A stretch of 64,000 nucleotides of DNA from Moniliella sp. 'wahieum' (GCA_003971905.1 RSEE01000079.1:1-64000); one strand, 5' to 3'. Counted from the stretch's first letter, positions 1 to 64,000 are shown. Program-made: numbers and translations. The notes: generated by a model not told the origin, from the letters alone.

Positions 1-3000
1 CGAATCTCCCTGCGCCTCCTCGGCAGGGTGCTCGGTAAGTTGGTCAAACCGCCAATGATGGTGATAGCCTTGTGCGGGTGCGGGTGGGGATGGGGTGCGG
101 TGCGGATGCGGATGGGGTGGGCGCCAACGCGCCTTGCTTCCGGCAAACGTAGGTGGGAACGGGGGTTTCCGATCCCGACGTACCCGTGGCTCCTTCTTGC
201 CATCCAGGCCCAGCGCTGCGGTCCACGCATCATCGTACACGTCGTGCACAGGGAGCGAGCGCGAATGCGAATGCGAATGCGAATGGGAGTGCGCATGGGA
301 TGGGCATGGGGCATGGGCATGGGCATGCAAGGCGGCTTGGTCTCCATCGGTTCGGGACCGGGCGGGGGAGGGGGGCGAGGACGACGCCTCCCTTGGCCAG
401 GGTTGGGGTTGCCACGCCATCCCAGCCCCATGAGGGAGGGGAAGGGGCAGGCGGATACAGGACCGTTCGCCCGTCCAAGCACCATGCCCGTACCCCGGCG
501 CGGCCGGCTGGGGGGGAACGTAGGACCGTGGAGGGCCCATCCCAGGCCTGGGCGACGAGGGAGCGAGTGGCTAGTTGCCCGGCTTGTCCGTACGAGCCAG
601 GGTGGAAGCCTGTGACGACCGAGCCAGCGCGGGAGGGGGGACGCGAGGCGCCCCGCGAGGCTGGTCGGGACGGTGGGCGGACGGAGGACGCGAGGTAACT
701 GGTCACCTGCTACCACGACCGAGGTACGTCGACTTGATTGTCCATCACGCCGGGGTCAAGGTACGTCGTAAACTGATTCCGTCGTGCCAAGGGCGGACCT
801 GGGCCGGGCGTGGTGGAGCGAGCCAGGATGGTGCGGCGTCGTGTTCCCGCTCACCGGCCGACGTGCGTGGTGGTACCGACGGGGGGAGACGAGCGGGCTC
901 GGCCCAGGACCGTCGCTGTAGTCGGCGCCAAAGTTGCATTGCATCCACCCCTTCCCCAGGGCCTAACGGGTGCAAGTGTCCACCGCCATCCCTTCCTCTC
1001 CTACCCCGGGAATGCCCGCGCCCAACCCAGTCGCAGTCGCGTACGCTGGCACCGCCCCCGCCCGCGTCCCATGCGGACGCACCAGACTCGTCATGGGCCC
1101 TGTCCGGCCCTTGCCGGGGCCGGCGCAGGCTCCGCACCACCAGCCTTCGGTCCTGTTCAGGCGGCGGAGGTGAGGTATCCGTACTGACGAGCGACGATGC
1201 CGAGTCCGAGGCCAAGCTTTGCAGCGAACGGGTAGAGCGGTGAACCGAGGGCCCGGCAGAGCCCCCCCACCGGCGGTACGAGCCGAGAGGTGGACACTAG
1301 GTATGCTCCCACTCGGAGGGGGCGAAGGGGCAAACAAGCGACCACTAGTGCCGCTCGCTAGGACTCGGCCGACTGGCCCAATGACCCGGAACAAATGCGC
1401 GCCACCACCCGCCCGACTGGTCCGTCTCGACTGAACTGGTCGGCGCATCACGCGGCGTCGACAGCGGGCGCCCGCGGCGAGACCACTCAATCCGCTCAAT
1501 CCAGCTGGATCGAACTGGGACGGGCTGAAGAGGCACGCCGGTGGGTCTGGCGAAGCGTTTCGAGCGCCGACATGGTGTGCGTTGCGGGGGAGGACTGGGG
1601 CGTGACCGACGGGCGACGGAGAAGGTGATGGAGACGAGTGCGAGGGAAGAGCAGGAAAGGGTACCCGTGCCACCTCGACGGCGAGCCATCGCTCTCATTC
1701 GGCACCAAATCCCCGCATGCTCCGAGAAGGAGGCGAGCGGCGCACGGGAGCACGATAAGGACGACCCAGGACCCAAAGGACACTGGACGAACGCGTAGCG
1801 TACCCGCCTGTACCACGAAGGCTGCGCTGCGTCGCGCCTGGGGCCCGTGCCGACTCGGGAAGAGGGGAAAGATGGGCTGAACGTCCAGACGGGTGAATCA
1901 ACTTGATCTGGCTCGTGCTGGGGCCAGAGAGGGAGCGTGCGAAGGGACACTAGTAGAGGAAGCAGGGGACACGATCGGCTTGCCCAGTCGAAGAGCGTGG
2001 TGGGGACAAGGACGATTGGGGAGGCGCCTGCGCCCCAGCACCGTTTGGTGGTCCGACTCGCCTGAACATCCCAAGAACAGGAAAGCGACCGAGAGAGGGA
2101 CTGCGAAGCGCCCCAACTGGTTCCCAGGCCCGCATTCGATGATCGTCCGCCCGAGCCCACCGCCCGGGCAGCCCGGGAGAGTGAGACAGAGGGCGCAACG
2201 AGCGTGCGCGAAAAGGAGGACGCGCAGGCAGTAGACAAACTGGTACTTGGAGGTGCCACACGCGCACTGGTGGCTGTGCCCACCAGAGGGCCCGAGGCCG
2301 TACGTGGTTGACTGGGGCTGTGACCAAGGGGGCGTACCGCGACCTGCTCCGCTACTGCTCTGCCCAGGCTGCCGGACTTTCACAGGAGGAAGGTCCGACT
2401 CGCTCGTCGCGGCTTGCATCGTGTCCTCCCACGAGTTGGCCCAGGGGCGAGAAGGTGGATCTGTACCTCCCTGCGGGGTAGGCAACTCACATTCCCACCC
2501 TGGGCCAGTGTTAGCGACGTCTGGCCGCGCGCGTACCGCGTCGGCTCTGCAGACTCCTCATCCGATCGAGTGCGTAGCATGCTACCCGTGACAGATGGAG
2601 GACGAGGGGCGGGGTCGGGAAGGGGAGGCAGCAGCAGAACAGAGCGAGATGCTGGACGCGCCGAACGGGGAACGGGCGGACATGGTCCAGTAGTGGCAAA
2701 CGGACCGATCCGTCCGCTCATCAGTGCCGACGGAGGACGCACATTGCCAGGAGCAGCACGGTCAAAGTAATCTGTTGCCACTTGCGCAGGGTACAGGGCC
2801 AGGGGAGAAGAGATTCTGCCCGAGTTGGTCCGTGTCCGGGACCGGGCTGCAGACGGTAAGAAGGGGCGGACAAGCTTGGTTGTTCCCCCGAGCCCAAGTG
2901 GGCCGACGTGGTGCTCCCGGCGCCATCAGAGCGGGAGGGGGAGGAGAGGTTCTTGGGCGCACCAGTCGCAAGAGGCTGGGGGTACCCGGCGTAGCGTGGG

Positions 3001-4311
3001 CCATACAGCCCCGCAGAGGGCGGGGCAGAGTAGGTCCAGCTGCCGGTAGCGGGCGTGCCTTGATGGCCAGAGTAGCTGTAGGCTTGGTTGTAGCCAGGGG
3101 TGGCAGGAGGATGGTAGGACTGGTAGGGGTAGGGCACCGCTGACGTTGAGGCAGTGTCCGACCAGGGAAAGTAAGCATGCGATCCATTGGCGCCACCGTA
3201 CCCGGAGTGGGCGCACCCGAGTACAGCCCCACCAGCCGGTCAAAGTTTTGCGACCCACGTACATCCTCGTCCCGACATGCCTCGGAGCAATAGAGGGCTA
3301 CGCGATGCGATTGAGCTGCGGCGCGCTTCATGTCGTGGGCCATGGCACGACGGACCGAATGAGATCCCGAAGCCGACGTCGCCCCGCCTGGGGTGGGAAG
3401 AGGGGAGCGGACGTGGAGCGGGCCGAAAGGCGGAGTGGGACGAGAGACGAACGTGGGGTGGAGCGCCATTTCCTATGACGCTCTGACGCCACCGCGTCCC
3501 ATTCCCGCTTTGCGAAGCAAGCGCACTGCTGCTGTCCCAACGTGGCCCAATGCTGCCTCCAACGCCCGTCGACGCCGAGCTGGACATAAAGGACTGAGCC
3601 GAGGGGCACGAGCCAAGGCTGGCGCAACGCCGTTGCCAGCAACGTACTGACGAGACGCACTGGACTCGCGTGAAGAGCTGGGCGCATGGCGGGAAGGACG
3701 GGGCCGCGGGGGCTGCTTCTTCCATAGCGGCAGGGGATTGGGGCCGAGAGGAGCAGCATCGGCAGAGGGACTGAGGGGAGAGCTGGCGACTGGGGGTGGT
3801 GTGGCGGCCTCAGCAGGGGGGCGAGGGTGGGAGCGCGAAGGGTCGGGAGCCTCACAGGCCAGCGGCGCGCCACTGGCAGGCACACCCGTGCCTGGGGGGA
3901 TCTCACGCTCACAGACACAGCAAAAGCTTGGCTCCACACGTCGTGGCCGTCGAGCTCGATGGCGGCGGAAGCCTCGTCGTCCGAGGAAGAGGAGGTGGAG
4001 TCCGATCGGAGGCTGAATCGGCCTGGGAGGCTGTGGCCGAGGGGGGAGCGGGATCGGGGAGAGAGCGGTGGGGATCAGGGGTGGGGAGAAGGGCAGCGCG
4101 CTGGCGGCGGCGCTCCTCATGCTCGTCTTGGCGGCGCAGCTTCTGCTTGAACTGGGCGCGGAGGGCAGTGAGGTCGGGGCGGGTGGCGCGGGGGCGGCGG
4201 GGGCGGGCGGGGGCTCGGGATTGGGGGGCGGGTCGGGGTCGTCGTCCGAGTCGGAGGAGGCGGACACGGACTGGGGCCGCGGAGGAGGGCGGCGGCGGCG
4301 GGGGGTGGCAT
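1..4311 (-). CDS. Large Pro/Ser-rich protein with a split Ecl1-type Cys motif (frameshifted; 3' end uncertain, may run off the window)
   Basis: A chain of overlapping minus-strand ORFs follows an ATG at ~4311. It contains FCCVCEREI (~3900-3926) and LYCSEACRDED (~3263-3295), matching the two halves of the Ecl1/2/3 CxxC...YCSxxC motif. The remainder is low complexity. Confidence 0.5.
261..327. repeat. Hexamer microsatellites (GCGAAT)x4 and (TGGGCA)n
   Basis: Directly visible at 261-284 and 301-327. Confidence 0.9.
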
Positions 4312-4343
4312 GGCAGCTAGGATATGCGCCGCGTCATCGTCTG

Positions 4344-4474
4344 GGAGGAGGAGGGGGAGGAGGGGGAGGAGGAGGAGGGGGGGGGAGGGGAGGAGGAGGA
4401 GAGGAGGAGGAGAGGAGGAAGAGGACGAGGAGGAAGAGTAGGCGGCGTGGAGTGGAGTGGAGTGGAGTGGAGTG
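4344..4474. repeat. (GGA)n purine tract followed by (GGAGT)x5
   Basis: Directly visible. On the minus strand it forms a pyrimidine-rich leader just upstream of the ATG at 4311. Confidence 0.85.
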
Positions 4475-6117
4475 AGACGAGAGCAGCGGTGCTGGTGAGT
4501 GCTCAGCTGGGCGTGAGGGTGAGCACAGCGTGAGTGCAGGCGACGCTGTCCTTTTTTCAGTGACTCGCGTGCAGCGACGGGCTGAGGCATGATGCAGCCT
4601 CTTGAACATTGCATCTTCGCCGTTCAGCGCACCGCCACTGGCGCCGTGCCCGTCGGGCCCCACCAGTCGCCGACAATCCCGTCGTCACATGTCACATGTC
4701 ACCGGCCACTGCGACTGCCTGCGTGCTTGGCTCGGCAGACGCCGGGGCGAGCAGACGGGTGCGGTGCCAGGCGCCTCTCGCCTGTTGACGCTGGGGCGCT
4801 GCAAACGCTGGGGCAAGGTGCAATCGTCAGGCAGACTCCCCGACGGGCCGACGCCTGCGGCAGCCAGGCACACGCGTACTGCGCCTAACGTGCCATGCGT
4901 GACCAGGCGCAGAACAGCCTCCTCTGCAATTCCAAACACATCTCAGGCTGAGATCGCAGCCTGCCCCGACCTTTTCTCTCTCCCGTCCTCGCCCGTCTGT
5001 GGTGCCCTGCCACGCCAGCAACGCACCGTCCCAGATCTCAGCACCGCCCGCAAAGCCCCATTCAAACCACCTGGTCTCTCTTCCACTTCCATCCCTGTGC
5101 GCTCTGCTGCCAGCCCACGCCCCGCCTCCATGCAGCGCTGCGGCTGGGGGCGACTGTCAGCCTGGCATTCCTGGTGCCCATCCTCATGTGGTCGATGATC
5201 GATGGTTGATGACCCGCACCACGCTTCCGGTGACATGGATGACATGTGACGTGGTGACAGGTGGAACGTCACCTGTGTCACCCGCTCGAGTAGATGTGCC
5301 GCGGCTGCCCGTCACATGTCACGTGACTCTTGGTGGTCCGGCTGAATCCCACAAAGGTTGCTGCCAGCTGCGGAGGATTAGGAGGACCGTGCTGAAGCAC
5401 TCAAGCTTCCAGGGCCCGTCGGGAGCATATCCAGGTCCTACATCTCACACGCTCCCACCGAGTGCGAGCGGGTGCGAACCCCCCTTCCGAGATAAAGCTG
5501 AGAGAACGCAGATAGAAAAGTAGCACAAGCACATTGTACTTCGTCCGCAATCGGAGTTCTGACGAGCAGAGGCTATCGATATCCTCCTAGGTCGACCAGT
5601 GCGTGGGTTGAACGTTGAACGTTGACGCGTTGAACACGACACAGCTGGCGTGAGCTTGTTGGTGCACACTGGCCACTCCTCCACACCACCCCCACCCAAC
5701 CACCGGCCACCCATTCCATCCATGCTGCATCAGTGCATCAGCAGCTCACAACGTCTCACACGTCACACACGCATGTCAACACCCGCAGCGGTACCCGGTA
5801 CCCACACTAACTACTAAAGCTACTACTAGTAAGCAGTAAGATAGCGAACCAAGCATGGACCAGCGAGCCAGCTGATAAACCAAACGCTCAAGCTTCCCTG
5901 CAGCCATCAAAGCGATGCGAAACGCTTGGCTCCAATTACCAGAAACAGAAAGATCGACCTAGATCGACGCATGCGTATGGGGCCGCCAGCGGCGCCCCAC
6001 CCATAGCCATTCCATCGCCCTGTGCCATGGGACGGCCGGTCGCGGTGAATTAACGATTGGCAGTGGACCAAAACACCAGCAGAGTATAATTACAGCACTT
6101 CAAGCTGGGGTTATGCT

Positions 6118-6762
6118 TCAGCTCAGGCCTCTGCCGCCCCGCCAGGGCAAGGAGTTTTCGTCATGGAGAAGAATGACGTTGACCGTCGTATCGTCCCGGT
6201 ACCGGCACGACTCGGGGGACAGAATGGCCAGCAGCTCGGCCATCCGAACCCGCTGTGCACCTCCCAACGCATTGCCAATCAGATGCATCGACAGGTTGTC
6301 GTCGGCAAAGGTAAAACAAATCTGTTGGCCTTGGGCGGCGGGGGTAAGGGCATTGTGCCCTTGCTTCAATGTAACCGCTCATGAGCACGCAGCACACTGT
6401 CCACCTCATCGGATGCAAGGGCGGTGACAATCTTGTGCCCACCCCCCTGCACCTTGGAACGTACTGAGGTGAGGTGGCTGGGGATGAAGTGGCAAGCCCC
6501 CGGGCCCCCTCTGTTTGGGAGTAGGGTCTCAGGATAGAGACCTGCTAAGGTCACACAGCCGGCCACAGCAGCATAGGTGGGCCAGTGAAGGCGTAGGTGA
6601 TCTTTCAGCACTGAGGCAGGGAGCTTCTTGCCTGCGGAGAAGGGACATCAACGAACTGGATAGAGAGGGTGGCGTACCAATGGCTATGGATGAGGCAGCG
6701 TTCCCACCTGCCCCACTGGAGAGAAAGCAGCAAGACTAGCGTTGCGGACCAAAGCGGGGCAT
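6118..6762 (-). pseudogene. Internally deleted mitochondrial PP2C / pyruvate dehydrogenase phosphatase (Ptc5-like) relic
   Basis: An N-terminal-like segment (LKDHLRLHWPTYAAVAGCVTLAGLY...LASDEVDSVLRAHE) abuts the PDP C-terminal signature (DDNLSMHLIGNALGG...LLAILSPESCRYRDDTTVNVI). The catalytic core is absent, and stops and frameshifts are present. Confidence 0.65.
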
Positions 6763-6973
6763 GAAAGTTGAAATTGCTGTCCGCAGCCGGCGGCGCTTGA
6801 TTAATGATTCCGCCTGGCAGGAGGAAGCTGCTCGAACACGCAGCGAGCCAGCTTAAATTAGCCTGGCGGGCCATCCCATCGTCACCAGCATCACACAGCG
6901 CACAGCGCACCTCCTCAGCCCCTCCGCCACCGCCACCGCTTTTCATCCTTACACCACCGTCCGGCCTGTCGCC

Positions 6974-7920
6974 ATGGCGTCTGCCCCCTCTCCGCCTGCA
7001 AACGCAGAGCCAGTCTCCACCCTCCCGTTTCAGCCCAAGTCCACCAGCCCACAGACACCTCCCTCTCCCCCGCTGGCCCCGAGCCGCCCGCCCGCCACTG
7101 ACGCCCAAGCCCAATCCCAGTCCCAGTCCCAGCAACACAAACAACGCGCTGATTCTCTGTTCAAGAAACGCCTCTACTCGGAAGCTCAATCGGAGTACTT
7201 GGATGCGATTGCGGCTCTCCCTGTGCGGTCAGAGAGCGATGATGCTGCGACGCGCGACCTCCGGGCCACGTTGTATGCCAACATGGCTGCTGCAGCTCTG
7301 GGTGCCAAGCAGTGGGTCGAGGCGAGAGAGGCTGCCACGAATGGTAACTATCCCTTCTCCTCTTTCGTGGTCATTGAATATTGACTGACGATGGTGGGAT
7401 GGGGCCACCTACAGCTTTGCAGGACAAGCCGCTGTATGTCAAGGCGCTCTACCGACGGGCGACTGCATGCGAGCAAATTGGTGGCTTAACCGAACTGAAC
7501 GAGGCTCGAGCCGGTATGATCACCTGATTCGGTCTGGCTGGCTTTGTTCTGACCCGATATGGATGCTCATGCAGATTACGACAAACTGTGTTCTTTGCCC
7601 GATGACCCGCCTTTGGTCACACCTGCCAGCAAGGTGCAATGGCAGGCAGCTAAGCAACAAGTTGATGCACGCGCCCAAAAAGCGTTGCAAGAGGAGACGG
7701 AGCGAATGAAAAAGCTGGGCTTGCAAGCACTGAGTGATACCGCCAATGCATTCCTCAACCCTTTTGGCTTTTCTACCAAGGACTTTGGCTTTGAGCAACA
7801 GGTACCTAGTACTCTCAGGACGGAAACGCTGTTTGTGTGCGCGGTACTGAGTACTGACCCTCGCTGATTTGTCCTTAGGAAGGTGGCGGGTATTCCATCA
7901 ACTTTAACCGCGGAAGGTAG
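6974..7920 (+). CDS. TPR-repeat protein, TTC1-like
   Basis: TPR helices HKQRADSLFKKRLYSEAQSEYLDAI, LYANMAAAAL and YVKALYRRA. The C-terminus ANAFLNPFGFSTKDF...GGYSINF is typical of TTC1. GT-AG introns at 7344-7414, 7514-7574 and 7802-7878. Confidence 0.8.
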
Positions 7921-8432
7921 GAGGCATGAGGTAGCGTTGCATGATATATCCCCGCGCGGTATTCATCATCTCCTTGTCAAAGCCGTAAAGAAGAATGGGC
8001 AGTTCATATTCCATGGCCCAAAGGAAACAGATGAAAATCCGCAGCACTGCTACTGAGCAAGCTAAACGTCATCCTCCGCAATACTAGCCTCCACCACAGG
8101 ACGTGCTGTAGAAGGCACGACAACTATTGCGCATGCTCGCAATCGGTCGGCAAACGCGTTTGGCTCTCCCATGCCCAACCCCGCATGTTCGCGCTTCAAG
8201 CTTCCAGTTTCATCGACTCACTCTCTATCAGTGCCTATACAGCTCCAATACTCAAACACATTCACACTATGGACTGCACGATCCACTATCCTAGATCCCG
8301 TCACTGCATCACCGGGCCACACAGACTTGTGGAACGTAACATATGTTATTGGTCAAGTAGAAATGGAAGATGAAGAGGAAAAGGCACAACAGAATGTACT
8401 TTTGGAGGTCACTTTCAAGAGTCTGATGAGAA

Positions 8433-11334
8433 TTACTGTGCAGAGGCCAAGTCAAAGAAGCGCGCCACCACATCGCGGCCATTGAAGAGGTTGAGGATGC
8501 GGATGCGCTCATCGGCTAGGTGGGCAGCATCGGAAGCTTGGCCCATGGGAAGATGAACCGCCGTTGCTCCCAACTCGTTCTCCAGCATCGCAATGGCCGG
8601 GATCGAGCCACCCTCGCGAATGGCCACGGGCACCGACAGACCATCGGCTTGTTCGCAGGGTGCCATACGTCTCCCACCGCCTGTCGAAGCGCAACAAAGT
8701 AAGGCGAGTCGGTTTGGGCATCCCACCAATCGGCCGTGTGGTCCACCTGGATGGCCAGGTGGTTGGGGGAATGGAGTGCGAGAAACTGGTCATGCCAGAA
8801 CTGCGTCAAGGCCTCGACAATCTTGGGCAACGACTGGTCCGGAACAAGACGGACCGACACACTCGCCCGTACACGGTTGGGGATGACAGTGTTGTTGTTG
8901 GGCCCGGAGGCAGTGAGGGAGTGGACTGAGAGCGTGGGCGAACGCCAGCGCGCAACCAGGTCGCTAGCTACCACGTTGTGGGCGGTGGCGCGGCGCGGTT
9001 GGGGTTCATGCGAAGGGTCGGGCGAGGCTGTGGGCCAGCGGGCGTAGAGGCACGGACCAACACAGCAATCGAGGCGTAGTGCGCTTCTTCTTCCTTGCTT
9101 ACAGGACGAACGTGGTCGTAAAACCCGGGCACGGCCACCTCTGAACCTGAGGTAGTCTTGGCCAAAAGACTGATCATGTCGATCATGGGTTCCCGCACGG
9201 CACACCCCTCGACACAGTGTCACCCGGCCGGCGGCCCTCGATGCAAAGACTGGCCTGGATCACGCCACGCAAGCCGACCGTAAGGCAGGGTAAATCCTCC
9301 CCAAGCCAATACGAATTGGCGAGCAAGATCACGTCCTTTGAAAATGGGTCAGCGGCGGTCAACCGATATGAAAAGAGGGACATACGATTTGGCCCACTTG
9401 GTCTTTGACGGACCGGACGGCCTCCTGCAGCCCCGGAGAACCACGTTCCTCCTCGCCTTCCACACAGACCACCACATCGACGGGAAGAGACTTGGTGGCG
9501 ACCATGGCTGCTGCGGCGTAGATGGTGGCCAAGATGGGGCCTTTGTTGTCGCTGGCTCCACGGGCGTAGAAGTATCCATCAGCCCCACGCAATTGGAACG
9601 GGTCGGAACTCCAGCCTCCAGCGCCACGGTGCGGCGCCGAGATGACATCGTAATGTCCATAGTAGAGGATGCGGCGTGGATTAGCAATCCCAGGCTTGTT
9701 GGCTCGGAAGGTGGCGAGCACCACAGGGTTCCTGCCCCTCCCGGCAGAGACAAGACGGGCGCCGCTTGCCCCCAAGTCGGCGAGGAGCGACTTGAGCCAT
9801 AAGGCAGCTTGGCGGCACGCTTCAGTCGAGTCCCCTGGTGCCGACGAAGGACTTGACGCTTTGTCCTCCCGCCGACGCAAGTACCATGGTGAGTCGCTCC
9901 ATGTGACACGGAGGGGAAGGCAACAAACGCCGCCAGCGAGTGTGTCAGCTGGAGGTCACGGTACTCCTGGCTATCCTGCTCGGCAGCAAGAGGCATGTCG
10001 GGCTTCCAAACACGGGGCCGCTCCCCCTCGGCTGCTATAGGACTGACGGGAAGCCAGACTTTCAACAGAGAATCGTCTCCTCCCGTCAGAAGGAGTGGGG
10101 GATGTGGCCAGTGGGCAGGACCAGATCCGCACAAAGTACGGTGCCCTCGTGCGCCTTCCATGCTCCCACCAACCGGAAGCGGGGGTCAAAGTGCCGCACC
10201 CATCCGTCTGCTGAAGCGGCATAAACCCCAGCGGCAGCGGCTGTACTTGGCGTATGCTCCACACCCGGTGCAGCGGTGAGGGCAAGTACGTCGCTTCCAT
10301 TGGCGCCGGCAGGCAAAGAACGAATCAAGGTACGCGTCTCGAGATCCCAAACGTCCACTTTCCCCTTGACGCGCAGCAAAGAGAGTTGTTGTCCCACTCT
10401 GCTTGCCGGTTGGATCGGGTGCAGGCGTCCACGAAGCCAAGGCTAGCACTGCCCGGTCATCCTCTGGGGGCTGAGCAGGCACAAACAGGGTGTGTAGGTA
10501 CTCCAGCCCGCCCCAAGGGTGAGCCGGCGTGGGTGGCAAGACCGCCCAAAGCTTAATTTGCTCGTCGCCAGAACCAGAGACGAGAATCCAGTCCCCCTCA
10601 CCCGAGCGAATGAGGTCGAGAGTGTAGATGTACCCCATGTGAGCGGCGGGAATCATAGATTCATGGGCGAGGCGCAACGCTTGGGGCGCAGGTGCATTTG
10701 GAGACGCGACCGGATGTACAGGAGGCGAAGGGGGTTGGGAATCGAAGAACTTGTTCGGACGGCGTTCAGGAAGACCCACGTTCGGCGAAGGGCTGCCCGC
10801 ACGGGGCTGGGAGAGTGCCAGCTCTTCCTCCTTGATGGGCCCGTGGGGCTCAGTGGCGGATGCGGTGCGGTCGAGTTGCTTGGGCACGCCCTGGAATTGG
10901 ATCCAGTGGATCGACGTATTTTGGCATCCGAGAAAAGCATCTCCATTGGTTCACACCAGCGCAGCGCATAGATATCGCCCACATTGTCGTCGCAGGGATG
11001 CACGACATAGAGCGGGACGAGGGTGCGTGCGCACCAGATCCGCACTGTGTTGTCCCCACTCGAACTGAAAAGCCAATGGCGTGCGGATGAAGAGGATGCT
11101 GGAGCTGGGCTGCCGCGGCACACTGTCCTCAACTCTGCTGGCGGGCTCGGACGAGGCAAGCGCAAGCACGGCGGCCGTATGGCCATGAAGACGGGCGATC
11201 AGCTCGTATGTGCCGAGGCGCCAGACAAAGATGCAATGGGCCTGCGTGCCGGTAAAGACGCGGCCAAGCGATGCATCGACGGCGAGCGACAGGACCGAAG
11301 AGCTGCTGTGGCCAATGGAATGGACAAGTGCCAT
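8433..11334 (-). CDS. DUG2: WD40 + M20 metallopeptidase fusion (Dug2, glutathione degradation complex)
   Basis: N-terminal WD40 repeats (LFSSSGDNTVRIW, LVSGSGDEQIKLW, LLTGGDDSLLKVW) followed by M20 motifs YYGHYDVI, ARGASDNKGPI, EGEEERGS, IREGGSIP and SDAAHLADERI. Multiple frameshifts. Confidence 0.9.
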
Positions 11335-11608
11335 GGCGGTCGAGTCGGGCAGGTCAAAGATGGCGGTACGAACGGACGACATCGCCGCCTCGAGTCAGCT
11401 AGTCAATTGGTTGGCCAAGTTAATTCCGTAATCAAATTCTTATCCGTCTCGGCTGGCCTATCGTGCGCCAGCGTGTTGCACCTGGACAGAACAGTGGTTG
11501 GAACGCTCAACGATCGCCATCACACCATCTCTTCGTTGGGCCGGCCGGCGTTCAGCGTTCAGCTTGCAGGGAGTATTCAACCCTTATCGCCACCGATCAA
11601 TTGCCAGG

Positions 11609-13127
11609 ATGCCGCCCCGCTACGCCCTCAACCCGCTCGTTGTAGACGGCACGATCGAGCCGCCGGTGAGCGTCGCGCGCAGTTGGGTCTATCCCCGCCC
11701 TGCCGCGCCCCAGCCCCACCGCCCGCTCATTAACCTCAGCCAAGGCGTGCCTGGTGTCGCCCCGCCTGCCTCCTTTGTTGCCCGCCTTCAGCGGCAGCCT
11801 ATTGACTGGGGGTATGGCGACAACTTTGGTGCCCCCCTCTTGCGACAAGCTTTGGCACGCGACCTGAACCACGTCTACCGCCCGCACTCCGCCGTCGATG
11901 CCAAGCAAGCCATCAAGGTCGAGGACATTTGCATCACTGCTGGCTCCAACTTGGCGTTTGCCACGATTGCCCAGGTTCTGGCTGCGCGCGGCGATGGCAT
12001 CCTGCTGCCCCCCACCCTGGTACTTCAACCACTACATGACTCTAACCGCTTTGGGCATCGCCGCCATCCCCGTTGCCACACACGCTCCAGGATTCGAGGT
12101 CGACCCTGTTGCCGTGAAGCAGGCCCTGGCTACCGCGCGCGCAGAGGGTACGGCACCTAAAGCGTTGGTGATTGTTACACCCAACAACCCCACAGGCGCG
12201 GTGTACTCTGCTTCGCTCCTCGCCCAGCTGGCTCTTTTGGCCCGAGAGGAAAGCATTGCCCTCATCCTGGATGAGACCTACAAGGATTTCCTTCTTGCCC
12301 CTCAAGTGGGAGAGGGACAGCGGCACCGTGCTACGCCACACACTCTTTTCAAGACACGCTTCCTGACCAAGGCTCGGACGAATGGGATTGGCGAGAGAGT
12401 ACGTCTACTCTTTTTTATCGCATGTTCCCTACTAACCCAGGACCGGCAGCTGTGGTACAACTGATCTCCTTTAGCAAGTCATTTGCCATTCCTGGTCATC
12501 GGTTGGGTGCACTTCTAGCCCACCCGTCCCATGGCCACCGTTGATCGCCCAATTGACCCTACCAAAGATATTCTCTCCCGACCAGCAATCCACTATCCTC
12601 ACCTACGGCCCGTGGCCAAGGTGTGGATGATCTTCAGATCTGTCCGCCTGTCGGGTCGACACAGGATGTGGTGGCCTGGGCGTTAGCGGATGGAGCTGAT
12701 CCGATGGCGGGCTGAGGAGGCAGCGGCGATCCAGGTGCGACGAAGAACTTTCGCGCGTGCCCTGGAGGAGTTGGAGGTTCATTCGACCCCTGGAAAATGG
12801 GCGGTAGAGTCATCGGGTGGGTACTATGCCTATGTGCGCCATCCCTGGGCCAAGTTCCTTGACTCGGAGTCGGTCGCGAGGGCTTTGGCTACCTTGGTGG
12901 GCGTCAAGACCCTTCCGGGTGCATTCTTCATGCCCCCCACGGCAGCCGAGGCTCCCACTCTGGTGGGTAAGCCCACACCGCGTAAGGACTGGACTGAAGA
13001 CGACCCAAAGGATCGTCTTCGCTTTTCGGTAGCCAATGTCGATCTGGCTACACTGCAGGAAGTGCCTGCGAGGTTGGTGCTCCTGGACCAGTTGTGGGCT
13101 GAGAAGGGGATTGGATTTGGCCTGTAA
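11609..13127 (+). CDS. PLP-dependent aminotransferase, class I/II
   Basis: INLSQGVPG, PWYFNHYM, VTPNNPTGAVY, LDETYKDF, Schiff-base lysine in SFSKSFAIPGHRLG (~12467-12508), and LRFSVAN. Probable intron at ~12399-12449; frameshifts. Confidence 0.88.
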
Positions 13128-13317
13128 CCTTGCCCTTCTGTTGGTGCTAATTGCAGTTGCTCTACAAGCCTTGGGGTGTATGGTGAGCGGCAGAGTGTGC
13201 TAGTCTGAGCTCTGAACTCGATGTAGAAACGCGAGCCAAGTGTGGAAAAAGGCACCGATTGATGTCAATACAGGGTCGAGCCGCAGATGGTCGTTCTTGG
13301 AGAAAAAACAAAATGAT

Positions 13318-13400
13318 AGGTCCCACTGGGATTCGAACCCAGGTTTCAGGAATACGACAGAGTCAGAATCCTACTTGCTAACCAACTACAATATGGAACC
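13318..13400 (-). tRNA. tRNA-Gln(CTG) with 10-nt intron
   Basis: Reverse complement reads GGTTCCA TA TTGT AGTTGGTTA GCAA G TAGGA TTCTGA[ctctgtcgta]T TCCTG AAAC CTGGG TTCGAAT CCCAG TGGGACC T. This folds into a full cloverleaf, with T-runs downstream. Confidence 0.95.
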
Positions 13401-13746
13401 TTCAGGTTCCAGCAAGCATATTTGGACCTTGATTTGGTGTTGTTGTCGTAGCATCTCTCGTTTATAGTGCCCAACTCACGTCGGATAATGAAGTGAGAAA
13501 GGAGAACGAGAATGCTGTTGTATGTAAAAACATCATATATATGTAAGACACATGCTTGTTACTACTCATATGCACAACCCGCCAGGGGTTAACAAGTAAT
13601 CAGAGGCGACCCTTGACGAGGGAAGAGCCACACCAACAGCAAAAAAGCAAATACTGAGCATATACCAATAGCTCATACCACAGAGTGTGGCACTTCTAAC
13701 AAAAAGATGAAGAGAAAGGGAAAACGTTGATGCACTCGACCTAATC

Positions 13747-15304
13747 TTAAACTTGGTTGGTCTTGTTGACGCGCGGGCCAAATCCAATATTCCGGAAGGA
13801 AGAGAGTTGACCAGAAATTCCAGAAAATGCTTGGGCAATGTCACCTCCCAAGATGGCGTTGACGGTCCAGGTACCCAAATTAAGAAGAGTCGGGGAAGGG
13901 AGGCCACAGGTACCCTTTTTGAACTTGTGTCCGTTGATTTGGAAGACTTCAAGAACAAAGCGCATGGCATTCAAGTCGCCGCCGATCACCAGCTGAGGCG
14001 CAGTATGAGCGTTGGCGCTGTACACGTTGAATTGAATGTTGGCACCGTTAGCACACTGTTGTTCGACGTAGACCTTGACCGCCTCAAAGCTGATCACGTC
14101 GTCTCGGTCGCCATGGTAAATCATGCGAGGGAAAGTTGGGTAGCCAACTCCGACGGAGGATTTGTTGTTCCACAGAGTTTCACGGTTAAGAACGTGGCGG
14201 ATTGGTCCCCATTCATACGGCGTTTTACCGTCCGGAATGTTGAGCATCGACATGTAGGGCTTGTTAGCGTAAAGGGGGCCACGAAGGATAGCGTGGCAAA
14301 CAGGGGGACGGGTGATTGCGTGGAGATCGTCGAGAAGCTCCGGCTGAGCTACACGGTTGATGGCATTCTTGAATTTCTTGTATGCGGCCATCATGCCATG
14401 AATGCCACCAACGGTAAAGCCCGAGAAGGAGGTGCCGTCAAAGTGGCGTAGGGTGAGCTCCATGTCGATCGGAGTGCCACCATGGGTGACACCTACAATG
14501 TTCACGTCGGAAGCATAAGTCGGCGCCAAGTTCGCCGCCCATGCCGTGACATGTGCGCCCTCAGAGTAGCCGGTCATGGCCACCTCGGCATCGGCGGGCC
14601 AGTTGAGTAAGTTGCGCACAGCACGGGCCGAGTCGAGAATGGCATAGCCTGCTGTGAATCCTGCGAAGAGAGCTGATTTGGGACCTTCGTAGTCGGGCAC
14701 TACCACCGTGATCCCATGCGAAAGCAGGAACTGGAACCAAATGGGCACGTCATCCCCTGTTGATGCGTAACCGAACCGTGTTTGGTCGAGGTCAGAACCG
14801 AATAAGAGCAGGTAACATTTAAGGGCCTGGGAAGAAGAACATACCGACAACCTTCACGTTGGGGGAGGCGTTTCCTTTGAGAATAGTGTAGGAAGGGGCA
14901 CAGTCGCGTTGAGCAGCATCCTCCCAGAGATGGTAAGACAGCATCTTCGGAGGCCCGCCTTTCTTGGGGCGGATAACGGTAGTGACCGTCGAAGACGGGT
15001 GACCGTCGGCGTTGGTAGTACGGTAAAAGATCTGGTAGGTGTCTCCGACGGTACCTTCAATCCCCATCATGGTGGGATTGATCTTGCGGGAACGAATAAC
15101 GTCACCGGGGTGGTACTGGCTCAGGTTGTGCGGGCGATGATAGAAGGGGTCTTGCAGTGGTGCAGGGTAATCATCCCGTTGGCTAAGGAAATTGTGCCGA
15201 TTTGCGCGCGACACACCTCTCTTGGTCATGGAGGATGCATCCACCAAGCCCAGTGATGATAGAATCACGCCCGCAAGCAACGGGAGGGAGAGAAAAGCGC
15301 GCAT
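13747..15304 (-). CDS. Secreted lipase, LIP / CalA-like family
   Basis: Signal peptide MRAFLSLPLLAGVILSSLGLVDA; DPFY, YQIFYRTT, CAPSY, VVVPDYEGP; nucleophile elbow GYSEG; YHGDRDDVI. One frameshift at ~14840. Confidence 0.9.
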
Positions 15305-16674
15305 AGAGAAAACGTGTATGCGTGTCAAAGAGCGTGTAAGGAAAAGAGTGTGCGGGTACGGTGCTTCCAACGAAGCAGGAAAGAGAGTGTGTTGGGAGAA
15401 GGGTAAAGTGTGGCTGTTCAAAAGAGGTGGACAAGAAAGGAAGAGGGTACGGGTATATAACCGAACTTACACGGCAAGGGAGAACATTATTTATATAACT
15501 GCGTCTCTCTCTGTAGCTCCTCGTCGGATGTGCTTTCGGAACAAGAAAGAGCGCTATGGAAGTTGTTGGCATACTATGATGATTCATCTCTATATCTTGT
15601 GATCCTGTGGGCTTAACGAAGTGCTCTGTTGTTACGTGTTAGGTACGAGGTAGTTCCCTCGGGCCGAGGATGATCGAGGGCAGGCACAGTCATGTCTTGT
15701 AAAAACAGCCCTGCTGAGTCTTGGCATTTTGTGTGATATGTGATACAGATGATGGGAAAGGATACGATTGCTCTCTCCTCTCCTTGGTGTCCCAATGGTA
15801 TGCCCTGATATCTGGTATGGCTCAAGAGCAGCTGTCCCGACTCTCCCTGAGCGAGGCGGCAGCGTAAGATTACCTCGGTATCCACCATGCAGATCAATCA
15901 CATCCAAGTCATCATGCACATGCCTAAGAGCCATCTATATCATTTGCGAGAAACATGTGCGCATAATGAGTTCAAGCTTCAAGGTCCATTAAGGAGAACC
16001 CCATCTCGTTGCCGAGAATCGCTCTTCATCACTAGGGTTCACCTATACTGTATTGCGTGTGGATTGGCTTTTTCAGGTGCATCATAATGTCATACTGTTC
16101 CTCTCCGGGGTACCCTCCAACACACAGCGAGTATGAAGGCCTAATAAGACCTAAGGACTGAGGTGAAGCTTGAAGCTTGAAGACTGAGTATTGGGGACCG
16201 AGTGTGTCTGGCTATGTGCACAGGGGAAGTGTGTTCCATGTCGCTAACCCACCCGGCTTGGAGGCAGTGTCGGAATCTCCCTTCCCCGCATTCGCCATAT
16301 TACTGGCAAGAGCACAGTCTCTATTGGTCTTGGCTTCACTGATCATGGCCAGACATCACTGATCAGGGTGGCTGGCCAAGCGCCGGTGTTCCACCTCATC
16401 GATGGTCATATATACCTGTCACAGTCGGGGGCTCAGCGCTACGCGAGCTCTAAACGAGGGGGACGAGAGCCGAGACAAGGGCAGGGAATGTAGCAAGCGT
16501 TCGTGGGGAAGAAGCGAGCGCCGAGGACACGGGGCGAAGCAGAATAACATGTAACAGGAAAAGAGCCAGGCGCTCGAGACAGGAAGTGGAAGTGGAAGCT
16601 CCGAGGTCGGAGAGCTCTCAGTACCAGTCTGAGAGCTCACGCTGATTCAGCCAAACTGTGACAGTCCCTGTCGA

Positions 16675-16698
16675 TCATGCATCATGCATCATGCATCA
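16675..16698. repeat. 7-bp lattice array (TCA-TGCA)x3-TCA
   Basis: Directly visible. Confidence 0.85.
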
Positions 16699-16855
16699 TG
16701 TGCATGCTGTGTCGCATGATGCATGGTTGCATGATGTGTATGATGCATGATATAACACCGGGAACGTCACCGGCGTCACGCGTCACGCGTCGACCACATC
16801 ATGGCAGAGGCGGTCGCCATTGGAAAGGGCGTTGCGAGGGCGTGCCACATGTTAG

Positions 16856-16879
16856 TGACTAGTGACTAGTGACATGTGA
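16856..16879. repeat. 7-bp lattice array TGA-CTAG-TGA-CTAG-TGA-CATG-TGA
   Basis: Directly visible. The palindromic spacer switches while staying in phase. Confidence 0.85.
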
Positions 16880-18119
16880 CAGAGGAGCTGCTATGGGTCA
16901 GCTCATAACCAACAGCACATCCGTTCCTCCATCCCATCCTGTTGTGCCTGAATCTCAGCGCTGCTGCTCCTCAGTGGATCCGCCAGGATATCCGCTTGTG
17001 TTGTACAAAGGAATGCATATATAGAGGTTGGTCTTATATAGTCTGTCAAATCACGCCAAGAAACCAAGAAAACCAAGAAAACGGGTATGCGTAACGTACG
17101 TCCCGTCACACATTTTCCAAAGCACATCCCCCATCGTGCGCATCCTCAGCTGAGGCCTCAGGGCCTCAGGCATGAGCCTCATGTATCATTAATCATTGAT
17201 TATCCTCCCCCCCAAAGCAAGCGTGTATAGTGATTCATGATGAGCGATGAGCGCTGAGCGTTACAGTGTACTGTCATATGGCACCACACCTGTAAATGCT
17301 TTTTTCGCAATTAACAGGCCAAGTCGCTACTAGTATATAAGTGGAACTGTGAGTTGCACCGCGACCGCATAGCTCGTTCCAGAGGTATATATCGTCGTGC
17401 CTCAGGCCGCCTCATCGTCATCGCTCTCTCCCTACCTTCTTTTCCTTTCCCTGTTGTACTCAAGAGGCCGTAACATTTTCGAGGTTCAGATTCCCTACTA
17501 ACACAAGCGCACAAGCACAAGCAGAGCTAGCAGAAGAGATGTATGTGATTGTTAGAATCCTGCAGCTCAGGAGCACCTGTGACTCTTATATATAGTGGCT
17601 GTATATGTCCCTCGCAGCGCAAGGGAGACGTGATGGAGTAAAAGGTGATGGATTCAAATCCCACATTCGAGCCATTCTCTTTCTGATCATTTGAGGTAAC
17701 CGCTATGTGGCAATGACCAACAGGATGAGGTCGATAAGGCTGGAGGCCCATAAAAGTCGACAAGGACATAATTGAAGGACAAAAAGAAAGAGGATGCCCC
17801 CGTAAACTATTCTTGAAAAGAGGTGTGGGTCAGGGGCATCAGCATATTAGAAAGCCATATGCAGCGTAGAGATGGAGAACTGCAAGGTGGAGGGGGGACT
17901 GCCAGCAGTGCCCTTCCACCAACAAAGGAGAAACATAGAGGTTTTTCTTAGATAAAAGAACGGGGTGGGGGTGTATGTTGTTGGGCGACGGGGTTCAGAG
18001 AGATTGCCGTATTATGAGACCTGTAATGAGGTTTTCAAGGAGAACCTGGGGCTAATGGAGCATGGAAAAGGTCTTCCCATCAGCCTCTTAGCCCAGGCCA
18101 ACTGTTCTTCTGGGCGCCT

Positions 18120-20502
18120 TTAAAACAGACTGCTGAAGTCGCCCACGTCGCCCACGTCGCCATTGTCAAAGTTCTTGTCAAAGTTGTCAAAGTTCTTGTC
18201 AAAGTTGTCAAAGAAGCTCCCAAAGCCTCCCATTGAGCCCATTCCACCTCCCTGGGAGCCTTGGCCGCCCCCCTGGGAGCCTTGGCCGCCCCCTGGGAGC
18301 CTTGGCCGCCCCCCTGGGAGCCTTGGCCGCCCCCCTGGGAGCCTTGGCCGCCCCCCTGGGAGCCTTGGCCGCCTCCCTGTGAACCTTGACCACCTCCCTG
18401 GGAGCCTTGACCACCACCATTGCCACCGCCCGAACCTGAACCACCAGAGGGGTTGCCACCCGATCCGGAGCCAGGGTTGGAGCCCGAGGCACCAGACAAG
18501 ATAGAGACCAACTTGGACACCTGGATGGTACCAAGCCCTGTGACCGCATCATAGCCCTGAGTAGCAGGGAATCCAAGCTCGCTTCCACCTCCGCCACTGC
18601 CACTACCGCTACCAAACTGGCGGGCAGGGAGGCTGCGGCGGGCTTGCTGCGTAGGGTCCCCATTGCACCCAGCGTTTTGACCGAGGTGATGTCGGTAAAG
18701 GAGGAGGCCGATGTGGTAGAGAGTAGGGTGAGCGTAGCCGATGGGTCCTTTCCCATTCTTTTGACGAGCATCGTTGGCTAGCGAAAGAAGAGAAGCAAAG
18801 ATGGGTGCGCTGGCCGAGGTGCCGAGTACAGTATTCTGCTGGCCGCCTGAGACGATCACCTAGAGAAAAGTTGACAAGATAGGAAGGAGAGGGTCAGACA
18901 AAAACCATTCAAAGCACACCTCTACGCTTCTGCCAAGGGCGGAAGCAAAAGGAAATGAGAGAGACGCACCAAGTTTTGGCCATGGCAGCAACATCAGGGT
19001 ACGCGCGGCCGGTGGGCTTGAACTTTCCTTGGTTTTTGCTCCCAAGCTTGCCAAGATACGTCTTGACGGCCGACTTTTGGTAGTCGGGGGTGGAAAATTC
19101 ATTGGAAAAGCCGCCACCGCCCCAGGCGACGGCCGTTTCTGCGCCCACGCTCGGGTCTTGGTCTCACCCACGGAAAGAACGTAAGGGCAGGTACCTGGCG
19201 CCGTGGGATCAAAGCCATTGGAGCAACTTTCGCCTGAGTACTGCACTCCTTCCACACCCGAATCGCCAGAAGCCGCGATCACTGTCGTGCCCTGGGCCGT
19301 AAGCTGTTGAACCAGCTTGCAAGTGTGCTGGTTTTGGGACTGGCCTGCCTGGGACTCGGAGTAGCCATACGAGATGGTGATCACGCCCGGCTTCAGACCC
19401 TTGTCCAGGACATACTGCAACGCCTCGTCAAACATCCCATCCTTCTCGTTGTAGTAAAGGTAGGTGTTGGTCAGCGGGTAGTTGATCACAGCCGAAACCT
19501 GTACATCCAACGAAGCTTCAGTGCCCGGCTGGCTCGGGTCGTTCTGGCCGCCACCGCCACCCATGAACTTCACTTGGGTGTTTTCCGAGCCGGAAGGACC
19601 AAACTGCTGAAGGTAGGACTTGAGATCGGACTGGTTTGATGATGAAGAATATGTCAGTATAAAACCACAGGAGGTCCACATATAGTGGAAATAATCTCCA
19701 CCACACCCATCATTTAGAAGAGAATACTCACGCTGCTAGCATATTCGTTACTGAAGCCAAGAATCATGAGGGGAATGTTAGACCCCTTACCAGAAGGGGT
19801 GTACTTGTCTACCCCGTACAAGGAACGAAGACACTTGCCCGTGACGCCCGACGGATCGCATCCCCCTTGGGCGAGACGCTGTGCAGCAGCGGGGAGAGGG
19901 GCTTAGGTTTGGCCCCACGGGTAGACGGAGCGGGCTTGAAGGAGGTCAGGTTAGAAACGTGCTCGACAATACTAGACAGATGCGGGGGAATGTTGAGAGA
20001 GTGAGCCTTGATCGACATCTGGTTAACGGCGGTATTGTTGAATCGGTAGAGCGAAGGTTGGTTAAAAAGCTTGCTGGTGGTGCCAGCAGTGGTAGTGACG
20101 GTGGCGTGGTCTCCGTACTTGGACCAGGTGACGTCCTGACTCTTGATGCCGTGCTTGTGGAGGTAAGCGACCAGCGCTTCTTGTCTTGCGTCGATGGGGA
20201 AGTGTACTTGGTCATTTCCTCATCCGAGAGCCAGTTTCCCTTCCCTTCAAGGGAAATCTGGTTCATCTTGTCGGCAAGTTGATGGAAATTCTCTCCCTTG
20301 AGCGCAATAGTAAACTTGACAGCATCGTCGGGATGGGCGAGAGATTCCTGAACCCAGTTGGAGGGAATGGCAGCAGGGCCGCCTTGGCGGCGAGCAAGAT
20401 GAGCATGCAGGGGCGTAGAGGGGGACTTGGCATCAGTGTGAAACTGATGCTGGCTAGGCTACTAGCCAACAGCAGGAGCAGTGTAGCCACAGCCTTGACC
20501 AT
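18120..20502 (-). CDS. Secreted S53 serine-carboxyl peptidase (sedolisin / tripeptidyl peptidase) with Gly-rich repetitive tail
   Basis: Signal peptide MVKAVATLLLLLASSLASI and a prodomain; catalytic TEASLDVQ (ExxxD), oxyanion SGDSG, GRAYPDVAA and GTSASAP; Ca site GYDAVTGLG. Several introns and frameshifts. Confidence 0.9.
18250..18418 (-). repeat. 21-bp coding minisatellite, ~7 units encoding GGGQGSQ
   Basis: The unit ccctgggagccttggccgccc is repeated. One unit is a C short in a homopolymer, which shifts the frame. Confidence 0.9.
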
Positions 20503-22281
20503 AATGATGAATGGAAGAAAGGCGATGAGAGAGGGGGATGCGGGAAAGAAAGGGCGGTCCGGCCGCGAAGAACAAAGAGGCGGGAAGGGGGAGATTGAAA
20601 AGAAGAAGGGGTGGGGAGCAATAGCAAGGGGTTGCGGAAAGAAGAGGGTATATATATGCAAACCGGGGGTGCTAGGTCATTCGTTGTTGGTACGGGTCTC
20701 GGCGAGAGGGAGATCCACATCTGCCCACGAGCACGGGGCAAATCCAAAAGATCGCCAGAGCGGAGGTACTCGATAGAGGAGAGAGGCGGACCGGAAGCAT
20801 GCAAAGGCAAATAGCAGCGCACCCACTTACGTCTACTAGTATGCTGTACCTCGCATATGCCTTCTGAGCTCTGACATGCGGGCTCCCACACCACACCCTA
20901 TAGCCTGTGGCGCCCCATCAGCAGTCGTTCGGCTCTGCCGGCGTGCACAGCTCGCCATCTCTCTTGCATCAGTGATTGCAATGCATATGCAGGAAGCCAA
21001 ATAGTTGTAACCAAGAACTGTGCATGGGTTGTTGCCTGTATGGGCCTAATCTTCATTGCAGTTACAACCTGCGCCGGTATAACGTCAAAACATTGTTGTG
21101 GATACCATCCAGTTTGTACTTCAATAAACACACAACTCTTCCTCTTATTGCATCCTACCATCAAAATGTCTCGTTGGTGGTTTCTGGCATGGTCGATTGA
21201 TGATCGAATGATCATTCATCGTATCGAAAGAGAGGTCTCAGATTTCACCAGCTCACAAGTAGTTACTATCACGCCCCGGCAGAAAAGACGAAGACCTAAG
21301 AGAGAATAACGAGGAGCACGCGTGGGCCGCGACTTGGGATTTCGAGAGGACCGTTGTCGGGCGTTGCATCATGTCTTCTCGGTTCTCTCTATTAAACGCG
21401 TGCTTCCCTTTTGCTCAGGCTTGAGTCTCAGGTAGCTGTACCTCTCCTCCATAGTTGTGGCTCCGAGCTGTGTCGTCAAAGCTGCGGCTGTGCGTTAGTA
21501 GGCCGATCATCGATCATCGACCAAGCCAGCCCGCTATGCACTACGCCACATTGATCTGTAACACTATTGAATAATAACTCCGTGAAGACGAGAGGCGCCT
21601 TGACCTTGAAGCTTGAGCTTGAGGCCTGAGGCCTGAGGCCGAGATGTGTATACACACTCACAACTCAACAATCGGTATAATATAGAAGGTATTGCATACG
21701 CACCTCGTCAGTATACTTGTTGAGCCATCGGGTGGCTCGTGCTTTGGTGTCCCTTCAGTTCCTCCTCAGGCCTGTGGGAGTTCCGTTGTTTCTCTCTCCT
21801 GTTTTTTCCTTGTTCCGCAGCTTAGCCCCTGGCGGCGACTTGCTGCGTTCCTCTGTAGGCGTTGATGGTTGGCTTAGACCACCACACCAGTGCGATTGCA
21901 TCACCCTCGAGGACCATCAGGACTCCAGGTCTCATCAATAATGCATCAATCCTGACCCATGCTCACACAGCTGTACTCTCCCGCTACTCCCATATTAGCT
22001 GTGCCACCCGATCTCAGATCTCAGATCTCATCGGCCATCCTCTCCACAGCGGAATTTTACGTGGCATGGTAGCGTTGTAAGACTTGGCAACGTGTAATAG
22101 GGTTCGCCCCACACTCGGTATAATACTCACAGGATTTGCGAGTAGGACGAATGGTTCAGCTCGTGTCTTGCTTCCGGCTGTGCCTGCCGCTCAGCGCTCA
22201 CATGTCACACAGCCAGTGCTTGCTCCGCACTCTTTCCCATCCCACATCGACGGTTTGATCGATCAGACTTGAAGCTAAGCC

Positions 22282-22319
22282 TGAGGCCTGAAGCTTGAAG
22301 CTTGAAGCTTGAACGTTCA
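22282..22319. repeat. 7-bp lattice array TGA-GGCC-(TGA-AGCT)x3-TGA-ACGT-TCA
   Basis: Directly visible. Three different palindromic spacers sit in one phase. Confidence 0.9.
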
Positions 22320-22972
22320 ACACGTTGGACGTTAAACGTTACTAACGTTGAAATTTGAGAGAGAGGTAGTGAGCATCAAAAGCTATTCAGCGTCTGGCTG
22401 CAAGCGTTTAAGGCCTTCAAGCTTCAACGTCTTCAATGCCAACGGAGCGCGAGCCCAGCACCCCCCAAGACCACATGGCTACTGTTGTGCGTTACACACG
22501 GAATCGATAAATGATTGCATGTTCCTGTAACTACATGTTACGTGTTACATGTGTTACACGCCTTGCGGCAATCAAATCGAAGCAGACTAACACTAACATG
22601 TAACAAGTGAAGGCACGGTAACAATTGAAGGCAGTGACAGTCCACTTTGATCCAAGTTGGAACGTTGAATGTGTTGAACTACAACGGTCAAGTTGACCTC
22701 TCCATATTCCATGGCCATATATGGCAAAAACGTTGGAAGGTGGTACAGAGTTCGTGTCATGACGTTCATTCATGCATACAGTCCATTCTTAGCAATTTTG
22801 GCCCGGCGCATGCCAAACAACGATGTGCTTTTGCCCTCGGCGCCGTACCGTGCCGCGTGTTGTGTTCTGAGTTTGGTTCGAACCAGCATGCCGTTTCATA
22901 CATTTGATATGAACAGAACCCCCGTTCCTTTCTGGCGCGAGAATCGTGGTTACACGTCCAATGCGGTATGAT

Positions 22973-24710
22973 TCAGCGCTGATCGTCTGCCAGCACCATC
23001 CCAGCTTCGAGCGCTAGGGGCTCCAGTCCGGTCGTAGCCTGGTCTTGGGCATAGACAATGCCACCCGTCGGGCATGGTACACGCAGTCATTTAACTTACA
23101 CCCAAGTAGCTCGCCCACTAGCGCCAACCGACCTCCCATCCTCCCTCATGAGAGGGCTGGAGTAGTTGCTGATGCACCTGGCTTAAACGGTAGGCATGGC
23201 CCACCGTGTACCAAGGGATGCAGTCGCGCGCCAGAGCGGTACGGACTAACGTGGCCGGATGGTCGAGCGCCTCGCGAGGCATCCCTGTAATTTTTTCCAC
23301 GGCACGCTTGCCCGCCTCGGCCAACTGCTCCATCGACGGAAGGTCCGAATCCGCCTTCCCTGCCCAATACGCGCCGCCGAGCATCACGGTCAACTTGACA
23401 TGGCGTTCTTCGTCCTGGCTTGGCAACGCATCTGAATCAATCACCACCCCTAGCACCTGTCCGGGTTTGCCTTCTCCTCTGAGGGTACCAGTACACCAAA
23501 CCCTTCAACGTCCAGGAGTCTCTTACCAGGGCGCACTTGGGCTGCCACCCAGGCGGGCACCACCACATTCACTACCCCCACCGTTGCTGATGGTTCCACC
23601 AATAGGGACGTAGGAATTGTGGGGCTGAGCAAAGGTGCCAGTTTGCCCAGAGAAGAGAAGCAATGACATGCTTTGCGAAGATCGACCCGTGGCGCGTAGA
23701 CACCCGAACCCCGTCGGGCCGGGACTCGAGCTGATCGCAAGCCGTCTCGGTAGCAATCGTCACGTTGGGAGGGCGCCGAGCTGTTGCACGATGGCGTTGG
23801 GGATCTCGCCCAGTCCTTCCGGGAAGGAGTAGATAGAGGTGTTGGCGAGCTGGCCAACACGTTCTCACTAGACTAACTTCGAGCAAGGTACGGTCCACCG
23901 TCTCATTGAACGCGGCGATAGAGCGGGCTTGTTCGACTCGAGCCTCCGTTTCTGACATGCGATGGGCGGGCAGGATACGGCGAGCACGTCCAAACAAAAA
24001 GCCGGCCGTGGGTACGTTCCCGGTCCCACAACGAAGGCATCAGTGAACGAATGGAGGGGTGCGAGTGTCCCGGCCCAGATCCATGCACAGCGGCCGACAC
24101 AACATCCTCAGCCAGACGCGTGCGTCCCCCAAATCGCCGGGAGAGAAAAGAGGAATACTTTCGTCCTGCATAAGACGGTTCCTCATCCGAACCCGACTGC
24201 TTCGGCAAGCGACTCGGAACGCGGCCGAGGCTGGCACTAGCTCGGCCGGAGTAACCAGGTCCCAGAGCGCATCCGTCCACGAGCGGCGTACCGTGCGTAG
24301 CATGGAGCAAAGACGCGGTGCAGATTCAGCAGTCCCGAGGGAAGAAGGTTGATATGGCCACCAGACCAAATGTAGCGTTTGCGCGCCGACGGCGCCGAGG
24401 TAGGCACACGCAGCATGCGCTCCCACAGACCCGATTGGGCTACTAGGTCCAGCATCGCCAATGCAGTTGCTCCACGCGGACGCAGATCCGAGGCCCGTTT
24501 TCACCAGAGCAGTGGGAGTGCTGGTAGATCCGGGGGCGGGCTGAAGGGCAATGCGCTCGGAATGGATCCAGCCGCAGGGCGGGAGGTGGACTCGAGGACG
24601 ACCAATGCGAGCGCTGGGCGGGAGGGAAGAGGCAGATAGCGTGCAGAGGCCAGGCCAGCAATCCCTCCACCCACAACAACAACATCTGCTGCCGCAGGAA
24701 GAAGCGTCAT
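22973..24710 (-). CDS. HEM14: Protoporphyrinogen oxidase
   Basis: FAD-binding VVVVGGGIAGL; GWIHSE; KRYIW; EGFGVLVP; LGVVIDSD; KLTVMLGG; CIPWYTVGH; ASYLGVSVNDC. Many frameshifts. Confidence 0.85.
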
Positions 24711-26798
24711 GGCCAACAGAGAGAAGGTCGTAGAGACGGTGAAGACGGTGGAAGCAATGGGACAAGAGGCGTTGCCCGCATGATGGTGGTTGTCTTCTCG
24801 CCCGATTTTCCTGACGTCAGGATGGAGCCATCCGGCCAACCCTAGTGAAGGGTGAAATGTTGCATCCGTCCAGTGCATCATCACGCGTCACGGTAATGGC
24901 CACTGGTTACTAGCTTTACTGGTCGCTGATCACACATTGATTCCTGGTGGCATCGGCCCGGATCGACCCTCTCGGCTCTTCCCAACATGGAACGTACGCT
25001 CGTCGCCCGAAATTTACATCCGTCGTCGAACCACCCCCAATATGATACATCCCACAGACAACCTGCGTTATTATCGAGATAATGCCGCCTGTGCGCGCCC
25101 TTCAACGCATTCACCACCATCAACGTTGCGCTCCCTTTTTTGCTCCTCATCAGTCCTTAGTTGCCCCTGTGCGACCACGTCATATCCGTCGAGATTGGTT
25201 GCGTTCCATTGGTTGCGTTCCCGGGGCGCATGTGAGCGACATGCCCCTCGGCCATCGTCGCCGTATCGGTCCACTTTACTGAACTGTGCCAACTGAGAAA
25301 GAACCAGGCTTTCATCTCCAATCATGCGGGTGGCAACAAGCTTGCGATACGTTCCATATATATATGCCCCGTTTTGATAAAACTGGACTGGGTGTGCTAA
25401 GTATCAGATGTGGGCGACCAACTCACTTGTTCCTGTGGAATGGTGCGTTCTCCCACGTCCATGCGGACGGCAATGAGGTTAATGAGGATGTACCGCAATC
25501 CCCGCCGTCACATCTTTCTCTTCCGTCACCTCTTTCTCTTCCATCAGTTCTTTCTCTTCTCCTGGTAAAGCGGTGGTGTGGGCAGCAGACCTGAGTTGAA
25601 TGTACCCGAAACGGCCCTCTCACAGCAGGGTACTCAGGCACAATTGCCAGCATTCTGGCGGAAGAGATTGCCCTTGGCGACCGGCCAAGGCCGAGTAACG
25701 TTCCGAAGGTCATCCCGGGCCTGCGGTTTCCCGTATGCGTTTCCCTGTCCCTCTCAGCATGTGTTAAAGACAAAACTTTTGATCGAAGAGTCCCGGGTAT
25801 AGAACAGTTCGATACACAGTATACTAGAATTAAAGTGAAGTTATTAGGGCGGAGTCACAGGCGCCAGGGTTATTGTATACCATCATCTGGTGGATCTGAT
25901 GCTTTCGACAAATTTGCACTCGCAGGCGGCTGCTCCTCTACGGTGTCAAGGATGAAGACGAGCTGTCAAGCCCACAACGGAGGCTATACTGGCTCCCTTC
26001 GCTTTCCTAACTCCAACCCCAGAAGGTTGGTCATCGGATCTGATCCGATCTGCGATCCGAACCCAGCTTGGCACGCTCGACAGCGCGACCACTACTAGCG
26101 ATTACCAGTCCTATATATCTGTACGACAATATAAGGGTGGGCCAGCCTTAGTGGTCTCAAGTTGCAAGTAAGTAGTAAGCGACGGCCGAGTGCTAGGTTT
26201 CTTCGCACTCCTGTCTCTTAGTCTGCGCTCGGTGCAGTATTGTGGCACACTCCCAGTGCAGACAACCTCGACGGACGCTTACTGGATGGCAAGATACAAG
26301 AAGACTTGCACTGCGTTGCCTAGTACTACCGTCAAGGCCGCATCGTAGCGGTATATAGCCACACGGAGAAGAACATATGGGGCTCGGAACCCACAGTTTT
26401 GCGGTAAAAAAGCGGTACATTATATAGTTGAGGCAGGTCGGATGGCTATCAGGCCTCAGGACAGTAGTCAGTCTGCAAAAGAGCGGATGGAGCAAGGGTG
26501 TCTGTTGCTCTTGCCGCATGGCCGTCTAAGCAAAAATCGCCAACACCGTCATACCCATCTCTTCGGTATTAGTTTGGTGAGGAGCCTGACAATGATGTGC
26601 CCGTGGAACTTTTGTGGGTTGACGACTCTGGCAACCCGGTTGAGCTCTTAAAACACACCCAACAATGACATCGTTTCCGACTTCGAGAGCCTCTGCGCTA
26701 TTCTTGCTGCCCTTCGCTTGGATGCTCAGCTCAATCGTGCTCACAGTTGCGTCGTTCATAGGCTTCGCCAAAATAATTTGAAGACTAAAAACCAAAAA

Positions 26799-26880
26799 AG
26801 GTCCCACTGGGATTCGAACCCAGGTTTCAGGAATTCAATGAATCAGAATCCTACTTGCTAACCAACTACAATATGGAACC
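26799..26880 (-). tRNA. tRNA-Gln(CTG) with 9-nt intron
   Basis: Exons are identical to the copy at 13318-13400. The intron is ttcattgaa. A T-run terminator follows immediately. Confidence 0.95.
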
Positions 26881-27103
26881 TTGTTGATAGGTAATGAGCA
26901 GTAAATAGGAAACCTAAGTGCACCCATTGGGGTGAGCTGCATGATGAACGATGAACTAGCTGCGTTGGCTCGTTGTTGGCGGCTATGGCAAGCCCTACAG
27001 TGCTGTCGGCGGCACCAACGACTAAAAGAAAAACGGACCCGGTGCGCCGGCGTGGTCCATTGTGCAGGCATATGGCCAAGGAAGAAACAAATGGCGGTTC
27101 AGA

Positions 27104-27887
27104 TCAAGCCAAGACTTTGTTGAAAAACGCAATCGTGTTTTCCGCGGCCGACTCAAACGCCTGCTTGAGGTCGGGCCTGGAAAGGTCCGGGCGGCAAGTG
27201 AAGCCGTGGACAGTGCCAGGGTAGGTCTTCGACGCAGGGTCGAGTACGTTGTTGGCCTCAAGCGCCTTGATCCACTCGGCCTTGACCTCGGGGGTGAAGA
27301 TCGGGTCAGTCTCAGCCATGTTGAGCAGGGTAGGGACCTTGATCTCCTTGGCCTCGGGCGCCTCAAGCATGGAGGGGGTGGTTGAGCACGATGCCCTTGA
27401 CAGGACCCGTGGCACCGCCCGAAATGGCCGACAAAACGGCGAGCTTGGCCCCATAGCAGTATCCCGAGATGGCAACAGGGCCTTGCGGGGCATAGTGCTC
27501 AATCAGCTTGGTGACCAACGGGAGCGAGTTGTCCGGCCCATGGTTGTTGCCAAGCCAGCCCATGAAGACGCCAAATGCCTGGTCCAACGGCTGGGGGTCG
27601 TTGTCGCCCGTGTGCTTCTTCAAGTTGAAGCCGCTGGGGCTGATCGGATCGCCGTTAAACAGGTCGGGCACAACCACCGTGTACCCCGTCCCGGCACTGT
27701 ACTTGTCAGCCAACAGGGCCGGGTTGGGGATGGCGATGCCGAAGATGTCGGTGGCAAGGATGATGGTGCCCTTCTTGCTTCCGGATTTGATGTAGCTCTT
27801 GACCCCGGCCACCGTGTCGTAGGTGCCAGTGGGCGTTCCAGGGATCTCCTTGAGATCCAGGCAGTGCTCGCAGACCAAGTTCGACAT
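27104..27887 (-). CDS. Dienelactone hydrolase family protein (Aim2-like)
   Basis: CEHC...GTPTG, TDIFG, VVVPDLFNGD, nucleophile GYCYG, AETD, YPGTVHGF. One frameshift at ~27375. Confidence 0.9.
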
Positions 27888-28687
27888 GATAGCAGAGGCG
27901 GTGGTAGGAGAAGGGTGGGAGACGGTGAGAGGGCGTTCGGTCTTTCTTTTGTCATTCATCAGCATCACACATGAAGCATCACCCGTCGCCCTTGTAGCTT
28001 CATCGACTTATCGTTCCCAAGCCTCCCCGTTGGGGCAGAGGCGCTGAGGCGCTGAGCGGCTGAGTGCTGGCTGAAGCGCTGAAGCATGAAGCTTGCATGC
28101 ACTGAGGCACTGAGGCCCGGGGCCTGAGCGGCTCTTTGATCGGGGATCAGACGGGACTATTGCCCGTGCCCGGTACGCTCACCGGCGGTGGTTCGCCGGT
28201 TGGCCCGAAGGCGGTGGTCTGTGCGCTCCTGCAGCGGCAACTGCTATCCCCGCCCACGTCATCAACGTTTTTCACGTCAGCAGCATCCATTACCTAATTC
28301 CCCCGGAGTTAACTACGACTGGGCGGAAAACGACGCGGCACGTGACTCGTCGATTCGCCAGACGCGGGTTGTTGGTCAATGTTAATGCACGTTAATGAGA
28401 CCGACGGGGAATGATGATGCATGATGCATCGATGATCTCATCCGCTTCGAACATGGATTCTCAGACAGGGTGCTCTGCAGCGCAGCGCGTAGGACACTGG
28501 CGCTGGGCCTGGCCCGGACGCGCCCACATCCGGGGGAATGTTGATTCACCCTCTCGAGCGTGGGCCGCGAAGGTAGGCGGGCACAGGGGCAGTGCTGCAC
28601 TGCACGCCCACTATGCGCGATCCATGTTGAGTTTACCCTGTACCAGGGGGCTGTGTCGGTTGCCTGGGCCTAGATCGTACTTCTCCC

Positions 28688-30658
28688 ATGGCCAGCACAA
28701 CCAACACACACCAGCACAACCCAGTCGGTTCGGAGCCAGCAGCGCTTTTTGGCTATTCTCCACCATCTCTGCCGCTGACCTCGTGTCCACGTCCACCTCC
28801 GCCCCCCCCCTACTCGCTCTCTTCATGCCCTCCAGCCCCAAGCGCGCCCTCCTGGCGTACTCATCCTCAGGCAACCAGCCCTCCCACATCCCCCACCCGG
28901 CACAGCCAGCCCAGCAGCCCACGGGCCAAAGAGAACCAGCTCCCGGACACACCGGAAAGGTACATTGGTTCGGAGGCTCTTCTTCCCAAGGTGCTTGCTG
29001 CCGGCAAAGGGACCGCAGCCAAAGACGCGGATGAAGACGACGACCCTCGCTCGTGGCGCTCGTGGAAGGCCGGGGAGCTCCTATCACCTTGGGAAACACA
29101 GGTGCTCAACCAACCCGACGTTCGACGCAAGGCCAATGTCGCTCAACTCTACTTTCTCAACTACTACTACTTTGACTCTCTTCGTTACCTCTCATCGCGC
29201 AAGGCAAGGTCAGCCGAGTTTGAGGAGAAGCTCGAGCAGGTGCAGCCAGCAACCGGCGCCATTGAGTGAGCGGGAGAAGGCGAGCGAGCGCGCCTCGTAT
29301 TTGGGTCGCGAGCGTGCTCTTCTCCGCAAGCGCCGCACCAAGCTGCGTTTGGGCCAATTCCACATCATCACTCAGGTAGGTCAAGGTGGGTATGGGGAGG
29401 TGTTTTTGGCGCGGAAAAGGAAACGGTGAAGTTTGCGCACTCAAGAAACTCAAGAAGAAAGTGCTGGTCAAGATGGACGAGGCCCATCATGTCCTAATTG
29501 AACGTGATATTCTTACCGCTACCCCGTCTCCTTGGCTAGTTAAGCTCATGTATGCCTTTCAAGACGCCGACTTTGTCTACCTCGCCATGGAGTATGTGCC
29601 CGGTGGAGACTTCCGCACGTTGCTCAACAAGTCCGGCGTGCTGAGGGAACAACATGCTCGCTTTTATGCGGCTGAAATGTTTGTGCGGTCAACGAATTAC
29701 ACAAACTAGGCTACTTGCACCGTGACCTCAAGCCTGAAAACTTCCTTGTTGACGCCTCGGGCCACATCAAATTAACCGACTTTGGCTTGGCTGCCGGAGC
29801 ACTTGACCCAGGACGGATTGCCTCGCTTCGGGAGCGTCTGGACAGGTCAAGGAATCTGACTTTGTTTACCGCACCCCTCTCGAGCGCGGCACCTACTTCC
29901 GTGCCAACCGGCAGTACCAAGTCGAGGCAGCTAAATCCATCGTTGGCTCACCCGACTACATGGCACCTGAGGTACTACGTGCCAAGGCTACCTCAACCTA
30001 TGGCGTGGGCGCGGACTATTGGTCGTTGGGATGCATCCTCTACGAGTTCCTCTGTGGCTTCCCCCCCTTTTCTGGACGAACCCCGGACGAGACGTGGGCC
30101 AACCTTAAGAATTGGAAGCGCGTCTTGCAACGGCCAGTATACACCAAGCCTGAGGACCTTCAATTTAACTTGACTGATGTGGCGTGGGACGCCATTACAA
30201 AGTATGTTTGTCCTGGGTTGTGCTTGGATGGGATGGGATGGGATGAGTTGAGATGACTGACAATGTCTGGCGTTTATTCTAGGCTGATTCAGGCACCTGA
30301 ATCGCGGTACCAGTCCTTGTCGGAGGTGAGCGGGCACCCATTTTTCACACCTTTATCATTCCACAACTTGCGTGAACGTTCCCCCCTACGTCCCCCAACT
30401 TGAGTCCGAGGTGGACACGGCGCATTTCGACGACTTTGACAATCCCGAGGACATGGCCAAGTACAAAGAGGTCAAGGATAAGCAGCAGCGCGTCGAAGCG
30501 GTCCAAGAGAAGGAATCACTGCCCAGGATCGCCGCTTAGACCGCGGCCTCTGGGTTGGGTTTACCTTTGGGAAGAACGGCGTGGGTGCCAATGCTCGCCT
30601 GTCCAACACGGCCGGGGGCGACATGAACGCACAAGATGCGTTTGCGACCATGTTTTAA
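28688..30658 (+). CDS. DBF2: NDR/AGC Ser/Thr kinase, Dbf2/Sid2 type
   Basis: [70 protein letters not shown]-terminal WVGFTF...FATMF. Intron 30202-30282; frameshifts. Confidence 0.92.
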
Positions 30659-32736
30659 AGCTCGCTGCGTGGCTCTATGTGAACTACTGTCTTCTGATTT
30701 CTTTCTTGTCTTGTATCTCTCCCGCGCTATAATCGCAAACCTTCCGTCGATCAATTCTCTTCGCTTTCCACACTGGGAACGGTTTGGTGCATATGTGTGG
30801 CGTTCCGGTGCTTCTTCGTCCATAACATTTGGCACTCTCGTGCCAAGGCATATAAAAGGTACTGAAGTTCCGCGATATGTCTCAACACAATAGCTGTCTC
30901 TAAGTATGCCTTTACCGGAGTTACTCCCACGCGACCAAGATGGCTAGTGACGGGGTGGCTGGCTTCCCCGGCGGAGACCTTCCCAGCCCCGGAGACAAGA
31001 CTCACGGAGGACTGAACGCGTTTCAGATCCAAAGTCCAAGGCTCACTGGCGTGAACGTAGGAGGGTCGTGAGTGATTCTTTGCTGTGCGTCGAAAGCCTG
31101 AGCAGCGGTCTGCGAGCAGCGGTTGCGTGTGTGGGCTGGACGCGAAACAGTGGGGAGCTCCGATGGCGGAGGGAGGGTGAGCGAGCTGATCGAAAGGTGT
31201 TTCTTCTAGAAGTGGGGTGCCTAGAAGAGGTGAAGGAAAGAATGGTCGCGGCTTGTGCCATCATCATTGGATCTAATAACAAGCAGGTTTTATATAAGAA
31301 CGAAGGGGAACAAGGGGAAACCAAGAGGTCTACAGTGCAAAAGGGGAAACGAGTCAAAGGGAAGAGGGGACCATGCGCGAGAGGGCCAAGGCGACTGACG
31401 AGGCGGGGGTCAAGGACAAAGTGGATCCGAAGTGAGAAACGAGGCGAGAAACCGGTCGAAACAAAGCGTGGTCTTGGATTTTAGACGGCGCGAGAAGGAG
31501 AAACGATCATGTTGTGGGTTTTGTAGATTCGAAGAATCCGAGTCACTAGCGAAAGAAGCCGAGAAGCGATAGCGACGACAATAAGGAAGTGGAGGCTGCT
31601 GTGCAAGGCGGCTCAGTCGTCGCCCCGTGACACTGCGCATGCACCGTCCTGGGCCGTAGTAACGTGTCTGAAGTCTCTGGGGCTTAGGAAGGGAAGGAGG
31701 GAGTGGAGGACAACACTGCCAGAGCTAGGACTGAACAAGGCTGCCGACGTGGCTGGAAAAGAACCCACGCGATGAGCTATCTGCGGACTCGACGCGGCTG
31801 AAGGAAGACTCGCGCGACGGTGGACGGATGGAGCTGAAGGACGAGGTCGGAAGAGGAGGTGGGAGCTAAGTGGAAAGGAGGTTGTCTGTACTGAATCAAT
31901 TGCCTGGAAACAGGCAGGAGTTGGACAGGAAAGGCGCGCGAAGAGATGAGAATGGAAGCTGGGGAAAGGATCCCAGCAACAGGGGTACAGGCTATACTTA
32001 AAGGGAAAACGGACGCAATAATGGTGTAGAAAGGAAGACGTGTCGAAAGCGGGATAATCGATGCAGGTGCAATATGGAACACAAGATACAGTAAGTGGTG
32101 ACGCCAGTGACGGGCTACAGTCGTCGCAAAGATACCGGAAACTTGGGTGCCTCATTAAGGCCAACCGAGACTTCGAATCGAGCGGGTTATGCATCATGTC
32201 GCACGGACGCATGGCCATTAGAGCCACCGTACAAGGTTTAACCAACCATCATCAAACTTGTTGGTTTACTTTGGAGTGCACTCTACCGATGAGCATGTGC
32301 AGAGCAGGCGGGCCTTAGCTTGGATCACAGATCATCTTGGATCTACCGCGGCTCGTAACATGTAGGGCCCTCGTTGAAGCGCCCCTCTAGGAAGTAAAAG
32401 GCGTGCGACCATGAAGCTTGAAGGGAGAATGTCACAACGATAACGCGCGAGACGCCCAGATCGGGCGACTGACGTTCAGTTTCGGCAATTCAACGTAGAG
32501 CTCACTTAGGTTCAACTACTAGTAGACCAAAGTTACTAGTTACCAAAGACCAAATATTTGAAGTAGAATAAAATCAGTAGGGACTCCAAGCTCACGCACA
32601 GATCTCCCCAGCCGTACGGAAGGGACTCGATCGCTTTATTGGTCTCACAGGTCGAAAGACGAACATGCTCTGTTTAGGCGCAACGGAGTATAGATAGGTT
32701 GTTTAGGCGAGCCATGCACTGGTCAGCATTGGCCAG

Positions 32737-32764
32737 TGACTAGTGACTAGTGACTAGTGACTAG
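32737..32764. repeat. 7-bp lattice array (TGA-CTAG)x4
   Basis: Directly visible. Confidence 0.9.
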
Positions 32765-33139
32765 GGACCCGTAACACCGAGGGTCTGGCTAGCCACTATC
32801 GGACTGGGTTGGATTGGGAGTGAACTCTGGGATCGTGGTTAGGGAGGCGAGGGGAGCGCATCCTCGCTCCGTCGGCTTGTCAGCCTGTCTTCGTCGTCTC
32901 CGCGTGACAGAAAAGCAGACTGGTCGAGCACATCTGCGCAAGCAAACGCCTGGCGCCATGACCAAATGGCCTATAGGGCACCCAACGAACCGACCAGTTG
33001 CGGGCAGGACGTTAGCCGATGTTGGGACGCCACTGTTGTCGTGGATGGGCGAGCGTGATAAGGTCCATATACTTGTAGGTGCATAGGACACAAGGATTAG
33101 GCTTGATGTATAAAACTTGCTGAAGCACCTATTAGTTTA

Positions 33140-33236
33140 GGAGCGTCGTGGCGAGATAGTAAAAACATTCTGGCAGCCTTTCGGGGCTGGGGTTCGATTC
33201 CCTTGATCACTTTGATCTCTCGTCAATTTTTTTTTT
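33140..33236 (+). ncRNA. Putative Pol III (type 2 promoter) small non-tRNA RNA, ~90 nt
   Basis: TATAAAA at 33109-33115; A-box-like TGGCGAGATAG at 33149-33159; perfect B box GGTTCGATTCC at 33191-33201; T10 terminator at 33227-33236. Hairpin CAGCCT-TTCG-GGGCTG and a terminal stem are present. No cloverleaf can be built. Confidence 0.55.
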
Positions 33237-33316
33237 GGCAGCTTGAGTGGACATCTCAGCAATCTCAGCACCGTTGAGATGCGTTTTATTAAAGTTTTAA
33301 CAATGGTGAGTGACGA

Positions 33317-33350
33317 CCCCGTTCCGCCCCGTTCCGCCCCGTTCCGCCCC
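33317..33350. repeat. 10-bp tandem repeat (CCCCGTTCCG)x3
   Basis: Directly visible. Confidence 0.85.
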
Positions 33351-33522
33351 TGGTGACCCCCCCTGGTGCGCCTCTGGGGTGCCTTCCCCTGATTGCATCC
33401 CCACCATCATCCCCTCCCCTGCCATGCTCGCTTCCACCAACAATGTCCTGGCCTCAGGGCCTCAGGCATTGATATTGATGAGGAACTGAGTACTGATAGA
33501 TGACGCATGTGATGGATGCCGA

Positions 33523-33550
33523 TGATCGATGATGCATGATGCATGATGCA
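33523..33550. repeat. 7-bp lattice array TGA-TCGA-(TGA-TGCA)x3
   Basis: Directly visible. The spacer switches in phase. Confidence 0.85.
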
Positions 33551-36500
33551 TCCTGAGCGCCTGAGCTTGAGCCTGGGGCCAGCGTGCAATCGGTGATGGG
33601 TTGCCTGCAATTTCAAACCATTGACCGGCCAGCGCTCAGCAAGTCCGACAAATTTGGGTTTAGCTCCAAAACAGGGGGTGCCACGTGTTCTGTACGTGGA
33701 TCTGCTCTGCTGTGAACACATGAATCACATGCTCCCTGCCACCTGTTGGTATTCGCGAGTACGCGTGATGCATGGTGTGCATTTTGTGAGCATGTGATAT
33801 GGGGCGGATGTGTGACATGTGACGTGCCGCGTGTGCCACATGCGAGGGCGGACCAAGCTTGTTCGGGTGGTGGCAAGCTTTGCACCACACAGGCCCCGTC
33901 TCGGACCCCCGATCTCAGATCCTCAGACCGATCCCATCGGTGATCCATCTTCCGTCTCACACCGGCTCACCCATCTCACCGCGACCCCCCGACGCTCCCG
34001 ATCCCGCATCCGCCCCCACCAGTGCCCCAGCGCCGGAGCAGTTAGCGCCTTAAGCGCCCGCTCAGGGAAGCGCCACTGTCAAGCGCCCTGGTCGCCCTCC
34101 TCGCTCGCCTTCACGTGCGTCACGGCTGCAAGCTTCGCCCGTTGCTTGCGTTGTTTTTGCGTGTAGGGCCCGGGGCCTGGCCCCACCCACACCGTCCATC
34201 CGTGGGCTCAGAGCTCAGAATCTCAGAAGCTTTCGACCATTGGATGACTGGATTGAATATCGGCTTTTTCGAGTATCGAACATCATGCATCAACGTTCAA
34301 CGTACTCAACCATCGCCCATCGCCGAGATTGACAATCGATCTGCGCCCTTTTGCGCCACCGGCCCATCGACTGCCATCAGGAGCGCCCTGTAGCGCCTTT
34401 CCCGGCACGCCCCGTCCAATCGTTACGCGCTACATGTTGATGCTGCCTGTTCCATAGCAAGATTGTTGGACACGTTGACACTGAAGCGCTGAAGCTTGAA
34501 GCTCGAAGCACAGGCAGAGGAGTGGCCCTGTGGGCTGCAGCAGGCCGCAGCTCGCCGCACCCTTGAATCTTCGCCAGATATACTTGCCGTACTCATGAAG
34601 GACCTCATCTGAAGCTTAAGCTTTTTGTCAGCCACGCCGGCCTCGGTAACGTGGTTGCCGGTTGCAACTGTTTTTGCCCTCGGTGTGCCCTGTGCCCTCG
34701 GTGGTTTTTGCTCCATCTTTTTATAGGTAGACTGCTCCTCAAAGCTTAATCCTCCATTGCAGCAGTATAACCCAGTACTCTTCAAGCTTCACTACTGAGT
34801 TGAATCGTTGAGATCTGAGAACTCCACGTTGCCGGTTCTCAGATCTTAGTCTCTTCCTGTCCCTCCTGAGCTTAGCCTCAGGCCTTAGGCTCAGATCCTT
34901 AGACATGAGATCTCAGATTCACAGCACGTTCAACGTTCAACGTACAACGTTCATTGGGATTACGTTCATTAAGCTCAACGTTCAGACGCTCAGTATGTTC
35001 AGCACTACATTCACACCCCCGTTCACATGTTCACACGTTTACCCAGGTGAACTTTGGCTTTGGGCTTGGAGTCAGTGCAGCCAGTGCAGCCAGAGCATCT
35101 GTTCGCTGAACCTCTTAGCACGTCTCAGTGCTGAGCATATGCCGTGCCATGCGAACGCTACGTCGGAGCCACCCTGCGGTTCCTTTTGGCTTTTTGCTGT
35201 CCCGGTCATCGACATCTGAGAATCTGACTGACTTACTGGTACTAAACGTTCAACTTCAACTGAGTACTGACTAGACTGGAGATATGAGAGCTGTGGATCT
35301 GGGTCCAACTCAAGTCACTAGCGAAGTCACTCGTCAGCGTCACTCGACGCTTGTGCCTCCCTTCAATAAACTTGACGCGTTGGCTGTCATCCATACACAC
35401 CGTTTACACTCTGCCCCAGCGCCGTGGTGCCCAGCGCGACGCTTTCAATCCCACGTCCAGCCCACTGCCCAGCATCGCCTTTCCCTATTGCATTGCATTG
35501 CATTGCATTGCTAGGTGCTTTGGGTTGCTTTACTGATTTGCTATGTGCTTTGGCTTTGCTGTTGCTGATGCTTTTGCTTTTTGCTTCGCAGTGCTTCGCC
35601 TTGCTGTAGTTTGTTTCGCTTCCGTCCTATTCGAGCCTGCCCGCAGCCGATGCCATCTGTGTCATACCTGGCCTAGTGCCCCCCAAAACATGTACCCCCC
35701 ATATCCTGGCACACTTGTCCGCATCCACCCACTGATAGGCATACTAGTATATCGATGCTTGATCTCAAGTCTCACAGGCTTCACTGTTCCTTCCTTCTAC
35801 TTGTGCCTAGTCCATCGGCCGACAGACTTCCTCCAAGCGGACCTCCTCCCAGACCCAAATCCCATCCATCACCTGAGGCTTGCCCTTGCCCTTGTGATTT
35901 GAGTTTTTGTGCCAGTGCCGTGTTTGGTCTGTTGCCCCTCTCCACTTATTGTCGTTCCCGCATCCTCCGTTCCCCCCGCTCTTTGAGCCGCCCCGCCTAC
36001 CCCCGCTGCGCCTTCCTCTTCACTGCCACATCATCGCAGTTACCCCCCCCCCCCCCCCCCCTCTTGTGCTTACTGCTTAGGCAGAGCCATCACCAAACTC
36101 CAAGGCCTACTTTTGGCTGTGCTCACGCGCTCACGAGTGTTCCCAGTCGCTATTCTTTTTCGACCACATCATCACTTCGCACGTGGTCTGCACATTCCGG
36201 CCCCTCTCCTTGCACCTCCCGCCCCTCACATACTCTCGGCAGGATAGAGGCTAAAGCCAACTGGGGCTCTTTTTGTGGAGTTTTATTTCTGCCCCCCAGA
36301 CCCAGTATTACGCGACACTTGTGGGTTTGACTTCCACCACGCGTGCCACCATTTCCACATACCCCATCACACCTCCACCGCGCACAGCCCGCCCTCGCCT
36401 TCCCTTTTGCCTTGCGCAATCTTACTGCTGTGGCCTTTGTTGGCGTTGCGGCCCACTCTTCTTCTCAGCCATCTGGACGAGACGACATGAACCTGCTGGC

Positions 36501-36780
36501 ACCAGCTTGCCTCTCACACCCACTCCCGTCCCGCCTCCCGCCTTGCCTCGCTTCCCACACCCGTCGGCGCTAAGTTCTGCTCGTCGGCCCCGTCTTTCAT
36601 CGGCCCCGTCTTTCTATTCTCCCGACTACTTATCCTAGACGAGCCCCCCGCGCCTGCGGCACGACTGACCAACCGGCAGACAACCCCCCTGAGACGACCA
36701 CACATTGATCGCAGGGTTCGTCCTGCCGTAGGGAAGACATCGCCCCTCCTCCCTTTTCCGTTTTTGCTCCTTTTCTCTCC

Positions 36781-38947
36781 ATGTCCCAACCTCCGAATCG
36801 CCTTGACCGTCGCATGTCGGATGATGGCAACACTCATGATCTAACGCCTCTTCCTTCCCACACGACCCCTGCGCTGCCTCTTCTGCCCGCCCCGCTCACG
36901 GCCGGCCCGGTGCGGGTCCAGCGCCGTTGCAACCTCCTCCTTTGTCGGCCCCGCCAGGTCCCAACCCTCATAGGGCCTCCATGGTTCGCAGCGCATGGGA
37001 AGGATATGTGTCAACAACCTTGGATGCGCTCTTGTTGCTCGAAGCAGCGCGTCGAGGACTTGTGCCCCTCATCCAGCGACGTTTGCGGGATGATGAGCGT
37101 CGCTCGCTTATCCGATCCGGACAGGTATTCATCTTTAATGAGCATCAGACAGGCATCAAGCGGTGGACCGATGGCCTGCTCTGGAGCCCGAGTCGGATCC
37201 TCCAGAACTTTCTCGTGTGTCGATTTCCCTTCAGATCATCCTGCGACCAAGGTTCAAGGCCCTACGTTGTCCACACTTTGACACGAGCTAACCCCCCTTC
37301 CCCCCCCCCTGCCCCTCCTTCGTTCCAGGTGTACCGCCAGATTGAACGCAGACCTTCTTCACCCATCGTTGGTCGTCTTCCTGAACCTTCTGCTCCGCCT
37401 ACTTCCTACCTGCCTCCTGGGAGGTCCGAACCCTCCTCGTCCCGAGTGAATCGACTGACAAGAAGACGATCGACCTACACCATGGCCCGTCCAGATCCTA
37501 GCACACCTGTACGGACCCATCCAAGTGTCCTGGCCCCCCAAAGCGGGCCTGCGCTCCTCTCTCCCACCGAGGGTACGTTGCGAAGAGACACAACAGAAAT
37601 GATGCACCCCACTCCTATAACTCCTGGATGATGGAACAAGATGGCCCGTGGCGCGAGCGAACGGGAAGCCTCGATTCAAGTCTTGACCGCCTCACTCCAC
37701 GCCTGACCCGCGCTTCATCGGCCCCGCGACGACGGGAACCAACGTCCCGGGCCATGGCCTATGTCACGGCCACTTCCCCGTTGTGGAACAGGGCCTGTGC
37801 AAAAAAGTACGCTGTTCTCCTTCTCCAGATAATGTATCATAGCGAGCACATGTGCGCTCCGGACCCCCCCCCCCCTTCAGGCCTAACTTCCACCTACCGC
37901 TTTGGCAGACCATCTCTATCGAAACGGCTCAAGGGACCTGTCATCTCGTTCGTACTACACAATGGAGGATGTTTGGGCAATCGTCTCCGTGTGCCTTCCG
38001 AGACGTCGCTTCGTACGCTGCCACTCTCTCCGGATCTGCTGCAGCCCCTGTCCAAATTTCGAGTGCCGCCACAAACCCGTGCTGACGATGGCACCCCACG
38101 TACGTGAGCGAGCCCGACGTGGGCCACATCCCGGCCTCGTTTCTCGAGGCGCAGACCCGCTTTTGCCCCGTCGTTCACCTCCCTTTCCTCTCCACCACAT
38201 CGACTCCTACCCTGGCCCCACAGTCTCATGGCGCCCTCTCTTCCCGTGGTCCGGAACATGGCTTCCCTGTCCCCTCTGCCGCCCCCACCCTCGGCCCAGA
38301 CCAGCGAGGCTTATCTTGCCCCTCTACCGCATCCCATGCAATCTCTAGCGGTGCCAGTTTGCCTCTTGCTTACCCGTCCTCCACGAGTGCGGGGATGGAG
38401 GTGTACCCCTCTGGTTTGACCTATGCCCCGCCCAACACACTGGTCCCTGCCTCAGGCATAGTCCCCCCGACCCTGTTTATCGCCCCTCAGTGCTTGATCC
38501 GGCTTTTCGGACCGTCCTCTGGCTCACCCTATGGTCCCTATGCGCCTCCTCCCCATGCTTCCGACACTTCCCTCCCCCCTTCCCTCCCAAACCGCTTCTG
38601 GTCCCCACACCAGACTTGGGTGCCCCTTCGCTCCCAGCCCCCTACCGCCCCCTCCTGGGTCCCCGACACGTACATCAACACAGCCACTTGACCAGCTTCA
38701 TCTCCTTGGTCCTCACCAACCGTCTTCCTCCGTTTGGTCGCCCCTCATGCTTCTGCTTCTCACCCCCCCCGCCTATGCCTTTCTCTCGTGCTATCCCCTC
38801 GGTCCCCTCGGCTCTCTTGGCCCCCTTGGCCCCCTTGACCCCCTTGGCCCCTTGGCGCCAGTTCCGGGGACGGCAGAGGTCTACCCCTCTTGGCGCACCA
38901 ACACATCAGCCTCCCAACCGGAGCCACCGGGGGAAAAGTTGGATTAG
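36781..38947 (+). CDS. Gti1/Pac2 (WOPR-domain) transcription factor; 3' end uncertain
   Basis: WOPRa: WEGYVSTTLDALLLLEA...IRSGQVFIFNEHQTGIKRWTDGLLWSPSRILQNFL|VYRQ. WOPRb: GLCKK|TISI...HLVSYY. Introns 37215-37328 and 37807-37908. Confidence 0.88.
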
Positions 38948-39710
38948 GCTAGAGACGCAAGCACGAAAACCAGCGATTCGACCCTCTGGGACTGCAGTGG
39001 GCCGCGAAATATCTTGATCAAAAGCCCCCCTTCCTATCCTTTCATTTCCTTCCTCCCATCCCCTCCTACCTATTCCCTCCCGACCGATCCCCTTGTACCT
39101 CCCCTGGACGCGTTGGGGTGAGCCAGTGTTGTGTTCTCTAGGATCTAAGCATTTTCTTTCGCCTCCCACCTCCCGCCCCCCGATTGGGGTTCTTTCTCTC
39201 TCCCGCTTGCTCTCTCTCGCTCTTGCTCTATCCCGTTTGCTCTATCCTACTTTGTTCTCCTACCTCTTCTCTCCCCCGGTTTTCTCTCCCCTTGTTTTCT
39301 CCCATTTGCTTTCTCGCTGGGCGAGAGAGGCACAGCTGGGTTGGTCTATAACTGCCGTCCCACATGGCCATGTGCCTCACAGTGTACCTCACGGCATGTC
39401 ACGCAGTCTTTCTGATGGATCGTGATGAGCTATCGAGCTCCGCTTTCCCTCTTCTCTCTCACTCTGTTGAACTTGGCCTTTCGCTTTCGCCCAGGCTCTA
39501 ATCCCGGTAAAGTACAGGTCCACTTTGAGCTCTTCCAAAGTTGAGCGTTGGCATAATGCATCATTGCCCACCAGGCCACACGCAAACAACACAGTCAAAA
39601 GAAAAGGCGAACCTGAGAAGCAAATAGGGCCTCGTCACTGGTACTGATTACACTGAATTGACGACCTCCTACCCTGCCCTCCCCCCCTCCCCCGGAGCGC
39701 GCTTTGGTCG

Positions 39711-41184
39711 TTAGATGACAAACAGTCGAGTTCGGCTCAAGCCACCTGCTTGCCGCCTCGGCCCGCCCGTCAAGAGCGGGGTACCGATCCGTTGCGCCCG
39801 GGAAAAGGCAGCTTGAACATGCTCGGCAGTCAGGGCGCCTCGCGACTGGGTGGGAGCGAAAAAAGAGAACACAATGTACCTGAAGGGTCGAGAGGGTCTT
39901 GGTCTTGAGAAGGCTCAGCCCCACCGTCCTGGTTAGGCGATTGGTTACGGGCGCGTTTGCGGCTCGGGTCCTCATCTTCCTCCGAGGCTCGCTTGGTCCC
40001 CGCCGACGTACTTCTCCCCACGGGAGCCGCAGCAGGTGGGTTCTTTTGTTCTTCTTCGGCATCGCGCATCGCGAGTGCTTGCAAACATAGTTCTCGTACC
40101 AATTCACATGCCAGGAAACCGAGAATGTCAATGATGTCGTCGTTGGGCTTGACGTCAATGTACGAGCCGGCATCGATAAACTCGCGGAAACGTTTGTCTG
40201 GGCTCCGGTTGGGTCAACATCAAGCACGATGAGCACCACACACACACATCCACTGCAGTGGTGGGGGGGGAGGGAAGAGATAGGGGACATACTTTTGCGG
40301 TACGTGAAGGAAGCTTGACGGCAGTCAGAGTAATACACGTATTCCTCGGGCGTCATGCGCTTGGTCGCCTCGTCGGCTTCCTACAAAGGGGGAGTAATGG
40401 GTTAGATACCAAGACTTGCGGGAAAGAAGCGTATCAAGCGGGACTTACCTTGAGCCGCTGCTGACTAGCCAGTTGGCTTCAATGTCCTCTTCGTCGTCCT
40501 CCTCATCTTCCGCGGCGATCGCGGACGCTTGAGCCGCCTGGGCAATCGCAGCCACCGAAGAAGAAGCCATGTTGGTCGGCATGGCTGCAAGCGCACGGAG
40601 ATTTTCCGTGTACAATGTGGTTACTTCCCACGCGCATACGCATCTTGCCCTTTCCAGCTGGGCGGGCAGCAAGGTCGGCCGGACCGGCTCCTTCGGTTTC
40701 GGGAAGTGCATCGATCTCTCCCCCCACCAGCACCTCCTCCCGCTGCGTCCGCCCCATTCTCTCTTGCATTTTTCCGCACATCTTTCCAGCTTAGGTAGGT
40801 TCGTAAACGATTCACCTTGGCACGGTCGTGGCGAATGAGGAAAATCACGTCCTCGGGGGAAAGGGCTTTGCCTTGGCGCCGGCCGGCGAGGCGGCGGGCT
40901 TGAACAAGCTGGATGGTATCGGTCAGTCGGTCAGTCGCTTGCTATTGGGGGATGAAGGGGGGGGGAGGGATAGGGACGTACGAGCTCCACACACTGGGCA
41001 CGAACAATGTCCTCGATGACCCAACACACGTCCTCAGCGACGTCGGACATGCCGGTGAAGACGAAGACCTGAGTAGCATGGTCAGCATCGTAGCGAGGCA
41101 GAGTGGGGCACGGACACGCACCATCTGGGAGATCTCATGGCTGTACCGGTAAACGCGGCCGGACAAGGGATCGGCATCGGCCAT
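39711..41184 (-). CDS. SPT3: SAGA complex subunit Spt3
   Basis: [75 protein letters not shown]. About 4 introns. Confidence 0.93.
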
Positions 41185-41533
41185 TGTGGGTGTGCAGAGG
41201 GATTGGTGCTGCTGACGGCCCTGGTCTGATCGATCTGATGGGTCTTGACACCACCACCAACGGTCAGCGCGCTGTTCAAGTTGCGCCTACAGCACAAGCC
41301 CTCCGATCGCGATCTCGAGTCGGGTTTCCAGCCGACGCGGGCTTGCCGCCAGCGGTCTAGGGTTCCAGTTACCGGTTGCCGTTTAATTGCAGTGGTCGGG
41401 GCGGAATGTAGGGCAAGGGCTTACTTGCACCGTAGTGCTCCAGCCCCTGCAATTTGAAACCAGGTGGATTGGACCCTCTGCCTCTCCCACGGCCTCGAAT
41501 CAATCTAACCCCCCCGCCTCCACTTCTTCGCCC

Positions 41534-42459
41534 ATGGTCGTCTTCTTCACCTCGACGGGTACGTCCTGCCCCCGCCGGGTCAGCCGCGCCCCCTCGCCCT
41601 CTTCCTCACACCTTCACTCCCCATAGCTGTGTCGCCCCCCGCAACGCTCTTTATGGGCAAGGACAAGTTGAGAATGAGACGCTGCTCAAGTACGGCGACG
41701 AACAGGACGTCTGGTTCCATGTCGACAAGCTCTCCTCGGCCCACGTGTACCTGCGTTTGCCAGATGACGGTTCGTACGGATGGGATACCATACCACCTGC
41801 CTTGGTGCAGGATGCAGCACAGTTGACCAAGGCCAATTCGATCCAGGGCAACAAGGAGAAGAATGTGGCTATCATCTACACCCCTTGGTCCAATGTGAAG
41901 AAACAAGGCGATATGGCTATTGGCGCCGTCTCGTTTCACAACGATCGTCGGGTTCGCCGCATTAACATTCCAGAACGTGAAAATGCGATTGTTAACCGAC
42001 TCAACAAGACCAAGCGGGTGGAGGAGGTGGATCATGAGGCGGTGCGCCAAGAGCGTCTCCGCAAGGCTGGGCGTATCAAGAAGGAGGCAGCAGTAAAGAG
42101 TGTATGTGGGAACCTCACTGTATCACATTGTACTAATCTAATTGGTTCTAGAAAAACGAGGAATTGGCCGCCCGGCGTGCATACCAGGCCCGACAAGGAC
42201 GCTCGCGATTACAGCAAACGTATGTATTTCTCTGGGTACAGATGCGAATGTGTCCCCCCCCACCTCCCTCCCTCGTACAGATATCTGACATGCACGGCAT
42301 CTTGCCTCTTCCCTGCTTCGATTGTAGTGTTCTCGCCTGAGGCTATGGCCGAGGCAGAGAAGAGCAACAACGGAGGCAAAAGCTAAAAGCGCTTCAAAGA
42401 AGGAGCAGAATGAGGACGAATCGGCAAGTGGAGAGGAGAGCGACGATTCCTTCATGTAA
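41534..42459 (+). CDS. CCDC25/Jlp2-like NFACT-R (DUF814) protein
   Basis: MVVFFTS|...FMGKDKxENETLLKYG...WFHVDKLSSAHVYLRL...KANSIQGNK...IYTPWSNVKK...NRLNKTK; ends DDSFM. Introns present. Confidence 0.9.
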
Positions 42460-42476
42460 CAAGATTGATGATGGAT

Positions 42477-43590
<1,114 letters not shown>

Positions 43591-43839
43591 TCACGCGCAG
43601 CCTGAGAAGAATGATTAATTGATTAATGATGCCGATGATGGATGATTGACACGAACATTGAAACACTCAGCCATTACAAGTGCCATCCTGCGCTCACTAC
43701 ATCGCCCTTCTTCCTATGGCCACCATGCCGCCAGTATAACAGTGTCGTATACAGCACAACAGATAGCACTGGCAAGCATACATATTCTGAGGCGACTACA
43801 CCTCCGACATGACCGACTGCTGTCGCCCCGCATGGCCCG

Positions 43840-46800
43840 TTAGGGTATGCGTACTTCCCGCATGCGGTTGTGGAGCGAGTCTTTGGCCCAGACAGCCGTG
43901 CGCACCGCCCCGTAGCCATACGAACCACGGTGCCGCGCATGAAGCGCTTCCCGCTTGGCCTGATGGATCGCCCGGCGCTCGTGGCGATCAATCACGCCGT
44001 CGTCGGCAGCGTGCGAGTTGATCTCGGCCTGCTGCGGCATCCCGCGCAACCGCTTGAACGTCTCCCACTCATGGTTCATCGTCCGGCCATCCACCAATTT
44101 TGCGTGCGCCAGCCCAAACCCAGGACGGATCCGCAATCCAACCCGCATCTCCCCCACTATCCCATACTGGTGGGTCAAAGCTGCTTCGGGGCTAATAAAG
44201 TTCCCCGCTGCCACTTCCGCGCCGGGACCGGCAAAGATGGGGATCGAACCCAAGTGACGGCGATTTGGATAGATCCTCGTCCAGTGAACCACCCACGACA
44301 CCACCCTTCATCCCTTCGGGCAGACAATCGGAATGTCTCCAAGCCACTGGGCCGCGTACGCATCACACTGTCTCCCAGGAGAGAGCGTGGCAATGCCGAG
44401 GTGAGGATTGAGTCCAAAGATGGCGTTGGTCATGTAACGGTCAAAAAGGGGATTGTCTTGAGTGATATGGGGTTGGTCTCGCTTGGGCTGGGCTTGTTTT
44501 CGTTGGGGGACCAGAAGCTGTGGTGCGAGCAGACGGACCATCCGTCCTTTCGGTAGGTACTGTGTCTCGTCAGGAACGGAGGCAGGTGTAATTTTGTGCC
44601 CCTCCGCATCCTCATTGGCGTCTTGTTGGTGGTCCATGTTAGACCAGGCACCCGTCATGCCCTGAGCATAACGTGAAACAATGTTCGAGCCACCATCACT
44701 GGGGTTGTACTGGCTAACGTCAAAGAGATGGGTAAGCTGCCCAACAGTGATCATTAGTTTGGCTGAATTGAGCTTGGTGTGCCACTCTTCATAACTGCCT
44801 CCCTCAGCTTGACTGAGGGGCGCTGAGCCACCCAGCTCCAATACTTCCTTACTGGGGGGAAGGAGTATGTGATCGGTCCAAAAACTCGAGGGAGGCAACT
44901 TCGGCCCCACGCAGTTCGCGCGGAAGGTTGATGCACATGGAGCGGAACAGGAACGAGAGCTGTACCTTGCCAAAAGCCACCCCATCGGACAAGCTGAACT
45001 TGCGCGATACTTGGGAGCTGGTGGTGAAGAGGTCGGGCAAGTCAAGACTAGCGCAGAGGGGTTAGCCATCATGGATATGACTGGACATGGGTGCAAAAAA
45101 AGGATGGGGATACATACGACACAATGCCCATAATGGGGTCATGCTCACGAAGGCGTGCGTCTCGTACACAGATGGTCACGTTGGCGCTCCGCCAGTCGCG
45201 TACCATGAGCTCAACCCCAGCGTTGTAAAAGGGCTCATTGGTGTACTGCTTGACGCGCGTACGATACCATACCTCCTCGTTGAGCAAAACTTCAACATAG
45301 GCAGAAGGGATTCGATGACTAGCTTGCTCATTGTCAATATCCTGACCTGCCCCACCTTCACGGGCCCGACCCATGTACCCCCGTTCCACGTCTCGGTTCT
45401 CCAGTCCCGCAATCGACTCGACCAGAACAGAGAGGACGCCTGTGGGGTAGTCTGGGTTCGGAGGACGATGCATCGTCTCACTCGCTTGGAGCGCAAGCGC
45501 TTCTCGCTTTGCCCGTTCATCCCGACTCTTTTGCAGGGACAGCTTCTCCCGCTTTACCTCTTCCGAGTCGGTTGGGGCAATATGGACCCGAGATGCCATC
45601 AAGCGGCGATCCTGCAACTCGGCCTTTTCTTGGTCACGCAATGGGCCGCTACCTTGTCCATCTCCTCCACCGAATTGACAGTATTTTTCGCCGTGGCGGC
45701 TTCCTTGGCCGGTACAGCGACAACAGGGGTTCCGAGAGGGGCCTTTTCAAAGAACCCCACCTCGTAGGTGAGCTCACCTTGCATCTCGGTCCCCTCGTCG
45801 AATCCTCGCAGACCGTCGGTAGCGATGCCATTTGTTAGGTCGGCGCATCAGCTGCCGCACCGAGCGGGTCACACGACCAATAATGTCGTCGGCGCTGTGC
45901 CGGTCCCAGTCCCACAACTGGATGGAGAGCTGTTCATCGTTCTTCACATCGTTGGCAGTGATAAGAATAAAGGCGTACTCGTTCCAGACCGGGTTCAAAT
46001 CACGACGGACAATGCGGGTATGGTACAAGGGCCGACCAAACTTGGCGAGCATCACGAGAATGTAAGGATCGCTAAAGCCATTGGGATCTTGGCTGCTCAA
46101 GTTACGAGCATAGTCGATGTGCACAGCAAGAATGCCGAGTGTATCCGTATCCTTTTGATCCCATCGCCCGAAAGAATGTCGGCGAGGTTGAGAGTCATGC
46201 TCTGCGGCGCAACATAGGCATTGGCCGCTGCCGCAATCGAAGATTGAACAAACGATGAAATGAAAGGAATGTCAAGAATGTTGCCCAGATTCTGAATCAT
46301 GGGTACCACACTGACTGACTCGATCCGTGGGACACCCATCAAGGTAAACGTCAAGTTGCGCAAGTAGGGAGGTTCGCTGACCAACTGCGCTCGTAGACGG
46401 ATCGTTCCACTTAATTTCTCGATCTGTACCCACACAGGGAACGGCACTTGGAACATGTCATAGCGCCGATAAAGAATTGGATCATCATGTGAATATTGTC
46501 GGCGCGGGGCGAGTGCGGGGCAGCAGAATAACTAAATGACGCTTCGAGGTGGACAAACCCACCCGCCTCATCTAGGATGCTAATCTCCTTTTCTTGTGCC
46601 GATTCAGGGAGGATGGGGTCCTCGGCATTGTTTAAACCCTGATCCTTAGATTCGGGCACCCATCGATCCTACCGAATTTGGTTGCTCCCCTGATTCTTCG
46701 GCTGCATCCTTGGCCTTCTTCTTGCCCAGAGCCGTGAAGCACTTTGCCCAGCACACGCGTTCGAAGCTTGTGTACAATCGGCTCCCGCTTGGTCAACAAC

Positions 46801-48438
46801 TCGGCCTCCTTGAGGTCGGCCAAGTCCGTTTTGTTCAACGCCGTCTCTGTCCTCACAGGACGATCCAGCTCAATCTCGTTTTCCCGGTTGACCGGCCCTT
46901 CCATCACATCGGGGTTGGTATTCTGGTCGGCAGGGACGCTCATCTTGTCAAGCAAACTAGAAGGGACGGAAGAGAGCTCCTTCTCGCCAGACTGGGTCGG
47001 GGTGGAATCCTTAGAAGCAGAAGATGACCCTTCGTAGAAAGAGCCGACCAGTTCGTCGATGCTTGCGGATCAGATGGGTCAGATGGGCCAGATGAGAGGC
47101 CTGGTTGAGTTTGGGGGTGGGGAGAAGGAGATTCCTTTGAAGTCGGAACGCCCGCATTGTCCTCGGATGTTTTGGCCCGCAACGAGCGCAAAGCGACCAA
47201 TTGAAATGGATTGATCCCGATCCCAATGTCGTCCACCTTGACGGCATCGATAAAGTGGGGAGCGATGCTTGCATTACATCCTCCACTTGATCAGCTAGGG
47301 GGACAAAGACTGAGGGATCAATCTGCTTCCAAAGGGCCTGGATTGAAGCGTTGATCCACTCTACACTTTCAGGCATAGGAGGGATTACCGTTTCGTTCCG
47401 CGCAGTGAAGAGAGCGTAGCGTTGCGATTGGAGTTGACGGATCAATTGTTGGCGGATCAACGAAAAAACAACGCACAGCAGTGCCGTCAGGACCGTGAGG
47501 GAAAATGAACGGGCCACAAAGGAGTACGGGTGGCGCGAACCAACAGTGAGGATATACCCAAGCACGACAAACAGAATGACCGTGCCGGCATACAGAAGGA
47601 AAAACGTCTCTTTGATTTTGGTCAGAGCCGGGTCCTCCTTGAGATGCCATGTGGGTAAGGGAAGGTCTTGGGAAGCGCTTTGTCTGTGATGACAGGTGAA
47701 TATGCTGGGCTCGGACAGTGTCCAGTTCGTCCATGCCAAGAAATGAGGTAGAGTAGCCCAGGGGGAAAGATGGGTCTACTTTGTCCCAAGCAATTGCCTG
47801 GCTTTGCAGCGCTGCAGCCGCGGTGGATGGAATGTCACGGGCACGAAACCCTTTGATGATGAGCTCGATCGGGAGCAGTCCCACTGTGAGAGCAGTGTTG
47901 CCGACAAAGCCGACGGTATCTCCAACAAAGCGAATCGGAGGCGGAGCACGCTGTAAGGCATCATGAAACGCAGCCCAACGAGGGTGTTTGTTGGGATTGG
48001 GGCTGTGCAGCTTGTGGATCGTCTTGGGCATCAGACCTGATTTGGTTGGCAGGCCCCATCGCCACCGGCCACAGGTTGAGGTACGGCATGCTGCTCCCCA
48101 TTGGGAGTAGCATCCTCAGACTCCTCGTCCTCGCTCTCGGAATCGGGAGGAAGACCGGCATGCTGCCGCGCGGTGCGCACAGCGAGCTCGATGCTGTCAG
48201 TTGAAGACTGATCTGAGTGAGAGCGGGCAAGGGGAGGACGTTGGTGGTGCTGGTGGGGCTGGTTGGGTTGGGCGTCATCGAGCTTGAGAATGTGGGCTTT
48301 GGCGAGGAGGCGTTCAACACGGGCAACCCCGCCGTTAGACGACGGCGGCATGGCGGTGGGGAATGGGGATGGGAATGGGGATGGGAATGGGGATGGTGAC
48401 GATGATGGCTGGCCAGCTGAGGTAGACGGAGCTTGCAT
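43840..48438 (-). CDS. Membrane-anchored SMP + C2-domain protein (Mug190 / tricalbin-like)
   Basis: Hydrophobic TM segments; SMP start PESVEWINASIQ...DQVEDVMQASLP; C2 with SDPYILV...DLNPVWNE...LWDWDRHSADD; second C2 with PSAYVEV...YRTRVKQYTNEPFYNAG. The start codon is uncertain (48438 or 48351). Confidence 0.85.
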
Positions 48439-49099
48439 CGGTCTTACCGGTTGCCAGGCCTTGCGCTTAGCCCAGACCTGGATCGGGCCTGCTGGGGGCA
48501 GTAGGTGCTATGGAGCGCAGGCACGGCCCCATGACCTCATGTTACTCGTTGCTCGCATTCTCCATAGCCATGTCACGGCACCAATGACGTCACTACCATT
48601 CATCTTCTGTGGTTAATGACGCCGATTGAAGCTGAACTCAGCACTTTACCCTGTTCCGCCCAAGTTGTCACGTGATTGCATATTCCGCTCCTGATGCTGG
48701 CTAGAATGAACATTCAAGCTGTTGAAGATCATCGATGATCGATGATCCTCAGTGACGTTTCAATTGATGAATACCGAGGGGGTCACCGGTCACCGGGTCA
48801 CCGCCGGCCACCCTCCTTGTGTTTAATCGGTATACCCAGTGGCCCAGTACCCCCAATACTACAACTCAAGTCCATCCTATCCCAGATCCGCGCCCGACGG
48901 CCGTGGTCACAAGGCGAGAAGGAGTGGGGTTGGCGCAGCGCGGTGGCAATATGTATCGAGTGAACGGAGCACATCTCAGCGGGGAGATATAATGAACACA
49001 ACATCACTGGCATATATGGAGAGCTGATGAACTGGGACTGAGGACGATGAACGTTGGACAATGGGGGAGGAACATAGGCGGAGGGCGGATAGACCACAA

Positions 49100-49850
49100 T
49101 CTCATGTTGCATCGTTGCCATATATTGCTTGTTGCCACTACTTCTCAGTTGCCACCACAAGTAAGCTAGAGCACGCTGACTGTCCCCTTTGATGCCCATG
49201 CTCTTTTGGATCATCCCAAAGTTCCTTGTGATCTTGAGCAGATGCTTTGCCTCACGAAATCATTCTAGGGTAGCCTCGTCCGTCCATACTTAGATCAATT
49301 TGGTGGGTTGGTGGGTGTACAGCAGCTTGAGTTGGTGACCGACCAGGTAACAAAGAATCCCGTTCACGACTTCCCATGACTGATTGGTCGGCTTGGCATT
49401 TGACTGTCCCGCAAATCCAGCATCAAACACAATATCCGGACGTGTGCCTTGGGATGCATACAGGATCGATCCCACCCCTGAGTGGTACTCCACCACAATG
49501 CGCTTGAGAATGGTCCCTTCCTCATCCTCCTCGGTCCGCTGTCCTGATCACCGATTTGTGGTCATAGTAGGTAGCAAACGCCAAATCACCTCCGTCGCGC
49601 CCTGCTCCGCAAGGAGCTGAGCCACACCGGCAGAATGGTTCAGACACAGGCGACCACCAACGCGACCGTATATTCGGCAATGAGTCCTACCATTTTCTTA
49701 ATTGGGCCAAGGTCCTCCTTGACCACAAAGAAATCATTCAGCGCGCGGTGAACACGACAGAACTAAAGCGTCTTCACTCGGAGGGGTAACAGCAAAGTCG
49801 TCAACCCCAGCACAACGGTTCTCAACTAACACCTTTTGGTCGCAATTGCA
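49100..49850 (-). mobile_element. Degenerate Ty1/copia retrotransposon remnant (RT C-terminus and RNase H)
   Basis: GVDDFAV (YVDD-like); YHSGVGSILYASQGTRPDIVFDAG...PTNQSWEVVNGILCYL; REAKHL...KGDSQRALA (DNQSA-like). Stops and frameshifts present; no LTRs recognised. Confidence 0.8.
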
Positions 49851-51199
49851 TTGCTCTACGTCCGACTCCGACAGGAGGTTCTCCACCCAAATTTCTGGGT
49901 TACTCCACCATGGTCTCTCAAAAAGCATCGATGTCCACCGCAACAGTAGAGGGCAAGGTAGAAGAAGGTGGAAGAGAACAGGAAGCAGAGAGCATGCAGG
50001 GATAAACAAGAAGAGTGATGCAAAGCACCACGCAGTTCCGCGTTTTCTGCTTGCTACTTCCTTTATATATACTAGTCGCTAGTCACTAGTAACACGGCCT
50101 AGTTTACCAGTTACTACTTGCGATCAGTATCAATTTAAGTTAGAGTACAAGGGTATCTACGTAGTCGCTGGCGGTACCCACTACTACAGACACGTTATGC
50201 GCGTTATGCAGCTATGCATTATGCACATCGTATGTCATCAAGCATGATCAGGCCCAGGGCACAATGCCGGCCTGGCGCTGGTCTGCAGCGACAACTCCGA
50301 AGTACCCTCTGTGTTGCGCCGGCCGCTGCGCCCAGGGACCCACCACAGCTGTGCCTTACCGCCAAACGTTTCTCTTCTCTCTTCCCGTTAAATTCGTTAA
50401 AAGAGGCGCAGTAGCATGTTGGAAACCCACATGCGTCTCACATGGTGAGCACGTGTTAGCGCTGTTAGCCCTCATCGAGTCTCCGCCATTTGCCTATAAT
50501 AGGTGAATTTAGTTTGACGGAAGAGGCGGTGGAACAGCGACAGAATCTCTTGTCAGGCCTCTGGGGGCTCCTGCTTCAGAGCTCTCTTTCACTTCTTCCT
50601 TTTCGCATGCCACCTCCCTACCTAAACACGGCCCACATCTTTGCGTTCTGCCCCCTTTTGTACCAATCTTTGATTTGGAGATGCGATCGATCCTATGTAA
50701 TCAGGTGCTAACGGTTGGCCCTTATTGAGCCAGAATGAAGGACGGTTACCTATAACGAGCGAGTCTTAATCGTATACGCCGTTTCCGCCCACTTTTTGGG
50801 TTCAGATATCGAGTACACGCAACTTATATAGTTCCTGATGTGGGCACTCTCTCTCTGCAATTCTTGATACGGACATATAGTAAATAATACTGTTGATGAC
50901 GATATTCTACTATGCTTTTGTGGGTGCCGCCAGTCCATCCGTCCATCCGTCCATTACAGGAGCAGATCGAATTGGTGACGCATTATACCAAGGGTCGAGC
51001 AAGAAGGGGACTCGAAACGATCCAACCTTTGACGTAAAAACACCGAGAAAGCAGAAGAACGAGCATGAGGAGTCAAGCCGGTGAAGTGTGGAAAAGGTCT
51101 GTTTTCCTTAATTGGTGCCTTTTGGCTGTGCATGGTGGGCGTCAGCTCAGAGAAAATGCCTATTAGCTGAGGATATTGTTTCCAGCTCACAGGATCGAT

Positions 51200-51470
51200 C
51201 CAAAGATTGGGCCCACACACACTACTGTTATCCGGTCCTAGGGGTCGGGTCACATAAGTCTTCGGACCCAGGGGTTGGGCCCACACCGATCAGCACCAAG
51301 GGTTGGGTCCACATGCAACCCTTCCATTCCAAACGTTGGGACCACACATGGCTCTCGGTCCCAATCGTTGGGACGCCAACTTGACGAAAAATAAGAGTTA
51401 AAGCGTTATAATTGCACCCCCACCGGTCCCTTCAAAAGGGGCCAGCTGGGCCCAAAGGTTGGGTCCCACA
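51200..51470. repeat. Array of 7 degenerate ~19-bp repeats CCAANNGTTGGGNCCAC with variable spacers
   Basis: Units start at 51200, 51237, 51268, 51296, 51329, 51361 and 51452. Confidence 0.75.
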
Positions 51471-53430
51471 ACGCCGCTGAGAAGAGGGTACAGTTACTAT
51501 CATATCGGGCTTGGGACGTGAAATGCTTACAAGCATGTGCCGCTTGGGGCTTGAAAAGCTTACAAGCATGTGCCAAAACGGAAATCACCTTCTGGCTGTG
51601 TATAACCTATAGTATATATTCAACACCCTGCAGGCGCACCCTGGTATGCCGCGACAACACTGCTACTACTTGGAAAGCTGTGTGATTTTTGTGCTGGAAT
51701 ATCGGAGTCTGCATGTGACTTTAATTGAGATAGGCGAATGGGGGGCCTAAAGTGGCTTCTTTGTTGAGCAGCCCTCCTTGGAAATACGGGGTAGGGGTAC
51801 ATGGATCGATGATCCTTTACAGATGAGGAAGAGATGAGATCGATAGCATATACGCGCGAGAGAGAGTTGTACGAAAGAACAGCAGGGGGGGGGAGTCAAG
51901 CGCTAGTAGGGAATAAGCTGAAGTTGAAGTTGGAGCGATATGATCGAATGTTAACATATGGGGCGCAAGAGAGAGAGAGCGCGGACGGATCTGGCGTAAG
52001 TGCGTCAGCGCGCATCAGCGCGTCAGCCCTCATCAAGAAACAAAAGAGCAGCGCATCAGTGAATAAAAGCATTCGCACTATTAGTAGGCTTAAATGAATG
52101 TACAGAGTCGGTCACTGATGTCCTATATCTAGGCTCGGCACAAGAGTATAATCGTAATATACTTCTAACGTTAACGTTTAACGTTTAACGTTTAGTAGTA
52201 ATGCGATCATATACCACACACTATATATGTCATCATACACTCTATCTTGGGTTAGAGTAGTTGCGTCTGGGACGTGTTGCAGGACGTGTTTCTCCTACGA
52301 TGGGGAGGCATGACAGGTATAGACCTTCGGCCTTCAAAAGATGTTGGTATATATAATGACAACCTTGTTCTCAGACGGGGGGGAGCTATTAAGGCGAATT
52401 TCAGCATATACTAGTGTCACACATAGTAGACACTGCTCCACATAGATCTTCACACAATGTGACCAAAGATGTCAAGTCTCTCTCTACCTGCAGGTAGGAC
52501 CCTCCTCTCGATCTCATCGATCATCTCTGTTACACAAGCTCCTACACATACAGCTGGGTGTGAGTAATATATACATTTGTGATTGGGTTCTGAAGTCTGA
52601 AGCTTGAAGGCTGAATATGTAAGCCTCAGTGTGAGGTGTGTGTCTCGGAGCCGCGGCACGTTGTATATAGTGCGAAAGCTTATGTGCTGCATACGATGGG
52701 GTTAGACTTTTGGCTAGGCTGGCAGATGATTTGCCAAACTGTCGGGGAGTGGAAGCAGCACCTATGTATGTCGCATCCGCCTGCCACCTCCTCTCTCCGC
52801 TTCCTACGATGGTTTGCTTGTGTGTGTGAGGTAAAAGGGGGGAGGGCACAACGCGGCAACCAAGACGCTGAGTGCTCAATTGAGCGCTGTAGGTGTGTTG
52901 TACTGGACCACTGAGTAGCTTTCATGGGGTGTGCAGTTTGTTGCCGCCGTGGCCTTATGGAGGCCCCAACTGATAAAGCACGCAGCTGTTGGCAAGGGCA
53001 CCAGTATTGCGCACGGCCAATGACAAACAGTCTCAGACGTATACTTTTTGTATGGCGCCTCGAGAGCATCATATATATATCGTAGCGACTTGACTTTTTC
53101 TCGCTCAGATATAAATAGACTGTGCTCCTTCCCTCCCCACACGCTGTCCATTCATGCCCTGCTCATGTGCCCACCGCCTTCCTCCCCGAGGCCCGGTTTC
53201 GCCCTACCAGCTCCTCACACTTTTGCCTCTTCCATGCCCAGTCCCACCAAGTCATCCTCCTCCTTTTCTCCTCCTCTTTCTCCTCCCAGGATCTTGTTTT
53301 GATTGAACAGTCCGACCCGTCTCCATCCACTGGCATCGCTGCCAACCCGCTTGTGCCCAGCCCCCGACGCCAGGTTTCGTGTTCAGCGGTTCCTCCTGTT
53401 ACCCAACCCCGCCTTTCACGCCAGAAGCGC

Positions 53431-54658
53431 ATGACCAATGTTCCCAAGCGACGCACTCGTCCCATCAGCGCGTGCGAACCATGGTATGTTTTCCTCGCCG
53501 TTCTAATTCCTCTTGCGTATTCACCTCATGAAGTAGCCCCTCCATCCCCCCCTGAACTAATGCCTGCCCCTCCCCCACCTCTGACACTCCCCAGCCGCAA
53601 ACGCAAGATTCGTTGTGTGCTTCCACGCGAGGCAACCGCCTGCCATTACTGTCAGCACACGGTTTGACTTGCCTTTTCCGCATTGATGATCTATCCCCTC
53701 AAATGAGAGCCGAGCGCTTTGCTCACCACGCCCCCCCCTCCCTTCAACGCCCATCTGCGTATCCCTACCCTGGAATGAAAGAACCCATGCTCGTCGAACA
53801 CTGATTGTCCCCCTGCCTCCTTGCTGGAACAAGCAACCACAACGGTAGAGCCCAAGGTAAGAGAAGGCAACACGACAGAACCCCAGCATGCCGTCAGCAC
53901 TCGATGCAAGATTCCTCCTCGTCGGCCTACAGTGTTTCGTTCGTTTGCAAATCCTTCCCGTCTGGGCGCACCGACGGCGCTGCCACCAGCCGTGGGAAAA
54001 TGCGATGCTTCCTCCACGCATGTCTCCAGTTCGCACGCCTCCGTACAGGACCCCGTGGCGGAACCCATCTCACTTCATTTGCCTTTCCCTTTACACCAAC
54101 AGAGTAACAAAGGCCTAGTCTCCGGAGCACACACCCTGTGTACCCACAAGTTACTTTGTCCTGATCCTGATTGGACCAACTTCCATAGCCAAGCCCCCCC
54201 CCTCCTCATTTCTCCTCCCTTTCCTGAGCAGCTGGCGCAGCCGTTCTTATCCGTATGGCCCCTCTTCCATGGGAGTTGGGCACACCCCACTCCCACCAGT
54301 TCCTCATTTTCATGTGGCAGGGACAAACCGTCCAGTTTCTTCCAACCTCTCCCCGAGAGTGGTAGATGGCGAGCATGAGCAAGGAGAAGGGTACGGACGG
54401 TCCTGGACGGATGAGCAAACTTCGACATACTCTGCCTCTCTGTCTACTATTACCACTCCTCCACGCCCTTCCTACCTAGTTGCATCCCTTCCCTTGCTCC
54501 TCCCTGGCCCTCCTCCCCCTTCACTGGCGCACTGCCGAGTTTTCCCATGTACTCTTTCAATCCACCATCTAAACCTACCCACTCAGATGCTGATTCCGTC
54601 ACATTGCCCGGACCTGGTGTTGCTCCTCTTCCTTCGTATTCCTCTACTGCCAAAGTGA
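53431..54658 (+). CDS. Zn(II)2Cys6 (Gal4-type) transcription factor, short; both ends uncertain
   Basis: RRTRPISACEPC|RKRKIRCVLPREATACHYCQH(H)GLTC, with intron 53484-53594 and a 1-bp frameshift at ~53660. The downstream sequence is Pro/Ser-rich. Confidence 0.75.
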
Positions 54659-55708
54659 ACTGGGAATTTGGTCCTTGACTTCTTTGAGTTTTTCTTTTCT
54701 TTTCGAGTTTTCTTTTCTCTTGTATGAAGCGTTGTGCGGCAGCTGTGGGCCCCTTTGTGCCTCTCCCTCGTCATTTCCTGCCGGGATAGAGTCGATAAAC
54801 AATGATTCGATTCGATTCGATTCGATCCTGCTCTTTTCTCTGTTCGTCCCACTGGGGATTAAATAGGAGCTCCGTTCGTGTGCGCGTACCATTTTCGGTC
54901 TCGCTTCTGTTCCTTTCCCGTTTCTTCCTTTTTTCCGTTCCGTTCTGTTATGTTCCCTCCCTCCTCCCTCTGTGAGCCCATGTATATATACGAACGCGGG
55001 TACACCTTTCCCTGGGGTCTGTTTTCAATGTCTCGGTTACCATCCGAGGCTTGGGGGGACGGGACAAGGGTCGGTGCGGGTGGTAGCGTAGACCTCGGAT
55101 GGTCGATGACGCTAATGACGATCTCAGTTTGAAGGGTCTTCGGATCGGTGCTTGATGTGCGAATGGGCTTTGTTCGCTTCACCGCCCTCACGATCACAAC
55201 CCACACACGTACCCATACCCACCTACCACTCTATACCTCAACATATATTTTCCCGACAATGGCTGCGTATTAGCCAGAGGACTTCAGCATTTAGGAGGCC
55301 CCAAGGAGTAAAGTGCAAGATTGTATGAGCCCTTTTCTTCTCAGCTTGTTGGCCGAAGGATTCAGTTGATCGTTGAAGGATGAACGATGAGCAGATAGGT
55401 ACTATATACAGTGTAAAAACGTGAGTTGGAGAAGGGGATTCGGACCCGATGGTCGGGATACCCCACGTTCACACCCAATCTGGGTGCAGGGAGAGCTCAA
55501 TCAGAGTGGCAGTCCACTTCGATATCGAGGCAGCGGCAACTCTACTGTGTGTATGGATGTAGTATAGTGACAATACTGCCCGTATATAAAAAAGTAGTGA
55601 CGGTTGTGTCTTGGGGTGGCGACAAGTCGCTTTGCACTGCCACCCCCGCTCCCGTATCGTTATACTCTCGCTTCTCGGCTTCCTTCCATCAGACCACTAC
55701 TCAAGTTC

Positions 55709-55828
55709 GTTCCTCGCTCGCATGTCGACCACGTGCATCCGTGTCCACACGCGCTTCCTCGTGGGTATGGAAACGGATGGCGCGCACCAGAGGGTCCTGA
55801 TCTCCGGGCCATTCCCCTGTGGTTCCTT
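55709..55828 (+). mobile_element. Diverged 3'-end fragment of the adjacent non-LTR element
   Basis: Aligns by eye to 57773-57887 (FLARMSTTCIRVHTRF versus FLARMSTTFIRVHTRF). Confidence 0.85.
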
Positions 55829-56099
55829 AAGCGGGACTAGAAGACCACCGGGCCTACGGCCCGGTCAGCTGGGGCTTCGACCCAGCTTGGTGCTTCGACC
55901 CAGCTTGGTGCTTGCTCGCCACCTTAGCCACCGTTCCCCGTCGCCCCCTTAGCCACCGTTCCGCCGCGGTCCACCGTTCCATCCCCGTCATAGCCACCAT
56001 TCCACGCTGGAGGAATTTTATCACCCATGTGCATGGCTGAGCGCGCCGGGGGTGGGGTGCGCATTCCGCCGGCCAACGTGCCAGGGGCAGGATGTGCCA

Positions 56100-58100
56100 G
56101 AATCTTTGCGCTTACGTCAAGTAAAAAGGGGTCTGCGTTATGTGCTCGACTTTACCAACGCCTTCAACCTTCAACCTTCAACACTGTGCGCCGTCGCACA
56201 CTCGCCAAGGCGCTCCATGCCTACGCCCCCATCTCCTCACATTGGGCCGATGGATCTATGGTTCCCCCACCCAGCTTTGGGTCGCGTCGGGCAGAAATGA
56301 GACCAGCGTCCTGTTGGCAGAGGGCGTACGGCAGGGCGACCCCCTCGCCCCCTTTTTCTTCTCCATCGCAGTGCGGCCCACGCTGGAGAAACTGGAAAAG
56401 GACCTGCCGCCGGGACACCTGGTGATGGCATACCTGAACGACATTACGATTTCGGTCCAGGGACAGGCATTACCGGCTTAGCCGCGGAGATTTTGGAAGA
56501 CGACGCGTCAGGCCTCAAGCTCAACCTGCGCAAGTGTGTCGAGCGGGACCGGGACCAGATTCGGGAGGATGGTCTGCAGGTTCTGGGCACCTGTGTGGGA
56601 GGGGTAGACTGTCGCCGATCGTGGCTCCGGGCCCAACTGGCCGGTCTGAGGGCGAACATGCCTAAGTTTGATGGCATCACCCGCCAGGGACGCCTCTTAC
56701 TATGGCGGCTCAGCACTCAGACCAAGCTGCGCCACCTGCTCCGCACCATGCAGATGGAAGGAGAGCTAGACGACGTGCTGGCTGAGATTGATGCCTTCAT
56801 CTGTACGGAGTTCAGACGGATCCGGGGCGACGAGGATCCCCAAGGTGCCAAGGACGACCACTTCGACATGCTCATGAGCCTGCCTCTCCGGATGGGAGGA
56901 TGTGGCAGCCCGCTTTACTCGTATATCGCGCCCCACGCCCGTGCCGCGGCCAACGAGGTCAACGACTATCTTATTACCACTTATGTTGACCGTTCGGGAC
57001 CGCAAACGGCAACGGCCAACGCATTTACGAAGCAACGCCAGCGCTGCCGCGAGATGTGGGAGCAAAGTCGACAGGAGCTGCTCCAGAAGCTGGACGCTGC
57101 CGATGGTCGCCATGTGGTTGAGCACAGCAACCCGCTGAGCCACAACTGGCTCTCCGCCATTCCGTCCGTCCCGTACCTCAAGCTCTCTGACCAGCAGGTC
57201 CAGGTTGGTCTCCAGCTCCGCACGCTGTGCCGCACCACGCGCAGCATATGCAACTGCGGTGTCATGTCCTCGCTGGAGCACATCATGTCTTGCACCCGCA
57301 CCCAGGCCAAGTTTAGTGCGTTGCATGAGGCAGTGCGGGAGCCCATTCTCCAGCTCATTCGCTCCATCCCCGACACTCACGTCCGCAACGAACCTATGGT
57401 GGAGGACGAGGATGGGACGAGGCGCGGACCGAGGGCCCAGCGCACCGACTACCGCGTGATGGGGCCTGGAGCACTGGGAGGATCAGGAATGGAGGTTGAC
57501 CACACGCTGCGCGACACGGGAACGCAAGAGGCGCAGAGCGCGTACCGGCGGGTGGTGCACGAGAGCACTGCGTCGCCTTTGGAACGCCGGGGAGAAGGAA
57601 CTGCTTCGGCTGCTTGAACAAGCAGAATGCGACAAGAACGCCAAGTACCAGGGACGCACTCAAGAGCCGTTTTCCCCCTGGTTTTGACGACGCGAGGATA
57701 CTACGGCACCAAGACGGCGGGCAAGTTGTTTGCGCATTGGAAGGAGTTGGCTACTAAGTCTCAGTGGAAATGGTTCCTCGCTCGGATGTCAACCACGTTC
57801 ATCCGTGTCCACACGCGCTTCATAGGGTACGGGACCGGATGGCGAGAACCGGAGGGTCCTGATATCCTGGCGATCCCCCTGGTTCCTCGACCTTAGTGGC
57901 GCTTCCAAGTAACCCCCCGCAAGATGAACGGTTCGGTTTAGACGTAGCGTTCCCCCTGTCCCAGCCTTAAGTTCTGTCAATGATATGGATTCAAAAGGGA
58001 AATTGGTGCTACCATGCAGCACACGCAAATAATGATGGGGCGGTTTATGCGTAGCGTTTCCCTGTCCCTGCCTTAAGCTCTGTCAATGATATATGGATGC
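56100..58100 (+). mobile_element. 5'-truncated non-LTR retrotransposon with RT and C-terminal REL endonuclease (CRE/Cnl1-like)
   Basis: LDFTNAFN-TVRR, GVRQGDPLAPFFF, AYLND (YLDD-like), GLKLNLRK, LPLRMGGCG, CxC...HxxxC...H knuckle, RTD...EVD...KNAKY endonuclease motif. The ORF ends at 57896. Confidence 0.88.
57934..58098 (+). repeat. ~57-bp imperfect direct repeat x2 in the element's 3' region
   Basis: 57934-57990 versus 58041-58098. Confidence 0.85.
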
Positions 58101-61100
58101 AATATAGAGCCGCAGTTGCGGTCTGCTGGAGCCAACTACCATTTGCGCGCGTGATCGGCTAGGACGAACGTAAACATAACTTTGTTACTCACTGGCCTCG
58201 ACGGACGAGAGAGAGAGAGGGTATATCACATTAAGAAAAAGCGAGAGAAAGCCAAGCAAGTGTTGTAGCTGGCTTGTCTCTTGCCTTTTTTCTTACATTT
58301 GTCGAGTTGACAGGAAAAACGGGTTGGATAACTTGGATGACTCTGTTTGTCGTTCGGATTCAGTTTGTGATCAAGCTTGCGACGTTTTCGATGCCGTGGA
58401 GGCTCGAAGGACTTGGTTGTCGTTCGTGGCGCCAAGTGAGGCGACGCTGGGTTTCTGCCCCAAACTCCACTGCGGACCATCGCGTCCGACACACCTTGGA
58501 TGCAACCAACCAACACACGCAGCATTTGCAATAGATCCTTTATGCCTTGTTGGGTGGCTTTTGAATCAAGTAGATCAAACGCGCCCTCCTTTGAGACCCA
58601 TCAGGATGGAATACAGAGGAAGAAGGTGCAGTAGGGACATCATTATAGACCTTCTGGAGCCGACTGTGCACTGTCCCTAACCAGGGCATCCCACTTATTT
58701 TGGGGTGCTACATGGCCCAAGAGGAGCAAGCACATGTCCCACAGTTGATGGTCCGAGTGCCCGCACCAGTAGGATAGCGTAAAAAGTCGACTTGGAGTGC
58801 ACGAAAGATGCGAAAGAGAAGCGTTTGAATTGTGAGCTCGACCGGGCGAGTGATCATTTCGATCCGCTGGAGAACATGACCCACGTCTTGTTCTTCACCG
58901 GGTAGCGGCGATATGGGACGTCGGGTGGGAGGAACGGTGTAGAAGTGATCGTTTTACCATCTTTGGGGGTCGAGGGTAAGCTGGGAGAGCAGCGTGATGG
59001 CGGTGGGGTGGGCACCATTAAGGTGAACGAAGTGGGGGCCGCCGATTCCAACGGACGTTTTTCACGCTCCTGAACAAGGCTGTTGGGGAGATTTGTGTTG
59101 TAGGGTGCATTTGTCGGCGTAGAGCGTTGCGATGTAGCACGCAGACCACACTCAGGACATGAGGATGGTGGAGGGCTGGATCTGGTAGGGAAGGAGCCGT
59201 GGCGGGAGCGGGGCATATGAGGAGGGATGTGAATGGACGATGAGGCGCTGATCACAGTGTAGCCCTTCGAGGAGTAGGTGCTGCGAAGCGAGGGACGTGA
59301 TGGCACCAGTGGGACAGAGGAGGCGATTGGAGAACGCGCGCCGGTGGAAGTGGAGGCAAATTTGTGTTCCAGGAAGGGGGGCGCGGCGGACGGGGGGGGG
59401 ATGCGCTTGAACTCGGTGGTGGAGGGCAGGACAGGTCGCAACAGCATCGCCAGCAAGGATGTAGTGGGTGGATCGGAGGGATGCCGCCAGAGAGGGGGGG
59501 TAGATCGTGGGAGGAGGGCGGATGCAGTGACTTTTAGTGGGGGAGGGGCACGTCTGAGGATTTGGCATGCCTGTCACCATGTCACGCCTGAGTCTCTGCG
59601 TTGTCACAGTGGTTCAAAAGTGGTATTTTTGTGTTGCTGCAGAGAACAGCCCAGTTTAATTGGACACTGCGCCACGCACTGCACCTGTCACGGATACCCC
59701 TAGGTTTTGCAAGCGTCGGCCGCGAGCCGACCGATGTCTCTGTCGGAACCACCGGCCCATTCCCGATTGCGCACCGATACTCACCTGTCACACATCGCCT
59801 CTCCGGTCCACCGCCTCAGCAGTTCAACGTTCGTTCGCTCCTAGCCAGCACCCGTCTATCTTGGGGGCGGTGTGCCGCCGGGACGGGGGGGGGGGGGGTC
59901 GTGCCTACCAAATTGTACACACCCGATCCGAACCGGCTTCCCAGGCGCTTCGGCCAGCAGGTGATAGATGATATTGATGATAACTCGATAACCGATGATT
60001 TTTTTGACGAAGACCCCATGACCGGTGACCTCACCGGTAAGAGGCGAGATCTGAGGAGCTGAGAGCGCTCAGCCTGAGTTCAGCGCCTGCCTGAGCTTGC
60101 AGGCGCTGAAAATCGAAGTCAGTACGCATACTTGTTCTATGCGCGCCCACAAGGGGTTGATGGAATGCACCCTGCCAACAAGTTCCAACAGGGGTTGGCG
60201 TTGCTGTTGGTACTGTTGAGTGTCTTGAAGCTTGAAGAGGCAAACTGAAGTGTGACCGATTGCTCATTGTGCGGGCCTGTGGGTTCTCTATCCCATTTCC
60301 GGCGGGCGGCTGACGCACTGACGTGCTACGTCATTATACGCGGTACGATGCCTCCCAGTCCTCGAAGCTATACGGAGTGGGCTCATTACTACTCCAAGAC
60401 CATCAACTGTCTGCTCTCTGGCCTTGTACGGAGTGGATGTCAGAATGATAAGAGATTTTCACAGACACTTCAAGCAAGCAAGCAAGACGATGGCATCTTT
60501 GCACATTACCACCGACTGATGCTATCCCAGCTTTTTCTCAGAACATGACGCGGACGTGCGCTTGCTCGAAGTCGGACAACTACGCGCCTCAGTATACAAC
60601 TTGCGTGTACCCGTGAAAGGCACCGTTGGCATCCGTGCTAGGACGGACCGCGCGGAGCCGAGTCCCGTGCGCGGAGCCGAGTCCCGTGAGTCAGTCTTTC
60701 TTTCCTTCCGAGCTCGCACAGCGCACCAGTCTTGTGGGCGCGATTCAGGCGCAGAAGCTTTCTAGTCGAATACGACCCCAGTGCTCAGCCTGAGCGCTCG
60801 CTCACATGCCACATCCAGTGGCAGTAGCGAGGCCGTCCGGCACTGACTGCCGCAACAGCTCCGGCGTTATACGACTGCCAAAAGGGACAAGGAGTGTCGC
60901 GATCATGTCATCGGATGTACGAGAACTGGTGCCACCTGGTGCCAGTCCTGCATATTACCTAATCCACGCCTTGCTTGGAGCGGCGGCCAACGTCCATTCT
61001 GTGTTGGTCGAGTGGGATCTGCGGGGCGCAGCTTATCCCTCCCGAGCCACCACTGCGCTGGGCTGCCGTCTCCTGCCCCTCGGCCTCACGCCTGCCATGG

Positions 61101-62473
61101 ACTCTGCTGCAACATCCGTTCCACTCTCGCCTCCCGATCTTCCCGTCACTGCGCCCACCTTACCCTTGCTTGACCCACCCAACGCACGCTCCCGCTTGTC
61201 TTCTCTACCGTACTAACCTCTCTACATTTTCTGAACTCGTACTTTCCCTTATTTCTCCCTTGCCGTGGGCACCACCCTGGCCCGGGAGGCGATTGCGCGA
61301 AATAAAGTGGGATCCCTCGATCCCGTGCTACGAGTGGAATCGAAGGAAACTCCGTTGGCTGGCACGCTCTGACAAAAGCGAATCCAGGCCGAGGCTAGCA
61401 GATTCAAAGTTGTCTTCTTTTCAAGGCGCACAGACAGAAGAAACAGACTTAAAGTCTACATGATGACAGCCTTTGTGGAGGGGGGCTGACCATGATCACC
61501 AAATGGATTGAGATTGTTGGGATTGGGAAGTGGAACGGAGGATAGGGATCCGATGGCAAGCGACGCTCACTCTGGTAGCTCAGGCCGGCGAGAGAAAAAT
61601 TGAAATCAGAGGATGAGAAGGCGGGGGGAGGGAGAAGAAGAGGAAACACACGATACGCGAATATGACTCGTAGGTATGGTGGGAAAGAGAACATTATCGC
61701 AGGCACTTCCAAAGACGTCGGGATGGCGGGGACGGTGTTGCGCCGTGAGCTTAACAGTAGTAACACTCTCGGATAACGTCGAGAGTATCAGACCAGACGA
61801 TAGTGAACGGTAACCGGTAACGAAGTATTGAGTGGAGCGAGCGAAGCATGGGGCGGTGGTGGCCACGACAAAGGAGGGAGAGAAAGCCAGGGAGGAGAGG
61901 CCGCACGCATGCGGGCTGCCCGCTGCGCCCCGTCAGTGCGCTGAAGCGGATTGTGTTGCCTGTGGGCAAGCTATCCATATCTACGTACGTCACGCGTCAC
62001 AACACGTGCCAATGTACTAGTGACGCGTGACCGCGTGACGCCCAAACCGCCATCAGTACTCAGTGCGCCAGCCATCGGCACATCGACACAGCAACGCTCT
62101 GTGCAACTACCATCTCTCGAACAGCTTCCTTGACGCAGGGCTTCGGGCGTAGCAATGAGCGCAAGGAAACCGGGTGTAACCTCTATGGGGACCTTCGTGT
62201 GGGAGATACGTGCCAAGCTAGTACGAGTCAAAGAGATCAAAATCAACGTGGGCAAGCAAGCGCAACCGCAAGAGCTTTCAGAATGACCGCATGCTGCTCT
62301 CTCCCTTTCGGTGCTGTCTATCATGACATCCGTCAGATAGCTTGCGGCGACAAAGCTGAAGGAAAGAACCCATCTGTCACCCGTCGTGCCACGAGGCCGC
62401 TCGACAGATGAAGAGACCCGGGATTGGAAGCGGGGATGGGAGATGCTGCAAGCGGGATGGGGTCATCATCAAT

Positions 62474-63446
<973 letters not shown>

Positions 63447-64000
63447 GATGACCGAGGGGGGTAAATGGAGGGGAGGGCGGGAGGCAGCGACGGAGAGAGA
63501 AGAGGCCGGAGCGGAGCAGAATGGAGAGCGGAGAAGGGGGCGCAGGCAGCGGGCCGGGCTGAATTGAAGGGGCGGCGCGACGCGTGGGGCGGAAGCAGGT
63601 GGTGGTGGGGGCGCGGCGCTGCTGCCTGCCTGGCGGACTGGCGTCTGCGAACCAATTGGGCTCTGGCCAGCCTGGGCGCCCAGGAGCGCACTGCGCTAGG
63701 GTTGGTCCAGCGCCGGACCACGCGGCACTGGCCTCCTGCCTTCCGGAGCCCCAGCAGCCCGCCTGTGTGCCCCGCCTCCTCTCCTCCTGTGCCTGGGCGC
63801 GCTGGCAGGCTCAACGTACACGTTCAACGTGCAATGTTCAATGTTCCATGTGCTGCAGTCGCCGAGGGAGCGCACGCAGGATGCCAGCGCTCACGCGCTC
63901 ACAGCGGATCCAGCCTTCAACCAGTTCACACCTCGAACAGATGGGCCGCACTTCATCTAGGAGACGACTGAGGCGATGACTGCAGCTATCCTAAATGATA

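Follow-up and report, generated by a model that had tools for sequence, protein, structure and literature searches.

Heptamer arrays in the non-coding DNA of the window

The window analysed here is a 64,000-nt stretch (RSEE01000079.1:1-64000, assembly GCA_003971905.1) of Moniliella sp. 'wahieum', and it holds 10.2 kb of Pfam-supported ORF segments, a Gti1/Pac2-type regulator gene and, in total, 76 loci at which a T-N-A triplet is duplicated at a spacing of about 7 bp, corresponding to ~100 events (Table 1). The original prediction described these loci as a lattice of T[CG]A triplets separated by any palindromic 4-mer, and all 18 strings that it cited were found where it had placed them. Against 50 dinucleotide-preserving shuffles as the null model, T[CG]A-N4-T[CG]A occurs 146 times in the window versus 66.4, and the N4 is palindromic in 73 of these (53 once chains are collapsed), compared with 4.0 in the shuffles and 11 in the highest single shuffle, which bears out the claim that palindromes exceed chance. 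The spacer control agrees: spacers of 2, 3, 5, 6 and 7 give totals of 61-89 versus 67-70 shuffled and no palindrome excess, which is thus confined to spacing 4. Among the 16 possible a-N-b frames T-N-A alone is enriched (90 versus 8.4). The proposed lag-7 signal is likewise present, with 166 match runs of at least 5 versus 52.6 expected, and runs of this kind that hold a T-N-A plus palindromic 4-mer unit number 60 versus 0.8. Exact period-7 runs of at least 14 nt number 43 versus 2.75, and 23 of them have the T-N-A plus palindrome form; exact duplications with periods of 6, 8 and 9 are enriched too. The 12-mers typical of the arrays occur 85 times in the window versus 13 times in unrelated eukaryotic contigs of environmental origin totalling 280 kb, that is ~3 per 64 kb, mostly AT-rich and of low complexity. 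Literature searches found no published description of the T-N-A heptamer pattern, nor the parallel with 7-bp repeats of smut fungi that had been suggested.

The expected scarcity in coding sequence is also seen, none of the 76 loci lying within the Pfam-supported ORF segments (p ~2e-6) and none in windows of strong codon periodicity, where 11.5 were expected. Frameshifting insertions of any kind would be expected to show such depletion. The densest 4-kb bin, at 32-36 kb, contains 17 of the 76 loci and lies upstream of the Gti1/Pac2-type gene.

Table 1. T-N-A loci of the window, with the centre triplet, the spacer and the class of event (strand not assigned).
Position	Centre	Spacer	Event
4683..4703	TCA	CATG/CATG	2 palindromic +7 units
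5607..5627	TGA	ACGT/ACGT	2 palindromic +7 units
5728..5742	TCA		+8 variant (one flank base retained, two bases inverted, two direct)
6796..6809	TGA	TTAA	single +7
7373..7386	TGA	ATAT	single +7
7846..7859	TGA	GTAC	single +7
9172..9187	TCA		+9 variant, full 7-bp duplication + 2 inverted bases
11550..11563	TCA		plain 7-bp duplication of nnTCAnn, non-palindromic
15732..15745	TGA		plain 7-bp duplication, exactly 14 nt, T-N-A centred
15970..15983	TCA	AGCT	single +7
16162..16182	TGA	AGCT/AGCT	2 units
16543..16556	TAA (W centre)	CATG	single +7
16673..16700	TCA	TGCA x3	
16774..16787	TCA	CGCG	single +7
16854..16881	TGA	CTAG/CTAG/CATG	left flank AG gives CTAG, right flank CA gives CATG
17156..17170	TCA	GGGCC	+8 variant; 20-nt string identical to that at 33452
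17184..17197	TCA	TTAA	single +7
17239..17259	TGA	GCGC	plain 7-bp duplication, then in-register palindromic unit
21199..21213	TGA		+8 variant
21505..21518	TCA	TCGA	single +7
21605..21638	TGA	AGCT, then GGCC/GGCC	one 6-nt unit between
21933..21950	TCA		+11 variant; both flanks contribute inverted bases
22012..22032	TCA	GATC/GATC	
22189..22209	TCA	GCGC/CATG	own flank templates each
22280..22319	TGA	GGCC/AGCT x3/ACGT	TCA in place of TGA at the last centre
22415..22428	TCA	AGCT	single +7
22543..22558	TTA		+9 variant
22592..22605	TAA	CATG	single +7
24879..24892	TCA	CGCG	single +7
25472..25487	TGA		+9 variant
26167..26180	TAA		+7 junction, non-palindromic
26447..26460	TCA	GGCC	single +7
26943..26956	TGA		plain 7-bp duplication, exactly 14 nt, centred
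28043..28057	TGA		+8 variant
28070..28084	TGA		+8 variant
28101..28115	TGA		plain 8-bp duplication
28381..28397	TAA		+10 variant
28413..28426	TGA	TGCA	+7
32410..32423	TGA	AGCT	single +7
32531..32544	TTA	CTAG	single +7
32735..32764	TGA	CTAG x3-4	longest array
33452..33466	TCA	GGGCC	+8 variant; 20-nt string identical to that at 17156
33485..33498	TGA	GTAC	single +7
33521..33551	TGA	TCGA/TGCA/TGCA	own flank templates each
33552..33566	TGA		+8 variant
33811..33824	TGA	CATG	single +7
33913..33927	TCA		+8 variant
34206..34219	TCA		plain 7-bp duplication, exactly 14 nt, centred
34281..34303	TCA	TGCA/ACGT	own flank templates each
34488..34503	TGA	AGCT	+7
34780..34793	TCA	AGCT	single +7
34807..34820	TGA	GATC	single +7
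34926..34943	TCA	ACGT	+7
35021..35035	TCA		+8 variant
35259..35272	TGA	GTAC	single +7
36121..36135	TCA		+8 variant
40921..40935	TCA		plain 8-bp duplication
43610..43629	TGA	TTAA-based	+8 variant (predicted as 43620-43629)
48729..48747	TCA then TGA	TCGA/TCGA	centre C to G inside chain
48781..48802	TCA	CCGG, then CCGGG	+7, then +8
50193..50208	TTA		+9 variant
50386..50401	TTA		+9 variant
50454..50469	TTA		+9 variant
52169..52196	TTA	ACGT x3	W-centred array
52512..52525	TCA	TCGA	single +7
52589..52609	TGA	AGCT	plain 7-bp duplication, then in-register palindromic unit
56162..56182	TCA		plain 7-bp duplication x2 (3 copies)
59572..59586	TCA		+8 variant
59979..59993	TAA		+8 variant
60017..60030	TGA	CCGG	single +7
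60224..60237	TGA	AGCT	+7 at fully quasi-palindromic site
61809..61822	TAA	CCGG	+7
61988..62001	TCA	CGCG	single +7
62026..62040	TGA		+8 variant
62051..62064	TCA	GTAC	single +7
63889..63903	TCA		+8 variant

Sequence rules of the duplicated units

The centre of the triplet is less restricted than T[CG]A implies. Strong bases are favoured, with 64 S and 12 W events versus 1038 and 436 available sites (odds ratio 2.2, p = 0.009), but any N occurs, and TCA and TGA are used equally (32:32). At least 12 of the 16 palindromic 4-mers had been claimed; 15 are present and TATA is missing. Among 34 reconstructed targets no flank preference is evident, including any for C or G beside T-N-A. What determines the palindrome is its surroundings: in 66 of 74 same-N palindromic pairs the adjoining two bases of a flank serve as its template, those of the left flank alone in 21, of the right alone in 26 and of both in 19, while in the other 8 neither does so (chance expectation 2.2). 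The minimal event is an insertion of 7 nt, and the commonest class is a minimal 12-nt array in fixed phase: 18 of 24 such arrays fall in two predicted phases of the seven (p = 3e-6), namely those of an insertion of five direct plus two inverted bases.

A second group of junctions lacks the palindrome and keeps the same centre. Plain duplications of nnTNAnn account for 9 pairs versus 0.08 expected, and where a non-palindromic run contains a T-N-A, the triplet is central in all 4 runs that are exactly 14 nt long (p = 4e-4) and in 5 of the 6 that measure 14-15 nt. Net gain over 102 pairs is +7 in 76, +8 in 18, +9 in 6, and +10 and +11 in one each, so that the predicted constancy of phase holds for most pairs but is broken in 26. 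The +8 and +9 variants consist of a 7-bp duplication plus inverted bases, all six +9 events reading 7-mer, two inverted bases, 7-mer; +8 pairs number 18 at T-N-A versus 0-5 in each of the other 15 frames, +9 pairs 6 versus 0-3, and each junction class reaches at most 0.2 in shuffles. Across junctions, 0-2 nt of flank are trimmed and 0-3 inverted bases are present.

Both kinds of unit can share a register, as at 17239 and 52589, where a plain unit is followed by a palindromic one. In chains with at least two different palindromes the left flank templates the leftmost and the right flank the rightmost in 5 of 5, as fits templating from both sides of one ancestral site, and the palindrome switches a single time in 4 of the 5; the prediction that different palindromes are joined in register beyond what simple slippage would give is upheld, each matching its own flank. 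Loci of at least two units make up 14 of 68 chains, about twice the number that independent re-hits predict. Two of the predicted arrays have to be redrawn: 21607-21640 is interrupted by a 6-nt unit and is not a pure 7-bp array, and 61990-62030 comprises two separate scars and an inverted pair in place of a single in-phase chain.

A staggered break at T-N-A as the proposed origin

We consider the T-N-A arrays very probably to be mutational scars and not a functional lattice. Of the two origins first offered for them, the footprint of a duplication or template-switch process is supported by the flank-templated palindromes, the predicted phases of the minimal arrays and the junction variants. 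From these rules we infer a break and its repair as follows. A cut-and-paste enzyme would make a cut staggered by 7 bp in a site xy-TNA-rs, with the N at its centre, leaving the 7-mer on both sides as a target-site duplication, and upon departure of the intervening DNA each flank would be closed as a fully paired hairpin. A Pso2/Artemis-type nuclease would then open the hairpins 2 nt from the tip, producing self-complementary overhangs of 4 nt (rs+s'r' at the left, y'x'+xy at the right), and end joining would mostly retain one overhang and clip the other. The site would thereby grow by 7 nt, to read either xy-TNA-(rs s'r')-TNA-rs or xy-TNA-(y'x' xy)-TNA-rs, in both cases two T-N-A triplets around a 4-bp palindrome. 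More rarely, both 7-mers would be kept with 0, 1 or 2 inverted bases, yielding the plain 7-bp duplication, +8 or +9. Chains would reflect repeated hits on duplicated T-N-A sites, possibly with slippage helping, and such hits would allow left- and right-flank palindromes to share one register.

The most likely agent is a transposon, inserting and at a later time leaving again, at a probability we place just short of even, and the explanation as a whole, from the staggered cut at T-N-A through flank hairpins and end joining to the transposon, we regard as evenly balanced. In its favour, the mismatch spectrum (85, 67 and 150 for 0, 1 and 2 mismatches versus 0.4, 5.7 and 63.5) suggests that scars are still being produced. 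Counting against it is the share of T-N-A sites hit in non-coding DNA, ~5% (76 loci versus 1,474 unscarred sites), for which the agent would have to be long-lived and very active. Nor is an element in evidence: no 7-bp duplication flanking terminal inverted repeats was found in the window by a scan that elements without inverted ends (Kyakuja) would escape, and none of the 131 window ORFs of at least 140 amino acids carries a transposase Pfam domain. The metagenome contigs yielded no close relative, and the few repeats within the window tell nothing about before and after states. Also running counter to the explanation are the chain at 22280-22319, whose flanks template the outer palindromes but whose three palindromes and one flipped centre demand extra steps, the middle palindrome among them, and the palindromic pairs that have no templating flank.

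The same repair chemistry could follow breaks made by a host nuclease, either a domesticated transposase or another T-N-A cutter with a 7-bp stagger. Yeasts are known to have domesticated transposases that form hairpins, and an element-free window with a very high and apparently constant scar density would suit such an enzyme; however, flank hairpins normally require transposon ends, and a low-copy cut-and-paste family leaving many scars would explain the empty window too. The window data do not separate the two, and we think the host nuclease unlikely. Less likely again is a replication error without a break, in which the strand being synthesised folds on itself or changes template at a quasi-self-complementary T-N-A, copies two opposite-strand bases and realigns. 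Template switching at quasi-palindromes is a known class of mutation, and the products do combine direct and inverted copies of adjoining bases, but neither plain 7-bp duplications exactly centred on T-N-A nor the +9 class is predicted, realignment 5 nt back would have no guiding homology, and a strict T-N-A with any flank points to a site-recognising protein.

Ordinary microsatellite slippage, with 7-nt units that tend to form hairpins and grow more readily when palindromic, could account for the surplus of loci with at least two units and for the enrichment of periods 6, 8 and 9. It could not create the inverted dinucleotide of the first unit, which is new sequence, nor join different palindromes that each match their own flank; it gives no ground for the T-N-A requirement, and the commonest class remains the minimal array in fixed phase. 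A slippage microsatellite was rejected on the tie between unit and flanks, through phase and templating, which exceeds mere change in copy number, and we hold this origin to be very improbable. Equally improbable is the other origin first offered, a regulatory or chromatin lattice in which a dimeric protein reads TGA/TCA 7 bp apart plus symmetry and selection keeps the arrays. The non-coding location and the cluster upstream of the regulator gene speak for it, the former being expected of frameshifting insertions generally. Against it, T-N-A is the sole fixed sequence, the 15 palindromes are each dictated by adjoining bases from which unit content is predictable, about a quarter of the pairs are out of phase, and the family also includes plain duplications that have no palindrome. 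An array of transcription-factor sites was likewise rejected, as judged from sequence: the conserved and evenly spaced recognition motif that it would have does not appear among the loci. Some scars may have been co-opted later.

Returning to the transposon-and-repair explanation, we tentatively suggest, with slightly more doubt than conviction, an undescribed and probably still active enzyme that combines a 7-bp T-N-A-centred stagger with RAG-like fully paired hairpins, be it a transposon family or a domesticated transposase. If so, stereotyped scars would be written into the non-coding DNA of this fungal lineage at one or more per kb, the enzyme system would be a leading source of indels and the origin of most heptamer micro-repeats, and promoters would be steadily supplied with new palindromic motifs.

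Comparison with known cut-and-paste and hairpin systems

Excision of hAT elements in plants, budding yeast and Candida is described as proceeding through flank hairpins, Pso2 opening and end joining (PMC5873905, PMC3299998). The account of yeast Pso2 has it required for repair of Ac/Ds excision sites and opening hairpins on the 3' side, preferably 2 nt from the apex, which is the behaviour that the scar model would need (PMC3299998). As described, Ac/Ds footprints resemble the window scars in retaining both copies of the target duplication and in mixing small deletions with P-nucleotide insertions at the joint. They differ in that hAT duplications are 8 bp and the window unit is 7 bp, and in that Ac/Ds palindromes are reported to be centred on the complement of the element-adjacent base and hence odd (PMC5873905), with a nick offset by 1 nt, whereas the scars have even 4-mers and a T-N-A-centred target. 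Junctions of the hAT type were rejected, odd forms numbering 0-2 versus 0.2-1.1 expected and the even form 85 versus 0.4, as was an 8-bp duplication, given the plain nnTNAnn excess, the centred 14-nt runs and the six 7+2+7 events. With +7 in 76 of 102 pairs, the scars are also tidier than published Ac/Ds footprint spectra, a further point counter to the model. DNA transposons with 7-bp duplications are reported in basidiomycetes, namely hAT7 in Puccinia and Melampsora and Kyakuja in Laccaria (PMC12730594). These match the scars in length, the window length being deduced from scars and not from an inserted element; the window contains no such element or transposase, and hAT-type junction geometry is not seen there.

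The even palindrome itself, made of the last two flank bases and their inverted complement, is shared with V(D)J P nucleotides and the hairpins of RAG/Transib. Junction diversity is common to V(D)J coding joints and the window scars, the former arising at a programmed locus and the latter forming a genome-wide germline pattern in a fungus. The target duplication of Transib/RAG is 5 bp. Such a duplication was rejected for the window, where it would leave the centred plain 7-bp duplications and the +9 class inexplicable.

The NuwaII group of PIF/Harbinger-like (PHIS) transposons, with the target C|TNA|G, is reported from two basidiomycetes (PMC4482050). NuwaII shares the T-N-A target with the scars, but its duplication is 3 bp, or 5 bp as CTNAG, compared with the 7-bp unit of the window. 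A 3-bp duplication within C|TNA|G was rejected on the length of that unit and on base composition beside T-N-A, C and G standing at 0.19 and 0.29 in events versus 0.25 and 0.25 in the background.

Excess and distribution of T-N-A units

All 18 strings cited in the original prediction, an intergenic 7-bp lattice of T[CG]A triplets separated by 4-bp palindromes, are present at the coordinates assigned to them. With chance expectations taken from 50 dinucleotide-preserving shuffles of the window, T[CG]A-N4-T[CG]A occurs 146 times (66.4 expected), and N4 is palindromic in 73 of these (53 after collapse of chains, that is, consecutive units in register), compared with 4.0 expected and a shuffle maximum of 11. 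Spacers of 2, 3, 5, 6 and 7 nt carry no palindrome excess, and T-N-A (T-any-A) alone is enriched among the 16 a-N-b frames (90 vs 8.4). The predicted period also emerges at lag 7, where match runs of at least 5 number 166 against 52.6 expected; the unit of T-N-A plus a 4-bp palindrome lies in 60 of the 166 runs (0.8 expected). Exact period-7 duplications of at least 14 nt number 43 (2.75 expected), and 23 of them have this unit. In a natural-DNA control of 280 kb of unrelated environmental eukaryotic contigs, taken from a metagenome at 80 loci with an Arf exon, the corresponding 12-mers number 13, mostly AT-rich and of low complexity, against 85 in the 64-kb window, and N4 is palindromic in 28 of 302 cases against 74 of 136.

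Each gain of such a unit at a T-N-A site, mostly of 7 nt, is here called a scar. The window, 56% G+C fungal DNA with genes split by introns, holds 76 scarred loci and about 100 events, which puts the scarred share of its non-coding T-N-A sites at about 5% (76 loci vs 1,474 unscarred in 36 kb). The predicted T[CG]A centre survives as a preference and not as a requirement: 64 loci have C or G (S) and 12 have A or T (W) at the centre, compared with 1038 S and 436 W unscarred non-coding sites (odds ratio 2.2, p = 0.009). Palindrome usage, put at 12 or more of the 16 possible, reaches 15. Pfam matches comprise a secretory LIP lipase, M20 peptidase, aminotransferase, protein kinase, Gti1/Pac2, NFACT, arginine methyltransferase, C2/SMP MUG190-like and Arf. 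Coding DNA was defined by Pfam segments together with codon periodicity, a map from ORF length and GC3 having been dropped as too noisy in a GC-rich window. It is as poor in scars as had been judged by eye, with none of the 76 loci within 10.2 kb of Pfam-supported ORF segments, none in windows of strong codon periodicity (11.5 expected) and four above a laxer periodicity threshold (19.5 expected). Because 7-nt insertions of whatever kind would be purged there, this depletion cannot choose between readings.

Coordinates of scars, repeats and genes in the window
Position	Feature	Observation
1-6000	G+C-rich block	64-68% G+C; numerous overlapping long ORFs without a Pfam family
72-327, 4344-4483	Repeats in the block	G-rich hexamer and GGA repeats
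4683	First T-N-A scars along the window	Only at the 3' edge of the block
13317-13401 (-), 26798-26881 (-)	tRNA-Gln(CTG) pair	~91% identity over ~100 nt including immediate flanks; surroundings beyond these unrelated
17151-17173, 33447-33470	String shared by unrelated spacers	Identical over ~20 nt with the same +8 scar (GGCC-TCA-G-GGCC-TCA-GGCA); flanks do not align
17239, 52589	Mixed chains	Plain and palindromic unit share one ancestral 7-mer, in register
18204-18439	21-nt unit, nine copies	G+C-rich, multiple of 3, within long minus-strand ORFs; probably encodes a Gly/Pro-rich repeat protein; Pfam search of the ORFs gave no match
22280-22319	Fifth multi-palindrome chain	Three palindromes, one flipped centre; extra steps needed
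22543, 50193, 50386, 50454	+9 events with TTA centre	Four of the six +9 events
32400-39000	Densest scar cluster	17 of 76 loci in 32-36 kb, in a ~3-kb gene-free spacer upstream of the Gti1/Pac2 gene
34-40 kb	Strand skew	Strong; C- and T-rich
36840-37628 (+)	Gti1/Pac2 gene	Wor1-like regulator
55709-55827, 57773-57887	119-nt direct repeat	84% identity; on both sides of ORF region 56301-57614
63832	Non-palindromic 14-15-nt run	T-N-A not centred

Flank templating and joint variants

A target site is written here as xy-TNA-rs, where xy and rs are the two flank bases on each side and primes mark complements. Minimal arrays of 12 nt (n = 24), rather than long ones, form the commonest class, and 18 of the 24 fall into two of the seven phases, TNA-rs-s'r'-TNA-rs or its mirror xy-TNA-y'x'-xy-TNA (p = 3e-6). 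Five bases are thus copied directly, and the two in between are the inverted complement of the neighbouring two. The alternative of a 4-bp palindrome as target and T-S-A as footprint was rejected, a single array of the 24 being in that phase. Among 74 same-centre palindromic pairs of neighbouring T-N-A, the palindrome is templated by the left flank only in 21, by the right only in 26 and by both in 19; eight are templated by neither, for which the chance figure given is 2.2. In all five chains with more than one palindrome, the leftmost matches the left flank and the rightmost matches the right flank, and such flank-dictated outer palindromes account for the joining of differing palindromes in register, which the original prediction had found puzzling. 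Four of the five contain a single switch, the pattern that repeated hits on one ancestral xy-TNA-rs site would give.

Plain duplications, in which a non-palindromic nnTNAnn is copied twice, number nine against 0.08 expected. T-N-A is centred in all four non-palindromic exact 14-nt runs that contain it (p = 4e-4) and in five of six runs of 14-15 nt. Joints were described by the scheme TNA + (rs trimmed by 0-2) + (0-3 inverted bases) + (xy trimmed by 0-2) + TNA, which is fitted by 76 pairs with a net gain of +7 nt, 18 at +8, six at +9, and one each at +10 and +11; the remaining 15 trinucleotide frames yield 0-5 at +8 and 0-3 at +9, and shuffles at most 0.2 per class. The 7-bp phase is therefore not always kept, contrary to what had been claimed. 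In each of the six +9 events, two inverted bases separate two full 7-mers; their TTA bias, set against W centres at 12 of 76 loci overall, may hint that joint processing depends on the centre base. Either the same 11-mer was scarred convergently at 17151 and 33447, or the string shared by these two spacers is a mobile motif of very short length.

Three other constructions of the unit were considered and rejected. A 5-bp duplication with two P-nucleotides ('5+2') suits the commonest class but fails for the plain 7-bp, +8 and +9 classes; a 3-bp T-N-A duplication with 4-nt filler cannot yield plain rs+xy spacers; and retention of both overhangs, which gives +11 with two palindromes, is observed 0-1 times. 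A 7-bp stagger is favoured over '5+2' by the plain 7-bp duplications with T-N-A in the middle and by the +8 and +9 classes specific to T-N-A.

Proposed mechanism and known families

In the mechanism that we propose, the two strands of xy-TNA-rs would be cut 7 bp apart, symmetrically about N, leaving a copy of the 7-mer on each side in the manner of a target-site duplication. Departure of the intervening DNA would leave each flank closed as a fully paired hairpin, which would then be opened 2 nt from its tip to give the 4-nt self-complementary overhangs rs s'r' and y'x' xy. End joining that retains one overhang and trims the other flush would produce T-N-A, palindrome and T-N-A with a net gain of 7 nt, while hairpin opening at the tip or partial trimming could produce the rarer joints. 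Chains of at least two units (14 of 68) exceed the frequency predicted from independent re-hits by a factor of about two; the two overhangs of a quasi-palindromic site would be complementary, which may partly explain the surplus, and slippage may contribute.

Fully paired hairpins of the RAG/Transib type similarly make even palindromes from flank bases, but the RAG/Transib duplication is 5 bp, unlike the 7 bp of the window. Footprints of Ac/Ds (hAT), as described in PMC5873905, resemble the scars in their retained duplications, small deletions and P-nucleotide insertions, and excision in Candida gave 28 footprint types among 128 clones. In contrast, the hAT duplication is 8 bp, and Ac/Ds palindromes are odd, centred on the complement of the element-adjacent base (PMC5873905), whereas those of the window are even; hAT junction geometry was rejected, with odd junctions at chance (0-2 vs 85 for the even form). 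The PIF/Harbinger-like NuwaII, known from two basidiomycetes (PMC4482050), likewise targets T-N-A, in the form C|TNA|G, but has a 3-bp duplication, and its C and G flanks were not seen among 34 reconstructed targets in the window. hAT7 of rust fungi and Kyakuja of Laccaria, likewise basidiomycete, have 7-bp duplications (PMC12730594), a likeness in duplication length. The basidiomycete cut-and-paste elements CNIRT6 and KDZ of Cryptococcus do not match, with duplications of 3 bp and 4-8 bp (PMC12810828). None of the families compared meets all tested features, hAT7 and Kyakuja having been compared by duplication length. For the opening step, yeast Pso2 opens hairpins 3' of the apex, with a preference for the position two nucleotides away from it, and repair of Ac/Ds excision sites requires this enzyme (PMC3299998); the proposed 2-nt offset agrees with this cutting offset.

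A full-text literature search, with subscription journals largely outside it, turned up no account of 7-nt scars centred on T-N-A, nor of such heptamer-repeat excess in fungi. New from the window are the centred plain 7-bp duplications, the T-N-A-specific +8 and +9 classes, the explicit failure of hAT junction geometry, the natural-DNA control, the test on five chains, and the link to published 7-bp-duplication transposons and the Pso2 offset.

Candidate cutting agent and rival readings

The most likely cutting agent, favoured with slightly less than even confidence, is a cut-and-paste transposon that inserts and then excises. No inserted element with a 7-bp duplication and inverted ends (at least 12 of 14 matches) was found in the window (shuffles 0-1), no transposase Pfam domain among 131 window ORFs of at least 140 aa, and no paired structure among the six window occurrences of CTCACTG, a candidate element end. 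This absence is weak evidence against a transposon, since a family can stay low-copy while its scars accumulate. A host nuclease that makes the cut and feeds the same repair chemistry is an unlikely, though credible, substitute. Template switching that needs no break is more doubtful again, predicting neither the centred plain duplications nor the +9 class. Slippage as the origin of the scars and a lattice for protein binding are both very improbable, contradicted alike by flank templating and by the breaks in phase.

Relatives for comparison were sought in metagenome contigs through the lipase ORF (49 pattern matches, none related) and the Arf exon (80 loci, none close), and the internal repeats of the window, taken as before/after pairs (the tRNA-Gln pair, the diverged 119-nt repeat and the coding-like 21-nt array), hold no informative 7-nt indel. 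Scars with 0, 1 and 2 mismatches number 85, 67 and 150 against 0.4, 5.7 and 63.5 expected, a spectrum read, roughly, as long-continued production. Together with scar density, it suggests, as a rough estimate, that scarring per T-N-A site and substitution per base proceed at rates of the same order.

If the transposon reading and its chemistry are true, the stagger length, target, hairpin geometry and opening offset of an enzyme could be read straight from thousands of natural scars, which few genomes permit; a single footprint class could dominate a genome's indel spectrum, and the origin of a micro-repeat class and of palindromic promoter sequences would be explained without selection. In practice the scars could mark the lineage and supply length polymorphisms, and the agent, once found, could become a transposon tool whose target, T-N-A, is simple.

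Exact duplications also occur at period 8 (20) and period 9 (14), against about 1 and about 0.2 in shuffles. T-N-A is present in 11 and 5 of them, respectively; those without it may be scars that different elements left, or repeats in coding DNA that keep the frame.
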